The notes under the pieces were generated by a model. It worked only from the letters and a program-made list of their open reading frames with translations. It had not been told where the DNA came from and did no database searches. The translations under genes and the position numbers were made by a program. From positions 4,448,001 through 4,512,000 of the forward strand of contig CBDCXR010000004.1 in assembly GCA_965223845.1 (NCBI GenBank): DNA of 64,000 nucleotides, read 5' to 3'. The DNA comes from Planctomycetota bacterium. GTDB taxonomy: Bacteria; Planctomycetota; UBA8108; SXIK01. Position 1 is the stretch's first letter. Each line of letters starts with the position of its first letter. Of this stretch, positions 1-64,000 are shown one piece after another.

Positions 1-506
1 CGTCGTTGCCGGAGAAGTACCGTGAGGCGATGCAGTTGGCGGAGGTCGACGGATTCACCCAGCGCGCCGTTGGGGAGCGGCTCGGACTGTCGCTGTCCGG
101 CGCGAAATCACGCGTTCAGCGCGGGCGTGAGTTGCTCCGAGCGACCCTGCTCTCCTGCTGTCGCGTCGATTTCGATCGCCGGGGCAACGTCACGAGATTC
201 GAGCGCGATGGCGGTCGCGCGCCGTGCACCGCGGAGTGCGATGAGCGCCGCAGTGCGGAGGGCGAACATCAGGAAAGGGCCGTTGATGGTCGTACCGCAA
301 AGCAAGATTGCTCCGGAATTGTCGCCGACGGCCGATCGAGGGCCATAGAGGCGGCAATCGGCCCGATCCAGACGGAGGTCGAGGCGAGGTACGCCGAAGA
401 GTTGAAGGCGGCAGATACAAAGGGCCGAACTCGGATTCGCGAGAAGATCGCGAAGGAGATCAAGGCTCGTTTGAACCAGACAGCGCCGGAGTCCGGTCTC
501 TATTGA
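1..506 (+). CDS. ECF sigma factor, SigZ-like, C-terminal part (5' truncated by window edge)
   Basis: Region-4 motif LPEKYREAMQLAEVDGFTQRAVGERLGLSLSGAKSRVQRGR followed by the SigZ-typical CC..FDRRG tail; unusual ~85-aa extension. Confidence 0.8.
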   Translation, partial: SLPEKYREAMQLAEVDGFTQRAVGERLGLSLSGAKSRVQRGRELLRATLLSCCRVDFDRRGNVTRFERDGGRAPCTAECDERRSAEGEHQERAVDGRTAKQDCSGIVADGRSRAIEAAIGPIQTEVEARYAEELKAADTKGRTRIREKIAKEIKARLNQTAPESGLY

Positions 507-555
507 TTCGGGCAAGCGGTATCGTGCAGGCGCGAAACGTCGGGCGCGTAACGAG

Positions 556-1662
556 CTACTCAGCCTCTCGCTCGGCGAACACTTCCCGGACTCGAGCGAT
601 GTCGATGGCTTCGGCCGCGTGGCCGTCTCTTCCGCGGACCGTCGTCGCGCGCAGGATCGAATTGTAGATCGCTTCCTCGGTCGCCTCGGCGCACGCGAGT
701 AAGAGGGACGAGAGATTGCGATCGAGAACGCGCGTGTTTACGTTTCGCTCGCGCTCGCTTGGGACCGCAAACGCGAACGCGTAGTCGCCGCTTCCGTGCG
801 AGAAGCTCGCGCCCGCGCGCGCCATGCCGGCGAACGTACGCCGCGCGACGCGCTTCAGCTGGCGGGCATCGAGCGGCGCATCCGTCGCGACGACGATCGC
901 GCAAGAACCCTTCTCGGCCTCGTTCGCAGCCGCAGCCGGCGGGAGTGGCCGGCCGAGGATACGGAGCTCGCCCCCAAAGTTCGTCTGGACGAGAACTCCA
1001 ACGGTGTACCTAGCACCGTTCACGCCACCGACGACGACGCGCCGCGACGACGTTCCGCCGCCGCCCTTGTAGCCGAGGCAGCGCGTGCCGGTGCCCGCAC
1101 CGACGCTTCCCTCCGCGACCGCACCGTTCGTCGCGGATTCGATCGCTCGCCGTACGTCCTCGCTTCGAATCGCCCGCGCGCGACCGTCGCTCAAGTACCC
1201 GTCGTTCGTCTCGCCTACAACTGGATTCACGGAGCGGATCCGACCGCTCTCGTCCTTTGCGAGGACGTAATCGATGATGGCGTCCGCGATGCGCGGCACG
1301 GCGAGCGTGCTCCCGAGGAGGAGCGGGGTCTCGATCTCGCCGAGCTCGTCGATCTGAACTGTACCGAATGGTTTCCCGAATCCGTTGAACGATACGAATG
1401 CGGCGGCCACCTTCTCGCGGAAGAGATCGCGCCCGTGCGGAAGGATGGCGGTGATCCCCGTCCGAATCGACTCGCCGCGAACGATCGTCACGTGCCCGAC
1501 ACGCACGCCGGGGACATCGGTGATCGCGTTGTGCTTTCCGACGTCGAGCGATCCGACGACGACCCCGAGGTCTCGCGCGCGCGGGCGTTCGCGGGCTTCA
1601 TCGGCGACGAGTGAACAAGAGAGCGAGAGCGCCGCGGCGATCGCAGCCAGAATCCAACGCAC
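556..1662 (-). CDS. P1/S58 family peptidase (DmpA-like D-aminopeptidase), secreted
   Basis: NAITDVPGVRVGH, NGFGK, PVVGETNDG, GSVGAGTG, GSGDY and EATEEAI motifs; N-terminal signal peptide. Confidence 0.9.
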   Translation of the reverse strand: MRWILAAIAAALSLSCSLVADEARERPRARDLGVVVGSLDVGKHNAITDVPGVRVGHVTIVRGESIRTGITAILPHGRDLFREKVAAAFVSFNGFGKPFGTVQIDELGEIETPLLLGSTLAVPRIADAIIDYVLAKDESGRIRSVNPVVGETNDGYLSDGRARAIRSEDVRRAIESATNGAVAEGSVGAGTGTRCLGYKGGGGTSSRRVVVGGVNGARYTVGVLVQTNFGGELRILGRPLPPAAAANEAEKGSCAIVVATDAPLDARQLKRVARRTFAGMARAGASFSHGSGDYAFAFAVPSERERNVNTRVLDRNLSSLLLACAEATEEAIYNSILRATTVRGRDGHAAEAIDIARVREVFAEREAE

Positions 1663-1800
1663 GAGCTGTCACTCCGATCCGCGGCCGAGCTGACGACCGC
1701 GGGTTGGACGAGATCACCCGAGCAGCCGCTACTCTCACGGTCATTCTCGGTGAATCTCTCGCTCCACGTCAATCTCGCTCACTCCCAACACTCTCCTCAT

Positions 1801-1850
1801 TCTTCGTCTTCCCTCGCGACCTTCGCGCTCTTCGTGTGCAGCTCTTCTTC
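1801..1850 (-). repeat. Intergenic repeat family A, copy 1
   Basis: Minus strand reads GAAGAGCTGCACACGAAGAGCGCGAAGGTCGCGAGGGAAGACGAAG; matches copies at 25309, 28303 and 56782. Confidence 0.7.
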
Positions 1851-1873
1851 CCACGAAGCTCGAGCCATCCACG

Positions 1874-3304
1874 TCACGCTGCGCATCCATCCTCACACGT
1901 GAGCCGATCGTCCGTCGGATCTGCGCCGCAGTTTTCGTACGGCTCGGGGACGTCCGCACCGCTCGCGAAGAGATGATTCAGCAGATAGATCGCGTCGGCG
2001 ATGTTGACGGTGCCGAGATCGTCGACGTCGTAAGCCTTCGCGCACACCGCATCCTGCCCATCGAACAGATAGAGAAGGATCGCAAGCGCGTCAGCGACGG
2101 ACGCTGAGCCATCGCCGTTCGCGTCGCCGCGTCGAAACGTCTCTGCGACTCCACATTCGACGGAGTGATCGAACGCACGCTCGATCGAATCGGCAACGCC
2201 GTTCCCGTTACAGTCCGAAAAACGGACGATCCATGCCGCGAGAGTTCCGTCCTTCATGCCCATTCCGAGCACCGCGAGACCGTTTCGCGACATCGCCGTA
2301 ATCCCGAAGAATCTCCACTCCTCGAGATCGATTCCTCCGATCTCCGCGATCGTCTCGAATGCGATGGGACCCTCGCCGTCGAGGAAGACGCTCCCCGATC
2401 GTCCGAGGACAACGCGCCCGTTCCCCGACACACTCACGAGCGGCTCGGCTTCACCGCAGCGCGGGTCGCCGCGGCCGCCGGACTCCGTCCAGGAGAAGCC
2501 GGCCATCGGCGTGCCGTCGACGTCGATGCAGTGGAACTCGCCCGCGAGCGCGTCGCCGTCGTCGGAGACCGAGTATGCGGCAGAGCTCGAAGTTTCATCG
2601 GAGACCGGCTCGAACCCGGACTCTTCCGTCCAGCGCACCGCCTCGAACCACCGGTACGGTTCACCAGGACGCGCGTCGCTCGACCCGACGATGACGCGCC
2701 CGTCCGGAGTCATGTCGTAGACGTTACTCGCTCCGCCGCGCCGATCCTCGTCGTGGAGAAAGCCGAGCCCGACCATTCCCGTTTCTCGAGTCCACCGAAA
2801 CATCTCGGTCGAGTCCGGACTGAACAGTCCGACCCGCGTTCGAGAGGAGAAGCTGTTTCCCGCGACCACGGAGCCATCTGCCGATACCGCGGTCGCGCTC
2901 GCGCCGTAGAGGCCGCCCGGCAGCTCGCCGAGCGACTCCATTCCGCCCTCTTCGGTCCAGCGAAACGCGGCGTTGCCCTTGTCGGTCGCACTCGTCCCGA
3001 CGATCACCGAGCCGTCGGCCGATGCAGCGGTCGCACGACTGTCGAACTCCCCGCCGGGTAGATCTCCGAGACCCACGGGTCCCGACTCTCTGGTCCAGCG
3101 GAACGCCTCCCAGCCCTCGGTCGAACGGCTCACTCCGACGACGACACGGCCGTCGGCCGAGAGGGCGGCCGGAGTTGGCGCCACACCTCCCCCGGGCAGA
3201 GTGGGGATGAGGTCGACGGTCGCGTCGGCGAGCGCCGCCCCGGCGCCACCGACTACGGCGAACATAACCACAAACGCGCGCGAGAACTGAACTTGAATCG
3301 ACAT
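1874..3304 (-). CDS. Secreted HAF-repeat beta-propeller protein with C-terminal dockerin-like domain
   Basis: Repeated SADGSVIVG...AFRWT...LG units; C-terminal FRRGDANGDG...YDVDDLGTVNIAD...CGADPTDD; start placed at the Met before the signal peptide. Confidence 0.8.
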   Translation of the reverse strand: MSIQVQFSRAFVVMFAVVGGAGAALADATVDLIPTLPGGGVAPTPAALSADGRVVVGVSRSTEGWEAFRWTRESGPVGLGDLPGGEFDSRATAASADGSVIVGTSATDKGNAAFRWTEEGGMESLGELPGGLYGASATAVSADGSVVAGNSFSSRTRVGLFSPDSTEMFRWTRETGMVGLGFLHDEDRRGGASNVYDMTPDGRVIVGSSDARPGEPYRWFEAVRWTEESGFEPVSDETSSSAAYSVSDDGDALAGEFHCIDVDGTPMAGFSWTESGGRGDPRCGEAEPLVSVSGNGRVVLGRSGSVFLDGEGPIAFETIAEIGGIDLEEWRFFGITAMSRNGLAVLGMGMKDGTLAAWIVRFSDCNGNGVADSIERAFDHSVECGVAETFRRGDANGDGSASVADALAILLYLFDGQDAVCAKAYDVDDLGTVNIADAIYLLNHLFASGADVPEPYENCGADPTDDRLTCEDGCAA

Positions 3305-3424
3305 GACCGCAATCTCCTGCACACGAGGAATCGACTCGATCCGACCCACGGACGGATCCCCTCTGAGTCAGAACTGCGGTCGTGGAGCCGCGGCAGACAA
3401 GAATCCGCGGATTTCTGCCGCGAG

Positions 3425-5527
3425 CTATCTCGCTACTTCGATCGTCCCCCGCCGGACGCTGAATGCGTCGTTCCCCGAAAAGACGAGGTGCACCTTCCTC
3501 CCGTCGTCACTCGTCCACTTCGGCGGGAACCGACTCGTCTCCCCGGGTCCGACGTCCCACTCCTCTGTGAAGTAGGCGGTCGTCCACGGTCCCCAGGGCT
3601 CGGGCGCGTCGTAGACGCCAAAGCCGCCCTGGAACCGCGGGCCTCTGGAGTCCTCGCTTTCGGGAAGGGTTTGACACCAGAGGTAGCGGCGGATCCCGGC
3701 GTTGTACGAGATCCCGCTTCGGTAGCACCGTCGAGGATGCTCGAACACCGCTCCGCGGTTCTCGATCGCGGTGGTCCACTCGGGTGTACCGTCGGCGGCG
3801 AGAGCGACAAAAAACTCGTACGCGCGCCGTTCGCCGAGCCGCTCCTTGGGGACGCGCGCGAGGACCATTCGATCCGCCGGCTCGTACGCGCTGTCCGAAT
3901 CCTGCGAATAGATGTAGACGAATCCGTCGCGCGCGCCGGCGTAGTTCTTCCCGAACTGGAGGAAGGTCGGACAGCCAAAGCTCTGCGTGAACTTCCAGTC
4001 GCTCCACGTCCACGTCCGGGCGTAGTCGGTCGACCAGGCTAGCCGCGCGTTCCCGGCGTTGCGTACCCAGAGGTAGAGGATGCCGTCGACCATGAGGAGT
4101 CCGCTCGCTTTTGTTCCGCTCGCCCCGTCGCCGATCGACTCGTCGGGAGAGCGGATGTTCTCACCGCGAAACTCGCTCGGCGATCCAGAGACCTTCGCGA
4201 ATCCGAGACTCAACTTCCGACCGACGCGCGGCGAGAAGCCGTGCCCGTCGCCGTAGGCGGTGTAGAGATTCCCGTCGTCCGCCCATGCGAGCGGCCAATT
4301 GTCGCTCCCCTTCGCTTTCCGAGCGATCGTCCCCTTCGGGGCCCACGTGAGTCTCTCGATCACCGGGCTCTGCGGATAGGGTGCGCGCGAGTGCCGGTCG
4401 TTCTCGCCGCGCGAGCGAACTCGAACCGACGCGGCGATGGGAGCGAGAAAGGGTCGCAGCACGTCGTAGTGCCCAGACTCTTTCGTCCTCGCCCACTTCT
4501 TCCCGGCGCAGGCTCGCGCAACGACGATGTCGAGATCGGGAAAAACGACGACGAGACTATCGAAGAGGCCCCACGACCAGTACGCGCTCCGCGGGACGTC
4601 CTCAAGCGAGCCGTCGGCGTTGTTCCACCAGAGGAGGCCGTAGTGGTCCGACGCGTTCCCCAGCTCGTTCGCGATGCCTCCGGGGTGCTCCGGCAGTCCG
4701 ATCACTGCGTCGTCGGTCGTACGCGCGCGATCCACGAAGTCCGACGGAATGATCTGCCGGTCGCCCCACCGGCCCTCGCGGAGGTAGAGATAGCCGATGC
4801 GCGCCATCGCGTCGACGTTCGCGTGAATTCCCGATCCGAATTCCCGCCGGGCGACACCGGCGATCTCTTTCGGGCGGTAGGCGTTCGCTCGCCACCGAAG
4901 ATCCTCGCGAGAGATTCCGATCGGCGTAAACACACGCTCGAACATCAAGTCGTCGACGTCGCGCCGGTAGGCGAGCGTCACGCACTCGGCGAGCCAGTTC
5001 GGGCCGCCGTCCGAGTAGTGCCATTTCGTCCCCGGGGCGAACACGAGCTTCTCGTACCCGCCCCGTTTCTCGAATCCGGCCGTTTGCGTCGCGAGGTGTC
5101 GAATGGTGACGTCGTCGACCCAACCCGTCTCGCGATTGCTGGCCGGCGGCGTGGCGAACTCCGCGTGGTGCTTGGACGCCCTGTCATCGAGACGGATCTT
5201 GCCGTCGCTGATCGCTAGTCCGAGTGCCGTGACGCCGATCGATTTCGTCGTCGACTTGAGATCGTACCGGCGGTGCGGGTCGCCCCACGACAGAACGAGC
5301 TTCCCGTGGCGCGTGATGTAACCCGAGCCGCCGCTTTCGCCACTCGTGACCGCGTAATCGCGAGCCTTGATCAGTTTGTTCGCGTCGAGACCGACTTCCT
5401 CCGGCTTCGCGGTCGGCCACGCATCCTTCGGCCAGACAAAGCGCTTCTCCTCCTGACCGCACAGATGGCCACCGGCAGTCAGCACCACGGCAAACGCGAG
5501 CGCGACTCTGAGATGATGGTTCAGCAT
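3425..5527 (-). CDS. Serine hydrolase (beta-lactamase/PBP fold) fused to a DUF4185-like beta-propeller
   Basis: SxxK (STTK), HLATQTAG, YSD and YGLLWW motifs; second half GSDNWPLAWADDGNLYTAYGDG and APEPWGPW; signal peptide. Confidence 0.8.
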   Translation of the reverse strand: MLNHHLRVALAFAVVLTAGGHLCGQEEKRFVWPKDAWPTAKPEEVGLDANKLIKARDYAVTSGESGGSGYITRHGKLVLSWGDPHRRYDLKSTTKSIGVTALGLAISDGKIRLDDRASKHHAEFATPPASNRETGWVDDVTIRHLATQTAGFEKRGGYEKLVFAPGTKWHYSDGGPNWLAECVTLAYRRDVDDLMFERVFTPIGISREDLRWRANAYRPKEIAGVARREFGSGIHANVDAMARIGYLYLREGRWGDRQIIPSDFVDRARTTDDAVIGLPEHPGGIANELGNASDHYGLLWWNNADGSLEDVPRSAYWSWGLFDSLVVVFPDLDIVVARACAGKKWARTKESGHYDVLRPFLAPIAASVRVRSRGENDRHSRAPYPQSPVIERLTWAPKGTIARKAKGSDNWPLAWADDGNLYTAYGDGHGFSPRVGRKLSLGFAKVSGSPSEFRGENIRSPDESIGDGASGTKASGLLMVDGILYLWVRNAGNARLAWSTDYARTWTWSDWKFTQSFGCPTFLQFGKNYAGARDGFVYIYSQDSDSAYEPADRMVLARVPKERLGERRAYEFFVALAADGTPEWTTAIENRGAVFEHPRRCYRSGISYNAGIRRYLWCQTLPESEDSRGPRFQGGFGVYDAPEPWGPWTTAYFTEEWDVGPGETSRFPPKWTSDDGRKVHLVFSGNDAFSVRRGTIEVAR

Positions 5528-5534
5528 GCGCCTC

Positions 5535-5555
5535 GTTCCCGTTCCCGCTCCCGTT
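5535..5555. repeat. (GGGAAC)n hexamer tract, family B
   Basis: GTTCCC GTTCCC GCTCCC GTT directly after the stop of the 1660-aa gene. Confidence 0.5.
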
Positions 5556-8500
5556 ACGGCGCTTGCAAAAAAGCCAGCAGATCCGCGACGTCCCCGAGCG
5601 AAAGATCTACCTCGAGTCCCTCGGGCATGAACGAAGTCTCACTCGATTCGAGACTCTCGATCGAGCTCCGAAGGAGGACGCGTTCAGTGCCATCGACGAG
5701 TCGAAAGCGAAGACTGTTTCCGGTCTCGCCGGCGACGAGTCCGTGGACGACGTCGCCCGAATCGAGAACCGCAGAGTAAGCGACGTACTGTGGTTCGACC
5801 GCCGCGTTCGGATCGGCGATGGCTGTTAGGAGCGCCGCGGCCGATCGATCGGTGAGCGCGCGAAGATCGGGCCCGATCGCCGTGCCGATATCACCGAGCG
5901 CGTGACACGAGGCGCACTTGGCGGAGAAGACGTCCTTTCCGCGACGAGCGTCACCGCTCAAGTGCACCGCCGGCTCGAGCCAACGGACAGCCTCCTCGCG
6001 GGGCCGGTTCGTCTCTAGCGCGAGAATCCGCTTCGCCTCTTCTGCGACTTTGCCGCCATGAACGGTGAGCAGCCGCTGACGCTCCGCCGCCGAGAACCCC
6101 ATCCGCGGGGCCGTTCCTCGCTCGATCGCCTCGAGAAGAGAGCGTGTCCAATCGGGGCGTGAAAGCAGCGCGTCAAACGCCGCCGCGCGAACGGGAGGAA
6201 CGAAGGAACGCCACGGCCCGATGAGAGCGGTCGCGTCACCGCTGAGTCGGCGGAGACGCCGGATCGCGGCGATCTGCACGTTGGTCGGCTCCGACGTCGC
6301 GAGGATCTTCTCGAGGAATCTTCGCTCGTCGCTCCGATGCGCTTCCCGCCGTCCGAGCAGCGAAACGGCGGCGGCGCGAATTTCGTGCGGACGACTTCGG
6401 TCACGCGCGACCGCTGCTGCGCGCGCGAGCGTCGCGCGACCCGCTTCGAGCAATTCGCCGAAGCTCGCGTGCTCCGCGCTCAGGCGTTCGAGGGCGAGTG
6501 ATTCGGCGGCGAGAGTGTCGAGGAATCGCGCGAACGCATCGAATCGCCACGTCGCGATGCGGTCGTCATCCGACGACTCTCCGCAAACGAGCGGCGAGAG
6601 GAGGCGCGTTACCACGGTGTAGCTCTCTGTCTTGAGCGCGCCGGCGAGTAGCGGTGAGACGAACTCGCGGAAGCTCCCTTCGTCGGCGACGATCGCCTCG
6701 GCGATCGCCTCTTGGTGCGGCAATGCCGAACTCAGAATCGCCGCGCGGATCCAGGGATCGGAGTGGTCGCGTCGCGCGAGCGCGCCGAGTGCCCTTCCCG
6801 CGAGTGGATCCCTCCATTCGCCGAGGGTGTGCGCGAGTTGCAGCCGGAGTGGCGCGTCGTCGCTCGACGCGAGTGACGCGGCGGCGGCGATGACTTCGGG
6901 CACTTCGGCGAGCGGTTCGGCGAGATGCAGTGCGATTCGAGCCACGCGCGGGTGCCGATCGCGGAGCCCCGCGATCACGACTCGGGCATCGAGCGCTCCG
7001 ATACCGGCGAGCGTCGCGAGCGCGTGGATCCTCGCACGCGCGTCTCCGTGTTCGCGGACCATCTGCTCGAGCGGCGATGCGACCGTCGCGTCTCCGATCT
7101 CGACGAGAAGTCGCTGCGCGAGATCGCGCACGATTCCGTTCGAGCTCGCGAGTCGACGGACGAGTTTCGCCGGGGAGTCGTTCGCGAGTATGGGAACGGG
7201 ACGAGGATTCGCGCCCTCCGGCACGACGCGGTAGATTCGACCGCGGTCGTCGCCCGAGCGATAGAACGGACGGAGCTCCTCGCGCCCCACCGGGGGTAGC
7301 CACTCGGGATGCTCGATCATGTAGCGGTACATGTCGACGATCCACAGCGCGCCGTCCGGACCCGTTCGCGCCATCACGGGACGGCACCACCGATCCGTCG
7401 ACGCGAAGAAATCGCGTCCCCCCGGCGGCGTGTCAACGATCGCGTCGAAGCTCGTGCCGTTCCTTGTGAGTACCGCGTGCTGCACGATTCCGTGAAACGG
7501 ATCGCACGTAAAAGCGTGCGTCTCGTCGCTGAACGGAAAGAGAAGATCGTCACGGTAGATGCCCGGCCCACACGCCGACGTAAACCGCGTCGCGTCTTCG
7601 AAGCTGTGATAGCGCTTCTGCGGGAGCTTCGCCGGATAGAGCGTCGGGCTCACCCCGCGAACGTGATTCTTCGCGCCCCGCGCCGCGAAGTAGGGATTCC
7701 GCCCCGAGTAGCGGTCGGAAAGTACGTAGTGCCAGAGCGGCCGGCTGTTCTGCACTCCGAACCAATCGCCCCAGTCGTCGCGAACGCGTCCGAACTGAGA
7801 TGGACCAGACTCGGCCGCGAGCGCGCCCGTCGCCGGGTGAATTCTCAGATCGCGACTCCCGAGGTGGATCTCCTCGCCGGTGGTCTTCGATCGGACGCGC
7901 CGGTCGGCTCCGTAGCCGGCGTGATGTCCACCGCTAGCGCAGTAGATCCAATTGTCGAGGCCCCACCGGAGCCCGTTCACACGCAGCTGTTGATTCCCCG
8001 GTAGGAACCCCGTGTAGAGGACCTTGCGTCGATCCGCCCGCCCGTCGCCGTCCGCGTCCTCGAGATAGAGGATCTCCGGCGCGGCCGTAACGATCACGCC
8101 CTTGCGCCACGCGTGGACGCCGTTCGGAAAGCTGAGCCCGTCGGCGAAGAGCACGGACGAGTCGTACCGGCCATCGCGATCGTGGTCGACGAGCACGCGG
8201 ATTCTCCCGCCCAGTTCGTTTCCGCCCTTCGTTCCGGATGGATAGTCGGCCATCTCGGCGACCCAGACGCGGCCCTCCGCATCCCAATCGATCGCGACGG
8301 GATCGCGGACGAGCGGCTCGGCCGCGACGAGCTCGAGACGAAATCCTTCGCGAATACGCGCAGCGCGGAGTGTCTCCTCAGGCGAGCGCGGCGGCGAACG
8401 GGGAACAGCTGGAGAGTCGGCCGGACCGGAGGAGCCATTGGACGCGAGCCCACTCGCCGCGTAGTGCCGTGCGACTTCTTGCGGCGTGAGCGCACGATCA

Positions 8501-10536
8501 AAGACGGCGACTTCGTCGATCTTTCCTTCGAGACTCGGAGCGTCCGAGTGCCCGCCTCCGACGAGGACCAGAGGATTGGCAACGACTCCGAGACTGAATT
8601 CACCGTCGATCTCGAGCTTGCCGTTCAGAAACACGCGAACCCGTTCCCGCTCGCGCGTCACCGCGACGTGGTTCCAGTTGCGACCGAAGCTCGTTTTCCC
8701 CTCGAGCGTCCCGAACGCGAGTCGAGTCGTGTTCGGTTCATCGCCCGCGACCATAGTCAAGACGTCCGTCCCGCGGGCGAAGATCGTCCCGCGAACGGGA
8801 CGCGCATCGCGGCGGACTCCGTTCCAAAACCAAAGCTCGACGGAATAGTCGGTGTCGATTTCGAGTCCAGCCGCGCGAAGGTACCCGCCGGCGAGGTGTA
8901 GCGCTCGGTTCTCGCGCTCGAGCGAGAACGCTTGCGAAACCGGTCCGGGAAGATGGAACGCTACCCGCGGCACGACGGTTCCGTTGCGACCGTTTCCGCT
9001 CGAATCCGCGACCGAGGGGCCGCGGAATTCCTCGAAGCGCCAGTACGCCAGTGGCTTTGACGCGAGAACCGCAGCTGGATACGCGCCGTGGACGAGCGGC
9101 GGCTCTCGGCGCTTCTCGCCGCTCACCTCTTCGAGCAGTTCGAGCACCACCCCGATGATCTTCGGTTCGGCTTCCACCTCGAGGCCAGCGGTGCGCGCGG
9201 GCCACGTCGTGTAGCCACCGAGCGCGTGCTGCTCGGGCGGCGGAATGTAACCCGCGGCGCCGTTCGAGAGCGACAAGTTGACCGTCGGCTGAAGGGGACT
9301 TCGCGCCTTCAGCTCAAGCCCCGTGAGTGCGTACACCTCGCAAGGGATCGCCGTGAATCCGAGTCCGCCGATCCGGACCGCCTGGAGGACGACTTCCTCC
9401 GTCGGGTTCTCATCGATGAAAAACGCCTGCTCCGCGTACACCTCGGGACGATTCCGCGGTCGCGCGGATCGATCGGGGAAGAGCTTCTTTGCCCACGCGA
9501 GCCGTTCCGGGCTCGGGAGGCGCCGCCCGAGCGTGATACGTTTCTCCGCCATCGCGAGCGGAACGTCGCGCGAGTAACGCATCGTACTCGCCGCATCGAG
9601 CGCGATGCGGACGAGCTGGTTCGTGTATTCGTCGATTCCGATCGAATCCGCCGGCCGGCTGTAGTCGCCGCGCCAAAGATCGCCACTCGTTCCTTGAGAC
9701 AAGATCCCGACGAACTCGTCGTCCCCCGGCGCGAGCTCCGCCGCAACCTTCTGCGCGAAGCGACCGAAGAAGTCGGGTGAGAATCCTCCCCCGAACCCGA
9801 AGTAGTGCATCGAGTAATTGCCGAGGAACGCGATCGGCTCACCCTCGAGACTGCGGACCGCGAGGATCGAGAGCGCCGGATCCTCGGGACCGGACGGGCC
9901 GACGTAATCGGGATTCTGGTAGCCCGGGTGCATCATCGCGCGAATCGTCCGCTCGCCGAAGGGGTCGACGTCCGGCCGGTCGACCCGGCGAATCCAGCGC
10001 CGGCAAGCGGTGTGATCGGGTGCCTGTGCGACGGTGTAGCCGAGCTCCGCCGGCTGCTCCCTCTTCGATGCGAGAACGATGGCTTCGGCGATCTTCGGCG
10101 GCAGGAACTTCGTGTACGCGGGATCGGCGCGCGATCCGAGACAGTAGTTCATCGCGCTCGGAGCGGTGTGCGTGTGCGTCGCTGAAATCAGGATCCGATC
10201 CCGCGGCATCCCGATCTCCCGTTCGACGCGCGCCTTGACGTCGTCGCAGAGCGTCCGCGGAACCATACACGTGTCGACGATGGCGATCGCGATGCGTTCG
10301 TCGCCGCGGCGGAGAGAGATCGCGCGCGTATAGAGAGGTTCCGCAACGCGATCGGCGGAGCGTTCGAGAAACCCGCCGTTCTGGATCGCGGGGAGAGTCG
10401 TCGGGGAGATGTCGACGGCGGCCGCGCCGGCGTAGAGGGGTAGCTTCCGAGACTCGGGTGACTCGTCCTCGGGCACAGCGACGGCAGGAAGCGTCGTCAC
10501 GGCGAAAATGAGAATCTCGGCGCCTGGAAGTCGCAC
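5554..10536 (-). CDS. Multidomain protein: neutral-ceramidase-like hydrolase + LamG-like + PVC-type dehydrogenase propeller + HEAT repeats + cytochrome c
   Basis: ISATHTHTAP and GYIPP..GGY (ceramidase-like); WNHVAVT..GKIDEVAVFDRAL (LamG); LVAAEPLVRDPVAI..GPDGALWIVDMYR; CASCH..GPDL..MPEGLE. Confidence 0.85.
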   Translation of the reverse strand: MRLPGAEILIFAVTTLPAVAVPEDESPESRKLPLYAGAAAVDISPTTLPAIQNGGFLERSADRVAEPLYTRAISLRRGDERIAIAIVDTCMVPRTLCDDVKARVEREIGMPRDRILISATHTHTAPSAMNYCLGSRADPAYTKFLPPKIAEAIVLASKREQPAELGYTVAQAPDHTACRRWIRRVDRPDVDPFGERTIRAMMHPGYQNPDYVGPSGPEDPALSILAVRSLEGEPIAFLGNYSMHYFGFGGGFSPDFFGRFAQKVAAELAPGDDEFVGILSQGTSGDLWRGDYSRPADSIGIDEYTNQLVRIALDAASTMRYSRDVPLAMAEKRITLGRRLPSPERLAWAKKLFPDRSARPRNRPEVYAEQAFFIDENPTEEVVLQAVRIGGLGFTAIPCEVYALTGLELKARSPLQPTVNLSLSNGAAGYIPPPEQHALGGYTTWPARTAGLEVEAEPKIIGVVLELLEEVSGEKRREPPLVHGAYPAAVLASKPLAYWRFEEFRGPSVADSSGNGRNGTVVPRVAFHLPGPVSQAFSLERENRALHLAGGYLRAAGLEIDTDYSVELWFWNGVRRDARPVRGTIFARGTDVLTMVAGDEPNTTRLAFGTLEGKTSFGRNWNHVAVTRERERVRVFLNGKLEIDGEFSLGVVANPLVLVGGGHSDAPSLEGKIDEVAVFDRALTPQEVARHYAASGLASNGSSGPADSPAVPRSPPRSPEETLRAARIREGFRLELVAAEPLVRDPVAIDWDAEGRVWVAEMADYPSGTKGGNELGGRIRVLVDHDRDGRYDSSVLFADGLSFPNGVHAWRKGVIVTAAPEILYLEDADGDGRADRRKVLYTGFLPGNQQLRVNGLRWGLDNWIYCASGGHHAGYGADRRVRSKTTGEEIHLGSRDLRIHPATGALAAESGPSQFGRVRDDWGDWFGVQNSRPLWHYVLSDRYSGRNPYFAARGAKNHVRGVSPTLYPAKLPQKRYHSFEDATRFTSACGPGIYRDDLLFPFSDETHAFTCDPFHGIVQHAVLTRNGTSFDAIVDTPPGGRDFFASTDRWCRPVMARTGPDGALWIVDMYRYMIEHPEWLPPVGREELRPFYRSGDDRGRIYRVVPEGANPRPVPILANDSPAKLVRRLASSNGIVRDLAQRLLVEIGDATVASPLEQMVREHGDARARIHALATLAGIGALDARVVIAGLRDRHPRVARIALHLAEPLAEVPEVIAAAASLASSDDAPLRLQLAHTLGEWRDPLAGRALGALARRDHSDPWIRAAILSSALPHQEAIAEAIVADEGSFREFVSPLLAGALKTESYTVVTRLLSPLVCGESSDDDRIATWRFDAFARFLDTLAAESLALERLSAEHASFGELLEAGRATLARAAAVARDRSRPHEIRAAAVSLLGRREAHRSDERRFLEKILATSEPTNVQIAAIRRLRRLSGDATALIGPWRSFVPPVRAAAFDALLSRPDWTRSLLEAIERGTAPRMGFSAAERQRLLTVHGGKVAEEAKRILALETNRPREEAVRWLEPAVHLSGDARRGKDVFSAKCASCHALGDIGTAIGPDLRALTDRSAAALLTAIADPNAAVEPQYVAYSAVLDSGDVVHGLVAGETGNSLRFRLVDGTERVLLRSSIESLESSETSFMPEGLEVDLSLGDVADLLAFLQAP

Positions 10537-10759
10537 GCAGAATCCTCCGCGATCGGGACCATGAAGTTCGCGCCCGGGAGACCTCGCGCTCGGCGCGTTC
10601 GATGCAGTCTACTCGATCCCGGCGTCCCCACGAAGCTGCGGGCGGGCGTCGGCGGGCATCCATTCGACGCCAAGGCGCGAATGCGATTGAGCCAGCGCGA
10701 ACTGCTCGAGAATCTTGCGGGGCTTATCGAAGGGGAGTAGGAGAGCCGCGGCGATTCGA

Positions 10760-10870
10760 CTCCGCGGCGTTCACGTGGACATCGAAGCCGCCGTGGTTCG
10801 AGCGGGTTCTTGCAACCGAGTCGGCACCGTCCTCGTCCTTCGTGATGTCGAGCTCGAGAGCGCGGCACCA
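10760..10870 (-). pseudogene. Short-chain dehydrogenase-like fragment
   Basis: ALELDITKDED..SVARTRSNHGGFDVHVNAA resembles the SDR LDVT...GxxDVLVNNAG segment; no full gene present. Confidence 0.35.
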
Positions 10871-10947
10871 AGAAGCGGCGAGAGGCGATTCGAAGCGACT
10901 GTTCCGTTCCCGAAGAATCACGGTCCAATCGAACCGCCCGAGACCAC

Positions 10948-11540
10948 ATGAAATCGACGACGTCATTCGTCCCGAAGTTGTGTCTGGCGGCGATCGCCAA
11001 GGCTCTGTTGATCAGCCTTCTCACTGTAATCGCGATCACCGCACTCGAGGTCCTCTGGAGCGGGCTGCCCCCGCACCACAAATCGACCTCGATCTGTCTT
11101 CGCTGCGGTCTCGTCCGCGACATCGATTCCGCGCGAAGCCCCCGAGATCGCTACGAGAAAACTGCAATTTCACGATGGGTCGACACTCACGTGGCGAATC
11201 CGCACGAACATCGGTGGAGGGAGCGCCATTCGAGCTTCACCAGTTCGGCCTGGTTTCGACGATCGGCGTTCGACATAACTGGCTCGACGAACCGTTCTAC
11301 GACGAAATCGACATCGTCCGCTGCCTCGAAGTGCTGAGGGCTCATGACCTTCACATCGAGTGCCTTCGACTGTTCACCAACGAAGACCACGAAACCCGCG
11401 AGCAAGCTTGGAACATGGTCTAGGCGTTGATCGGGGATTCTCCGCCTCCGGACATTCCCGCGTGGTGGCGGGAGTTTCGAGAGTCCTTTCGCCCCGCGTA
11501 TTTTCCCGTTGCGAAGAAGCCCACCGAGGTTCGGGGGTAA
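10948..11540 (+). pseudogene. Disrupted hypothetical membrane-anchored protein
   Basis: TM segment and CxxC in the first frame; protein-like sequence continues in a second frame (NWLDEPFYDEIDIV...) through an in-frame TAG at 11421 to TAA at 11540. Confidence 0.4.
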
Positions 11541-11680
11541 GACGGCTCAACTCGCGTTCGTCCGGCCTGCACAGGCTCCGCACGAAACCGCGGCCAGGAT
11601 CCGGAAGGGCGGTGCGAGAGACTCTCTCCGTCGCTATGATTCAAGCCGACGCAATCGGAACGAATCGAAAGGGCAACGCC

Positions 11681-12259
11681 GTGGACGTTCTTCTCGTCGG
11701 TTACGGAACTCTCCTCCACCGAGGATCGCTCGGCCAGTCGATCGGCGGTGAGGCTGCGGACGAGAAAGACATCCTTCCCGTGCGGATCCGTGACTACCGG
11801 CGAGTGTTCAATCTCCGTCCGACGCACTACCCGTCGAGTTTCAAGCTTTCGGGTGAGGGGATCGAGAACGCCGCGATGAATGTCGAGGTATCACCGGGCG
11901 CCTTCTTCAACGCGCTCGCGTTCAAGGTGACGAGCTCCGAGCTGGACATTTTGGACGAGCGCGAGCGATACTACGAGCGTCACGTCGTGCCACTCTTCGA
12001 CTTCGGGACGGACGCTCCGATCGGCGAAGGGCACGTCTACTCCTCGGCACCGGAGGCGCGGTGGATCGAACGCGATCCGCAACGTCTCCTGCCTCTGTGG
12101 CGAGACATCGTTTGGGCGCGGACCGGTGCCTACGGGGTCGGAGAGAAGTTCGGACGAGAGTACGACGCAACGACGTATCTCGCCGATGGGCGGACACTGA
12201 TGGTCGATCGCTACCGACACGTCCTCGATCAGACGGACGACGTCGAACCACCGAGATAG
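11681..12259 (+). CDS. Gamma-glutamylcyclotransferase (GGCT/AIG2-like) family protein
   Basis: VLLVGYGTLL N-terminal motif, LDERE..YER motif; GTG start after AAAGGG. Confidence 0.75.
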   Translation: MDVLLVGYGTLLHRGSLGQSIGGEAADEKDILPVRIRDYRRVFNLRPTHYPSSFKLSGEGIENAAMNVEVSPGAFFNALAFKVTSSELDILDERERYYERHVVPLFDFGTDAPIGEGHVYSSAPEARWIERDPQRLLPLWRDIVWARTGAYGVGEKFGREYDATTYLADGRTLMVDRYRHVLDQTDDVEPPR

Positions 12260-12314
12260 TTCGTTCCTCGGGCCGTGGCGCTAAGAGGGCATCGGGCATG
12301 ACTGGGAGGGGGCC

Positions 12315-15300
12315 GTGACTCACCAAGGGCGGTTCGCGCAGCGCGAAACAAAACCTCGCGTCTTCATCAACTTCGCGTCGGAGGATCTCGAGACGGCGTC
12401 GTGGCTTTACGACCGTCTCGTCGAGGCGGACTGCGTCGTCTGGCTGGATCGGGCGGACATCCGGCCCGGAGATCTGTGGAGGAATGCCACCCTCCACGGG
12501 CTCATGAAGTACCGGATCATGCTCAGCATCGTCACGCCGAGATCTCTACGCCCGGCCCCGGACCGTCCGTGGGTTCCGTATGAGCGAGAGCAAGCGAACC
12601 GATTGTTTCGCGTCATGATTCCGCTCGTGTTCGAGGGCGATGCCTCGAAGCTCTTTTTCGGACTCGAAGAACAGGCGATCGATTTTCGCGAAGATCGCGA
12701 GCGAGCGTTTGGTGAGCTGTTGATCGAGATCGAGAAGCGCTCGTTTCGGGATGGACCGGAACTGCCCCTCGATCCGACACCCATTCGCGAAGACTTCGTC
12801 GGTCGTGAGCGCGAGCTCAGGCGAATCTACGAACAGATGCGTTGGGACGGACCCGAGCAGGGACGGGATACGACTGGCGCCGCGGGCGAGATCAAGACGA
12901 CTCGTTCCCCGATCGCCATTCAGGGAATGGGAGGGCAGGGAAAGACGATGGTCGCCGACGAGCTCGTGCGTCGGTTGAGAGTCCACTTTCCCGGCGGGGT
13001 CATCGTCGACCGCGGAGGAAGCCACTCCCCGTCGGCGGAGAACGTGCTCCGCCAGTGGGCGCGAGCGGCTTTGGGTCGTCCCCCGCCCGAAAACGGAATC
13101 AAGCCCGAAGAGCTGCGCTATCTCCTTCGAAAAAAGTACGGGGCGCTGCTCGTTCTCCTCGACGATGTGGCGGCGCACGAATTCGAACGCGCAGCGACGC
13201 TCCTTCGAGCTCTGCCGGATGATGCCGTTATTCTCATCACGACTCGTTCTCGGGCGATCGCGAGTGCACCAGGAATCCGGGCTCGTCTCTATCGCCTCGG
13301 ACGTCTGAGCGCAGGCGATGCAAAAGAACTCTGGGATGCTCAGATCCAACGCCGGAACGGAGATCGCGATCCCGGCGTCGCGGACGAGTCACTCCTCAAG
13401 CGTCTCATTGAGCTCGTGGACGGGCACCCACTGTCTCTCGACCTCATCGCCGGGCTCTGCGGGCACAATTCCCGTCTGCCGCGGCAAGTCGAAGAGCTCG
13501 AGGAGGCACTTCGCGAAGGCGATTTGGCGATCATCAGTGACGACGATGTCGATGTCGACCCCGGATCCGATCTGCGCTTCGATTCCTCACTCGACGACAT
13601 CCCGAGCGAAGAACGCGACAAGTACCGGAGCGTACAGGTGTGCTTTCGCTTGAGCTTGCGGGGATTGGCGGCGCGCGACCGTCGACGCGGTGACGACTGT
13701 GTGCGTCGATTTCGCGCCCTCGGCATCTTTCCGAGCGGGAGCTACGTATCCGAGGAGCTCGTTCTCGGCGTGTGGGGCGATGATCGCCGCACCGGACGAA
13801 AGGGTCGTCGCGCGCTGCGGGTCCTCGAAGAGCGGGAGCTTCTCCGATTCGACCCGGATCGGAATCTGTATTGGAATCATCCCCTCCTTCTTTCGTACGC
13901 TCGCGGCTTCTTGAAGCAGATCCCCATGGAATTCGAATCAACGGGTGAACGCTACGTCAAGCAAGTCACTGCGGTGGCGACCGAAGAGTTCGCGCGCCCC
14001 CCCACCGAGTGGCAGAACATCGAAGCGGTCTATTCGCCGCACCTTCATCGCGCGGGCAGCGAGCTGCGGGATTCGATCGCGGCGAAAACGAAAGACCTCG
14101 CATCGCTCTCGCAACCGCAGCGACCGACTCAGATCGCCGAACCGAGCGCGGAAGTCCGGCCTTCGCTGGAGCGCGGCGTCGCATTCGCTGCGGCGGTCCG
14201 ACCCTACGTCGATCTTCGGCGCGAGCTCGCGGAGGAAGGGCGCGATTGGCTCGAGTTGGGACTCGCCTGCGCACGATCGCTGAACGACGTCGAACATGCA
14301 CTTCTCTTCATGCGCTCGCTCGGAGCGTGGTACCAAAACCGCGATCGCGTGGAGAACAGCAAATCTACGGCGGAAGCCTACCTTCGGGAAGGGATTCGGT
14401 CAGCGACCGAAGTCGGTGACCGCGCTCAACAATCCGCGTTCTCGAGCCTGCTCGGTGAGCTTTTCCGCACGATCGGACGCGAAGACGACGCGATCGCGAA
14501 CTTCGAATCCGCCCTAGAGATCCAGGAATCGTTGGCGGATCAAACCCACGAGGCATTGACGTTGTCGCGACTCGGAGAGACCTACTGGCGGATGGGTGAG
14601 CTCGAGGTCGCGCTCAGATACCAGCAGCGCGCGCTCGCCATCTACCAGAGAACGAACGATCCGTCGGGCGAGGGAGACATCCTGAATAAGATCGGATCGG
14701 TCCATTTCAACAAGGGCGAGCATCGCGAGGCGATCCGCTACTTCGAGCAGGCGCTGAAACTCCACCGTGAGGTGGGCAATCAAAGCATGCAAGCCGAAGA
14801 CTACAACGATATGGGCGCGGCGTACCGCTATCTCAAGGATCCAAAACGCGCTCGACCGAATCTTCTCAAGGCCAAGCAGATCCACGAACGTCTCGGTCAC
14901 GGTCGGCTGCTCAGCATGACCCTCGCGAATCTCGCCGGTGTCGATCTTCTCGAGGAAAACTACGGCGAGGCTCTCGAGAAGGCGGAGGAAGCGGCAACGA
15001 TCGCACGCCAAGTCGATGCCGCCGTCCCGGAGGCCTGGGCCCTCAACTATCAGGGCATCAGTCAACGCGGACTCGGAAAGTTCGATGTCGCGCGAAGTGC
15101 ATTCGAGGCGGCGCTCGAAGTGAGTCGCACCGGCTCGAATGCGCGCGAAATCGCCGGATCGTCGGGAAACCTTGGAGAACTGCTCTGCACTGAGTTCGGC
15201 GAGACGGGTGAAGGGGTTCGGTACCTCAAGGAAGGGCTCGACGAGCTCAAGCGGAGGAATCTCGACCAAGCTTTCGGTGGCCGACGCGTCGCCGAGTTCG

Positions 15301-15329
15301 AAGCTCTGATCGAGCAGTACGACCGGTGA
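12315..15329 (+). CDS. TIR + NB-ARC (STAND) + TPR protein, NLR-like architecture
   Basis: TIR RVFINFASED..WLD..WVPYE; FVGRE; Walker A GMGGQGKT; Walker B LLVLLDDV; ILITTR; GHPL; WNHPLL; multiple C-terminal TPRs. Confidence 0.9.
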   Translation: MTHQGRFAQRETKPRVFINFASEDLETASWLYDRLVEADCVVWLDRADIRPGDLWRNATLHGLMKYRIMLSIVTPRSLRPAPDRPWVPYEREQANRLFRVMIPLVFEGDASKLFFGLEEQAIDFREDRERAFGELLIEIEKRSFRDGPELPLDPTPIREDFVGRERELRRIYEQMRWDGPEQGRDTTGAAGEIKTTRSPIAIQGMGGQGKTMVADELVRRLRVHFPGGVIVDRGGSHSPSAENVLRQWARAALGRPPPENGIKPEELRYLLRKKYGALLVLLDDVAAHEFERAATLLRALPDDAVILITTRSRAIASAPGIRARLYRLGRLSAGDAKELWDAQIQRRNGDRDPGVADESLLKRLIELVDGHPLSLDLIAGLCGHNSRLPRQVEELEEALREGDLAIISDDDVDVDPGSDLRFDSSLDDIPSEERDKYRSVQVCFRLSLRGLAARDRRRGDDCVRRFRALGIFPSGSYVSEELVLGVWGDDRRTGRKGRRALRVLEERELLRFDPDRNLYWNHPLLLSYARGFLKQIPMEFESTGERYVKQVTAVATEEFARPPTEWQNIEAVYSPHLHRAGSELRDSIAAKTKDLASLSQPQRPTQIAEPSAEVRPSLERGVAFAAAVRPYVDLRRELAEEGRDWLELGLACARSLNDVEHALLFMRSLGAWYQNRDRVENSKSTAEAYLREGIRSATEVGDRAQQSAFSSLLGELFRTIGREDDAIANFESALEIQESLADQTHEALTLSRLGETYWRMGELEVALRYQQRALAIYQRTNDPSGEGDILNKIGSVHFNKGEHREAIRYFEQALKLHREVGNQSMQAEDYNDMGAAYRYLKDPKRARPNLLKAKQIHERLGHGRLLSMTLANLAGVDLLEENYGEALEKAEEAATIARQVDAAVPEAWALNYQGISQRGLGKFDVARSAFEAALEVSRTGSNAREIAGSSGNLGELLCTEFGETGEGVRYLKEGLDELKRRNLDQAFGGRRVAEFEALIEQYDR

Positions 15330-16771
15330 GCACAGGTACGAGATCCAGTGCGGACGGGGAATCGAATCCCGTCCTCGCCGTCGTCGCGGATTCGGTGTTC
15401 GCCGGAAAGGTCTGGGACCGCGAGACGATCGACGACCTCGCCGGACGGGTTGCCGACCGACTCGCCGCGCGTGGGCTGGACGTCGGCGAATGGTCGGCCG
15501 CGGTCGCGCGGGAGCTCGAAGGACAGTCTCCGTCGGACCGAAGGCGCGCTAAGGAGCTCGTCGACAGAAACCGATCTCAGCTCGCGACGCTCGCTCCGCT
15601 TCTCTACGGTGTGACCACGCTCTACTCGATCGAGCCCGACGGCGGCCCCGATCGCGTCACCGAGGCCGCGCTTCAATTCGTGCGTTCACCGCCCGAGTCT
15701 CTTGGGCGGAGCCTTCTCCATCCGGCGTTCCTCGGCGCCGGTCGCTTGGGAGCATTACCGCCCAGAGTCTCCCTCCCGCTGACGCTCGGCACCGACGAAC
15801 GTTCACTCGCGCCGCCCGATTTCGTCGGCGTTCGCTCGAAGGGTCCGGAACGACTCCTCGCAAGACTCGATTCCGCCATGAGCGAGCAGTGGGGATTCCT
15901 CCACGAGCGCGCCGCCGTTTCGAGCTCGGAGGATCTCCCGCTCAATGTGAACACCCTCACCCGGTACGCCTACAACTCGTACGGTGTGAAGGAGATCCTC
16001 GCCGACCTCGATCACCGCGGTGTCGAAAACGCCGCCGTTCTCCTCGTCACCGGATACGAGACCCCCGTACACGAGCTCCTCTCGTCGCCTCGAGTCGGGC
16101 GCGTCGTGGTCATCGACATCGCGCGCCGCGCCTGCTCGCTCGTGGGCGAGAAGTACGCTCGCCACCCGGGGATCGCGAAGCTCTCGCTGGAGCTCGCGGA
16201 TTACTCCGGACTCGAGCCGCGATTTCAGGAGGCCGAAGCCGATCGGCTCGGGGCTCTGTGCGCGGACGGAACCGTTGTGCCCGGCGAAGCTCTCCGCGAG
16301 CACTTCGCCCGGATCGCCGAAGGCTCGCACCGGGAAGCGCTCCCCTTCGCGACGGAGGAGTTCGACGCCGTGCACCTGCCGTTCGTGATGGGATCGGTTC
16401 ACTTCGGCGCGATCACGATCGCGCTCGAGCGCTACCGAACCGCGACCCGTCGCCACGGCTTCGTCGACTACGAGGAGTTTCTGGGCGCGACGGCGCTCGA
16501 CAGCGCCGAGGCAACTCAGGCGACGATCGCGTCCCTGACACACGGATTCCGAGAGACCGACCGGATCACGAAGCGGGGCGGACTCGTCGTGGCGAACATG
16601 TGGATTCGACCGTGGGCGAGCGCGCCACACGAATTGCGTGTATCCGGTGTGCCGATCTCGCCGGAGGCGTTCGACCACCTCATGCGAGGGTACGAGCGCA
16701 AGTTTTCGGGAAACCCGCAGCCGACCCTTCCGCACACCGTCGGGCATATCTTCGAAGCACGCGTGCGCTGA
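15326..16771 (+). CDS. Protein with C-terminal class I SAM-methyltransferase-like fold and unknown N-terminus
   Basis: VLLVTG, VVVIDIA, LADYS, LPFATEEFDAV and ITKRGGLVV follow MTase motif order; GTGA overlap with the upstream gene. Confidence 0.6.
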   Translation: MSTGTRSSADGESNPVLAVVADSVFAGKVWDRETIDDLAGRVADRLAARGLDVGEWSAAVARELEGQSPSDRRRAKELVDRNRSQLATLAPLLYGVTTLYSIEPDGGPDRVTEAALQFVRSPPESLGRSLLHPAFLGAGRLGALPPRVSLPLTLGTDERSLAPPDFVGVRSKGPERLLARLDSAMSEQWGFLHERAAVSSSEDLPLNVNTLTRYAYNSYGVKEILADLDHRGVENAAVLLVTGYETPVHELLSSPRVGRVVVIDIARRACSLVGEKYARHPGIAKLSLELADYSGLEPRFQEAEADRLGALCADGTVVPGEALREHFARIAEGSHREALPFATEEFDAVHLPFVMGSVHFGAITIALERYRTATRRHGFVDYEEFLGATALDSAEATQATIASLTHGFRETDRITKRGGLVVANMWIRPWASAPHELRVSGVPISPEAFDHLMRGYERKFSGNPQPTLPHTVGHIFEARVR

Positions 16772-16877
16772 CCGCTCTCTCGGCGTCTCGCCGGCGAACG
16801 CCGGAGGTCGAGAATCGCTCCGCTAGCGAAACCGAATCATCCAGACTGCGAGCCGCTGCGAACACCGGCTCGAACCC

Positions 16878-18314
16878 TCACCGTTCCTGCACGGGCGCAT
16901 CCTCGAGCACCATTGGCGCTGAGCGGTCGAGCGTCTTCGCCGTTCGCTGCTCGCTCCCCTCGCGCTCGCCGTTTCCGAGCGTTCTCTCCGCCTGCGCGAC
17001 GAGCTTCTCGAACCGCGCGAGCACATCCGGATTCGCCGCGGAGACATCCGTCCGCTCTTTCAAGTCCGCCTTCAAGTTGACGAGCTTCCCCGGTCGTCCC
17101 TTCCCCGTTCGCTTCGGCGTAGTCCAGTTGGGATGCGTGTTTTCGAGGGGAAGGTGATACTTCCAGTCACCCGAGCGCACTGCTTGGAGCTGTCGGCGAC
17201 GATAGTAGTAGAGCGCCTCGTACGAACTCTTCGCGTTCGGCTCACCGAAGAGGAGCGGTCGAATGTCGAAGCCGTCGATCTTTCGAGCGGGGAGCGACGC
17301 CCCGGAGAGTGCGGCGAACGTCGGGAGGACATCCATCGTCGTCGCGAGCTCCGAAGCGGTCGATCCCGCCGGGATCTTTCCGGTCCAGCGGGCGAGCATC
17401 GGGACGCGCATTCCACCTTCCATCGTCGACCCCTTCGCGCCGGCGAGCGGAGCGTTCGAGCCGCCGTTTCGGCCGTTCGAACCGTTGTCCGAGGTGAAGA
17501 TGACGAGCGTCTTCTCCGCGAGCTTCAATCGATCGAGACACTCGAGGATGCGCCCGGTCGACGCGTCGATCTCCTCGACGGTGTCGCCGTAGCGCCCGTT
17601 CGCGCTCTTGCCGTGAAATTCCGGCGAGGCGAAGAGTGGCAGATGCGGAAACGTGTGCGGGAGATAGAGAAAGAAGTGCTTCGACGCGTTCGCCTCGATG
17701 AAAGCGATCGCCTCTTCGGTGTAGCGCTTCGTGAGCGTCGATTGGTCGGCCGGTGCCTCGATCACCGTCTCGCCGCGAACGAGCGGAAGCGGAGGATCAC
17801 CGCGCCGCTTCGACTGCATGTCGTTCGAGTACGGGATTCCGTAGTAGACATCGAAGCCGTGACGCGTCGGGAGGTGCTCCGGCTGATCCCCGAGGTGCCA
17901 TTTCCCGATGCACGCGGTCGCGTAGCCCTTCGACTTGAGGAGCTCGGCCACGGTCGCTTCACCTGGATCGAGACCGCGACGACTCCGTGGAATGAGCACC
18001 CAGTGCCCGGTGAAGTCCTCGTGCATCCCGACTCGCCGCGGATAGCACCCGGTGAGAAGACTCGCGCGCGACGGCGTGCAGACAGGGCTCGACGAATAGA
18101 AGTCGGTGAACCGCATCCCCTCCTTCGCGAGTCGATCGATGTGCGGCGTCCGATTCTTCGTCGAACCGTAGGCCCCGAGGTCGCCGTAGCCGAGATCGTC
18201 GCAGAAGATCACGACGAAGTTCGGTGCGGCTCCTTGAGCGCGGGTGAGGACGGCCCCGCTGAAGAGAGCTAGCGAAAGCAAAGGAAGGATCAATCGATGG
18301 CGAAGGCGATGCAT
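16878..18314 (-). CDS. Sulfatase (S1, formylglycine-dependent)
   Basis: PNFVVIFCDDLGYGD, CTPSRASLLTG, GKWHLG and FTSDNG motifs; signal peptide. Confidence 0.95.
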   Translation of the reverse strand: MHRLRHRLILPLLSLALFSGAVLTRAQGAAPNFVVIFCDDLGYGDLGAYGSTKNRTPHIDRLAKEGMRFTDFYSSSPVCTPSRASLLTGCYPRRVGMHEDFTGHWVLIPRSRRGLDPGEATVAELLKSKGYATACIGKWHLGDQPEHLPTRHGFDVYYGIPYSNDMQSKRRGDPPLPLVRGETVIEAPADQSTLTKRYTEEAIAFIEANASKHFFLYLPHTFPHLPLFASPEFHGKSANGRYGDTVEEIDASTGRILECLDRLKLAEKTLVIFTSDNGSNGRNGGSNAPLAGAKGSTMEGGMRVPMLARWTGKIPAGSTASELATTMDVLPTFAALSGASLPARKIDGFDIRPLLFGEPNAKSSYEALYYYRRRQLQAVRSGDWKYHLPLENTHPNWTTPKRTGKGRPGKLVNLKADLKERTDVSAANPDVLARFEKLVAQAERTLGNGEREGSEQRTAKTLDRSAPMVLEDAPVQER

Positions 18315-18451
18315 GGCGCTTTCCGAGGATCTGTCGTTGTAGTGGATCATTCGATGGGTTGGCCCGGACTCACGAGTTGGTGATCAGGCGAGTCTTCGGC
18401 CCGTGCTGCGAACTCGTACTCGGTCCAGATTTTTGGCGCGTCGCGCGCGCA

Positions 18452-18545
18452 TGAGTGGATCGGCGAGATACTCCACCGCGTGGTTCGCCAAAGCAACGAA
18501 GTCGCTCGCGACCTTGTCCGCGTCGAGCCGTCGATGGTCGAATCG
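18452..18545 (-). pseudogene. N-terminal remnant of a four-helix-bundle protein (23S rRNA IVP-like family)
   Basis: Translates RFDHRRLDADKVASDFVALANHAVEYL, like the family's FDHExLDVY..A..FV start; no start codon and no continuation. Confidence 0.5.
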
Positions 18546-18564
18546 GTCTACGACGCGCGCCTTC

Positions 18565-18597
18565 GGGAACGGGAACGGGAACGGGAACGTTCACGGG
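18565..18597. repeat. (GGGAAC)4 hexamer tract, family B
   Basis: GGGAAC x4 followed by GTTCACGGG. Confidence 0.8.
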
Positions 18598-18668
18598 TCA
18601 GAAACTCCAAACTTAGAGCTGTCGTTACGCCGGAGTACTCACGTACGAGTCCGGGTAAACGGAGCTCG

Positions 18669-20651
18669 CTAGCGACCGAGTCGCTCTCGCCACGCCGGAT
18701 ACGTCGATTCGAGGAGCTCCCGCGGACGCAGTCCGTACCAACTGTAGCCGCGACGGCGCTCTTCGCTGATCTCCGCGATGTCGTAGTAGACCTTGCCGTC
18801 GCGATCGCCGAAGACCGGTCGATTCGTTCCGATCTCATAGAGTCGAGACCACACCGCCGTCCCTGCGTCGTCGCCGAACACTCGTCGCATCGCATCCGAA
18901 TTCTGCTCCGTGGGCGCGAGCTTCGCCGGTCCGCCGAGCCATCGAACGGCGGCTTCGATCGATGCCACGACGTCTGAGCTCGGCGACTCGAGCGTCATGA
19001 GAAACTCGATCACCCCCACGCTCTCACTCGAGCAGAGGGAAGCCGGCTCGAACGACCTAGCCGGTCGCGGCTCGAACGTCCCTTCATCGTGCTGCTGGCC
19101 CCAAGCGGTCCGTTCGCCGTCGACGACGATCTGGCACGCGAGAATGCAGGCCACGCCCCGCTCTACGGCATCGGCCGCACGCCGCCGGAGCGACGCGTCC
19201 GCCCAGGCGAAAGGCGGGGCGCCGCGCGCAACGTCGTAGAGAACCGACAGCGCACCCACCATCGCGCCGTCGTTGAACGTGATGTGCCGCGCGTATCCGC
19301 GGGGAGATGGATAGCGCTGCGGCCATCCCCCGTTCTCGTACTGGGCCTCGAGGAGGAACTCGACGCCCAGCTCGCACCCGTGCCGAAATCGCGGCAACTC
19401 GGTCTCCGCGTACACCCGCGCAAGGTCGCGGATCTGGCGGTGAGTGACACCGTTGTCGAGAGTCGTGTCCGCGCGATCCCGCTCGAACCGGTTCTGGATC
19501 CGCGCCGCGCGATCGAGAGGCTTCGTGAAGTCTTTTCCCTTCGCGAATCCGCCCCTGGCGCGCTGGTAGGAAAGAAGAGTGTCGCCGAAACGAACCGCTC
19601 GCTTCTGTTCGGCGGTGAACCCATCGGTCTCCGTCCGGATCTCGAGCTCCGCCGTGTAAATCGAAGCGACGCCCTCGTGCGACGAGTACCACGAGACGAT
19701 TCCTTCGGTGGGCGTGATCGCGACGAAGCCCGGATAGGAATTGTCCCCGCTGCTCGGGAGCTCGGCGAATTCCTTGAGGTCGTTTCCGGCGAGCCAGCAA
19801 AGCGACGTCTTCGGCCCGCGCGGAGTTGAACGCCGACCGCCGACGATCGTTCGTCCCCCCCACCTCGCGAGGAGCGGTCCACCGATGTGACGATCGAGAT
19901 CGCGTCGTTCCCACGTCGAGTAGGGCGGATTCGATCGGAGAAGCTGCGCGGTGCCGCGCCGCCGGCCGATCCCGAGAACACTTCCCCAGCGATCGAAAAG
20001 AAACGCCGTCTCGTCGCCGGCGATTTCTTGAAACGTCGCGCGCTTTCGCCAGACGATACCGTCGTCGCTCTCGAGCATGAGCGATTCGATTTCGTTCGGC
20101 TCGCCTTTCGGCCCCACCGCGAAGCCGACTTTGCGCCGGCCGCAGAGAAAAGCCGTCCCGCCGTGGGTAGCCGCCCGCCACACGTAGTGACCGAACGTCC
20201 CGTCGAGAAGGGTCGGTTCCGACCACTTCTCCCCGTCGTCCGACCACACGCCGTAGCCGAGATGCAGGTTCAGCTCGAGGTCGCGGTTGCTCTTCGCCGG
20301 AGCGTCGCCGCTGTACCACGTTCCCGTGTAGACGAAGAGTCGATTCTTAAAGACGAGAAAGTGAGGGTCGCGCGTGTCTCGCTTCGTTACGCCGAACCGG
20401 TGAACTTGGCGCCAGGATTCAGCGTCCGGGCTCGAAAGCACGATGATCGACGCGTTCGGGCTGACGCCGTGACCATCGGGACAGGTTCGAAACGCGAGGT
20501 ACAACGCGCCCTCGAACACGGTGAGATCGGTGAACGCATTGTGCTGGCCGTCGTCGAAAACCTTGCGCACTTTGCGAACATCGACCGCCGGGGTATCGGC
20601 AATCGCAATCGCCGGAACGAGGACGGCAAGTGTGAGCAGAATCGATTTCAT
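18669..20651 (-). CDS. Sialidase/BNR-like beta-propeller fused to a pectate lyase (PL10/PelA-like)
   Basis: HNAFTDL..RDP..SDDG..GDNSYPG N-terminal half; TLDNGVT, AQYENGGWPQRYP, HITFNDGAM, WGQQHD, ARSFEP and ERRRGYSWY C-terminal half. Confidence 0.85.
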   Translation of the reverse strand: MKSILLTLAVLVPAIAIADTPAVDVRKVRKVFDDGQHNAFTDLTVFEGALYLAFRTCPDGHGVSPNASIIVLSSPDAESWRQVHRFGVTKRDTRDPHFLVFKNRLFVYTGTWYSGDAPAKSNRDLELNLHLGYGVWSDDGEKWSEPTLLDGTFGHYVWRAATHGGTAFLCGRRKVGFAVGPKGEPNEIESLMLESDDGIVWRKRATFQEIAGDETAFLFDRWGSVLGIGRRRGTAQLLRSNPPYSTWERRDLDRHIGGPLLARWGGRTIVGGRRSTPRGPKTSLCWLAGNDLKEFAELPSSGDNSYPGFVAITPTEGIVSWYSSHEGVASIYTAELEIRTETDGFTAEQKRAVRFGDTLLSYQRARGGFAKGKDFTKPLDRAARIQNRFERDRADTTLDNGVTHRQIRDLARVYAETELPRFRHGCELGVEFLLEAQYENGGWPQRYPSPRGYARHITFNDGAMVGALSVLYDVARGAPPFAWADASLRRRAADAVERGVACILACQIVVDGERTAWGQQHDEGTFEPRPARSFEPASLCSSESVGVIEFLMTLESPSSDVVASIEAAVRWLGGPAKLAPTEQNSDAMRRVFGDDAGTAVWSRLYEIGTNRPVFGDRDGKVYYDIAEISEERRRGYSWYGLRPRELLESTYPAWRERLGR

Positions 20652-20725
20652 CGCGAGAGGTTCTCGATGGCCACAAGCGAATGTCGGGAGCCCCACCCGC
20701 GCCGCTCACGCTCAGGTCGCACGAA

Positions 20726-22144
20726 TCAAACGAGCACTTCGTCGACGACGCGCCCGTAGACGTCCGTCAGGCGGAAATCCCTGCCCCCGTGACGGAACGT
20801 GAGTCGCTCGTGGTCGATCCCGAGAAGGTGAAGGATCGTCGCGTGGAGGTCGTGGATGTGAACCTTGCCATCGACCGCGCGGTAGCCGTACTCATCGGTC
20901 ACACCGTGAGTCACTCCCCCCCGGACACCGCCGCCCGCCATCCAGATGGTGAACCCGCGGGGGTTGTGCTCTCGCCCGACGTTCTTCCCGCTGCCGCCGA
21001 GATCTTGGCTGAACGGCGTCCGGCCGAACTCTCCCGCCCACACGACGAGGGTGTCGTCGAGGAGACCGCGCGTCTTGAGATCCGTGAGGAGACCGGCGAT
21101 CGGACGATCCGAGATCGCGCACTGCTGCGGCAGCCCCGACCGGATCGATCCGTGGTGATCCCAGCCGCCCATCGAAACTTGGACGAAGCGAACGCCCGCT
21201 TCGGCGAGGCGGCGCGCGAGGAGACACTGCCGCCCAAAGCGATCGGTCGGGCTCTGGTTGATCCCGTAGAGGTCGAGCGTCGCCGGAGTTTCGCCCGCGA
21301 GATCGACGAGCTGCGGCGTCTCCGTCTGCATCCTAAACGCGAGCTCGAATGACTCGATCACCCCTTCGAGCTTTAGATCCGCTCCGGCTCGTTCCAATTG
21401 TCGGCGATTGAAGGTCTGAATCAGATCGATCCGTCGCCGCTGCCGCTCTGCCGGCACCTTCGGGTCGGTGAGATGCCGAATCGGCGGACGGCCCGACGAC
21501 GCGACCTCTTCGATCGGCGTCGCCTGATGCTTCGCCGGGAGGAACGCACTCCCGTAGTTTTTCTCGCCCTCGGCGGGGAGAATCGTGAGGTAGGACGGGA
21601 GGCGAGAGTTCTCGGTTCCGAGTCCGTAGGAGATCCACGCGCCCATCGACGGCAGATGCGCGTTCGTCGTCCCGGTATGGAGCATCTGCGTCGCAACGGG
21701 ATGGTTGGGACTGTCCGTGACCATTCCGCGCAGCACGCAGAGCTCATCGGCGAGCTTTCCGACGTGCGGCCAGAGATCAGTCATATAGAGACCGCACTCG
21801 CCGCGGTGGCGAAATCCCGATACGGGTCCGAGCAGCTTCGTCGCGTCGAGCCCGACCGTGGCTTCGGTCGACGGCAGCTCGAACGGAAGTGACGCCCCGT
21901 TCTCCTTCGCGAGCCTCGGCTTGTAGTCGAACATGTCGACCTGGGACGGGCCGCCCTGCATGAAGAGGAAGATCACACGGCGAGCGCGGGCTCGGTGATG
22001 CGACGCGAGAATCGGCGCCGACCCACCCGCAATCGCGGCTTCATGCAGCATCGCGGAGAGAGCGAGCGATCCGAAGCCGCACGCGGTCGTTCGCAGCGCG
22101 TCGCGCCGCGACGGAAGCTGGAGAAGTGATTCCCGTTCGATCAT
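20726..22144 (-). CDS. DUF1501 domain protein
   Basis: Tat-like SRRDAL, VIFLFMQGGPSQVDMFDYKP, GWDHH, GEFGRTP and DLHATILHLLGIDH motifs. Confidence 0.95.
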   Translation of the reverse strand: MIERESLLQLPSRRDALRTTACGFGSLALSAMLHEAAIAGGSAPILASHHRARARRVIFLFMQGGPSQVDMFDYKPRLAKENGASLPFELPSTEATVGLDATKLLGPVSGFRHRGECGLYMTDLWPHVGKLADELCVLRGMVTDSPNHPVATQMLHTGTTNAHLPSMGAWISYGLGTENSRLPSYLTILPAEGEKNYGSAFLPAKHQATPIEEVASSGRPPIRHLTDPKVPAERQRRRIDLIQTFNRRQLERAGADLKLEGVIESFELAFRMQTETPQLVDLAGETPATLDLYGINQSPTDRFGRQCLLARRLAEAGVRFVQVSMGGWDHHGSIRSGLPQQCAISDRPIAGLLTDLKTRGLLDDTLVVWAGEFGRTPFSQDLGGSGKNVGREHNPRGFTIWMAGGGVRGGVTHGVTDEYGYRAVDGKVHIHDLHATILHLLGIDHERLTFRHGGRDFRLTDVYGRVVDEVLV

Positions 22145-22171
22145 GAACCGCTCTCTCCGTCGCGATCTCGA

Positions 22172-25100
22172 TCAATCACGAAACAGAAACGCATTCGACG
22201 CGAGCACGGCGTGACAAAGGTCGACCCACGCCTCGGTGCGGGCTTCCTCGCGGCGCTCGGAGGACGCATGCGTCGCTCCGGCGATCTCGTCGAGAAACTT
22301 CAGCGACGACTCGAGATCATTCTCGTCGGGCCTCCGGCCGAAGGCCAGAAGGAACAGACGCTCGACGCGTGCGCGATCGCTCGCGAGCGGCTCGGCGAGG
22401 ATCCGACGCGCCGCCGCCCGTGCCCGATCCTTGACGAACGGCGAGTTCATCATGAAGAGCGCCTGCGTAGCAACGGTCGTCTCGGCTCGGCGTCCCGTGA
22501 TCGAGTTCGGGTGCGGAAAATCAAAGATATTGAGGATCTCGAGAGGTCCGGCTGGCGGCCGGCGGTGAAGCGGGAGGTAGAGTGAGCGGCGCCACTCGAC
22601 GGACTTCGGCAACTGGCGGCTCGTGTATGTCGGCGGATTTACGTTGCCACCGATCCCGGCAACATTCCCGGGGAGATCGAGGCCGAGCGACGGCCCCCCG
22701 CGTCCGCGATCGAGCTCGCCACTCACCGCGAGGAGTGCATCGCGGATCGACTCGGCCTCGAGACGGCGGCGCGGCATGCGCCAGAGAAGCCGGTTGTCCG
22801 GATCGCGAAGCTCCGCCTCGGTGTCGCGCTCACTCGCCGTGCGATAAGTGCGAGAGAGAACGAGGCGCCGAACGAGCGTCTTGAGCGACCATCCGCTCTC
22901 GATGAACTCGACGGCGAGCGTGTCGAGGAGCTCGGGGTGGCTCGGCCGATCGCCGTGAACGCCGAAGTCGTCGACAGTGCGGACGATTCCCTGTCCGAAA
23001 ATGTGATGCCAAACTCGATTGACGAGCACACGTGCGGTAAGGGGATTCTCGGGATGGACGAGCCACGCCGCGAGCTCGCGGCGGCCACTCGTTCCTGCGG
23101 CGATCGGTGAGCCGGACGGAAGCACCGAGCTCAAGAATCCGCGCGGAATGATCTCCCCGCGGTTGCGAAAGTCTCCGCGGATGTAGATCGCACTGTCGCG
23201 TGGCTCCGCAACGTCGCGCACGGCGAGTGCGTGCGGATCTCCCGGTCGCCCGTACTCCATCGCAGTGACTCGAGACGGGATCGACCGGATCTCACGCTCG
23301 ATCTCGTTGATACGAGCGTGCGTTCGCTTCTCTGCATCCGTTTTCGCGGGATGATCGGCGAGCGACGGCGGACCGCCGCCGAAGAGCTGAATCGCGTAGT
23401 CGCCAGACGCTCGCTCGACTGCGTGCGAGTGGTTGATCCCGCCGCCCGTCCAGCCCGGAAACTCTCCCGAGGCAAATACGCGAAGAGCAGTGTGAGCCTG
23501 CGTGCCGGTGATCTTGTGCGCGCGATAGTCGTCGAACTGGTCGGCGAAGACGACCGAGCCGCCGGAAGTCACCCGCAGGCGATCGACGGCGCCCCCGAAC
23601 CGGCCGGCGTACCGGAGAGAGGGCGAGAAACGGATGCCGACATCCCCGCTGCCGTCGCCGCGGTAGCTAAACGAGACGCGAGAAAACGTCTGAGCTTCGC
23701 GGCCGCTCCGCCACCTTCCGGGACGCACGGAGTGCGCCGCGAGCACCGAGCCGTCGCCCCGAATGATCTCGACACACACCCCGTCGCGCTCGGTCGTCGC
23801 CTGTCCGGCGTTCGCCCAAACCGTCGGGCCGACATCGAACGAGACCTCGTACATCTCTCCGTCTCGGTTCGCGGCAAGCCCCCTGCGCTCGAGAACGTTC
23901 ATCGACGACGCGACGGATCGGTCGAGGATCTCGTCGAAAAGCCGCCCTCGCTCCTCCTCAAGATCGAGCCGCGCGCCGCGAGTCTTCTCGACCGAAGCCT
24001 CGTACGATTCGTCGCGCCGTCGGCGTTCCGCTTTCTCTTCCGGAGTCTCGGGAAGCGAACTCCGGACAATGGTGCTCCAGACGCCCGGACCGTCGTGCCG
24101 AGTCGTGAGCGTGCTGTGAAAAATGCCTGCGAGCGCGTAGTAGTCGCGCGTCGGGATCGGGTCGAACTTGTGATCGTGGCAACGCGCACATCCCACCGAG
24201 AGACCGAGAAACGTACGACCGATCTTCTCGATCTGATGATCGACGACGTCCGCGTGGAGTTGCCCTTTGATGTAGTTCTGAAGCGTCCACGGACCGATCG
24301 CGAGAAAGCCCGTCGCGATGATCGCCTCGCGCCGTTCTCTCACCGTCGGCAGCGGCAGGAGATCGCCGGCGATCTGCTCCTCGATGAATCGATCGATGGC
24401 TCGATCTTCATTGAACGCCGAGACGACGTAGTCGCGGTACCGCCACGCGCCACGAAGGACGACGTTCCCGTCGATGTCGCCGAGATCGGCGTAGCAGGAC
24501 AGGTCGAACCAGCGTCGCGCCCAGTGAACGCCGAACTCGGGCGAGGCGAGGAGACGATCGACGACGCTCTCGAATGCGCGTGGAGAAGGGTCACGGAGGA
24601 ACGCATCCAACTCGCGCGGGTCGGGCGGCAATCCAGTAAGGTCGAAGCTCACGCGCCGAAGCAAAGTCGCGCGGTCGGCCTCGCGGCGTGGAGCGAGCTC
24701 AGCACGCTCGAGTCGCGCGAGAATGAAGCGATCGATGTCCCCCATCGGCCAGGAGCTAGCGCTGACCGGCGGCGGCGGAGAGCGCACCGGACGGCGAAAC
24801 GCCCAGAAGTCGCGCGTCGGCGCAGTCTCCGCGGATTCCTCGTCCACCGAACTTCGCGCGTCCACGCGCGGATCCGGTGCGCCCAGTTCGATCCAGCGTC
24901 GAAAGTGAGCGATCGTCTCCGGCGCTAGCTTCCCCTTCGGCGGCATCTGCAGCGATTCGTCGGCGTAAGAAATCGCCTCCAGGAGAAGGCTCCTCCGCGC
25001 GTCGCCCGGAACGATCGCCGGACCCGAGTCCCCGCCGCGACGGGTCGTGTCGCGGCGGTCCAGCCGGAGCCCGCCTTTCGCCTTCGTCCCGGAGTGACAG

Positions 25101-25213
25101 TCGAAGCATCGCTCGACGAGTACCGGACGAATGTGCCGCTCGAAGTACTCCGTTCCCTTCGGATCCGTTTCACTAACGGTAAGAAGCGAGAGCGTGAGAA
25201 GCGCGGCGTTCAC
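22172..25213 (-). CDS. Planctomycete cytochrome c + DUF1549 + DUF1553 (PSD1) protein
   Basis: CFDCH, CARCHDHKFDPI, NPLTARVLVNRVW, PSHPELLD and RRLEAESIRD motifs; adjacent to DUF1501. Confidence 0.95.
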   Translation of the reverse strand: MNAALLTLSLLTVSETDPKGTEYFERHIRPVLVERCFDCHSGTKAKGGLRLDRRDTTRRGGDSGPAIVPGDARRSLLLEAISYADESLQMPPKGKLAPETIAHFRRWIELGAPDPRVDARSSVDEESAETAPTRDFWAFRRPVRSPPPPVSASSWPMGDIDRFILARLERAELAPRREADRATLLRRVSFDLTGLPPDPRELDAFLRDPSPRAFESVVDRLLASPEFGVHWARRWFDLSCYADLGDIDGNVVLRGAWRYRDYVVSAFNEDRAIDRFIEEQIAGDLLPLPTVRERREAIIATGFLAIGPWTLQNYIKGQLHADVVDHQIEKIGRTFLGLSVGCARCHDHKFDPIPTRDYYALAGIFHSTLTTRHDGPGVWSTIVRSSLPETPEEKAERRRRDESYEASVEKTRGARLDLEEERGRLFDEILDRSVASSMNVLERRGLAANRDGEMYEVSFDVGPTVWANAGQATTERDGVCVEIIRGDGSVLAAHSVRPGRWRSGREAQTFSRVSFSYRGDGSGDVGIRFSPSLRYAGRFGGAVDRLRVTSGGSVVFADQFDDYRAHKITGTQAHTALRVFASGEFPGWTGGGINHSHAVERASGDYAIQLFGGGPPSLADHPAKTDAEKRTHARINEIEREIRSIPSRVTAMEYGRPGDPHALAVRDVAEPRDSAIYIRGDFRNRGEIIPRGFLSSVLPSGSPIAAGTSGRRELAAWLVHPENPLTARVLVNRVWHHIFGQGIVRTVDDFGVHGDRPSHPELLDTLAVEFIESGWSLKTLVRRLVLSRTYRTASERDTEAELRDPDNRLLWRMPRRRLEAESIRDALLAVSGELDRGRGGPSLGLDLPGNVAGIGGNVNPPTYTSRQLPKSVEWRRSLYLPLHRRPPAGPLEILNIFDFPHPNSITGRRAETTVATQALFMMNSPFVKDRARAAARRILAEPLASDRARVERLFLLAFGRRPDENDLESSLKFLDEIAGATHASSERREEARTEAWVDLCHAVLASNAFLFRD

Positions 25214-25308
25214 TCGGAGTCCTCGTTGTCAACGAATCGACGATCTCAGCGTTCATTTTGAACAAGGAACGTCGCCGGATCAACGGGAACGAGCTCGAGC
25301 GCTCTCGG

Positions 25309-25358
25309 GAAGAGGTTCACACGAAGTTCGCGAAGGAGCGCGAAGAGAGACGAAGGGG
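25309..25358 (+). repeat. Intergenic repeat family A, copy 2
   Basis: GAAGAGGTTCACACGAAGTTCGCGAAGGAGCGCGAAGAGAGACGAAGGGG. Confidence 0.75.
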
Positions 25359-25616
25359 AGGAAGAGGGATCAGGAGATAAAAAGGGAACCGAGCGAGGCG
25401 GATTCGGAGAGAGAGAGAGAGAGAACGGCGACGCGGCCTTTCGGGAGCGCGGTTCAGCAGACTGCGTTGGCTCTCCCGCGCACGTTTCGCTCTTTTCCGA
25501 AAAATCACCGTACGGGGATCCGCGATTCCACTCGAGTGATCTCGACGTTGCGGGTGAGTCGATCCTCGGGCACGATGCGGCGGCTTCCCCCCACTCGACT
25601 CCCGGGAGAGCTCTCA

Positions 25617-27659
25617 ATGAAGCGAGATCGGTTGCGTTCGACGGGCGCGGTACTTGCCATCGTGCTCGGCGCTTCGCCGTCTCTGACGACCGCGAACGAT
25701 CGGGAGTTCATCCACCCGGGCCTTCTTCACAGCGCGGCCGACCTCGATCGCATTCGGTCGGGAGTCGCGGCGCGACACCGCGTGCTCTTTGACGCGTTCG
25801 CCAAGTTCTCGAAGGACGGTCCCTCGCAGGCGTCCTACCGACTCCGTGGCCCGTTCCCCGAGTGGGGACGAAAGCCGGACATCCGAGTTGGAGAAGCCGA
25901 AAGCGATGCGACCGCCGCGTACCAAAACGCGCTCATGTGGGCGGTCACCGGCGATCGCGCGCACGCACAGAAGTCGATCGAGATCGTGAATGCCTGGGTC
26001 TCGACCCTAAAGCGCGTGAGCGGAATCGACGGCGTGCTCGCCTCGGGTCTTCAGGGGTTCAAGTTCGCAAACGCCGCTGAGCTTCTCCGCCACACCGACT
26101 CCGGTTGGACGGCCGACGAGGCGAAGCGCTGTGAGCGCTGGTTCCTCGAGGTTTGGCATCCGACGATCGAGCACTACGCGTACTTCGCCAACGGAAACTG
26201 GGAGGGTGCTGCCCTACAGACCAAGATGGCGATCGCCGTTTTCTGCAATGATCATCGTCTGTTCGAAGAAGCGGTTCGTTACGCCGTAAGCGGAGCCGGA
26301 AACGGCAGCATTTCGCATACTGTCGTCTACCCCTCGGGACAAGCGCAGGAGACGACGAGGAAGCAAGGCTACGCGCAGCTCGGCCTCGGACTCCTCTCGT
26401 CCGCGGCGGAGGTCGCGTGGAATCAAGGCGTCGATCTCTACGGTTGGGACGACAATCGCATTCTCAAGGGATTCGAGTACACCGCAAAGTACGGACTGGG
26501 ACACGAAGTACCCTACCGTCACTACCTCGATCGCACCGGTAAGTACGGGTTCGGCGGGCGACACAATCACTACGACAAGATCTCCACGGACGGCCGCGGT
26601 CGCTTTCGTCCAATCTTCGAGCAACCGTTCCATCACTACGCCCATCGGCGGGGTCTCGAGGCACCCTACACCGGCGCCGTCGCCGCGAAACTCCGTCCCG
26701 AAGGCCGGAGCCGCGATCACTCGAGCCACGGGACGCTAGCGCACTTTCGCGAACGAGTCTCGCCGTCATCGCCGACTCAGCCTCCCGGCCGGCCCGCCGG
26801 GATCGTCGCGCGGACAACGGCGAAAGGGATCCTGCTCACGTGGGTTCGCTCGGTGGACCCGGCGAGCTGCACCGACGCCCGCAGCTATTCACTCAAGCGG
26901 GCGGACCGTCGAGACGGACCGTTCACGACCATCGTGTCCGAGACGACCGAAACGCAGTACATGGACGAGGACGTCGAACGCGGCCGGCTCTACTACTACG
27001 TCGTCGCTGCGCGCAACGAAGCAGGCGACCGTGGCGCGTCGGCCGTCGTCCCGGCGAGCGCCGGCCTGCCCGGTGAATGGAAGAGTCGCGACGTCGGTGC
27101 CGTCGGCGTGCCTGGCTACGCCAGATACGATGGGCGCGTCGTTTCGCTCGAGGGGGAAGGACGCTCGATCGGGGGGGCGGAAGATCAGTTCCACTTCGCC
27201 TACGCGTCGATGACGGGCGACGGCGAAATCTCCGCGCGCGTCGTTCCTCCGATGAGCTCCCAGTGGTCGACGCCCGGCGTCATGATGCGCGAGAGTCTCG
27301 CCGCGAACTCGCCGCAGGTGTCCGTGCTCCTCCTCCCCCACTGGAACGGCGCGCTCGTCTACCGATCAAAAACCGGGGGTGAGACGACAACTGCGGGAAG
27401 AACGTCGATCGACGAGCCATTCGTCGTAAACAAGAACCGGCTCATGAAGCCTTACTGGGTCCGATTGGTTCGAGTCGGGAACGTGTTCACAGGCTCCATC
27501 TCGTCCGATGGTCGCGAGTGGACGCCACTCGCGACGGCGGAGGTCGACATGAGCGAAACGATCCATGTCGGCCTCCCCGCCTGCTCGCAGCTCGAGAACG
27601 TAACGACGACGGTCACTTACGACCGCGTCAGCGTGCCCGGCTGGAGAATGCCGGAGTGA
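25617..27659 (+). CDS. Alginate-lyase-family (alpha/alpha) protein + FnIII + C-terminal beta-sandwich (DUF1349-like)
   Basis: FIHPGLLHS, AAYQNALMW, NGNWE, GQAQETTR.QGYAQLG and AWNQGVDLY motifs; FnIII YYYVVAARN; signal peptide. Confidence 0.8.
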   Translation: MKRDRLRSTGAVLAIVLGASPSLTTANDREFIHPGLLHSAADLDRIRSGVAARHRVLFDAFAKFSKDGPSQASYRLRGPFPEWGRKPDIRVGEAESDATAAYQNALMWAVTGDRAHAQKSIEIVNAWVSTLKRVSGIDGVLASGLQGFKFANAAELLRHTDSGWTADEAKRCERWFLEVWHPTIEHYAYFANGNWEGAALQTKMAIAVFCNDHRLFEEAVRYAVSGAGNGSISHTVVYPSGQAQETTRKQGYAQLGLGLLSSAAEVAWNQGVDLYGWDDNRILKGFEYTAKYGLGHEVPYRHYLDRTGKYGFGGRHNHYDKISTDGRGRFRPIFEQPFHHYAHRRGLEAPYTGAVAAKLRPEGRSRDHSSHGTLAHFRERVSPSSPTQPPGRPAGIVARTTAKGILLTWVRSVDPASCTDARSYSLKRADRRDGPFTTIVSETTETQYMDEDVERGRLYYYVVAARNEAGDRGASAVVPASAGLPGEWKSRDVGAVGVPGYARYDGRVVSLEGEGRSIGGAEDQFHFAYASMTGDGEISARVVPPMSSQWSTPGVMMRESLAANSPQVSVLLLPHWNGALVYRSKTGGETTTAGRTSIDEPFVVNKNRLMKPYWVRLVRVGNVFTGSISSDGREWTPLATAEVDMSETIHVGLPACSQLENVTTTVTYDRVSVPGWRMPE

Positions 27660-27728
27660 ACCCCAACGTTGCAAAAAACTGACGGCAAGAAACGCTTTCG
27701 CTCGCCATTTTCTTGCAACGTTGGAGTG
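27660..27728. repeat. 69-bp element with terminal inverted repeats between convergent genes (MITE-like or bidirectional terminator)
   Basis: ACCCCAACGTTGCAAAAAA ... TTTTCTTGCAACGTTGGAGT. Confidence 0.55.
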
Positions 27729-27735
27729 AATGCGC

Positions 27736-28275
27736 TCACGAATCCGGAGAGGGACCGCGTTCTCGCGTGGGGTTTCGGTTGTATTCCGCCGAGCCGCCGG
27801 GAGGGATGCTGAGGAATTTCCACCCCGGTCCGCGAATCTGCCTTCCGATCATCACCATCTGCCCGACGTGATAGCTAACGTGCGCGAGCGAACGACAGAG
27901 AGCGTGGTGAACCGTAAGCTCCTGACCGCGGATGCGGACGCACGAGAGAAGATGATCGTCCGACAGGTCGGACAGCGAACCGAAGAGAGTCTCCCACCCC
28001 ATGTCCCAACGCGCCGACAGCTCAGCGCGGTCGAGCTCGTCCGGCGCGAATTCCGACTCGCGATCGCGCCCGGGCTTCTCCCCGTCTGACGTGAGAAACT
28101 CCGTGAACCGCGACCGCAAATTGCCGGAGATGTGGCAAACGAGGATCTCGACGGAGTTCTGCCCAACTCCCGACCGCCAACCTAGCTCCTCGTCACTCAA
28201 CTGCCCGAGTACGCCGGCGCCGATCTCGCGGTAGCGCTGGAACTCGTTCTCGATGGATTCGACGAGCTTACGCAT
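27736..28275 (-). CDS. DinB-like DUF1572 family protein
   Basis: HISGNLRSRFTEFLTSDGEKPGRDRESEF, HVSYHVGQ and LSIPPGGS motifs. Confidence 0.9.
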   Translation of the reverse strand: MRKLVESIENEFQRYREIGAGVLGQLSDEELGWRSGVGQNSVEILVCHISGNLRSRFTEFLTSDGEKPGRDRESEFAPDELDRAELSARWDMGWETLFGSLSDLSDDHLLSCVRIRGQELTVHHALCRSLAHVSYHVGQMVMIGRQIRGPGWKFLSIPPGGSAEYNRNPTRERGPSPDS

Positions 28276-28302
28276 TAGATTCGAAATCTCCCGACGAATC
28301 CT

Positions 28303-28352
28303 CCCCCTTCGTCTTCCTTCGCGACTCTTCGCGCCCTTCGTGTGAACCTCTT
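28303..28352 (-). repeat. Intergenic repeat family A, copy 3
   Basis: Minus strand reads AAGAGGTTCACACGAAGGGCGCGAAGAGTCGCGAAGGAAGACGAAGGGG, abutting the stop codon at 28351. Confidence 0.75.
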
Positions 28353-31300
28353 ACGGAAGAAGAGGCTCGACCTCGATCGCCGAAACCGTCGGGCCATCCG
28401 CGTCCCCCTGCACGAACTCGATGTCGAGCGCGTCGTCTTCGAGGTCGACCTCGAACGACTTCGTCTCCGTCTCGGCGAATTCGAGATGGTCGAGCGCGTC
28501 GTATCCTTCGAGCACGGTCTCGCCCTCGATGCGCACGTCGAACGTTCGCTGACCGGCCCTGAGGGCAAAGAACTCGCCGAGAGTGAGGGTGACGCGGTAC
28601 CGGCCGCGGGGGAGCGCGAAGCGATAGCTCCCCGCTGAATCCACGACTCCGAAGTATCGCTGTCGCGAGAGGAGACCTTCCTGGTCGCTTCCGGCGGCGG
28701 CTTCGGCGAACTTGCGATTCCGCCGGCCGCGGCTCGCGAAGCGATCCTTTCTCCAGAGCTTGCCGCTCGAATCGGTGAATTCGTCCCCGCCCGAGTTGAT
28801 GCGGATGGCTTTCTTCTCGGAGAGCTCGCGCGCGATCCAGGGACGCGCGCGCTCGTCGGCCTCGGCGACGCGACCTCGACGACGGAGGAAGTCATCCACG
28901 AGGCAGAAGAGATCGTCGAGCTTCTTCCGACTTTCTTCGTCGCTCCGATCGATGAGAAGCGCAGTGGCGCGATCGAGGCTGTTCACGTAGGCGCCAGCGA
29001 TTCCCAGTCGATGCAAAAGGTCGCCGCGGAAGCGCCACGCGTCTGGGTCCTTCTCGGTCGAGTCGCGCGCTTCTTCCTCGGAGAGCAAGCTCAGCCGGAT
29101 CGATGACTCCGCCGCGCGAAAGACGCGCGGCGGCAGGACGCCGCGAATCTCATCGAGAACCGCAGGGCGCTCCTCCGCCGCCGGAAGAAGTGACGCGAGA
29201 CCGGGACTCGCCGAAAGCTCGAGCCGAAGGAGGAGGTCGCTGCTCGCCGGATTCGCCTGATAGATCGCGGCGGCGAGCACGTTTTCACCTTCGCGGAGGC
29301 GTGCCGCGTCGAGGACGTGCTCATGGGTCTCTTGTTCGAGCAGCCCACTGATCGTCGAGAGGGAGCGCACATCCGTGCGTTCGAGCAGAGGTCCCTCCGG
29401 CATATTGCTCCGAAGAAACTCTTCCCCATTCAAGTAGAGCACGAGTCCGTCGTCGCGGAGGAACTTGGCGAGGATCTTCGTGCCCGCCGATAGAGCTTCC
29501 GGATTCACCCGGAAACGCGTTCGCGCCACGTACTTCGTACCTCCTCGCCTCAGCGTCGTCGCGACTCGCTGATCGCCGAAGCCGAGCGGTCCTTGGCCCA
29601 CGTTCCAGGCTTCGTCGTCGAACTCGGGTTTCGTCCAATCGCTCGGAGCGGCGCCTTCGTCGAGGTACGACCACTCCGCGTCCGCGGGAAGGAGCTCGAT
29701 CTCCGCCGCACCGTAAAGCGTCGGCGCCGACGCGAGCGATTCGATCGCGACCTTCGGGTCACGCGCTCGGGCGACAAAGTACTCCGCGAGGAGTAGAGCG
29801 AAAAGCCGCAGCTGCGCCGCGCGCGAGTCGTCCTCCACCGTGACGGCGGCCACGGCTTCGCCGAGGTGCGCGCGAAGATCGCCTGCCGCCGCATCGAGGC
29901 CGACCGTGCCGACGAGGTCCTCGAGGTCGGTGCGCGCGCCGTCCGGATCGCGTGCTTCGCGGCGGATTCGGATCTTCTCGCGAAACAGCTCGGCGATCTC
30001 TTCGGCGCTCGCTCTGCGACTGACCGCGTCAACGATGAGATTCTCGAGCGGAGTGAAGGGTAGATCCGTCGAGGCCTTCAGCCCGACCTCGGCGTGGAGC
30101 CCAGCCAGCACCAAGTCGCGCGGCGCCACGTCGGAGGCAATCTCGAGAAGACGACGCGCCATTTCAAGTCGTTCAGCCTCCATGTGCTCTCTCACCGCCC
30201 CGGCGATGCGCTTCGCGAAGAGCGTCCGCTCCTCGGACACGTCGCTCGCCGGGACGCGCGACAGAACTCGCGCGGCCGCCGTCCAGTTTTGCGCGTCCAC
30301 CAAGATCGACGCCAACGAACGGAGTGCCTCCGGCGGCAGCTCACTCTCCGAATCGGACGATCGCCAGACCGACAACAAGGATCGGTCCGAGCTCGGCGTT
30401 CGAACGAGCGCGGGGACTCCGATGAAATTCGTCTGCGTTCGCATGTTCACGTCCCGCGCGTCGATCCGAAAGTGCGTGAGAAACTCGCCGAGGCGCGGCG
30501 GCGCGGCGGCGAGAGCTTCGACGCGGCGAACGTGGATCGTCCCGCCGCGTTCGCAGATCGCGACGAGTCCCTCGGGGCCGAAATCGACGTAGCTTCCGTT
30601 CGCGTCGATGGCGACCTCCGCCCGGAGAGCTCCGGTGGCCACGGTCCAAATCTGAGCGTTCGGGCTGCTCTGACACACGGTCGCGAGGTACTGGCCGTCC
30701 GGGGAAAACGCCACATCGACCCAACCGCTCGTCGCGAGGGTCCGCGTGACGCGGAGCTCTCGGTCGGGGACGCTCCAGAACGAGACTCGTCCGCCTCCGC
30801 CTGCGGCAAGAACCTCTCCGTCCGGACTGTAGGCGATTCGCGTGATTCCGCTGCGCTCCCCGTCCACCAAGCGACCGATCTCCTCTCCGTCGGCGACGCG
30901 CCAGAGGATTAGGTGTCCGCTTTCGAGACCGGCGGCGATCGTGGTTCCGTCCGGCGAGTATTTCGCGGAAAAGGGTTCCCGCGATTCGAGGAAGGACTCG
31001 CGCGTCTCGCGGGCGATGTCCCAGACGACGACGCCCTCTGCCGTGGGAACGGCGAGACGCTTCGCATCGGGCGAGAATCCCATTCCCGGACTGTAGGATC
31101 CAGACGTCTCGGGGCCGCGGAAGCGCTCGCGAGTGTCGAGCTGCCAAATCGAAACTCCTTGAGCGCCGCGAATCGTTGCCGAGGCGACCCAGTTCCCGTC
31201 GCGCGACACCGCGAGTCCGGTGGCTTGCTCGGCGGCGAGAGTCTCCACGATTTTGCCGGTCGACGGATCCATGAGCCGAAGGCCGTCACCGCCGACGAGG

Positions 31301-34300
31301 AGCTGCTCACCTCCCTTCGCGAAGCGGCAGTTCCAGTAGCGTTGGGGTGGCTCAGCCCGATATCCCGACCTAAGGCCGCGTCCGGGGAGCTCCCAAATGC
31401 CGAGAGCCCCACTCTCGTCGCCCGTTGCGAGGAGCTGACCGTCAGGGGAGAACGCCAGGGATCGCACGTCTCCCGAGCTGGCGGTGAACGAGTGCTCGAC
31501 CTCGCTCGTCGCGACGCGCCGAACGACGACGAGACCCGCGTCGGTGTTGGCGATCCGCTGGCCGTCAGGGGAGAAGGCAATCTCACCCGCTCGCGACATC
31601 CGAATCGTGTGAGCCACGTCGACTTGGCCCTTCGCGTAGGAGAGAAGCGTCAGCTCTTGGGTGACGGGTGCGCCAAAGGCCAGTACCTCCCCGCTCGGCG
31701 AATACTCCAGACGAGTCGCCACGCCGCGGTGGGAAAAGACTTCGCTCCCGTCGTCCACGCCAACCGTCGACACGCTTCCCTCATTGAGTCCCGTGCGCCG
31801 ACTGTACGCGATCAGCGAACCCGAGGGATGGAACGCGAGCCGCCCCACCCGAGCGTTCGCGACGGGAAAGGATCTCGTGACTTCCAGCGTCTTGGCGTCG
31901 CGAAATTCGAGCGCGTCGACGAGAAGGCCCGCGATCAGCGATCCGTCGGGACTGAAGGCGAAGCTCTGGTACGCGAGTCCAAGTCTCCCCGTCACCTCTC
32001 CGCTCGTGAGATCGAAAAGGATGAGCTCGTCGCGCATGGTGGCTGCGAGCGTCTCGTCGGTCGGATGGAACGCCACGCGGGCTTGTGAGGGGGAAAAACG
32101 TCCCGCCCCATCGGGCTGAAACTTGTGCTCGAGCGCGAGCGTCGACACCCGGTGCACCTCGACGTTCCTCAGGGAATCGATCGACGCGAGCCAGCGACCG
32201 GTCGGGCTGAACGCGATGTCGACGACGAGGCCACGCCCGCCATCTCCCTTCGGAGCTTCGAGCTCGACCCCGGCGGGAAAGTTCCAGCGACGGAGCGAGT
32301 AGTCGTTGCTTCCCGAGATCAGAAGAGATCCGTCTCGGGTGAGAGCGAGCGCGCGGACGACTTCGGTGTGCCCCGCGAGGCGCCGGAGTCGCTTCTTTGC
32401 CTCGAGGTCCCAAACGGAGATGTCGTTTCCTTCCGCGCAAATGAAACGCCCGCTATCGGGCGCGAAGAGAACCGCGAGGGTCGGTCCCTCGAATCCCGGA
32501 AGATCCTCGCGAATCTCCCGCGTGTTCACGTCGACGATCGTGATGGGAGTGTCGTCGTCTCCATGGCCGACGACGAGAGCATCGCCACTCGGAGAAAACG
32601 CCAAACAGAACGGTCGCCCAGTGAGCTGGACGAGAGCGTCTTCCCCGGTTCGATCCGTGCTCCAGAGGCGGAGTTCGCCAGTGTCGTGACACGCTGAGGC
32701 GAGGAGCTTCCCGTCCGGGCTGAACGAGAGTGCGTTGATGTACTCCGTGTGTCCCTCCAGCTCGTGCGTGATTTCGAGTGCATCGCCCGCCACCGAGCCG
32801 AGGACCACGCCGCCGCTTACGCTGCTCGCCGCGAAACGCTCGCCGTCCGGGCTGAGGACGACTCGGCGTAAGCTGCCGATTCCGGGCGAGAGAGTCGACA
32901 GCCTCTCGCCCGAGTTCACCTCGTAGCAAACGATGGCTCCGCTCGCCTTCGCGACAAAGATCGCGGAGCCGTCCGCCGTCATGACGACCGAGTTCGAGTC
33001 CGTGCTGTCGTATCGCCGGGTGAGGCCACCGCTATCGACGTCCCAGAGATAGGTCCCCGAGTCCGACACCGTCACGATGCTCTTCTCGTCCGGGGTGAAC
33101 GCGATCCCGATGATCTCTTCGTCGACGCCGGAGAGCGCTCGGAGCCAGAGGGGCGCGACCTGTGTCGATCCTTCTTCGATGAGGTTTCTTGCGGCGCGCC
33201 ATTCCTCGGAATCTGGGCGGAGAAGAACGGGATGCTCGGCCTCGATCTTCTCGTCCGCCTCGGCGCGTCCGTAGCCTTCGAAGCCGATCGCCTTCCCGGC
33301 GAAGAGCCGCGCGGCGAAATGCCGCTTCTCCTCGCGGAGAACGCGCGCGCGCTCGAGCCAGACCGTGCCCTGCTCGTGGCGTGCGAGTTCGGCGAGACGC
33401 GTTGCTTCGTCGCGTGCTTTCTCGGCGTCTCCCTGGGCCTTTTCCGCCGCCGTCGCGTTTTCTTCCGCCAATCGCGCGTTCTCGTCGGCGTTGCGCTTGA
33501 GGCCGAAGGCCCAGATCGCGAGCAAGATGGCGATCACCGCGAGAACGCTGACTCCGGCGCCGAACGCTCGGAGATTGCGCGCAGCCTTGGCTCGACTCTC
33601 GGCGAGCGCGTTCGCCTGGGCGAGCTCGCGTTCTCGCGCGGCTTCCTCCGCGCGCTCTCGAGCGACGGCTTCGGCCTGACTCTCGTCGAGGAAGTCCATC
33701 GTCTCCGTGAACTCGCCGCCGTACTGGTCGGCCCAGGCGGCGTTCGGTTTTTCCGTCTCGCGCCATGCACGGGAAATCTGGAGATCGGGGCCGCGAAAGA
33801 GGCCAGCCTTGCCGGCGATCCAGAGAGCCGCCGTGTCGGCGAGTCGCCGATAGATCCGCGCGGACTGTGCCTCTTCTTCGACCCAGCCGCGGAGGTGAGT
33901 CCAGACGCGCATGAGGCTCTCGTGCGAGAGATCGACGACGCTTCCCGGTTCGAGCGACTGCGCGGCCGCGGGCATGAGGAACGTAACGCCGGGTGCGCGG
34001 TAGGCGTCGACGATCGGGCGGACGTCTCCCTCGGGAACGCCGACGATCGCGGCGAGGTCGCGAAGGCGCGTCGGCCGGCGGATCCCGCGGTGGTCGAGGC
34101 CGCGTTCGGTGAGTGCTTTGAAAATGCGTGCGGCGATGTGTCGATCGGCGTCGCGCGGGAACGCGTCGTAGACCTCGTCGGCGTGGCGCGAGAGCGCTTC
34201 TTCCATTCCGCCGGAAGCTTCGTAGTGCGGAAGGTCAATCTCGTCGGCGTCGACGGTGTCGTCAGCTTCGTTCTGCGCCCGCGAACCGATCGTGCGTTCC

Positions 34301-35106
34301 CACTCGTCCCACGTGCGCATGAGCGCGTGCTGAAGAATCGGAAGCTGATCGGGATCGTCTCCGACTGCGTTCAAAAGATGCTGAACGAGGCGATTCGAGA
34401 TCGCCGCGCCGCCGACTCTCACCGGACCTTCGATGGCCGCGCGAAGCTGCGTGCGCTTAAGGCGCGGAATGAGAAACTCGCCCTTGTTGACCGCCTCGGC
34501 GAGGCCTCGCAGACGCGCGCAGTCGCCGAGGTAGTCGGAGCGCATCGTGAGAACGATGTAGATCGGACATGCATCCGAACGAGCCGCCTCGAGGAGCAGG
34601 TTGACGAAGGCTTGCGCCTGGTCGTGGCGGCCGGAGCCGCTGTCGCGGAACCGGAAGATCTCCTCGAACTGGTCGACGATGATCGCGAGCTTGACATCAG
34701 GTTCGAGCTCGGACTGCTGGCAAGCTTCGACGAGGCCGAGGCGGCTGTGCCGGAGGGTGGACGTGACGCGCGGGAGGGACTCGGCGTCGTCCGGGTCGTA
34801 AAGCTCGGCGCGACAGAGCGCTTTCGCGAGGTTGCCGATGGGATCGCCGCCGGGACGAAGGACGGCGATCTCCCAGTTCGAGCCCGCCTGGGTCATCGTG
34901 CCGCCGTGGAGCTCGGGAAGGAGCCCGGCGCGGACGAGCGAAGACTTGCCCGAACCGGACGCACCGACGACGGCGATGAAGCGGTGCTCGCGAAGCCGCG
35001 TGAGAAGCTCGGCGGACTGGTCTTCGCGTCCGAAGAAGAGGTAGTCTTCGTCGCTCTCGAATGGGCGGAGACCCGGGAAGGGATTCAGTCGTGAGGAATC
35101 GTTCAT
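28351..35106 (-). CDS. nSTAND1-type NTPase + coiled coil + TM + WD40 propellers + helical region + galactose-binding-like beta-sandwich + malectin (paralog 1)
   Basis: [14 protein letters not shown]; Walker [10 protein letters not shown]; Walker B IIVDQFEE; LPILQHAL; DLSHESL; TM ~33500-33570; many FSPDG/GH..W repeats; FDDEAW..DDG..YLNGEE..GENVLA; [21 protein letters not shown]. Confidence 0.9.
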
Positions 35107-37910
35107 GGCGAGTCCTCCGCATCGTTCGGGGCGGATCGACGTAAGGCTTCGACGAAGGGCGCGAGAACTCTCGGATCAAAAGCGCCTTCCTCGCGGACGA
35201 CCTCGGCGAGGCGCGTGCGGAAACGTTCCTTCCGGCGATCGAACGGCGGAGCGATGTAGACGAGCTGCTGAACGAGCTCGCGCGTGCGGCCGTAACCGGC
35301 GGCTTTGAGGAGTCCGCGAAGCTTGATGTCGACCCAGCCGTGACGCGCGGCGCCATAGAAGATGATCGCGGCGTCGCAGTCGACGAGGTTCTGGCGGTGC
35401 GTCTCGGCGGCTTCGGATTCTTCTGCGTCGAAGTCGGGGAGGCTCACTTCGAAACCCTGATCGAAGAGGAAGTCTTCGATCGGCTCGATCGCTTCGGCGT
35501 CTTTGACGTCGCAGATGAGGTAGACGCGCGCCGGTCCTTTCGCGCGCGAATCGTCGTTTGCGGGCGTCTCGTCGATCGCCCCGGGAGGCGGAGTGAGCTT
35601 TTCGAGAAGGAGCTCTTTCGCCGCCTCGATGTGACTTTCGACGAGCTCGGCGCCGAGGTGTTCGGCCGGATCGCGGCGGATTCGTTCGATCCACTTCTGC
35701 TGACGCGCATCGCGGACTTCGAGGTCGCCCGGAATCCAGATAAGGCGCTCGAGCCCGCGAGCGCGGGACGCCTCGGAGGCGAGGCGGTTCTGCACTTCGA
35801 GAATCGATTCGCTCGAGCCTTCGGGCACGACGCCGTGGAGGCTTCCGACGATGTGGACCGCGTAGTCGGCGCGTTCGAGATAGCTGCTGAGCACCGCTTC
35901 GAGCTCCGAGCTGACGAGCGGAAGCTGCTGGTCGGGGAGGACTCCGTGTCCGCTTGCGAGGAGCTCGCGGCGCATCGCGTCTCGTTCCGAGCTGAGATCG
36001 GATGTCGTCGTCGCGAGGTAAACGAGCTTTCCCGAATCCGGCGCGGCGAGATCGGTGGAGCTCGACGTGCTTTCGCGAAACGCGCGGAGAACCTGACTGA
36101 TTTCGCGCGCGAGATCGTAGACGCGAGCGTGGTAGCGTTCCGTTGCCGCGGCGTCGAAGGAGCCGCCGAGCTCGCGGACGCGTCCGGTCGCCGGGTCGAC
36201 GTCGAAGAACTCGAAGTCGATGAGGGAGCCGAAGAGCTCAGCGAGGCGGACCGGCATCTCGCGTTCGGCGACGGGGTGCTTCACCACCTTGAAAAGGCGC
36301 GACTTCGACTGCGGAGTTTGCTCATCGAGAGCGACGGCGTCCCAGAACGATTCGACGTGACGGCGGCAACCCGTCGACTTCACAAAGGGAGGCGAGAGTA
36401 CCGAGACGAGCGTTTTGACGCGCGGGAGCTGCTCGAGCAGCCCTTCGTCGATCGCGGCGGTCTCGGCCGGACCGGGCAGACGACAGATCTTCACGCGCTC
36501 GCCGGAAATCTGTTCGACGCGAATCTCGAGGTTCCGGTGAAGCTGCGCGATCCAGCCTTCCTTCTCGTTGGCGAGCGGCTGATCGTCGACGCGGGCGTAG
36601 CTGATGAAGACGTCGCTCTCGGTGAGGACTTCGGGCGTGATCGGTGGCGGCATTGCCTCGACCTCGATGGACGCACCGACTGCGGCAGGAAGAGCAGAGG
36701 TTTCGGTCGCGATCGACGCGGTCGCACCCGCGGGTGAGCCGGAAGCCTGGTCGCGCGCGAAGTTCTTGAGGTCGATGAGAAGATCGCGCGCCGATTGATA
36801 CCGTCGCTCGATATCCTTCTCGAGGAGCTTTCGAACGATGCGATCGAGCTCGGGAGGAACCTCGTAATTGAACCGAGCGATCGCGTCGGGCTGCGCGCGA
36901 AGAACCTTGTCGGCAACCTCGGCGTACGTGTCGCCGGCAAAAGGTAGACGAGTCGTGAGAAGCTGAAAGAAGACGCCGCCGAGCGAGAAGAGATCGCTCC
37001 GGTGATCGACGTCGCGACCGAGAACTTGCTCGGGACTCATAAAGGCGGGAGTGCCGAGAATCGTTCCGGGTTTGGTGACGAGGTTCTCCGCGGATTCCTC
37101 GCGACTCCCCGAAGGATCGACGTCGACTCGCTTCGCGAGACCGAAGTCGAGGATCTTCACCTGCCCGCGCTCGCTGAGGCTGATATTCGCGGGTTTGATG
37201 TCGCGGTGGACGATGCCCTTTGCGTGAGCGGCGTCGAGCGCGTCGGCGATTTGCGTCGCGACATCGAGAAACTCGTCGAGCGGGATCGGGCCGTCGGCGA
37301 TGCGCCGATCGAGACTCTGACCTTCGACGAGCTCCATCGCCATGAACGGCCGGCCATCCTCGCTCTCGCCGACCTCGAAGATCATGCAGACGTTCGGATG
37401 GCTGAGCGCCGAGGCGGCGCGGGCTTCGCGAAGGAAACGGCGTCGCTGCTCGGGATCGCCGGCGAGCTCGGCGATGAGGAACTTGAGCGCGACGGGTCGC
37501 TGAAGCCGGGCGTCGACGGCGAGGTAGACTTCGCCCATTCCGCCTCGGCCGAGGAGGCGTTCGAGGCGGTAGTGGGTGGAGGGGGTTGGGGCCGGGGGGT
37601 GGTTCGGGGGAGTAGGGTTCGGCGAGGCGGAGCTCGATGAGCGGGACGTGGGCGCGGACGCGGAGTCTTTAGGATTCGCGGGCGTAGCGTCCGGATCAGC
37701 GTCGGACGGAACGCCGCGGACGAGGGGAGCGGGCCGGGTTCGCTCGGTGTCGTCCGATTCGAAAGACCGGTCGTAGTCGAGGAGGGACTCGACTCGCGAG
37801 CGAACCTCGGGATCCGGGCAGCGTTCGAGTTCGGCCTGCTGCTCGGCGGGGGGTAGGCTCGCAAGCTCCTGGAAGAGAGCTTCGACTTTCTTTCTTTGGT
37901 CGGCGTTCAT
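35103..37910 (-). CDS. Hanks-type Ser/Thr kinase fused to TIR-like, DUF4062-like and second TIR-like domains (paralog 1)
   Basis: [21 protein letters not shown] and MSPEQ kinase motifs; DVFISYA; [13 protein letters not shown]; [15 protein letters not shown]; ATGA overlap with the STAND gene. Confidence 0.9.
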
Positions 37911-38336
37911 TTGTTGTTTGGCGCCCCAGCTGTGTTTTCCGAAGCGGATACGATATCACGACTTCGGGGTATTTTGGGCACGCGGGGCGTGCGCGCGCAT
38001 CAACAGTCCGACGGGCGAATCCAGACCGTCATGCGTAGAAGAGGAATGGGAACCGTCACGAAAGCCGACCGTATCCCCCCGAATCTCCCTCGCGCACGTG
38101 GGACGCGTCCGCAAGGAGTGGACGGACGTCGCGATCAAAGCGATCGATGAACTTCATCCGACCTCCGCCGTGTCTCGTTCGATCGTCGTCCTCGACGTAC
38201 GCGCGCAACGCCCGTCCGAACGAACAGACCCGTGAACGATTGCTTCGCGCCGAGAACCGGATGATTCGCGTTTAGATGGGTCAAGCCCAACGCCGGTGCC
38301 ATCTCGAGATTTCGTACGATCGGCGGAGCGATTTCC

Positions 38337-38735
38337 GAGGTTCCGCTCGAGATCACGCCCCCTCCCTGCTTCGCCCATCGCGATCTCGAGGAATTCGAAG
38401 CCGAGCTCGAACGAGAGGTCGAAGAGCGCGAGGCCGCGTGCCGATCTGAAGTCTAGATGGAAGGACCGGGGTTCCTTGGCGAGAAGCGAATTCGAAATCA
38501 AAGCCCGACCGACACCCCCCAAAGCTACGAGAAGAAGTGGAATCTCTCGCCGACCATCTAGGCGAAGCGACCAGATCCGAGGACCCAAGAGATTCGCGAG
38601 CCCGTCATCTTCTGTAAGCGCTACCGAGCGGCGCTCGAGAAGTATCGTGAACGGGTCAAGAACGTCGTCTTCCCGGCCGGAACCTACGTCGCGCAGGTGC
38701 GGACCGACTGTCTGCGTTTCGACGGATTGTGCTGA
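38337..38735 (+). pseudogene. C-terminal remnant of a Y1/HUH (RAYT-like) transposase with two in-frame TAG stops
   Basis: EVPLEITPPPCFAHRD..EVEEREA..*..GFLGEKR..YEKKWNLSPTI*AKRP..RYRAALEKY..KNVVFPAGTY aligns with the copy at 40172-41163. Confidence 0.8.
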
Positions 38736-39237
38736 AGAAGTTGGTGGGTCGACGCAGGTTGTGTTGATTCGGGCGAACCGGGGTGCGGTCGACGCCTCGG
38801 CGACTAGGCGAAACTCACCTGGAAATACCCAGCTCTACCCACACCTTTCCAGCTGGGCCCCGTCGATTCGAAAGGGAGCCCCGGTTCGGGCGGTCCCGCA
38901 GCCGCGAGGCGAGGAGCCGTTCGGCGTCCCCCAACCAGCGGCGGAGCGCGTCAGGGTCTCGGAAGTCGATCCCCGCCGCTTCAGCACAGTGCGCCCCTCT
39001 CTTCGCGGGGAGCGACTCACTCGCGAGCGCCTCGTCGCTCGAGGCGCTCGCGCCTCGTGAGCAGAGATGCTCACCGACGAGTTCTGCTTTTGACGCAGTG
39101 AGAATCGGGGTGTTGACGCATCCGATGCTCGGTTCGCAATATACGCCGGCGGAGGAGAGTCTGGTGAACTCCGGCCTATATCCGAAAAGAAATATGTGCT
39201 ATGCCGCGGCGGGATCCTCCCGCAGCCGCAAGGCGAG

Positions 39238-39823
39238 TGTAGTGCTCCCCTCAGGTCAAGCCACCTGGTTGGATTGTTTTGACCGGAACTGAGCTGGACT
39301 GAGATAGCAGAGCGCCTGGTGAGGGCGCACCTCGTCGTACCAGCTGATCCACGATTGAACGGCGCGTCGCGCCTCCTCGAAGTCTTTGAAGTTGTGCTGC
39401 CAGGTGCACTCTTCTTTGAGGCTCCTGAAGGACCGCTCGATCATGCCGTTCTGCTCGGGCGTGTACGGCGTGATGTACTCCTGGCTGAGGTTGTACGTGC
39501 GGCAGGTCTCACGAAAGCGTCTGGACTGGAATGCGAGCCCGTTGTCGCTACGGAGGATTAGCCTCCGCCCTGACGGGCGGAGGGTTCCGAAGCGATTGAG
39601 GCAAGCCTCCTCGAGGGCTCGCTCGGCCTCGCGAGCCCTCGCTCTCAGCGAGAACTCGTACCCCACCACTTCGCGGCCGTGACAGTCGATGACTGCCGAG
39701 AGGTGAGCCCAGCCGTCGCGTCCGCAGGGGATGTGAGCGATGTCTACAGCCCAGCGAAGGTTGCTACGCTCGGAGCGACTCGTCCGTGTCTGAGCCCGCG
39801 GTCGCGGCGTTCGCGCACGCTGA
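39238..39823 (-). mobile_element. Truncated IS3-family element: integrase core and right terminal IR
   Basis: RWAVDIAHI..VID, LRSDNG, PEQNGMIERSFRSLKEE and RPHQAL..LSP motifs; ends ...TTGACCTGAGGGGAGCACTACA at 39238; OrfA and the OrfB N-terminus are missing. Confidence 0.9.
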
Positions 39824-40171
39824 TTGTAAACGTCCGGTGAACCCAGGTCCGTCGCCGACGTACGTTTCGCGACATTCGCGGACGCTCGACCGGTCAGGTA
39901 ACGAGCGAGGTCGAGGTTCCGCGAAGGCGCGTTCTGATGACCGGCGAGTTACTTCCCGCGCACTTCTTCGATGAGCTTCTTCAGCTCCTTGAGCACGGGG
40001 AGCGCCTCTTTACGCAGCCCCCCTAACCCCGTCCATCCTCAAGGATCGACGTTAATCGCCGAGTTCATAGTCAATTCAAACTATGGAGCGCGTGGCAGCG
40101 GACGTCGGATCCGCGTCGGGAGTCCGTCGTTCGCCTCTCCGCTGGTCAGAAAGCCAACTCCCCCACGATTC

Positions 40172-41163
40172 TCAATCAAGAGATCGAAAACACAAACAGA
40201 CCCTCCCCGCAATCCCGCGCCACTCTTGGCGCTTCGGTCTCCGGATCCGCGCGCCGCTACGGACAGCCGCACCGCTCCCGACAGGAGCGGCTCGCACCGC
40301 TGAAGATGGAACACCCGCATAAGGTTTCGTCCCGGCCGGGAAGATCACATTCTTCACGCCGCGGCGGTACTCGAGGAGCGCCTCCCGGTATCGCGAGCGG
40401 AACCTGACCAGCGCCCGGATCTCCGCCAGCCGCGGACCCGGCCGTTTCGCCTGAATCGCCGGCGAGAGCTTCCATCGCTTTTCGTACGACCGGGGCGAAT
40501 CGGTTGGCTTCTGCGCGAGCGCCCGCTTCTCACCGAGAAATCCACGTCCCGACGCTTCGATCTCCGCCCGGCCTCGCGTTCTTCTACTGCCTCTTCCACC
40601 TCCCGCGGGAATTCCTCGTCACTTCGATTCGCGAAGCTCGCGGGCCGGACGATCTTGAGCGGCACGACGTCTGGCATCTTGCCGGAGAAGAACCAACCCG
40701 GTCTCTCCGCGAGGACGGTCTCTCCGAATTGGCTCGGCCGACTCCGCGCGCCCGGCCATTCCTTCGCTCGCGGAACGAGACCCGAGGACACGGGATTGCA
40801 GAACGTGTAGACGAGCTGCCGGAGCACGTCTTCGGCCTCGACCGCCCGCACACAGATCGTCTGCGAGCAGTCGAACATGCTGCCAAACCTCCCGCGAAGA
40901 GCGTTCATCGAACGCGTCAGAAGGAGGTGGAAACACTGGATAAACTCACAGATCCGCCCCTCCGGGTCCGTCGCAACCACGTGGTGATGGTTCGAGAGCG
41001 CGACGTACGCGTGAATCTCGATTCCGTTTTTCTCGGCGGCGTACGCGAGACAGTAGAGAAAGGCGCCGTTCACTTTTCGCTCAGGGCGCAGCAGGAACTG
41101 ACGCTGAGTGCACCGGCGCGTAATGAGATACGTCGCGCCCGGAGTTACACGTCGTGGCAACAT
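40172..41163 (-). pseudogene. Y1/HUH transposase (RAYT/IS200-like), frameshifted near 40550
   Basis: YLITRRC, HAYVALSNHHH (HUH), YTFCNPVSSGLV..WP; C-terminus continues in another frame as GFLGEKR..RYREALLEYRRGVKNVIFPAGT; RBS GAGGAG. Confidence 0.85.
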
Positions 41164-41609
41164 TCGCGTTCTCCTCGTTTGACAGGAGGCGGTGTGCCAT
41201 TCGGAGCTCGGTGGGGACGGGCAAGGCATTGGTATCATCGGGCGCCAGCCGCCGCCCGCAAGTTCGAATCGTTCGCGGTCTTTCTTCCCGGGTCCCAGTT
41301 GACCGCGAGTCCTTTCCGAACTTCGGTATGAACCGGCGCACGGTGAGTCGCCCGCAACCTGGTGCGAATTGAGCGAGCCGCCCCGACGCCCCCTGGCTCA
41401 AATCGCCGCCTGTCCGGTCGCCTTGCCCTCTCGTTGCTCCCGGAGGGAGCCTGCGTATTTTCGCCGGCGCGAGCCGCGGCTTCCCGACGACCACGAATCC
41501 GGAACGTGCCCAGCCGTATAGCCAAGGATCGAACGATCCCCCGAATCCATCGTGCACGCGACGAGGCACCGTTCAGATTCATTCGATGCCTGAATTCTGG
41601 CGAGGAGCC

Positions 41610-43460
41610 TCAGTCTCCCGGCGCCGCCGTCACCTCCCGACGCGCCCCCGTCCCTGGATCGTACTCCGCGTCCTTGAGCCAACCGACGAACGCGATGCAC
41701 ATCTCGTCGGTCGTCTTCTCTCCCCAACTGATCTCGGCCGGTGGATCGTTCGGGTTGTGCGGGTTCCCGGCGGAGTTGTCGAAGGTTCCGACGACATCGA
41801 TCCGCGTTCCCGCCGGGAAGTGGATGAGTTCCTTGAAGTGATACGTCGCTTGCCAGTTGAAGTCCCAGTCGTCGATTCGAACGAGCGGGGAGATCGTTCC
41901 GTCCGGTAGCGTTGCCGTCACCTTCATCGCCTTTCCGAGGAGATGCATGTGCGGCGTAACGGAAAACGCGTAGACCGGCTCTTCGACTTTCAAGCTCGCG
42001 CGGATCTGGTAATCGGAAGCGTCTGCGGGAATCGTGAAGTCACGATTCGCGACGATTCCGGAGCGGACGCGAACCGGCCGCTCCTCCCGCGTGAGGTAGA
42101 TGCCGAGTTTCGTCTGGTCGCGTTCCTCGAGTCCGGTACGGTAGTAATGCACTTGGAGAACGATGTCGCACTTCCGTGGAAGCCACCGGCCGGTCCCCGG
42201 TAACGCTTTCACCGGGAAATTCCCCGGTGCCCAACCTCCGATGACGGAGGCCGGCTTGAACCCGGTACCACCGAACATCGTATAGCCGGGTCCTTCGTCG
42301 GCGGCGTCGAGCTCGCGAGCCTTGCCACTCGTGTCGATGAACGCGATGACATGATGCACGGTGGCACGATTCCCGGGACGCACGTCGACGGCTTGGACGA
42401 AACGATCGCGATCGGCTTCGTAGGGAATAACGAAGTGCCGGTAGTCGTCCTCTCCCTCCGGGCCGATCGTGTACTCCTCCGGCATTTCGACGACCATGTC
42501 CGGCTCGCCGAGCGCCCATCCCTCGGAGAAGATCGGAGCCGGCGGCATGTCTCCGAGATGGCCACGCGGCGCGCCCGCGTCGACCCATTTCGCGATCAGG
42601 GAAATCTCTTCGCGCGACAGGCTGCTATCGTTTCGAAACTGCCCGAATCCCGGCGCGGCCTTCCACGGCGGCATCAGCCGTTTCGCCGTATACGCTTTGA
42701 TCTCCCTCCGCCAGCGACGCGCCTCCTCGTAGTTCGTGAGAGGAAACGGTCCAACCTCGCCCGGTCGATGGCAAGACTGGCAGTTGTCTTGAAGGATGCG
42801 AGCGATGTGTCCGGTGTAGGTGACATCTTTCCTTTCGATGTCCTGCGCGAGGTGAATGCTGCAGCCGAGTGCTTTGGTTTCGGGCGTTTCGATTTTTCGC
42901 TTAGCGAGAGCCGCCGACAGCGCAGCGTCGAGGTAACGCTTCCGAACTCGATTCTCGTAGCGATGATCGTCGATCGCGCCGCGGTAGAGTAGCCTTCGCC
43001 CTTCGCCCACGAGCAGAACCTGCGGGGTCATGCTCGCGCCGAGCTTCTTTGCGATGTACCCGCTCACGTCCCGCGTGACCGGAAACGGAAGGCACGCCGC
43101 GACGGCGAATTCTCGGATTCCAGCAGCGGTTTCGTCGCCGTTCGAAAAGACACCGATCAGCGTCGCCCCTCGAGCGGCGTAGGCCGTGTGCAGCCTCTTC
43201 AGTCGCTCGATGTAGCGTTTCGCGAGGGGACATGTCGTCGAAAGAAACACAAACGCGACGGGCCCACGCTCGAGTCGTTTCTCGAGTCGAATCGTTTGGC
43301 CGCTTAGGTCGTGAAACGAGATCGGCGGAACGACCTGCCCCACTCCGAATTCCCGATGATCGCTGTCTTCGAGAAGATTGTGACCCGGTCGGATGGTGGA
43401 GTCGTCGGCGAGAGTGCTTGCGGCGATCGTTAAGCAACAAAGAACGAGAGCGATTCTCAT
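41610..43460 (-). CDS. Redoxin domain + cytochrome c + copper-type-II-monooxygenase-like protein
   Basis: TTCPLA..YRGAIDD..GCSI (redoxin); CQSCH..MPPW; VHHVI, LQVHY, PHMHLLG, WDFNWQ and DEMC motifs; signal peptide. Confidence 0.85.
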   Translation of the reverse strand: MRIALVLCCLTIAASTLADDSTIRPGHNLLEDSDHREFGVGQVVPPISFHDLSGQTIRLEKRLERGPVAFVFLSTTCPLAKRYIERLKRLHTAYAARGATLIGVFSNGDETAAGIREFAVAACLPFPVTRDVSGYIAKKLGASMTPQVLLVGEGRRLLYRGAIDDHRYENRVRKRYLDAALSAALAKRKIETPETKALGCSIHLAQDIERKDVTYTGHIARILQDNCQSCHRPGEVGPFPLTNYEEARRWRREIKAYTAKRLMPPWKAAPGFGQFRNDSSLSREEISLIAKWVDAGAPRGHLGDMPPAPIFSEGWALGEPDMVVEMPEEYTIGPEGEDDYRHFVIPYEADRDRFVQAVDVRPGNRATVHHVIAFIDTSGKARELDAADEGPGYTMFGGTGFKPASVIGGWAPGNFPVKALPGTGRWLPRKCDIVLQVHYYRTGLEERDQTKLGIYLTREERPVRVRSGIVANRDFTIPADASDYQIRASLKVEEPVYAFSVTPHMHLLGKAMKVTATLPDGTISPLVRIDDWDFNWQATYHFKELIHFPAGTRIDVVGTFDNSAGNPHNPNDPPAEISWGEKTTDEMCIAFVGWLKDAEYDPGTGARREVTAAPGD

Positions 43461-43528
43461 CGATGGATTTCCTTCTCGAAGCGCGGTTGTCGTTCGGGCC
43501 TGAACGCGATTTTGGGCGAGTCGACGAT

Positions 43529-43762
43529 TCACCACGGAATGAGCTCTCCCGGATAGCCGCAGCTCCTCAGAAGCTGAGCCAGGAACAAGGAGGCGTCCCG
43601 CTCGACCCAATCGGAAATTGCCAGGTCGACGAAGCCGAACACGACAGAGAGGACGCACCCGAAGAAAAGAAAGACGACGAGCAGCGGAGCCCCTGCTTCC
43701 TCTCGTCCTTGATCGCCGAATTGATTCTGCCCCACCGAATCGACGCGCTCTTCGCTTAGCAT
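43529..43762 (-). CDS. Small hypothetical membrane protein
   Basis: ATG preceded by GGAGGGAG; single hydrophobic stretch LLVVFLFFGCVLSVVFGFV. Confidence 0.4.
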   Translation of the reverse strand: MLSEERVDSVGQNQFGDQGREEAGAPLLVVFLFFGCVLSVVFGFVDLAISDWVERDASLFLAQLLRSCGYPGELIPW

Positions 43763-43902
43763 GGGCGCTCCCTCCGTAACGGAAACTGTGTTCGAGGGGA
43801 CATCCGAATACGCGACGAGCACTCCGTCATTTTTTGGAGGAATCTCCCAACCACGCTTCTGGCAGCGAATTCTGATTGAGCCTCGCTAGCGAATTTCTTT
43901 TG

Positions 43903-44496
43903 ATGGCGTCCATGGAACCGGGCGACCGACAACACGATCCGGCGGATTCTTCGCGACTCTCCCAAACGATCGACGCCGCGACTCGCGGGGATCGTCGAGC
44001 GGCCGGCGAGCTCCTTCCGATCCTCTACGCGGAGCTGCGCGGTCTTGGCCGGGCGCTACTCAGCCGCAAACCGCCTGGTCAGACTTTGCAGGCGACGGCG
44101 CTCGTCCACGAGGCCTACGCGAGACTCGTTGGAACCGCCGACCCAGGCTGGAACGGCCGCGGTCATTTTTTCGGCGCCGCCGCCCGTGCGATGCGCGACA
44201 TCCTGGTGGAGGAGGCACGGCGAAAAGCGTCCCTCAAGAGAGGGGGCGGCCGCCGGAGAGTCGGTGCCGACCCGGACGAATTCGGCATCGAAGCGCCGTG
44301 CGAAGACGTACTCGCGCTCAATGACGCGATGGAGCGCCTCGAGAAAGATGACGCGCTCAAGGGGCGGATCGTCCTCCTCAAGTTCTTCACGGGCCTCTCG
44401 ATGCAGGAGATCGCCGACGATCTCGGTGTTTCGAAGGCGACGGTCGAGAGGGAATGGCGTTTCGCCCGCGCTTGGCTCCATCGAGAGCTCGAGTGA
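43903..44496 (+). CDS. ECF sigma factor, TIGR02999 family
   Basis: LLPILYAELR, TLQATALVHEAY, HFFGAAARAMRDILV, KRGG and TVEREWRFARAWL motifs. Confidence 0.95.
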   Translation: MASMEPGDRQHDPADSSRLSQTIDAATRGDRRAAGELLPILYAELRGLGRALLSRKPPGQTLQATALVHEAYARLVGTADPGWNGRGHFFGAAARAMRDILVEEARRKASLKRGGGRRRVGADPDEFGIEAPCEDVLALNDAMERLEKDDALKGRIVLLKFFTGLSMQEIADDLGVSKATVEREWRFARAWLHRELE

Positions 44497-44643
44497 ATCC
44501 CCTCGTTCGCCCGCTGTGTGGGCTCCGCCCCCGCGTCTTTTCGCTTTCTTGAGGGGCCCAGCGCCCGGAATTCGGATGGTCTCCGACGCTCTCAACCGTG
44601 GCGGGAATCGCCGCCGACGCAGGGTTCAGCTCGAGCCAAAGTC

Positions 44644-47271
44644 TTGAATCCCGAGATCAAACGAACCAGCCAAGACCTCTTCGACCGCGTTCTGAAGCAG
44701 CCTCCAAACGAACGCCGTTCGTACCTCGCCGCGAACTGCCCCGACGATGAGGTGCGAGCGGAGGTCGAGCGTCTACTCGCGATCGACGTCGAGCTAGGCG
44801 GCACAAAGTCGCTCGAAGCGAGTGACCCCGCTCCGAGCTCGACCGCCGCGACTCAGGAGTACGTGCGCGAGAAAGGCTCGATCATCGCTTCGCACTTCGA
44901 GATCGTCGAGCTCCTCGGTCGAGGAGCGATGGGTGAAGTGTATCTCGCGAGCGACCGTCGTTTGGAACGACGGATCGCCCTCAAGTTTCTAAGCGAGGCG
45001 CACGCTCGAGATCCTCGTCTGCGAGCTCGGTTTTTCGCCGAGGCACGAGCCGCATCGGCGCTCAATCATCCGAACGTTTGCATTCTCCACGAAGTCGGCG
45101 AGCTCGAAGACGGCAGTCCCTTTCTCGCTCTCGAATACCTCGAGGGAGGAGACCTCGAAGCAAGGCTCAGCGAGGGACGGGTGAGCCTTCGGGATGCGCT
45201 CGCCTGGTCGATGCAGCTCGCCGATGCGCTCGACGCCGCCCACTCCGTCGGACTCATTCACCGCGACATCAAGCCGTCGAACCTTCACATCACGCCGCGC
45301 GGACAGCTCAAGATTCTCGACTTCGGCTTGGCGAAACGATTCGAAGGGAAGGCGCTCGCGAGCGATGTTTCACTCCCCGGGTCGATCGTCGGCACACCAC
45401 TCTACATGAGTCCCGAGCAGGCGCTCGGCCATCCGCTCGACGCGCGGAGTGACCTCTTCAGCGCTGGCGTCGTCATGTACGAACTGCTCACGGGAGAGCG
45501 TCCGTTCTCGGGCGATACGTTCGCCGAAGTCGCCGTTCAGCTCGTCCACTTGGATCCAGAACCGGTTTCTCGGCGGAAACCCAAGGTCCCTCGCTCGGTC
45601 GAGCGCATCGTCGAAACCTGCATGGCGAAAAATCCCGAGGAGCGATACCCGTCCGCTCGAGATCTGCTCGTCGATTTGAAGCGCGTCTCGGACGGTGGCG
45701 ACCTGCGCGCTACGCCGTCTGAATTCGTCCCTTCGTTCGTCGACTCGAATGTCGAACAGACAACCGATCTCGGCGTCTCGGCGGATGCGTCGGGAACCGG
45801 CGAACCGCGCGGCGGCGATGTCTTCATCAGCTACGCCGCCGTCGACGATCACGCATTGCCGAACGACGCGCGCGGCTGGATTACCGGCTTTCATCGCAAC
45901 CTCGAAGTGCGCATCGAGCAACTCACCGGAGAACGAGTGCGCATTTGGCGGTCATCACTCGATTCGACCCGGGACGGAGAAGCGAGCGCGGAGGAGCTCG
46001 ATCGCGCGAGGACCGTGGTCTCGGTCGTGTCGCCCCCGTACATAAAGTCTCCGAGCTGCTGGGAGCCGGTCGTCCAGAGTCATGACGAGAGCGAGAACTC
46101 AGACGATTCGGCACGACTCTTCAAGGTCGTCAAGCGACCCGTGCCGGCGGCCGAAATTCCACCGCGCCTCCGTCGCATCTTTGAAGGCATCTCAGGTCAC
46201 GAATTCTTCGACATCGATCCTGCGACCGGCCGCGTACGCGAGTACACGGAGACCGGGGCGCAGACGGTCGCAGAGCGCTACCAGGAGCGCATCTACGATC
46301 TCGCCGAAGAGATTTCTTCGGCTCTCCGAGACGCGCGCGAGTCTCAGATCGCCAGCGCTTCCGAGTCGGGCAACCAGAAAACCGTCTATCTCGCAACGAC
46401 GACTTCGGATCTCCGCTCCGAGCGCGATCGCTTGCGGCGCGAGCTCGTCGCGCGCGGACATCTCGTCTTGCCGGATCGTCCGCTTCCTCTCATCGGCGCG
46501 GAGCTTCTCAGTGCGGTGCGGTTGTCCCTCGAACGGGCCGACTTTTCCGTGCACCCGGTTGGAAGTTATCTCGGAGTCGTTCCCGAAGGACTAGACGAAT
46601 CGGTCGCGGAGCTCGAAAACCGGCTCGCGGCCGAGCGTTCTCGACAAGCCGGGCTCGAGCGATTGATCTGGACTCCGGACGTACGAAAGATCGACGATTC
46701 GCGTCAGGCGAGCTGGGTGGAAAACTTGCGGGCTGATCCCCGGGAGCAGGAAGGTGCCGAGCTCGTCGAAGGAAGTTTCGAGGTTTTCCGCGGCGAGCTC
46801 GTCGATCTACTCACCGGCAAGCGACGTCAAACCGGCGCGGCCGGGAAGTCGACGGGCGCGCCGCCACAACTTTTTCTCCTCTGCGTTCCTGACGACGAGC
46901 GTGCCGTCGAGCCGATCGAGGACTTTTTCTTCGATCGAGGCGTCGAGGTCGTGCTCCCCGCGTTCGCTGACACTGAGCGCGATCAGGGTGAGCTTCACGT
47001 TCGTCGTCTCACCGAATGCGACGCGGTCCTCGTTTACTTCGGTGCCGCTGAGCGTCACTGGGTCGAGTTCATGCTGCGCGACGTCGCGAAGGCGGCCGGT
47101 TATCGAGACCGGGGCGCGATCGAGCATTGCGTCGTGTACGTCGCTCCGCCAATCGACCGTCGAAAAGAGCGGTTCCGGAGCCTCACGGCGGACGTCGTCC
47201 GTGCCGAAGGCGAATTTGATCCGAGCGCTTTGACCGAATTCGCCGAGCGACTCCGGGAGGGGAGGTCATGA
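44644..47271 (+). CDS. Hanks-type Ser/Thr kinase fused to TIR-like, DUF4062-like and second TIR-like domains (paralog 2)
   Basis: GRGAMG, HRDIKPSN, DFG and YMSPEQ motifs; DVFISYA; [10 protein letters not shown]; CDAVLVYFG; collinear with 35103-37910; TTG start inferred by alignment to paralog 1. Confidence 0.9.
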   Translation: MNPEIKRTSQDLFDRVLKQPPNERRSYLAANCPDDEVRAEVERLLAIDVELGGTKSLEASDPAPSSTAATQEYVREKGSIIASHFEIVELLGRGAMGEVYLASDRRLERRIALKFLSEAHARDPRLRARFFAEARAASALNHPNVCILHEVGELEDGSPFLALEYLEGGDLEARLSEGRVSLRDALAWSMQLADALDAAHSVGLIHRDIKPSNLHITPRGQLKILDFGLAKRFEGKALASDVSLPGSIVGTPLYMSPEQALGHPLDARSDLFSAGVVMYELLTGERPFSGDTFAEVAVQLVHLDPEPVSRRKPKVPRSVERIVETCMAKNPEERYPSARDLLVDLKRVSDGGDLRATPSEFVPSFVDSNVEQTTDLGVSADASGTGEPRGGDVFISYAAVDDHALPNDARGWITGFHRNLEVRIEQLTGERVRIWRSSLDSTRDGEASAEELDRARTVVSVVSPPYIKSPSCWEPVVQSHDESENSDDSARLFKVVKRPVPAAEIPPRLRRIFEGISGHEFFDIDPATGRVREYTETGAQTVAERYQERIYDLAEEISSALRDARESQIASASESGNQKTVYLATTTSDLRSERDRLRRELVARGHLVLPDRPLPLIGAELLSAVRLSLERADFSVHPVGSYLGVVPEGLDESVAELENRLAAERSRQAGLERLIWTPDVRKIDDSRQASWVENLRADPREQEGAELVEGSFEVFRGELVDLLTGKRRQTGAAGKSTGAPPQLFLLCVPDDERAVEPIEDFFFDRGVEVVLPAFADTERDQGELHVRRLTECDAVLVYFGAAERHWVEFMLRDVAKAAGYRDRGAIEHCVVYVAPPIDRRKERFRSLTADVVRAEGEFDPSALTEFAERLREGRS

Positions 47272-50200
47272 CGTCGCGCATGCCGAACCCCTACCCCGGT
47301 CTCCGTCCGTTCGATACGGAAGAAGACTATCTCTTCTTCGGCCGTGAAGAGCAGACGGCCGATCTGCTCGAGCTCCTCCGGTCGAATCGATTTCTCGCCG
47401 TCGTGGGTACGTCCGGGAGTGGCAAGTCTTCCTTGGTGCGCGCCGGCCTCATTCCCGGGCTCGTCAAGGGTTCGCTCGACGGGGCGAACACGCGCTGGGA
47501 GATCGCCGTCGCGCGTCCCGGTGGGAATCCCCTGCGGCGTCTCGCCGCGGGACTCTGCGAAGCCGGCCTCTTCGACTCGAGCGATGTCGAATCCGTTCCA
47601 CGCGTCGTCGCGACGCTCCGAAGGAGCACGCGGGGACTCATCGAAGCCGTTCGTCAATCCGGCCGCGCCGCCGATTCGAAGTTTCTCCTCGTCGTAGATC
47701 AATTCGAGGAGCTCTTTCGCTATGCGAGCGACGACGTAGAGGCTGGCGACGCCAGTCGAGCGTTCGTGAACTTGATTCTCGAAGGGGCGGCTCAAGCCGA
47801 GCTCCCGATCTACGTCGTCGTGACGATGAGATCGGATTACCTCGGCGACTGCGCTCGCATTCCCGGACTCGCCGAAGCGATCAACTCGGGAGAGTACCTC
47901 GTTCCACGCCTCGGGAGAGACCAGGTCCGCCGCGCGATCGAAGGACCGGCGCGAGTCGGAGGAGCCGGAGTTACGAAGCGCTTCGTTCAGCGCCTCCTCG
48001 GCGACCTCGGCGACGATTCGGATCAGCTTCCCGTTCTCCAGCACGCTCTCATGCGAGCGTGGGATGCACGAGGCGACGAAGAAGATCTCGATCTCGATCA
48101 CTACGGCGCGATCGGCGGATTGTCTCACGCGCTCTCTCAACACGCGGACGAAGTCTACGACGGGCTCGCGAGCGACGAACTTCGAAGTACGGCCGAGCGG
48201 ACCTTCAAGACTCTCACCGTGACCGAGAGCGGCGAGCGCGGTGTCCGGCGTCCGACTCGAGTGACTCGACTCGAAGCGGTCACTCGCGCGGAGCGCACAC
48301 AGGTTGAAGCGGTCGTCGAAGCGTTTCGCGCGCCCGGCGTCTCGTTCTTGATGCCCGGAGAAGCCACCCCGCTCGCCGACGACCCCGTGATCGACATCTC
48401 GCACGAGAGTCTGATGCGCGTTTGGACGCGGCTCCGGACGTGGGTCGGCGAGGAAGCGCAGTCCGCCGCGATCTACCGCCGCCTCTCGGAATCCGCTGCG
48501 CTTTGGCGAGAGGATCGTGCGGGGCTCTACCGTCACCCCGATCTCGAGGTCGCGCAGTCGTGGCGCCGGGAAGCGCGACCGAATCCGAGCTGGGCGAGTC
48601 TCTACGCACCCGGCTACGAAAATGCGATCGCGTTTCTGACGGAGAGCCAGGAGAACGCCGACGCGGAAGAGCTCGAGCGTGAACGAGCCCGAGAGCGCGA
48701 GCTCGCGCAGGCTCGTGAGCTCGCCGAAACGAAGTCGCGCGAAGCTGAAGCCGTCGCCCGGACCGCGCGCAACTTTCGGCGCTTCGCGATCGGACTTGCC
48801 GTGCTCGCCGTCGCCACGCTGGCGCTCGCGATCCAGGCACTACTCCTTTGGCGCGACGCCGAGGAGAGCCGGAAGCTCGTCTCCGAGAGCGAAGAGACGG
48901 CACGCCACGAACAGGGTGTCGCTTGGTTCGAGCAGGCGCAGCGACTTCGCGCGGAGGAGAGGCACTTCGCGGCCGAGCTCCTCGCGGCTCGGACCTTGGG
49001 CTTCGAAGGCGTCGACACGATCGAGGACGAACTGGGCGGAACCGGCGACCAGCGCATCGACCGATCGCTCCTCAGGCCCGACAGCGAGGAGGCGGATTCC
49101 GTCCGTGCGTTCTTGTCTGCGTCGATGCTCGACGAACCACTCTATCGCAGCCCACAAGTAGCGCCCCCGAATGCGCGATGCGTTTGCTGGACGCCCGATG
49201 GCAAGCTGGTTGTCGGAACCACGAGCGGCAGGGTCGCTCTCTACGATCCGGAAAGAGGAGAACGCGAAGGAGAGTTCGCCGCGCACGACACCGAGGTTTC
49301 GTTTGTCGGGCCGACGTCCGATGGGAGCGCGGTCGTCACGACAACGGTCCGAGCGGATACGATTCGCTGCCACGACCTCTCGACGGGGAACGAACGATGG
49401 AGTGTCGCCGGTCGCGGCCGGAGCTCCCACGCCGCGCTCTCGTCCGACCGATCCTTGCTCGTTGTCGCCGGATCGACCGGGGTAGTTCGAGTAGACACAA
49501 CGAATGGCGCCGTTTTGGGCGAGTCCGACGGTGGCGCCACAGGAGTCGCATTCTCTCCCGATGGTGAGCGTTACGCGGCACTCCACTCGGACGGCTGGCT
49601 CCGCGTCCGGACGCGCGAAGGGACCCTCGTCGCTTCGGCCATTCATGGCGCGGGAGTCACTCGTGGACTGGCGTTCTCTCCGGACGGCCGGCGGATCATC
49701 ACCGGAGCGCTCAATTCGTCTGCGACCATCGAGCCCGCCAAAGTTTGGGAGGTCTCGAACGACGGAGAGTTGCGGGTCGTCGACGAGTGGGACGTTCCGC
49801 ACAGCGAAGCTCGATCATCCAGTTGGTTCGGACTGAGCCGAATCGTTGCCGCGCGACCGTCGGGTGAAGACGTCGCCGTGTTCGGGGGGTCGGGCGGTCG
49901 ACTACAAATTCGTCGCATCGCCGATGGCACGCCCGTCGGCGTACTCGACGCTCACGGCCGGCTCATCGTCGACCTCGCCGTCGATCCGACCGGCCGGCGT
50001 CTCATTTCGGTAGCTCCCGGTGAGCCGATGCGACTCTGGGACTTGGTGGAGCTCCGCGAAATTTCGAAGCTCGGCGACGTCGAGATCGCTCGGTCGGTCG
50101 ATCACACGCGGGACGGTCGATTCGTCGCCTCGGCCCATGCGAACGGCGAGATCCGAGTGCTGCATTCGCGAACGGGTGCGGTCATCGCCAACCATCGCAC

Positions 50201-53200
50201 CGATGTCGCGCTCGATCTCATCCGTTTCTCCCCCGACGGCACTCGGCTCGCCGCGGGCGGTCGACGAGGGATTCGCGTTTTCGACGTGACGGACTCGATC
50301 CTGACTCAGCCCGATCCTCTGCCTGGTGAGACGGTCTCGCCCGCCGAGTTTAGCGAGCGCGCGCGGATCGAAGGGCTTCGGTTCGCCTGGAGTCCCGACG
50401 GAGATAAACTCGCCTACAACGGAACGTCGTTCGGCGTCTTTATCTGGGACGCGGAGAGTGGAGTGTCACGTCTCGTCGTCGACAGCAGTTCGGGGCGCTA
50501 CGTCGGCCTCGCGTTCACTCCGGATGGCAAGCAGCTCGTCGTCTCGTCGCTCGCGAAGACGGAGCTCTTCGAGATCGGGGGAACGAAGACGGCCGAGTGG
50601 GCCGAGATCGGCTCAAACGCGGGCCTCGTCTTCCAACCGGGTGGGGATCTCATCGCCAGCGTCGCTCGAGATCATCTGGCGATCTGGCGCCGTGCCGATC
50701 CACCCGTTGTCGTGGGGCGTCTCGACCATTCGGGAGCCGAGTATGACACGCGGCTAGAGTTCTCTCCGGACGGCCGATTCCTCGCGGTATCGGGTGGCGA
50801 CCGACTCGTGCGCGTCTACGATGTCCACCGTTTGACTCTGCTCGCGCTCCTCGAGGGTCACGCGGGAAACACACTCGACGCGAGCTTCGCGCCGGACGGA
50901 CGCACACTCGCTACGACGAGTCTCGACAATACGGTGCGCTACTGGAAACTCGGACACCACGTCGACCGAGACAGTCTCGTCGTCGGGGGAGTTCGCCATC
51001 GGAAGATCCAGTTCCTCGACGACAGCACGCTCGTCGCGTTCGGCGCGGAGAGCAAGGTCGCGATCGTCGATCGAAGGCTCGGGACGGTTCGCCGCGTCCT
51101 CGACGGCGCGCCCTATCAATCCGGAATTCGCTGCGCCGCTGGACCGGCAACCGAGTTCGGCGGACCGTTCATTTCGCTTAGTGCGCAAAGCCATACCGCT
51201 CTCTGGGATGTCGCGAGCGGTGAAATGATTCGGCGTTTCGCGAACGACTCGTCGTACAACACTCGCGCGACATTCGGACCGGAGAGCCGATGGCTTGCTG
51301 TGCTCCGCGGGCCGCGCCTCGATCACTTCGACATCTCGACTCGCCGGTTACGGAAGATCGGGAGCGGCGTCGATCTCGTCGACATCGCGGCGACCTCGGC
51401 GGGCGAGCTTCTCGCGCTCGGGATCGACGGAAGGGTTCGCGTCATCGATCCCACGACTGGAGAGGAGCGCGAGGTTTTCGGTTCTGTCTTAAGTGAGACG
51501 TCTCGAAACGTCGCCCATTCGCCTCGGGAATTCCATCTCTCGCGCGACGGCAGCACGCTCGCGATCCAGTTGCCGAGGTCCGTGTCGATTCTGAACATGA
51601 GGGAGAAGCGCGAAACGGCACGCTTCGACGTCGTCGGCCCCGGCGCGCAATTCTTCGATCTGGCGATCAACGAGGACGGCAGTCGATTGGCGGTGTGCGG
51701 TGGAGGGGTCGCGCGTCTCTGGTCTTCGTCGGGCGAGAAGATCCGTGAATACTCGCGGCCCGACTTCGACGACGATTTCGTACCGTACGGAGTGGATTTC
51801 AGCCCGGACGGGCGCTGGCTGGCCGGCGACAGCTTCGGCTCGACGATCGCACTTTGGTGGGTCGAGCCCGAGGAGCGGCGTCGTGACCGGCTCTCGCACC
51901 TACTCGAGAACTTTGCGCTCGACGGTCGGCGGATCGTGCCGCAGACGGTCTCGAAGGTGCTCTACGCCGATCCTCCTGTCAGGTCGCGCGCGCCCGAGCG
52001 CGATCCGGTCGCCGAAATGGAAAACCTCGTGCTCGCGGGTGGATTCGACGCCGCGGTGTCAGGAACGTCGCGCCTGTCGCCCGAGCTCCGCTCCCGGATC
52101 TCGCCGGCCATCGCTGACGCGATCTTTCATCGAGCGGGGGTTCTCAGTCGAAACGGGAGGACGGACGAAGTCGTCCGGATCGTGAGCGAGGCGCAGGAGC
52201 TCGTCGGGAACGAGAGCGAACAGTGGTATCTCCTCGAACAGCGCACGGCGGAAGCGATTTGCCGGGGCGGTCGGCTCGCGGAGGGGATCGATCGCTTCGA
52301 CGACGCCATCGGTCGAGCGATGGGAGCCGGGCTCGATTCGATCGCGCGACGTCTCGCGCGCGCGAGTGTTTCGGTACTCCTTGATCTGGAAGACGTCGAC
52401 GGCGCGAAAGATGCGTTCGAGAAGCTGCTCGCCCTGCCGAACTTCGTAGACGAAGGCCGGCGGGCAAACGAGATTCAAAGACACGCGCGCCTCGTCGTCC
52501 GCCAGGCGACGCGGGATTCAGAGACAGAGAGCACGAAGACCGATCGCGCGCTCGCGGCCGTCTTTGTCGACGTCGCGCTCGAAGCCGCGCGTCAGACGCC
52601 CCGGCTCGATACGTTGCCCGAGCTCTCAACGCTCGTCGAGCGAGCAAACGCCGGCCGAGAGCCCGTCGAGCTCGTATCCTCGAGCTCCTCGTGGAGAGTG
52701 TCGCCGGTAGATACGACGGTGGGCGCAGATTGGAACGCCTCCACCTTCGACGACAGTGCCTGGCCCAGCGTAAATCCGCCGATCTTGTTCTCGACTACGT
52801 CCGAACGCCCCGAGCTTCGCTCACCCGAAACGACACTCTTCGCCAGGGGCCGCTTTCAGGTTTCGCCCGGTGGATTGCCAGAGGGCTACGGACTCGCGAT
52901 CCAAAGCAAGTGTCTACCGGGCGCGAGAGTCTTCCTGAACGGCGTCGAGCTATTTCGGCACGGACTACCGGAGGGTGAGATCGATGCGACAACTCGCGCT
53001 CTCGACGGTGCGCACGGCCATGCGTGGCCACGGCGCGCGGACGCGCGACTCGCGGAGCCGCTACGTAAGGGGGAGAACGTCGTCGCGATCGAGTTGCATC
53101 GCAATGATGGCAGCGCATTGTTCTCGCTCGAGGTCGTCGCGCGCGTTACGCCGGCGTCGTATCTCGCGGCGGCGGACCGGAGTCGGGCTCTTGAGGTCGT

Positions 53201-53483
53201 CAGCGACGTTTTTCCGGCGAGCGTTCTCGAGCGGTTGGGGCCGCGGTTGCGTTTCGTTTTTGCTGACGACCCCGGCTCGCTAGGCGATGCGGGAGATGCG
53301 GGAGATGCGCAGGCGTGGCTCGAGCGGGCTCGGGTTCAGCGTGTGCTCGGGCGAAGTGAGCGGGCGCGGGGGGCGTATTCGCAGGCGGTGGAGGCGGCGG
53401 TTGTGGAGGGGGATGCGGATACGGAAGCGATCGCGCGAGGGGAGATGGAGGCGCTCGGGCTTCGGTTGCCGAAGAGTCCTTGA
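47268..53483 (+). CDS. nSTAND1-type NTPase + TM + WD40 propellers + helical region + galactose-binding-like beta-sandwich (paralog 2)
   Basis: NPYPGLRPF, GTSGSGKSS, VVDQFEE, LPVLQHAL and DISHESL motifs; TM ~48783-48851; WD40 repeats; FDDSAW..FLNGVE..GENVVAIELH; ATGA overlap with the kinase. Confidence 0.9.
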   Translation: MTSRMPNPYPGLRPFDTEEDYLFFGREEQTADLLELLRSNRFLAVVGTSGSGKSSLVRAGLIPGLVKGSLDGANTRWEIAVARPGGNPLRRLAAGLCEAGLFDSSDVESVPRVVATLRRSTRGLIEAVRQSGRAADSKFLLVVDQFEELFRYASDDVEAGDASRAFVNLILEGAAQAELPIYVVVTMRSDYLGDCARIPGLAEAINSGEYLVPRLGRDQVRRAIEGPARVGGAGVTKRFVQRLLGDLGDDSDQLPVLQHALMRAWDARGDEEDLDLDHYGAIGGLSHALSQHADEVYDGLASDELRSTAERTFKTLTVTESGERGVRRPTRVTRLEAVTRAERTQVEAVVEAFRAPGVSFLMPGEATPLADDPVIDISHESLMRVWTRLRTWVGEEAQSAAIYRRLSESAALWREDRAGLYRHPDLEVAQSWRREARPNPSWASLYAPGYENAIAFLTESQENADAEELERERARERELAQARELAETKSREAEAVARTARNFRRFAIGLAVLAVATLALAIQALLLWRDAEESRKLVSESEETARHEQGVAWFEQAQRLRAEERHFAAELLAARTLGFEGVDTIEDELGGTGDQRIDRSLLRPDSEEADSVRAFLSASMLDEPLYRSPQVAPPNARCVCWTPDGKLVVGTTSGRVALYDPERGEREGEFAAHDTEVSFVGPTSDGSAVVTTTVRADTIRCHDLSTGNERWSVAGRGRSSHAALSSDRSLLVVAGSTGVVRVDTTNGAVLGESDGGATGVAFSPDGERYAALHSDGWLRVRTREGTLVASAIHGAGVTRGLAFSPDGRRIITGALNSSATIEPAKVWEVSNDGELRVVDEWDVPHSEARSSSWFGLSRIVAARPSGEDVAVFGGSGGRLQIRRIADGTPVGVLDAHGRLIVDLAVDPTGRRLISVAPGEPMRLWDLVELREISKLGDVEIARSVDHTRDGRFVASAHANGEIRVLHSRTGAVIANHRTDVALDLIRFSPDGTRLAAGGRRGIRVFDVTDSILTQPDPLPGETVSPAEFSERARIEGLRFAWSPDGDKLAYNGTSFGVFIWDAESGVSRLVVDSSSGRYVGLAFTPDGKQLVVSSLAKTELFEIGGTKTAEWAEIGSNAGLVFQPGGDLIASVARDHLAIWRRADPPVVVGRLDHSGAEYDTRLEFSPDGRFLAVSGGDRLVRVYDVHRLTLLALLEGHAGNTLDASFAPDGRTLATTSLDNTVRYWKLGHHVDRDSLVVGGVRHRKIQFLDDSTLVAFGAESKVAIVDRRLGTVRRVLDGAPYQSGIRCAAGPATEFGGPFISLSAQSHTALWDVASGEMIRRFANDSSYNTRATFGPESRWLAVLRGPRLDHFDISTRRLRKIGSGVDLVDIAATSAGELLALGIDGRVRVIDPTTGEEREVFGSVLSETSRNVAHSPREFHLSRDGSTLAIQLPRSVSILNMREKRETARFDVVGPGAQFFDLAINEDGSRLAVCGGGVARLWSSSGEKIREYSRPDFDDDFVPYGVDFSPDGRWLAGDSFGSTIALWWVEPEERRRDRLSHLLENFALDGRRIVPQTVSKVLYADPPVRSRAPERDPVAEMENLVLAGGFDAAVSGTSRLSPELRSRISPAIADAIFHRAGVLSRNGRTDEVVRIVSEAQELVGNESEQWYLLEQRTAEAICRGGRLAEGIDRFDDAIGRAMGAGLDSIARRLARASVSVLLDLEDVDGAKDAFEKLLALPNFVDEGRRANEIQRHARLVVRQATRDSETESTKTDRALAAVFVDVALEAARQTPRLDTLPELSTLVERANAGREPVELVSSSSSWRVSPVDTTVGADWNASTFDDSAWPSVNPPILFSTTSERPELRSPETTLFARGRFQVSPGGLPEGYGLAIQSKCLPGARVFLNGVELFRHGLPEGEIDATTRALDGAHGHAWPRRADARLAEPLRKGENVVAIELHRNDGSALFSLEVVARVTPASYLAAADRSRALEVVSDVFPASVLERLGPRLRFVFADDPGSLGDAGDAGDAQAWLERARVQRVLGRSERARGAYSQAVEAAVVEGDADTEAIARGEMEALGLRLPKSP

Positions 53484-53754
53484 GACATCTCGACTGCAAA
53501 CGGGTCGGACGAGGTCAGGGCGATCTAGGTTGGCCACGGCCGATGCTCGACTCGATTGGCCGGCCCACTCCTCGGCTTCGGCGAGCTCGCAAATCGCACG
53601 ATTTCTCCCACGCGTGAGCCCAAGGATCGACTTAAACTATTTTGCAATCAACATTTACGAATACCCCACTTCATCCCGACGGTCGGGCGCAACGCCGCCG
53701 ATGATCACGACCGGAGTTGCGCCAAGTACGTGAATCCCGTAGTATAGAGAGGTC

Positions 53755-54067
53755 GTGAGCGCACCCTCCCGGCTACGGATGGGACCCGCGAAAAAGGGAA
53801 AGCACCCGCGAGGACCGAGGGATCGACTTTCACGACGCCGCCACCGTCTTTGACGACTTTCACACGCGCTACGTCTTCGACCGAGTCGATCCGAAAACCG
53901 GGGAAGACCGGATGCGCGCGATCGGTCGCAGCCACGACGGCACGCTCCTCGTGGTCGCCTTTGCTGATCGCACCGACGACAAGGGCAACGAACTGACTTG
54001 GATCATCTCCGCTCGAGAACCCGAGACGTATGAAAGAAAAGCGTACGAAGAGGATCCCTGGCCATAG
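53755..54067 (+). pseudogene. BrnT-family toxin with a frameshift just after the start codon
   Basis: Frame 53759-54067 reads GYGWDPRKRESTREDRGIDFHDAATVFDD..GEDRMRAIG..LLVVAF..WIISAR..YERKAYE; the GTG at 53755 (RBS GAGAGG) is one base out of frame. Confidence 0.75.
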
Positions 54068-54338
54068 CGTGGTCGACCCCGAGAATCCTCCGCTCACGCC
54101 GGAACAGCTTCGGCACATTCGGAAGGGCGTCCCAAACGTTCGAGCGATCCGGCGACGACTCAAGATGACGCAGGAGCAGTTCGCCGGTGCCTTCGGGTTC
54201 TCACTGAACTCGATCCGTGACTGGGAGCAGGGACGCCACGCTCCGGACAAGAACACGCTCGCGTATCTGCATACAATCGCGCTCAAGCCCGAAGAAGTTT
54301 TGAGAATCCGCCGAGAGGCCCGTCTGGCACCGGCCTAA
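54030..54338 (+). CDS. Antitoxin, XRE/HigA-like HTH
   Basis: DPENPPLT leader, VRAIRRRLKMTQEQFA..SIRDWEQGR..P; overlaps the toxin frame. Confidence 0.85.
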   Translation: MKEKRTKRIPGHSVVDPENPPLTPEQLRHIRKGVPNVRAIRRRLKMTQEQFAGAFGFSLNSIRDWEQGRHAPDKNTLAYLHTIALKPEEVLRIRREARLAPA

Positions 54339-54372
54339 CAGCCCGTTGAAGAATTGCTTCTTCAACGGGCTG
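54339..54372. terminator. Perfect 15-bp inverted repeat between convergent genes
   Basis: CAGCCCGTTGAAGAA-TTGC-TTCTTCAACGGGCTG. Confidence 0.55.
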
Positions 54373-54458
54373 CCAAGCTCGACGAAAACGGGAGCGACCT
54401 CCGAGTCTCGAAGATCGCTCCCGTCTGTTTTTCGACACCCCACGGCTGCTTCAGCCGT

Positions 54459-54776
54459 TCAGCGCCTCAACAGCTTGAGTCCAAGCTCGCCGGCGATCTG
54501 ACGAATCGCGGCCTTGAGAGGCTGCCCGTTTCCGGACCGAACGTCTTCCATGCCGCGCTCGAGTGCCACGAGGTTTTCGGCAAGCGCGACGGCATCGTCG
54601 TCTCCTACACCTGCGTCCTTGCTCTTCAGTTCCTGCACGAGACGCCGCAGAACCTCGCCCTGCACGGCGTCGTCCACGAAGGCCGAGAGGTCGCCCTTCT
54701 TCATTCCCGTGCGGGAAAGGAATACGCGAACCAGGTGGTCGGTCTCGTCCGGGATGGTGACATTCCACTTCGGCAT
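54459..54776 (-). CDS. Ribbon-helix-helix domain protein (XACb0070-like), possible orphan antitoxin
   Basis: KWNVTIPDETDHLVRVFLSRTGMKKGDLSAFVDDAV; tail LERGMEDVRSG resembles antitoxins. Confidence 0.7.
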   Translation of the reverse strand: MPKWNVTIPDETDHLVRVFLSRTGMKKGDLSAFVDDAVQGEVLRRLVQELKSKDAGVGDDDAVALAENLVALERGMEDVRSGNGQPLKAAIRQIAGELGLKLLRR

Positions 54777-54861
54777 CTGAGCTGTTCTGCGAGGGCCACA
54801 AGAGGTACCGTCCTCCCGCCGGGCAGGCAACCGGACCCAGCGGTCTTCGGCTTTCGCACCG

Positions 54862-56760
54862 TCACTCTGGTCGAGGCGTTCCCCCCTTAGAGGGCATCGG
54901 CTCCTTGGCCGGATGTCCGAGAAAGAACGAAGGATGCGGAGGCTTGTTGTACACGACGTTCTGCCAAACAAGCGCGAGTCGATACTGCCGGTCGTGAAGA
55001 AGAGTCGGCAGGCGGTACTCCGTCGGCAGATCTGTCGTGTACAGCCGGAGGGATCGACCGTCCGGCGCTGCCACGATCACTTCCTCGCGCCAATCTCCTA
55101 AGAGATCGCCGGCGAGGCTTGGATTTCGCGAACGACGCGGACCGTCGAGCTCGAAGATCGTCTCCTCGGTGCCGCGAGTCCAGTTCCACTTCGTGATGCG
55201 GTTTTGGTTGAGGAGCTCGCGGAGCAAGTCTCCGTCCCACCAGATCGCCCAGCTCGCTGAACGAGGCGCCGGTCCGATCTTGTTTCCGTTCGCGCTTCTG
55301 AGTCCGCCCGGACCACCCCACGCTTCGCAGCCCGCGTAGCGCGGATCGATGTCCGCCGCGAGACCGGCGCCGACGTCGACCCCTGGGCTGTGACTCCAAA
55401 TGATCTCGCCGCTTCGCGCGTCGCGCATCGCCGCCCCCGGCGTTCGGAAACGCACGGTGTCGCGTTCGTTTTCTTGCACCGTGAACACCTCGAGGCCCGA
55501 TCGGGCCGGATCGAGATCGCCGACGTGCATCGCATCGCCGTGCCGGAGGCCGGAGGAATAGAGCCCCTTCCCGTCATCGTCGATCACCATCGCCTGATAG
55601 ACGATCTCATCCTTTCCGTCCGCGTCGACATCGGCGACCGCGAGGGAGTGGCCTCCCATGCCTGAGTACGGGGACGCATCTTCGTAAGGCGGGTAACTCG
55701 TTCCGGAATCGAACTTCCAACGTCGACTCAGCTTTCCGCCTCGCCAGTCCCACGCGACGAGGACCGTTCGCCCGTAGACACCCCGACACATCACGACGCT
55801 CGGCCGCGTTCCGTCGAGGTACGCGACACACGCGAGAAAGCGGTCGCAGCGGTTCCCGTACGAATCGTTTCCGCCGTTTCCTCCGATCCCGCCCCAGCCG
55901 TCGATCGGGTCGCGACTCGGCTCGTAATCGACGGTCGCGAGCGCCGCTCCCGACACGCCGTCGAAGATCGTGAAAAACTCGGGCCCGGCGAGCACACGGC
56001 CGTAGGACTTCGAAGTCTTGTCGAGCGTGCGCCAGTCCTTCCCCGATTCGCCGATCGTCTTTCCTCGACCGTCGATCGTTCCGTCCGCGGTCTTACACGC
56101 GACCTCCGCGCGGCCATCGCCGTCGAGATCGTAGGCCATGAACTGCGTGTAGTGCTCACCCTCGCGGATGTTGATGCCGAGATCGATGCGCCAGAGCCTC
56201 GTTCCATCGAGCTCGTAGGCATCGAGGATCGGCGTTCCGGTGACACCCCCATGGGCGTTGTCGCGCGGGCGCGAGACTTGGTGAAGAACGATCTCGAACT
56301 CACCGTCGCCGTCGAGATCGGCGATCGAGGCGTCGCCGGGGCGATACTCGGGAATGGGTTCGATGGGAATCTCGAGCGCGCTTGAGCTCCACGCTCGCGC
56401 GGAACGCGAAGACTCGAGCTCCACGCCGCCCGAAACGGGACGGACGAAGTACTCGAGTTCCTTTCGAGTGTCCGCGGTTCGATCAACGAAGTTCGTCGAC
56501 TCTGCGATCGCCTCCGACGTGATCCGCTTCGCCTCGCCGCCCGCGCTCCGCCGGTAGACGTGGAACGCGGTCGACTCAGGATCCGTCGCGAAGAGTCGCC
56601 ATCCGACGTACACACTCCCGTCGGCGCGCTTCACGGCGACGACTCCGCGCGTGAGCTTTTCCGACGGCGTGCGTTCTTCGCCGTGGAGTGAGGTCCACGC
56701 GATCGCGAGTGGGAAGGCCCACGCGAGCACCGCGGCTCGGTGAGTGTTCCGTGCGCTGGT
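54862..56760 (-). CDS. Rhamnogalacturonan lyase (PL11, YesW/YesX-like); start uncertain
   Basis: RGVVAV..YVGWRL, DLDGDGEFE, LGINIREGEHYTQFMAYDLDGDG, HGDAMH, GDWREE and YNKPPHPSF motifs. Confidence 0.9.
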   Translation of the reverse strand, partial: TSARNTHRAAVLAWAFPLAIAWTSLHGEERTPSEKLTRGVVAVKRADGSVYVGWRLFATDPESTAFHVYRRSAGGEAKRITSEAIAESTNFVDRTADTRKELEYFVRPVSGGVELESSRSARAWSSSALEIPIEPIPEYRPGDASIADLDGDGEFEIVLHQVSRPRDNAHGGVTGTPILDAYELDGTRLWRIDLGINIREGEHYTQFMAYDLDGDGRAEVACKTADGTIDGRGKTIGESGKDWRTLDKTSKSYGRVLAGPEFFTIFDGVSGAALATVDYEPSRDPIDGWGGIGGNGGNDSYGNRCDRFLACVAYLDGTRPSVVMCRGVYGRTVLVAWDWRGGKLSRRWKFDSGTSYPPYEDASPYSGMGGHSLAVADVDADGKDEIVYQAMVIDDDGKGLYSSGLRHGDAMHVGDLDPARSGLEVFTVQENERDTVRFRTPGAAMRDARSGEIIWSHSPGVDVGAGLAADIDPRYAGCEAWGGPGGLRSANGNKIGPAPRSASWAIWWDGDLLRELLNQNRITKWNWTRGTEETIFELDGPRRSRNPSLAGDLLGDWREEVIVAAPDGRSLRLYTTDLPTEYRLPTLLHDRQYRLALVWQNVVYNKPPHPSFFLGHPAKEPMPSKGGTPRPE

Positions 56761-56781
56761 GGAGGCCTGGAGCCTTGTTCG

Positions 56782-56870
56782 GAAGAGGTTTACCACGAAG
56801 AACACGAAGGTCACGAAGGAAGAGTAATGGGAACGGGAATAAGAATGAGAATGAGAATGGGAACGAGGAG
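56782..56870 (+). repeat. Repeat family A copy 4 joined to a degenerate family B hexamer tract
   Basis: GAAGAGGTTTACCACGAAGAACACGAAGGTCACGAAGGAAGAG then GGGAAC GGGAAT AAGAAT GAGAAT GAGAAT GGGAAC. Confidence 0.7.
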
Positions 56871-56948
56871 AGGATAACCTCGAGCCCGACTTGTGAGTGA
56901 AACCCTCCCTCCGCGTTTCCGGTGACGCAAAATCACCGGGTGACGATG

Positions 56949-56980
56949 AAGCGGGTCGCGCTTGCGCGGCCCGCTTTTTT
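56949..56980. terminator. GC hairpin with T tract (terminator or REP-like)
   Basis: AAGCGGGTCGCG-CTTG-CGCGGCCCGCTTTTTT, just downstream of the rtcA-like stop. Confidence 0.5.
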
Positions 56981-56993
56981 CCATCTCCTGCGA

Positions 56994-57760
56994 TCACGTC
57001 TCTACATGGACGTGCTGTGCGCCGTCCGCGGATTCCGCGCGCACACGGGCGTTGAGGAACTTCTCGATGAGGTCGATCTGAGTCTTCGCCTGCGGGCTGA
57101 GCCCCATCGACGACACGCTGCCTCCGCCGGCGATCGCCAGCGGCAGAAGGATCTGCTCGGTCAGAAACTCTGCGGCGACCGCCGTCGATTTCCGGTAGCG
57201 CTGATACTCGTTCACAGCGTGCTTGGCGACGCTCTCGGCCGGGCGGGCGACCTCGCCGAAGGCGGTGAATACCTCCGTGACGTTTTCGCTCTCGACTTCC
57301 AGCATGAGGACGTTTCCAGGGCCGCGCGAGTTCTCGACCTCCACCAGGTCGCAGCTCGATTCCGGCCAGCCCAGCCGACGGCGAACGAACTGAAACTCAC
57401 GCCGAGCCACGTGATCGGGGAGGTTCGCCACGACGGCGACGGCCCGCACCGATTTCGTCGTGCCCCGTTCGATGAGCTCGATCCCGTCGAGGCGCTCGGT
57501 CGGCTCGATCTGAGCCACGATCCGTCCGCCGCCGGCGGGATGAAATCCGTAACGCTCGAGCTCGACCGTGACGTTCGGACCCATGCGCGAAACGAGAGGC
57601 AGATAGGAGCGCGCGAGGAAATCGAACGGCGGGGCCATAGGGTTGTGCGTGCCCCCTTCGAGGACGAGCCGGGACGGGCCCGAGGCGGCGAGGAGTGCCG
57701 GCAGGACCGTCTGCAAGACCAGCGTCGTGCTTTCCGCCGCGCCGACCGAGGGAAACGCCG
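56994..57760 (-). pseudogene. rtcA: RNA 3'-terminal phosphate cyclase homolog, N-terminally truncated and degenerate
   Basis: STTLVLQTVLPAL, GGTHNPMAPPFDFL, RYGFHPAGGG, HVARRE and GPGNV motifs; GEGGGQ N-terminus absent; the catalytic H..TN segment reads QAKTQ. Confidence 0.75.
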
Positions 57761-57921
57761 CGGCTGATTCTTGAGCCCATCTCGAAGCGCCGGAACGAGC
57801 GATTCTCGATCCGACGCTAGCCCGGAGCGAGAATTCGGAAGAATTCACCCACGGGACCGCGGGAGAGGGACGGTACACTGCGGGAACACGGTTCTCATCC
57901 GCGTAGGGCGGGAGTTTCTCC

Positions 57922-59544
57922 ATGAACGTTCGAAGAATCTTCAGTCACCACACCGAGGTTTTCGTGTCTCTCGTTCGCTCCGGCGCGGTTCGGTCGACGC
58001 TCCTCCTCGCCCTCCTCGGAACGCTTCTCTCAGCGACCGCCCACGCCGTCGATCCCGATCCGTACCCGGTTCCTCCCGGTCTCGAACCCGGCGACCACTA
58101 TCACATCATATTCACGACGAGCACGAATCGAGATGCGTGGTCGAGCGACGCGGCCGATTACGACGCTCACGTGCTAGCCGCGGCGAACTCGGCGGGAATC
58201 GGCGACGAGCTCGGCATCGGTTGGACCGCGCTCGTCTCCGTCGGCGACGAGACAGCTCCGCAACACCACGCGCGCGATCGCGTGTCGCTCGGCGCCAACG
58301 TCCCCGTGTACAACACGCGATTGGAACTCGTTGCTACGGGGTTCGCCGACCTCTGGGACGGATCTCTCCAGAACCCGCTCAACTCGGACGAACACGGGCG
58401 CATGGTCGGCGGAGACAGCTGGACGGGCTCGAACGCGGACGGAACGGCCGACGAGGTCGACTACCTCGGATCGAGCAGCCCGGTCGCGTGGTGCGGACAA
58501 GCCTCGGCGATCGACGAGCGATGGATTCGCAACGTGACGCCCGGGAAGGGCGCCGGACTTCACGTCATCGCGATGTCGGAAGAGCTCACGGTTCCCGAAC
58601 CCTCCGAGGTCGAGATGGTGACGATATCCGGTGCGGACGGGAGCTACCAGCAGAGCTTCGACGAGGCGCTCGGAATGGACGCGAATCTGAATCGTTCGCT
58701 CCCCCTGGGCTGGAGCGTGACCGCGGGGGACTTCCTCGCGTGTTCGACGACGCAAAACTTCCCTGCGAGCTTCTTCGCTGCTACTGGCGTCTTCAACGCG
58801 GGCGAACCTGGATCCACCGATCGCACCGTCGCCATTCTCGGGTCGTCGAGTGAAGACACGACGATCGCGTTCGAGGCAGAAGTCAAGGATTCGGCTGGGC
58901 GATACGCGAATCTCTCTTTCGACGTCGAAGCGTGGGATGCGATCTCCACGGCCATGACGCCGGGGGAAGCGTCCGTGCGAGTCTTCGTCGACGTTGGCAC
59001 CGCGGGTGACTACACGCAAGTCGCGGATCTCGGGACCGTGACGACGGGGACCTCGCTCCTCCCACCGGAAGGGGACTACCTCAGCGGCAACGTCGAAGAC
59101 CACCGCACGTCGGTCGAGAGTGTCTCGGTCGAGATCGACGCCCCCGTGGGATCGCAGGTGCGCGTCCGGTGGGTCGCCGAAGCGAGCCCGACGATCGCCG
59201 GATGGATCTTCGGGATCGACAACTTCGCGATCAGCTGCTCCGACCGAGCGCCCGCTCCGACATTCCGCCGCGGGGATGGGAACAGCGACGGAGCCGTGAA
59301 CATCTCCGACGTCCTCTTCACGCTGAACTTTTTGTTCTCCGACTTCGGCGAGCCGATGTGCGACGACGCGCTCGACGCAAACAACGACGGGCTCGTCAAT
59401 ATCTCCGACGCGCTTGCGACGATCGGGTTCCTCTTCTTGAGTGACGTCACAGAGCTCCCCCCGCCGGGAGTGTCCGCGTGCGGAGTCGACCCGAGCGAAG
59501 ACGACGACGTGCTCGGCTGCGCCGCGAGTCCGACTTGCGAATGA
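57922..59544 (+). CDS. Secreted multidomain protein with C-terminal dockerin-like domain
   Basis: Signal peptide; PPGLEPGDHYHIIFTTS..DA.SSD..DYD domain; FRRGDGNSDGAVNISD..DANNDGLVNISD..CGVDP; true start may be a later GTG. Confidence 0.75.
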   Translation: MNVRRIFSHHTEVFVSLVRSGAVRSTLLLALLGTLLSATAHAVDPDPYPVPPGLEPGDHYHIIFTTSTNRDAWSSDAADYDAHVLAAANSAGIGDELGIGWTALVSVGDETAPQHHARDRVSLGANVPVYNTRLELVATGFADLWDGSLQNPLNSDEHGRMVGGDSWTGSNADGTADEVDYLGSSSPVAWCGQASAIDERWIRNVTPGKGAGLHVIAMSEELTVPEPSEVEMVTISGADGSYQQSFDEALGMDANLNRSLPLGWSVTAGDFLACSTTQNFPASFFAATGVFNAGEPGSTDRTVAILGSSSEDTTIAFEAEVKDSAGRYANLSFDVEAWDAISTAMTPGEASVRVFVDVGTAGDYTQVADLGTVTTGTSLLPPEGDYLSGNVEDHRTSVESVSVEIDAPVGSQVRVRWVAEASPTIAGWIFGIDNFAISCSDRAPAPTFRRGDGNSDGAVNISDVLFTLNFLFSDFGEPMCDDALDANNDGLVNISDALATIGFLFLSDVTELPPPGVSACGVDPSEDDDVLGCAASPTCE

Positions 59545-59594
59545 GTCTCTCAGCCCGGAACGCCGGTGCGCGAGGATCACTGGAGACAAAGAAC

Positions 59595-59622
59595 CGGGTC
59601 GCGGTCTAGCGCGGCCCGCTTT
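59595..59622. repeat. Second copy of the 56949 hairpin
   Basis: CGGGTCGCG-GTCTAG-CGCGGCCCGCTTT. Confidence 0.45.
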
Positions 59623-59768
59623 GCGTCATGATTCGATCGCGCGGTCGTCGGTTCGTCGCGGTGACGCGCCCCCCACTCCTTCCTCCAAGCGAGCAGCACG
59701 ATGCGAGAAACCGGATGGGACTGTTCGGCGCGCCCGCTTCCTTCGCAGCTCAGAAAACGAGGCCATCG

Positions 59769-60431
59769 ATGATCTCCTCGCCGATGTTTCTTTCTGTCGC
59801 CGTTCGAGCTCGAATTGCCGTTCTTGTCGCGCTTTTCGCGTCGATCGGATTCGGCTGCCGCTTCGGCGGCGAACGGCCAGCGACGATCCCAGACGGCTGG
59901 GTCGCCGTCCTCGATTCCGAGTGGACGGTCAGTGCAGACGGCACGATCGCGTCCGACCAAGATCCCGGCGGCCGTCTCGCCGGCGAGAGCTGGCTCCTCA
60001 CGGAGAAGGACTACGAGGACTTCGAGCTCTCTCTCGAGTTTCGCATTCCCGCCGGTGGAAACAGCGGCGTGTTCTTTCGTGACCCGGTTTCCCGTGCCGA
60101 ACGGCTGGCGGCGGCGAACGGCGGCTCGCCTCCCTGGGAGGCCGGGTACGAGGTGAACATCAACGGCGACGAGCCCAACTACCCGACCGGATCGGTCTGG
60201 GCAACGGCGAAGGGCACGCCGGGGTTGCAGCGAGACGATGAGTGGAACACTCTCGAGGTGCGCGTCGTCGGCCAGAGAATCTGGACGACGGTCAACGGAA
60301 CGGTCGCCCTCGACGGCGCCGAGCTGCCGGCGCGATCAGAGCGGGGAGCGATCGGCTTTCAGCGCCACGGCGGCGAGGCTTATCGTGACAAGCGGATCGA
60401 GTTCCGGAGAGTCGAAATCCGCGAACTGTGA
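59769..60431 (+). CDS. DUF1080 (3-keto-disaccharide hydrolase family) protein
   Basis: LLTEKDYEDFELSLEF, GNSGVFFR, GYEVNI, EWNTLEV, GAIGFQ.HG and IEFR motifs; start approximate. Confidence 0.9.
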   Translation: MISSPMFLSVAVRARIAVLVALFASIGFGCRFGGERPATIPDGWVAVLDSEWTVSADGTIASDQDPGGRLAGESWLLTEKDYEDFELSLEFRIPAGGNSGVFFRDPVSRAERLAAANGGSPPWEAGYEVNINGDEPNYPTGSVWATAKGTPGLQRDDEWNTLEVRVVGQRIWTTVNGTVALDGAELPARSERGAIGFQRHGGEAYRDKRIEFRRVEIREL

Positions 60432-60477
60432 AGCGGGCGCGGGTCACGCGCTCTCAACACCGAACTCGGGGGAACCG

Positions 60478-62463
60478 ATGGATGTCGTCGTACGATCACG
60501 CGCCGCGCTCTGCGTCCCGGTCTTCGTAGCGCTCGTTGCGGCGCCTCTCACTGCCCAGCCTTACGGCGAGCCCGATCGGGATTCACCCGGCGACGCGATG
60601 ATCCAGGCATGGCTCGCGGCGCGCGCAAAGGCGATCGACGCTGAGTTCCTCGCCGAGATCGAATCGGCAACGGATTGGACGGCGGCGCGCCCGCGGTATC
60701 TCGAAGAGTACCGCTCGATGCTCGGCCTTCCTCGCGAACGAGTCTCGACGCCGCTTCATGCGACCGTCACCGGGCGCGTCGAAGGCGACGGCTACGTCGT
60801 CGAGCTGCTCCACTACCAGAGCCGACCGCGACTCTATGTTACGGCCAACCTCTACCGCCCCGCGGTGGTCGAACCCGGCTCTCGCCTGCCCGCGATCCTC
60901 TACGTGTGCGGACATTCGCCGCGCGGACGGAACGGGAACAAGACGGCGTATCAGTCGTGGGGCATCTGGTTCGCTCGACACGGCTACGTGTGCCTCATGG
61001 TCGATACCCTTCAACTCGGAGAGATCGCGGCGATCCATCATGGGACATACCGCGAAGAGCGGTGGTGGTGGCATTCGCGCGGATACACGTCGGCCGGCGT
61101 CGAGTGCCTCAATGGGATCCGCGGGATCGATTACCTAGTGAGCCGCGCGGATGTCGATCCCGAACGGATCGGCGTGACCGGCATCAGCGGAGGTGGCGCA
61201 GCTACCTTTTGGGTCGCAGCGGCCGACGAGCGGGTCAAAGTCGCCGCACCGGTGAGCGGCATGGCCGACCTCGAGTCGTACGTCGGGAACCGCGTGATCA
61301 ACGGGCACTGCGACTGCATGTTCCTCCACAACACCCATCGCTGGCCGTGGACGCGGATCGCCGCGATGATCGCACCCCGGCCGCTACTCTTTGTGAACAG
61401 CGACGCCGATCCGATCTTTCCCATGGACGCGAACGAACGCGTCATCGCGCGTCTCGAGCGCCTCTACGCGCTCTTCGGCGCCGGCGACCTCGTCGACAGT
61501 GTGGTCAGCATTGGCGGGCACGCGTACCGAACGGACATCCGTCGAGCGGTGTATCGCTTCTTGAATCTCCACCTGAAGGACGATTCACGGCCCGTCACCG
61601 ATTCGGAGGTCGATCTCGTCACCGGGAACGATCATCCGATCCCGCCCGAGCGCCTGCGGGTCTTTCGAACGGACGCGGACATTCCGGCGGACGAGCTCAA
61701 TACAAAGATCGATGCGCACTTCGTCGAGCTCGCGTCGCCTGATCAACCGCTTCCCGAGAGTCTCGACGCGTTTCGTCGGTGGCAAAGCGAGCGACTCGAA
61801 CGGCTTCGCGCCATCGATCGCCGCCGCGAACCCGGTCGAACGCTCGCCCGACTCGAGGGCGAGCGACTCGAGACGGAGCCGGGGGTTGGGGTGGTTCTTC
61901 GTCGACTCAGAGTCGCCCCCGAGAAGAAACGTCACATCCTCGTCGTCGGCTCGAGCCTGGACGCGGACCTCGACTGGCTGGGTGACGAAGTCGGTGACGA
62001 CGCCGAAGTCTGGCTCGTCGAGCCGCGCGGGATCGGCTCGACGCGCTGGACGCGGAACAACCCACCGAATTACGTCGAACGGTCTCACGTCCTCGTCGGC
62101 ACGACCGTCGACGCGAGCAGACTCCTCGACGTCTTTGCGGCGATCGACGCGATCGAGCTCCGTCTTCCGATCCAGCCACCCATCACCGTCGCCGGTCGCG
62201 GGTCGAACGGTCTCCTCGCGGCCTACGCGGCCGCGCTGTCTCGAACCATCGACCGCGTGGTGGTCGCCGACATTCCACTCTCTCACCGGGCGAGCGGCGC
62301 CCCGCAGTTCCTGGACTCCCTTCGAGTCGGCGATGTGCCGGAGATCCTCGGACTCATCGCACCGCGTCCGCTCGTCGTTCACGACGGGAACGAAACGGAG
62401 TTCGCACGAACGATTGAGCTCTACACCGCCGCGGGCGCGAGAGATCGGATCGGGATCCGCTGA
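60478..62463 (+). CDS. Alpha/beta hydrolase (acetylxylan esterase/dienelactone hydrolase-like) with degenerate second hydrolase domain
   Basis: VTANLYRP, LYVCGH, IGVTGISGGG nucleophile elbow, HCDC and IAPRPLL..D motifs; signal peptide. Confidence 0.85.
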   Translation: MDVVVRSRAALCVPVFVALVAAPLTAQPYGEPDRDSPGDAMIQAWLAARAKAIDAEFLAEIESATDWTAARPRYLEEYRSMLGLPRERVSTPLHATVTGRVEGDGYVVELLHYQSRPRLYVTANLYRPAVVEPGSRLPAILYVCGHSPRGRNGNKTAYQSWGIWFARHGYVCLMVDTLQLGEIAAIHHGTYREERWWWHSRGYTSAGVECLNGIRGIDYLVSRADVDPERIGVTGISGGGAATFWVAAADERVKVAAPVSGMADLESYVGNRVINGHCDCMFLHNTHRWPWTRIAAMIAPRPLLFVNSDADPIFPMDANERVIARLERLYALFGAGDLVDSVVSIGGHAYRTDIRRAVYRFLNLHLKDDSRPVTDSEVDLVTGNDHPIPPERLRVFRTDADIPADELNTKIDAHFVELASPDQPLPESLDAFRRWQSERLERLRAIDRRREPGRTLARLEGERLETEPGVGVVLRRLRVAPEKKRHILVVGSSLDADLDWLGDEVGDDAEVWLVEPRGIGSTRWTRNNPPNYVERSHVLVGTTVDASRLLDVFAAIDAIELRLPIQPPITVAGRGSNGLLAAYAAALSRTIDRVVVADIPLSHRASGAPQFLDSLRVGDVPEILGLIAPRPLVVHDGNETEFARTIELYTAAGARDRIGIR

Positions 62464-62502
62464 GCCGGCACGATGTTCACTGGGGCGGAAACGCGTCCCC
62501 GG

Positions 62503-62838
62503 TCAGGCCCGCGTCACTCCGTGACTGCTGGCGGAATCCAATTCCGCCTGCGCCGGTCGCTCAGGAATCCCGGTCGCCTCTGCGGCGCCGTTCTCCTCGT
62601 CCACGCGATTCGAATCCGTTTCCGCGTCAGCGTCCTTCTCAACTGGTCCGTCGGCTTCCGACACGACCTCCGGCTCGCCGTCGGTTTCCGCCTCCGCTTC
62701 TTCCGATTCCGCGTCCGGCGAGGAGCCGCTCTCCGCGGCTGCTCTGCGCTCTGCTTTGCGCCGTGCTTTTTCCTCGCGCTTCTCCTTCTTCGCTCGTTCT
62801 CTCCGCCGCTTCTCGAAGGACGGGTTCGATTTCGCCAA
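62503..62838 (-). CDS. Small protein with basic helical N-terminus and acidic tail
   Basis: SFEKRRRERAKKEKREEKARRKAERR; TTG start after AAAGGAG. Confidence 0.65.
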   Translation of the reverse strand: MAKSNPSFEKRRRERAKKEKREEKARRKAERRAAAESGSSPDAESEEAEAETDGEPEVVSEADGPVEKDADAETDSNRVDEENGAAEATGIPERPAQAELDSASSHGVTRA

Positions 62839-63003
62839 GAGGCTTCTCCTTTCGGGTTTTCAACGAGGATTCACGCCGTGATCGCGGCGTCGCGAGCGGC
62901 GTCAACTAGATCGCGTCATGCGAAGACGCTGGCCTCGAATCAGGACGGGAAGCCGCAGGCGACCTCCCGTCCCAGTTCTACGTCGCGGAGTGGACGCTCG
63001 GCT

Positions 63004-63279
63004 CTACCAGCGCCCGCCACCACCACCGCCGCCGCCACCTTGGCGTTCGCGCGCGATGTTCACGTTGAGCGCCCGACCTTGAAGCTCGTGACCGTTCAAC
63101 GCAGAGATCGCCGCCTCGGCGTTCTCCATTTCGACGAAGCCAAACCCGCGCGGGCGGCCGGTGTCGCGATCGGTGATGAGGTTCACGGAGTGGATCTCGC
63201 CGTACTCCGCGAAGAGCGCCTGAAGATCGTCGGACGTGACAGAAAAGGGAAGATTCCCGACGTAAAGCTTTTGAGCCAT
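63004..63279 (-). CDS. RRM RNA-binding protein with Gly-rich tail
   Basis: RNP2 LYVGNL, RNP1 RGFGFVEM; RBS AAGGAG. Confidence 0.95.
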   Translation of the reverse strand: MAQKLYVGNLPFSVTSDDLQALFAEYGEIHSVNLITDRDTGRPRGFGFVEMENAEAAISALNGHELQGRALNVNIARERQGGGGGGGGGRW

Positions 63280-63731
63280 GACTCTCAGCTCCTTGAATTG
63301 GTTGCTTCGAGTACAGGCCCAGATACGTGGCACGAAGACGGCCGGTCCGACTAACGCTCAGTCGAACGAAAATCCGAGAGAGACAAGAGAGCAACAGATT
63401 GTAGAGACGGACTCGATGCTGAATCCGCCGTCGCCGCGAGAGCTCAGCTGGCTCCGCAGCAGATCGGTATGGTCCGGAGTATAGCTCAGGCGACCGAAAA
63501 TCCCATCAAAGCCTGAAGGTACTCTCCGCGAATCGGGCGGCTTCGGCCGAAAATCTCGGCTGGTGGGTCCAGATCAGCGCGTTGAAAAAGTGCTCCGAGT
63601 CGAGAACCGGCTCGTTTGCGCTCAGGTGAGCAGCGGCAAACGCAGGCGATCTCGGTGGGTCTCGGCGCCCCAGCTGAGCGTGGCCGCGCTGAGTTCTCGG
63701 CCGAATGACTTTCCTTGCCGGGGTGCTATCG

Positions 63732-64000
63732 TCACCGATAGAGCGGATTGGGATGATCGAAGCGACACCCGGCGTCCCATTGCGATCGCTGGTTGCCGTG
63801 AGCCGGGACGCCGCCCGCGTCCTTGATCATGCGCGCGAAATGCATCAGGTTCCACGTCATGAAGGTGGTGTTTCGGTTGGTGAAATCGTTCTCGGGGCCG
63901 CCCGATCCCGGATCGAGGTAAGACGGTCCCGGGCCCGCTTCACCGAGCCAGCCCGCGTCGGCCTGCGGCGGTATCACATAACCGAGATGCTGGAGCGAAT
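63732..64000 (-). CDS. Flavodoxin-family / NADPH-dependent FMN reductase, C-terminal part (truncated by window edge)
   Basis: SLQHLGYVIPPQADAGWLGEAGPGPSYLD..NDFTNRNTTFMTWNL..HGNQR. Confidence 0.8.
   Translation of the reverse strand, partial: SLQHLGYVIPPQADAGWLGEAGPGPSYLDPGSGGPENDFTNRNTTFMTWNLMHFARMIKDAGGVPAHGNQRSQWDAGCRFDHPNPLYR

Follow-up and report, generated by a model that had tools for sequence, protein, structure and literature searches.

A kinase–TIR-fold gene paired with a membrane nSTAND1 gene in Planctomycetota, linked in a minority of loci to an ECF sigma factor

The genome of a Planctomycetota bacterium (UBA8108; SXIK01; assembly GCA_965223845.1) contains, within a 64,000-nt stretch of contig CBDCXR010000004.1 (4,448,001–4,512,000, forward strand; hereafter the window), two paralogous gene pairs, one of them preceded by an ECF sigma factor gene. 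A sequence-only reading had taken these parts for a candidate new merged system of sigma factor, kinase with three TIR domains and transmembrane STAND receptor. The locus raises the question of which parts form a conserved unit, and what function this unit could perform.

Both pairs, KIN-A/STAND-A and KIN-B/STAND-B (Table 1), were found exactly where they had been placed, pointing away from each other and carrying an ATGA overlap at each junction. The likelier start of KIN-B is a TTG at 44644, giving a protein of 875 aa. Over nearly the full length KIN-A and KIN-B are 45% identical, and STAND-A and STAND-B 32%. A third kinase-module/STAND pair, also with an ATGA junction, is encoded elsewhere in the same genome. 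The Pfam scan also revealed a transposase fragment between pairs A and B.

Table 1. Features of the two gene pairs and neighboring genes (positions in the window)
Feature	Position	Strand	Details
STAND-A: nSTAND1 NTPase, one TM segment, WD40 propellers, helical region, GH2-N-like jelly roll, Malectin	28351-35106	-	2251 aa; ORF, Pfam
Malectin domain, STAND-A residues 2100-2244	28375-28809	-	PF11721, 54.8 bits, cut-off 23
GH2-N-like sugar-binding jelly roll (predicted), STAND-A residues 1800-1969	29200-29709	-	model pLDDT 89.9
Single TM segment (predicted), STAND-A residues ~518-536	33499-33555	-	hydropathy; long charged helical flanks
KIN-A: N-terminal sigma-type motif, Hanks kinase, three TIR-fold domains	35103-37910	-	935 aa
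TIR-fold module (TIR; DUF4062/NDT-like; TIR-like), KIN-A residues 420-935	35106-36653	-	model pLDDT 90.0
N-terminal motif, KIN-A residues 8-52	37755-37889	-	HMM match 2.9e-15, alignment
AhpC/TSA + cytochrome c + Cu-monooxygenase-like protein	41610-43658	-	Pfam; divergent from sigma gene
ECF sigma factor, TIGR02999/PF07638 type, QATA in sigma2.2	43876-44496	+	probable ATG start 43903
KIN-B: N-terminal motif, kinase, three TIR-fold domains	44518-47271	+	917 aa (GTG); motif match 6.3e-18
STAND-B: nSTAND1 NTPase, one TM segment, WD40/PD40 propellers, jelly roll, C-terminal TPR, without Malectin	47268-53483	+	2071 aa
STAND-B TM helix (predicted)	48789-48845	+	hydropathy scan
STAND-B GH2-N-like jelly roll (predicted)	52665-53156	+	

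At least 360 homologues of the TIR-fold module were found, at about 47% identity. An nSTAND1 ORF lies directly downstream of the module gene in 57 of the 58 related loci with room for it, and a 4-nt stop/start overlap is present in all three pairs of this genome and in 15/54 loci, most of the others being separated by no more than about 30 nt. In one locus (L023) a single ORF encodes the kinase and module domains 1 and 2 joined to the N terminus of nSTAND1, with domain 3 missing. A single TM helix is present at the same position in 43/43 partner STANDs (hydropathy scan). The downstream nSTAND1 gene, the TM helix and the fusion define the two-gene pair as the core, and support the view that the kinase–TIR-fold gene is obligately paired and translationally coupled with the membrane nSTAND1 gene. 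Among the 54 loci whose upstream sequence extends for at least 700 nt, a sigma factor gene is located directly upstream of the pair in 3 and within the cluster in 6, and is missing in 48. Of the gene order expected to recur across genomes, the kinase-module/nSTAND1 part was kept and the sigma part recurred in a minority of loci. The N-terminal output is mostly a kinase; a Guanylate_cyc domain occurs in 4/119 homologues among the matches listed and also in L005, and some members carry none. The output N terminus is, judged by these sequences, exchangeable, being a Hanks-type Ser/Thr kinase in the pairs studied here. Since a sigma factor is present in few loci and the output may also be a cyclase or absent, sigma wiring is one of several arrangements. 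The merged system first proposed is retained as one wiring of a modular core, while the sigma factor, whose link to the pair is real in a minority of loci, lies outside the conserved system.

Pfam analysis recovered, as anticipated, Pkinase, nSTAND1 and WD40 in both copies and Malectin in copy A. Pkinase scores 161 bits in one kinase and 160.5 bits in the other, and the kinase motifs of KIN-A can be read from its translation. Hydrophobic segments are absent from the kinase proteins (hydropathy scan), in agreement with the earlier suggestion of a kinase without TM segment or sensor of its own. The three TIR domains assigned to it hold by fold, and the sequence evidence for them is weak. Neither kinase reaches the TIR_2 cut-off of 28 (scores 23.7 and 19.8), DUF4062 exceeds its cut-off in KIN-A alone (31.1 vs. 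24.7), domain 3 reaches E = 0.24 by sequence profile, and no mutual homology was detectable among the three domain profiles. The AlphaFold2 model of the module (about 500 aa) contains three alpha/beta domains of TIR/NDT type, matching in structure a TIR domain (Z 14.0), DNPH1/N-glycosidase (Z 12.7) and the TIR domain of TIR-STING (Z 12.1), respectively. The canonical TIR Glu, positioned by alignment to the WCxxE motif of TLR6, is replaced in every local copy (by H, P and Q); 71/121 family members keep it and 50/121 lack it (23/58 in another count), and 17/58 have Glu at neither of the candidate positions 99 and 302. These losses suggest that the three TIR-fold domains act mainly as an assembly scaffold rather than as an enzyme, while catalysis may matter in the 71/121 members keeping the residue, the larger part of the family.

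The nSTAND1 domain (PF20703) scores 323.2 bits in STAND-A (residues 9–431) and 339 bits in STAND-B, accompanied by matches to many WD40 families; the Walker motif of STAND-A and its Walker B motif IIVDQFEE are evident from the translation. Each STAND has one hydrophobic segment, about 80 to 90 residues past the end of the Pfam NTPase match, which agrees with the separate membrane STAND postulated before. In STAND-A it forms the sole hydropathy peak (2.57), with a more basic flank on the N side. Hydropathy and charge alone predict a topology in which the NTPase is cytoplasmic, the TM helix is embedded in a long charged helical stalk and the large, fast-diverging region is outside. WD40 and ankyrin repeats are unusual outside the cytoplasm, which speaks against this topology. 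In a structure search the jelly roll of STAND-A matches 6d50_A (Z 14.3, rmsd 2.5, 134 residues aligned) as well as some 30 other GH2 N-terminal domains, and such jelly rolls are present in at least 12 partner STANDs; PA14 and 3keto-disac_hyd domains occur in others. No Malectin was found in STAND-B at E ≤ 1 (Pfam). The proposed glycan-binding sensor is borne out at the level of fold by the jelly roll in both copies and Malectin in copy A, and the predicted outer region possibly binds a glycan.

These proteins resemble several known systems. They share with the nSTAND1 counter-invader systems the NTPase clade PF20703 and C-terminal repeats as sensor, and TIR and kinase are among the nSTAND1-associated effector domains described, together with effector-associated adaptor domains (EADs) and death-like domains, in the available portion of PMC8195603 (Kaur et al. 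2021, eLife). Unlike the systems covered by that portion, the STAND spans the membrane, the effector is a separate protein, the output is sigma-wired in one subclade, and no EADs or death-like domains were found in the local proteins. Domain 2 matches DUF4062 and has an NDT/TIR-like fold, as in the DUF4062/NIR NADases Swarozyc KpSwz, PsAvs2, Vulcan and Vesta; its profile aligns with KpSwz chain 10wc_A at E = 0.0015 (residues 4–76). The DUF4062/NIR proteins require a catalytic Glu (E97, E108, E98, E103) (bioRxiv 2026.05.01.722283, 2026.09.04.749371), whereas in domain 2 no invariant Glu was found in the expected helix among the family members aligned, position 288 being Q in 119/121; E278 and S283 are invariant. 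The HMMER alignment to KpSwz ends at residue 76, short of E97. In a further difference, domain 2 is sandwiched between two TIR-fold domains and fused to a kinase. In the literature searched, the source-data PDFs of PMC8195603 aside, the kinase–TIR-fold/membrane nSTAND1 pair found no match among characterized systems, so that its description as uncharacterized stands.

Such resemblances could indicate an abortive-infection-type anti-invader system, in which the STAND would detect a phage or other invader at the envelope, NAD+ would be depleted by TIR and DUF4062 domains acting as effectors, the kinase would be a regulator or second effector and the sigma factor would be secondary. The family was found in 3/401 sampled genomes of the phylum, own genome counted, is interleaved between phyla on a quick tree, and occurs as multi-copy pairs with divergent sensors; being rare, patchy, phylum-mixed and multi-copy with diverging sensors, it follows a conflict-system-like pattern. 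The origin of nSTAND1 in predicted counter-invader systems (available portion of PMC8195603), the NADase activity of TIR and DUF4062/NIR effectors in Swarozyc, Avs2, Vulcan and Vesta, the TIR Glu kept in the larger part of the family, the 32% identity of the local sensors and the transposase fragment between their genes point the same way, as does a fourth nSTAND1 gene of this genome, which sits after a SIR2-TIR gene in a classic effector pair. Nevertheless, an anti-invader role is rather unlikely, given that the TIR Glu is missing from all three copies of this genome, that 17/58 members lack Glu at both positions 99 and 302 and that domain 2 has Q288. PADLOC matched the kinase domain and neither STAND, among the 101 ORFs flanking 30 loci there was no match to a recognizable defense family, and the outputs are of signaling type (kinase, cyclase), with a dedicated sigma-type motif.

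An improbable alternative is a nucleotide-signal relay, in which clustered domain 1 would make an NAD-derived signal and the altered domains 2 and 3 would bind nucleotide and switch the kinase or cyclase allosterically. The DNPH1/N-glycosidase fold of domain 2 with its invariant E278 and S283, the Q288 that could fit binding without cleavage, the similarity of domain 3 to the TIR of TIR-STING and the cyclase variants would suit it, while the loss of the TIR Glu in 50/121 members, local copies included, and the end of the KpSwz alignment before the catalytic E97 stand against it.

The sigma factor upstream of KIN-B belongs, as recognized initially, to the TIGR02999 type (186.2 bits, cut-off 126.15; PF07638, 184.1 bits). 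QATA in place of DAED in sigma2.2 and a Thr invariant in 9/9 aligned sigma factors support its assignment to a phosphorylation-regulated type. In the ECF43 pairs EcfP/PknT of Vibrio parahaemolyticus and EcfK/PknS of Xanthomonas citri, kinase phosphorylation makes an inactive sigma factor competent, and the sigma2.2 consensus is QTTA (QATE in EcfK), according to the available parts of PMC13147305 and PMC8999054. Like in ECF43, the sigma gene adjoins a Ser/Thr kinase gene, an uncharged motif containing a conserved Thr stands in place of the acidic DAED, and a helical N-terminal extension precedes the kinase catalytic domain, as in PknS (81 residues in the available part of its description); the comparison is by type, and planctomycetal kinase-linked groups ECF59–62 and ECF217 also exist. 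Unlike PknT and PknS, receptor kinases that sit in the membrane and have sensors of their own, the kinase described here is a soluble protein with three TIR-fold domains, accompanied by a separate membrane STAND.

The kinase N-terminal motif of about 45 aa, pointed out in the sequence-only reading, proved real and specific, with HMM matches in KIN-A and KIN-B. It is present in 7/62 loci, with at least two to four gains or losses on a quick tree. In this genome (15 PF07638 matches in 7.9 Mb) a TIGR02999-type sigma gene lies no more than 222 nt from 9 of the 11 ORFs with the motif, and 8/8 sigma genes of related loci adjoin a motif-bearing kinase; both counts support the motif as a mark of sigma-coupled kinases. 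There is no sigma gene beside KIN-A (5.9 kb off) or the third copy (48 kb off). The suggested kinase:sigma complex was modeled as sigma plus motif, and the co-fold gave weak support to their binding (score 0.60, best control 0.01, partner pLDDT at least 75, runs agreeing in at least 95% of contacts), in a weak class in which, for this tool, wrong passes outnumber right ones except where the guess was already likely. Its mark was reached by 116/157 solved complexes and 2/215 mismatches, and passing scores at or under 0.60 were obtained for 18 of the 157 complexes and both passing mismatches. In L035 the pair clusters with orthologues of the sigma gene (61% identity) and of the AhpC-like gene (57%), and in L030 the AhpC-like family is located upstream; by this association, the divergent AhpC/TSA–cytochrome c–Cu-monooxygenase-like gene is a candidate regulon member. 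The regions upstream of nine sigma genes yielded no promoter motif in common. That the sigma neighborhood is incidental, the kinase acting on the STAND or other substrates and the motif having a role unrelated to sigma, would fit the 48/54 loci without a nearby sigma gene, the orphan KIN-A and third copy and the weak co-fold, but is quite improbable in view of the motif–sigma proximity in this genome, the adjacency of all eight sigma genes of the related loci to a motif-bearing kinase, the cluster in L035 and the conserved sigma2.2 Thr.

The reading preferred here, to which about an even chance is given, is that of a signaling chain in which the transmembrane STAND, as receptor, activates the kinase via the TIR scaffold and activation passes from the kinase to the sigma factor. 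The gene pairing, the membrane-topology features, the folds, the motif–sigma association and the sigma2.2 motif are observed; the ligand and every binding and phosphorylation step are inferred. An outer ligand, possibly a glycan, would bind the STAND sensor, and the NTPase would oligomerize in an NTP-dependent manner. The TIR-fold modules would cluster on the oligomer, possibly with domain 3 as the docking piece, as suggested by its absence where the two genes are fused, and the kinase domains would be activated by proximity. In this lineage, the N-terminal motif would hold the TIGR02999-type sigma factor, and phosphorylation of the Thr in QATA would make the otherwise inactive sigma competent. 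The pairing, the single TM helix, the outer and module folds, the loss of the TIR Glu in the local copies, the signaling outputs, the motif–sigma link and the lack of recognized defense neighbors count for this receptor reading. Against it count the absence of sigma genes from most loci and from beside KIN-A and the third copy, the lack of a shared promoter motif, the TIR Glu kept in 71/121 members, the rare and patchy distribution of the family and the standing of TIR, DUF4062 and STAND as hallmark immune families.

In the Toll/IL-1 receptor pathway the signal passes from TLR through MyD88 and IRAK to a transcription factor. The TIR domains of MyD88 and TLR can be superposed with domain 1 (8yym_A, Z 12.5; 7ylg, Z 12.6), and the proposed route would likewise comprise an outer repeat sensor, one TM helix, oligomerization, a TIR-fold adaptor, a kinase and a transcription factor. 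It would differ in that the STAND NTPase, not receptor TIRs, would drive oligomerization and in that adaptor and kinase are one protein; the resemblance is an analogy only, not evidence of common pathway descent. If the receptor reading is true, immune-style parts seem to be used here as a signaling route from the outside of the cell to its genes.

The window (G000:C4:4448001-4512000) lies within a 7.9-Mb planctomycete genome, and planctomycete-type families (PSCyt, DUF1501 and DUF1553 of Pfam) are represented among the genes around the pairs. It contains two divergent gene pairs, each encoding a Ser/Thr kinase with a three-domain module of about 500 residues (KIN-A and KIN-B) and a partner protein comprising an nSTAND1 NTPase, a transmembrane helix and WD40 repeats (STAND-A and STAND-B), together with one gene for an ECF sigma factor. 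The five genes proposed by the sequence-only reading of this DNA are all matched by ORFs at its coordinates, and the ATGA that it described at both kinase/STAND junctions is present in the sequence. The pairs are paralogous, as it had claimed, with 45% identity between KIN-A and KIN-B and 32% between STAND-A and STAND-B, the NTPase being far more conserved than the remainder. Both kinases match Pkinase of Pfam (KIN-A, 161 bits; KIN-B, 160.5 bits). The genome encodes a third pair and, in addition, a fourth nSTAND1 protein, whose gene is preceded by one for a SIR2_2-TIR_2 protein; in this classic effector pair the membrane-STAND chassis is the same.

Coordinates of features in the window, elsewhere in the same genome (C4, L001, L002) and in loci of relatives (L023-L049)
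Feature	Location	Strand	Remarks
STAND-A	window 28351-35106	(-)	ORF, 2251 aa
Jelly-roll domain of STAND-A	window 29200-29709	(-)	170 residues; also in at least 12 partner proteins
KIN-A	window 35103-37910	(-)	ORF, 935 aa
ORFs beside integrase fragment	window 38296-39060, 39971-40303, 40354-41238		no Pfam match
Integrase-core fragment	window 39256-39669	(-)	137 aa; rve_3 76.1 bits
AhpC-like gene	window 41610-43658	(-)	divergent from sigma
AhpC-like gene	L035 6757-8862; L030 6897-8867		co-directional with the pair
ECF sigma (P0005)	window 43876-44496	(+)	ORF
KIN-B	window 44518-47271	(+)	ORF, 917 aa; TTG at 44644 would give a KIN-A-like start
Module of KIN-B	window 45790-47268		Glu288
STAND-B	window 47268-53483	(+)	ORF, 2071 aa
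Jelly-roll domain of STAND-B	window 52665-53156	(+)	170 residues
Polysaccharide-degradation genes	window 16878-27659, 54862-62463; L001 17172-19744		flank local copies
Third pair	C4:1867619-1877121		no sigma
SIR2_2-TIR_2 gene	L002 7345-8676		TIR_2 69.1 bits; 5' of the fourth nSTAND1 gene, 4-nt overlap
Fourth nSTAND1 gene	L002 8673-13004		1443 aa; one TM-like segment near residue 456
Span of the L002 pair	G000:C4:6047344-6053003		
Fused ORF	L023 3231-10292		CxxC...CxxC stretch precedes motif
Kinases with zinc-ribbon-like stretch	L031 8975-11467; L049 2201-4830		CxxC...CxxC stretch replaces motif
Divergent pairs, Pirellulaceae MAG	L032 139-8228	(-)	
	L032 9014-19119	(+)	
PQQ_2/BamB-like propeller genes	L030 17939-19585; L035 17970-19595; L039 19182-20387; L045 20615-21439		close 3' of nSTAND1

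The integrase-core fragment, with the adjacent ORFs lacking a Pfam match, is located between the two pairs and suggests a rearrangement that may have parted KIN-A from the sigma gene. A tblastn search of the window with the sigma factor, KIN-A and STAND-A found known genes only, with no second sigma and no pseudogene remnants between the pairs. The locus L032 of a Pirellulaceae MAG has the same layout of back-to-back divergent pairs, but no sigma gene in its 0.8-kb gap. Paired copies are also present in other genomes, with L042 and L043 on one contig and L054 and L061 on one contig.

The module gene and the nSTAND1 gene form a conserved pair. Among 8000 candidates scored, at least 360 homologues of the module were found at E ≤ 0.001, and identity over its approximately 500 residues is about 47% between phyla. 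Species-representative genomes were scanned with a pattern, which yielded 62 loci in Planctomycetota and Verrucomicrobiota as well as two in Acidobacteriota. Of the 58 loci with downstream room, 57 have an nSTAND1 ORF immediately after the module gene and in the same orientation, so that the kinase-module/nSTAND1 gene order seen here is shared by other genomes; the sole exception, L064, has a fragmentary match. The 4-nt stop/start overlap recurs at 15 of 54 loci; at most of the rest, the two genes are within about 30 nt of each other. At L023, a single ORF comprises the kinase, domains 1 and 2 of the module and the nSTAND1 N terminus, and lacks domain 3. Such a natural fusion speaks for joint action of the two proteins, and the absence of domain 3 from it hints that this domain is a docking piece. 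L023 is the sole fusion seen: no further fused long forms were found at E ≤ 1e-10 among proteins of 1638-4675 aa, a search that carries little weight as evidence. A maximum-likelihood tree of the module from a quick search (58 rows) places the local copies with L030, L035 and L031 (support 95) and has the phyla interleaved. Some module kinases have a zinc-ribbon-like CxxC...CxxC stretch N-terminal of the kinase domain; it replaces the N-terminal motif of sigma-associated kinases in L031 and L049 and precedes it in L023.

In the partner proteins, nSTAND1 (PF20703, cut-off 27.1) is matched at 323.2 bits in STAND-A and 338.6 bits in STAND-B, and the Walker A (GxSGSGKSS) and Walker B (hhhhDQFEE) motifs are intact in both translations. 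One hydrophobic helix follows the NTPase match by 40-60 residues in all 43 partners with enough sequence; a second, weaker hydrophobic peak is present in L038 and L039 only. The topology is probably N-in, because the NTPase needs cytoplasmic nucleotide and the N-side flank of the helix is more basic. A hydropathy scan revealed no hydrophobic helix in the kinase proteins, in agreement with the claim that the kinase has no transmembrane segment of its own.

The region beyond the helix comprises WD40 propellers in 11 of 14 partners examined and ankyrin repeats in the other three, which belong to a marine clade; PA14, 3keto-disac_hyd and TPR were single cases each among these 14. The WD40 assignment of the local proteins was borne out by matches to many WD40 families of Pfam. 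Malectin (cut-off 23) is matched by STAND-A at 54.8 bits, and STAND-B has no Malectin match in Pfam at E ≤ 1. Both carry a jelly-roll domain of 170 residues, modelled with a pLDDT of 89.9, that corresponds to the N-terminal sugar-binding jelly roll of GH2 enzymes (GH2-N; 6d50_A, Z 14.3, rmsd 2.5, 134 aligned), the next approximately 30 rows being the same domain. Of the proposed glycan-binding receptor, glycan-binding-type folds on the predicted outer side are thus retained, GH2-N-like in both copies and Malectin in copy A; this is a statement of modelled fold, not of ligand. The local copies are flanked by genes for sulfatases, pectate lyase, alginate lyase, rhamnogalacturonan lyase and SASA esterase. 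A regulator of polysaccharide loci is no more than a possibility, since the flanks in relatives (30 loci) are not consistently CAZyme genes. A PQQ_2/BamB-like propeller gene lies close downstream of nSTAND1 in L030, L035, L039 and L045, and its product may be an accessory partner in the outer compartment.

Pfam recognizes the module of the kinases poorly. TIR_2 remained below its gathering score of 28 (23.7 and 19.8 bits in the two kinases); DUF4062 (cut-off 24.7) passes in two of three copies (KIN-A, 31.1 bits; third copy, 28.3 bits) and has no match in KIN-B at E ≤ 0.01; the best Pfam match of domain 3 had E=0.24. An AlphaFold2 model of KIN-A residues 420-935, built with 121 aligned sequences, contains three alpha/beta domains at a mean pLDDT of 90.0. 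Foldseek with the whole 516-residue model returned mostly spurious multi-domain matches, and the domains were resolved by a second look with VIA. Domain 1 (module residues 11-196) has the TIR fold, with RPV1 as the best match (5ku7_A, Z 14.0, rmsd 2.7, 148 aligned) and RUN1, RPP1, SPARTA, SARM1 and MyD88 as further ones. Domain 2 (209-356) has the fold of the DNPH1/Rcl and BcmB/MilB N-glycosidases (4kxl_B, Z 12.7), and its profile finds the solved DUF4062 protein KpSwz, the Swarozyc NADase (10wc_A, E=0.0015, residues 4-76). Domain 3 (373-511) resembles the TIR of TIR-STING (9lmq_D, Z 12.1); its top clusters in the ESM Atlas are unnamed, DUF4062/TIR clusters appearing at 0.81-0.86 only, as a lead. 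The threefold TIR of the sequence-only reading is therefore real by modelled fold, though thin by sequence. Internal triplication was rejected: a profile-profile comparison of the three domains gave no homology, the common fold being visible in structure only.

Candidate catalytic residues vary within the family. HMMER aligned S-P-P-F-x-K-S-x-x-C-x-x-E of the module to S..F..S.WC..E of TLR6, which places the canonical TIR glutamate at module position 99. All local copies lack the catalytic Glu of WCxxE at this position (KIN-A has H, KIN-B has P and the third copy has Q); E is present there in 71 of 121 homologues and in 35 of the 58 sequences from the loci and the own genome. In domain 2, the sole invariant acidic residue is E278, helix 284-299 contains no invariant Glu (121 sequences), and 26 of 121 have E at position 302. 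The catalytic E97 of KpSwz is described as essential in the accessible text of two preprints (bioRxiv 2026.05.01.722283; 2026.09.04.749371), and the alignment of domain 2 to KpSwz ends short of it, at residue 76. Complementary active sites, with Glu99 or Glu302 always kept, were ruled out by 17 of 58 and 30 of 121 sequences without both. Since these 17 of 58 lack Glu at both positions, the conserved role of the module is more likely structural, judging from the alignments, and catalysis is possible in part of the family. KIN-B, with Glu at position 288, where 119 of 121 homologues have Gln, also has the longest branch (1.53) in the module tree, and a different activity may have been retained or regained in it.

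In bacteria, STAND/NLR-type proteins and TIR domains are known for sensing within the cytoplasm and for killing infected cells. Avs and other antiviral STAND proteins of the bacterial NLR type combine an N-terminal effector, the NTPase and a C-terminal sensor in one cytoplasmic polypeptide, whereas here the NTPase begins at residue 8-9 without an N-terminal domain, a transmembrane helix parts it from the sensor, and the effector-like domains reside on a separate protein. The matches of KIN-A and KIN-B in PADLOC-DB v2.0.0 (PD-T4-6, mad6, MkoA and PglW) are confined to the kinase domain (residues ~110-410), STAND-A gives a single P-loop match of 18 bits, and no match was found for STAND-B or the sigma factor. 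Up to two ORFs on each side of 30 loci (101 ORFs) contained no recognizable defence gene, and their heterogeneity led us to reject a conserved third gene; the recurrent ones were the AhpC-like gene (L030, L035 and the window) and the downstream PQQ_2 propeller. A defence system with NADase effectors, which would accord with the domain families involved, with the retention of Glu99 in most relatives and with the patchy distribution, appears doubtful to us. In a sample of 401 genomes of the phylum, the module was detected in 3, own genome counted; this may be an undercount, as just the three best first-look candidates per genome were scored. Among the 120 homologues listed, the N-terminal output is nearly always a kinase, with Guanylate_cyc instead in four and none in a few; a nucleotide relay is a less likely reading of the system than defence.

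The sigma factor matches TIGR02999 at 186.2 bits, above the curated cut-off (126.15), as had been assigned, and PF07638 at 184.1 bits (cut-off 21.1); the genome contains 15 PF07638 matches. In place of the canonical ECF DAED, its sigma2.2 region reads LQATALVHEAY, with the Thr invariant in all nine aligned sigmas. According to the accessible text of published work, an uncharged sigma2.2 motif with a phospho-acceptor Thr is the hallmark of ECF43, and phosphorylation of this Thr activates the sigma factor (PMC13147305, PMC8999054, PMC7826278). The kinase gene is located directly 3' of the sigma gene, and no anti-sigma family was recognized by Pfam among the neighbours, which include Pfam-blank ORFs in 38296-41238.

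Linkage of sigma genes to the pair is limited across the family. Of the 54 loci (from 62) with at least 700 nt upstream, 3 have a PF07638 sigma gene immediately before the pair and in the same orientation (L004, L024 and L043). In three more it belongs to the same cluster, with another kinase between (L015, L036) or divergent with one gene between (L035); in one further locus, L005, a sigma within 10 kb is paired with its own kinase. The Pirellulaceae MAG with L035 carries all four genes, sigma (61% identity to the window), an AhpC/TSA-cytochrome c-Cu-monooxygenase-like gene (57% identity), kinase-module and nSTAND1; therefore, the linkage is conserved in this clade. The proposed synteny of sigma, kinase-TIR and nSTAND1 genes thus holds for a minority of the loci, and not for the family at large. 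The product of the AhpC-like gene in the window, L035 and L030 is about 680 aa long and combines AhpC/TSA-Redoxin, cytochrome c and Cu2_monoox_C parts.

A stretch of approximately 45 residues at the kinase N terminus, referred to here as the motif, is associated with sigma genes. Its HMM matches all three local copies, the module kinases at 7 of 62 loci and, of the 119 other homologues listed, 7; non-module kinases adjoining sigma genes are matched too, and all eight sigma genes in the loci adjoin a motif-bearing kinase. The own genome has 11 motif-bearing ORFs, nine of them within 222 nt of a TIGR02999/PF07638-type sigma; the two others are KIN-A (5.9 kb off) and the third copy (48 kb off). 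At least two to four changes are needed to place the motif on the module tree. Co-folding of the sigma factor with the motif gave weak support, with a score of 0.60 against 0.01 for the best control, a partner pLDDT of at least 75 and at least 95% contact agreement between runs; 116 of 157 solved complexes attained this mark, as did 2 of 215 mismatches, and scores of 0.60 or less came from just 18 of the 157 and both passing mismatches. An incidental position of the sigma gene beside the pair is a less likely reading than defence. In the database homologue P0039 (601 aa), the motif (HMM E=1.8e-09) is joined straight to the TIR-fold module without a kinase domain; either the motif works there without a kinase, perhaps in sigma sequestration, or the protein is a deletion product. 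A search for a shared bipartite 5-mer/4-mer promoter motif in the 220 nt upstream of nine sigma genes gave none, the best, in three sequences, equalling shuffles, and no regulon could be defined.

Pairs of ECF43-type sigma factors and kinases have already been characterized (PMC13147305, PMC8999054), and nSTAND1 systems are at the stage of prediction (PMC8195603), as far as the accessible parts of these papers go. The accessible text of the literature on nSTAND1, DUF4062 and transmembrane STAND/NLR-like proteins contains no description of the kinase-module/membrane-nSTAND1 pair, its sigma wiring, the motif correlation, the domain 3 fold, the GH2-N-like domain of the sensor or the disappearance of the TIR Glu from this clade. 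The two-gene core itself may be already catalogued.

We give about even chances to a modular system of a transmembrane STAND receptor and a TIR-fold adaptor-kinase, which in this lineage would feed a phosphorylation-activated sigma factor. Immune-type parts appear here to be distributed across the membrane: the sensing half would face away from the cytoplasm, and the output is a kinase or, in some relatives, a cyclase. If this chain is true, it shows how an oligomerizing switch of the immune type can act as a receptor for outside signals, it provides a new kind of input for ECF43-like sigma/kinase pairs, and it is a bacterial counterpart to the animal innate-immunity logic of receptor, TIR adaptor, kinase and transcription factor. 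Conservation of the module and the L023 fusion lacking domain 3 offer concrete experimental handles. More tentatively, bacteria of the PVC group might possess a Toll-like pathway, in which the STAND protein would read extracellular glycan or a foreign surface, oligomerize and gather the TIR-fold adaptor-kinase, which would switch on a sigma factor by phosphorylating it; other lineages would connect the core to cyclase or NADase outputs instead. If true, this would be the first transmembrane NLR-type receptor with transcriptional output in prokaryotes.
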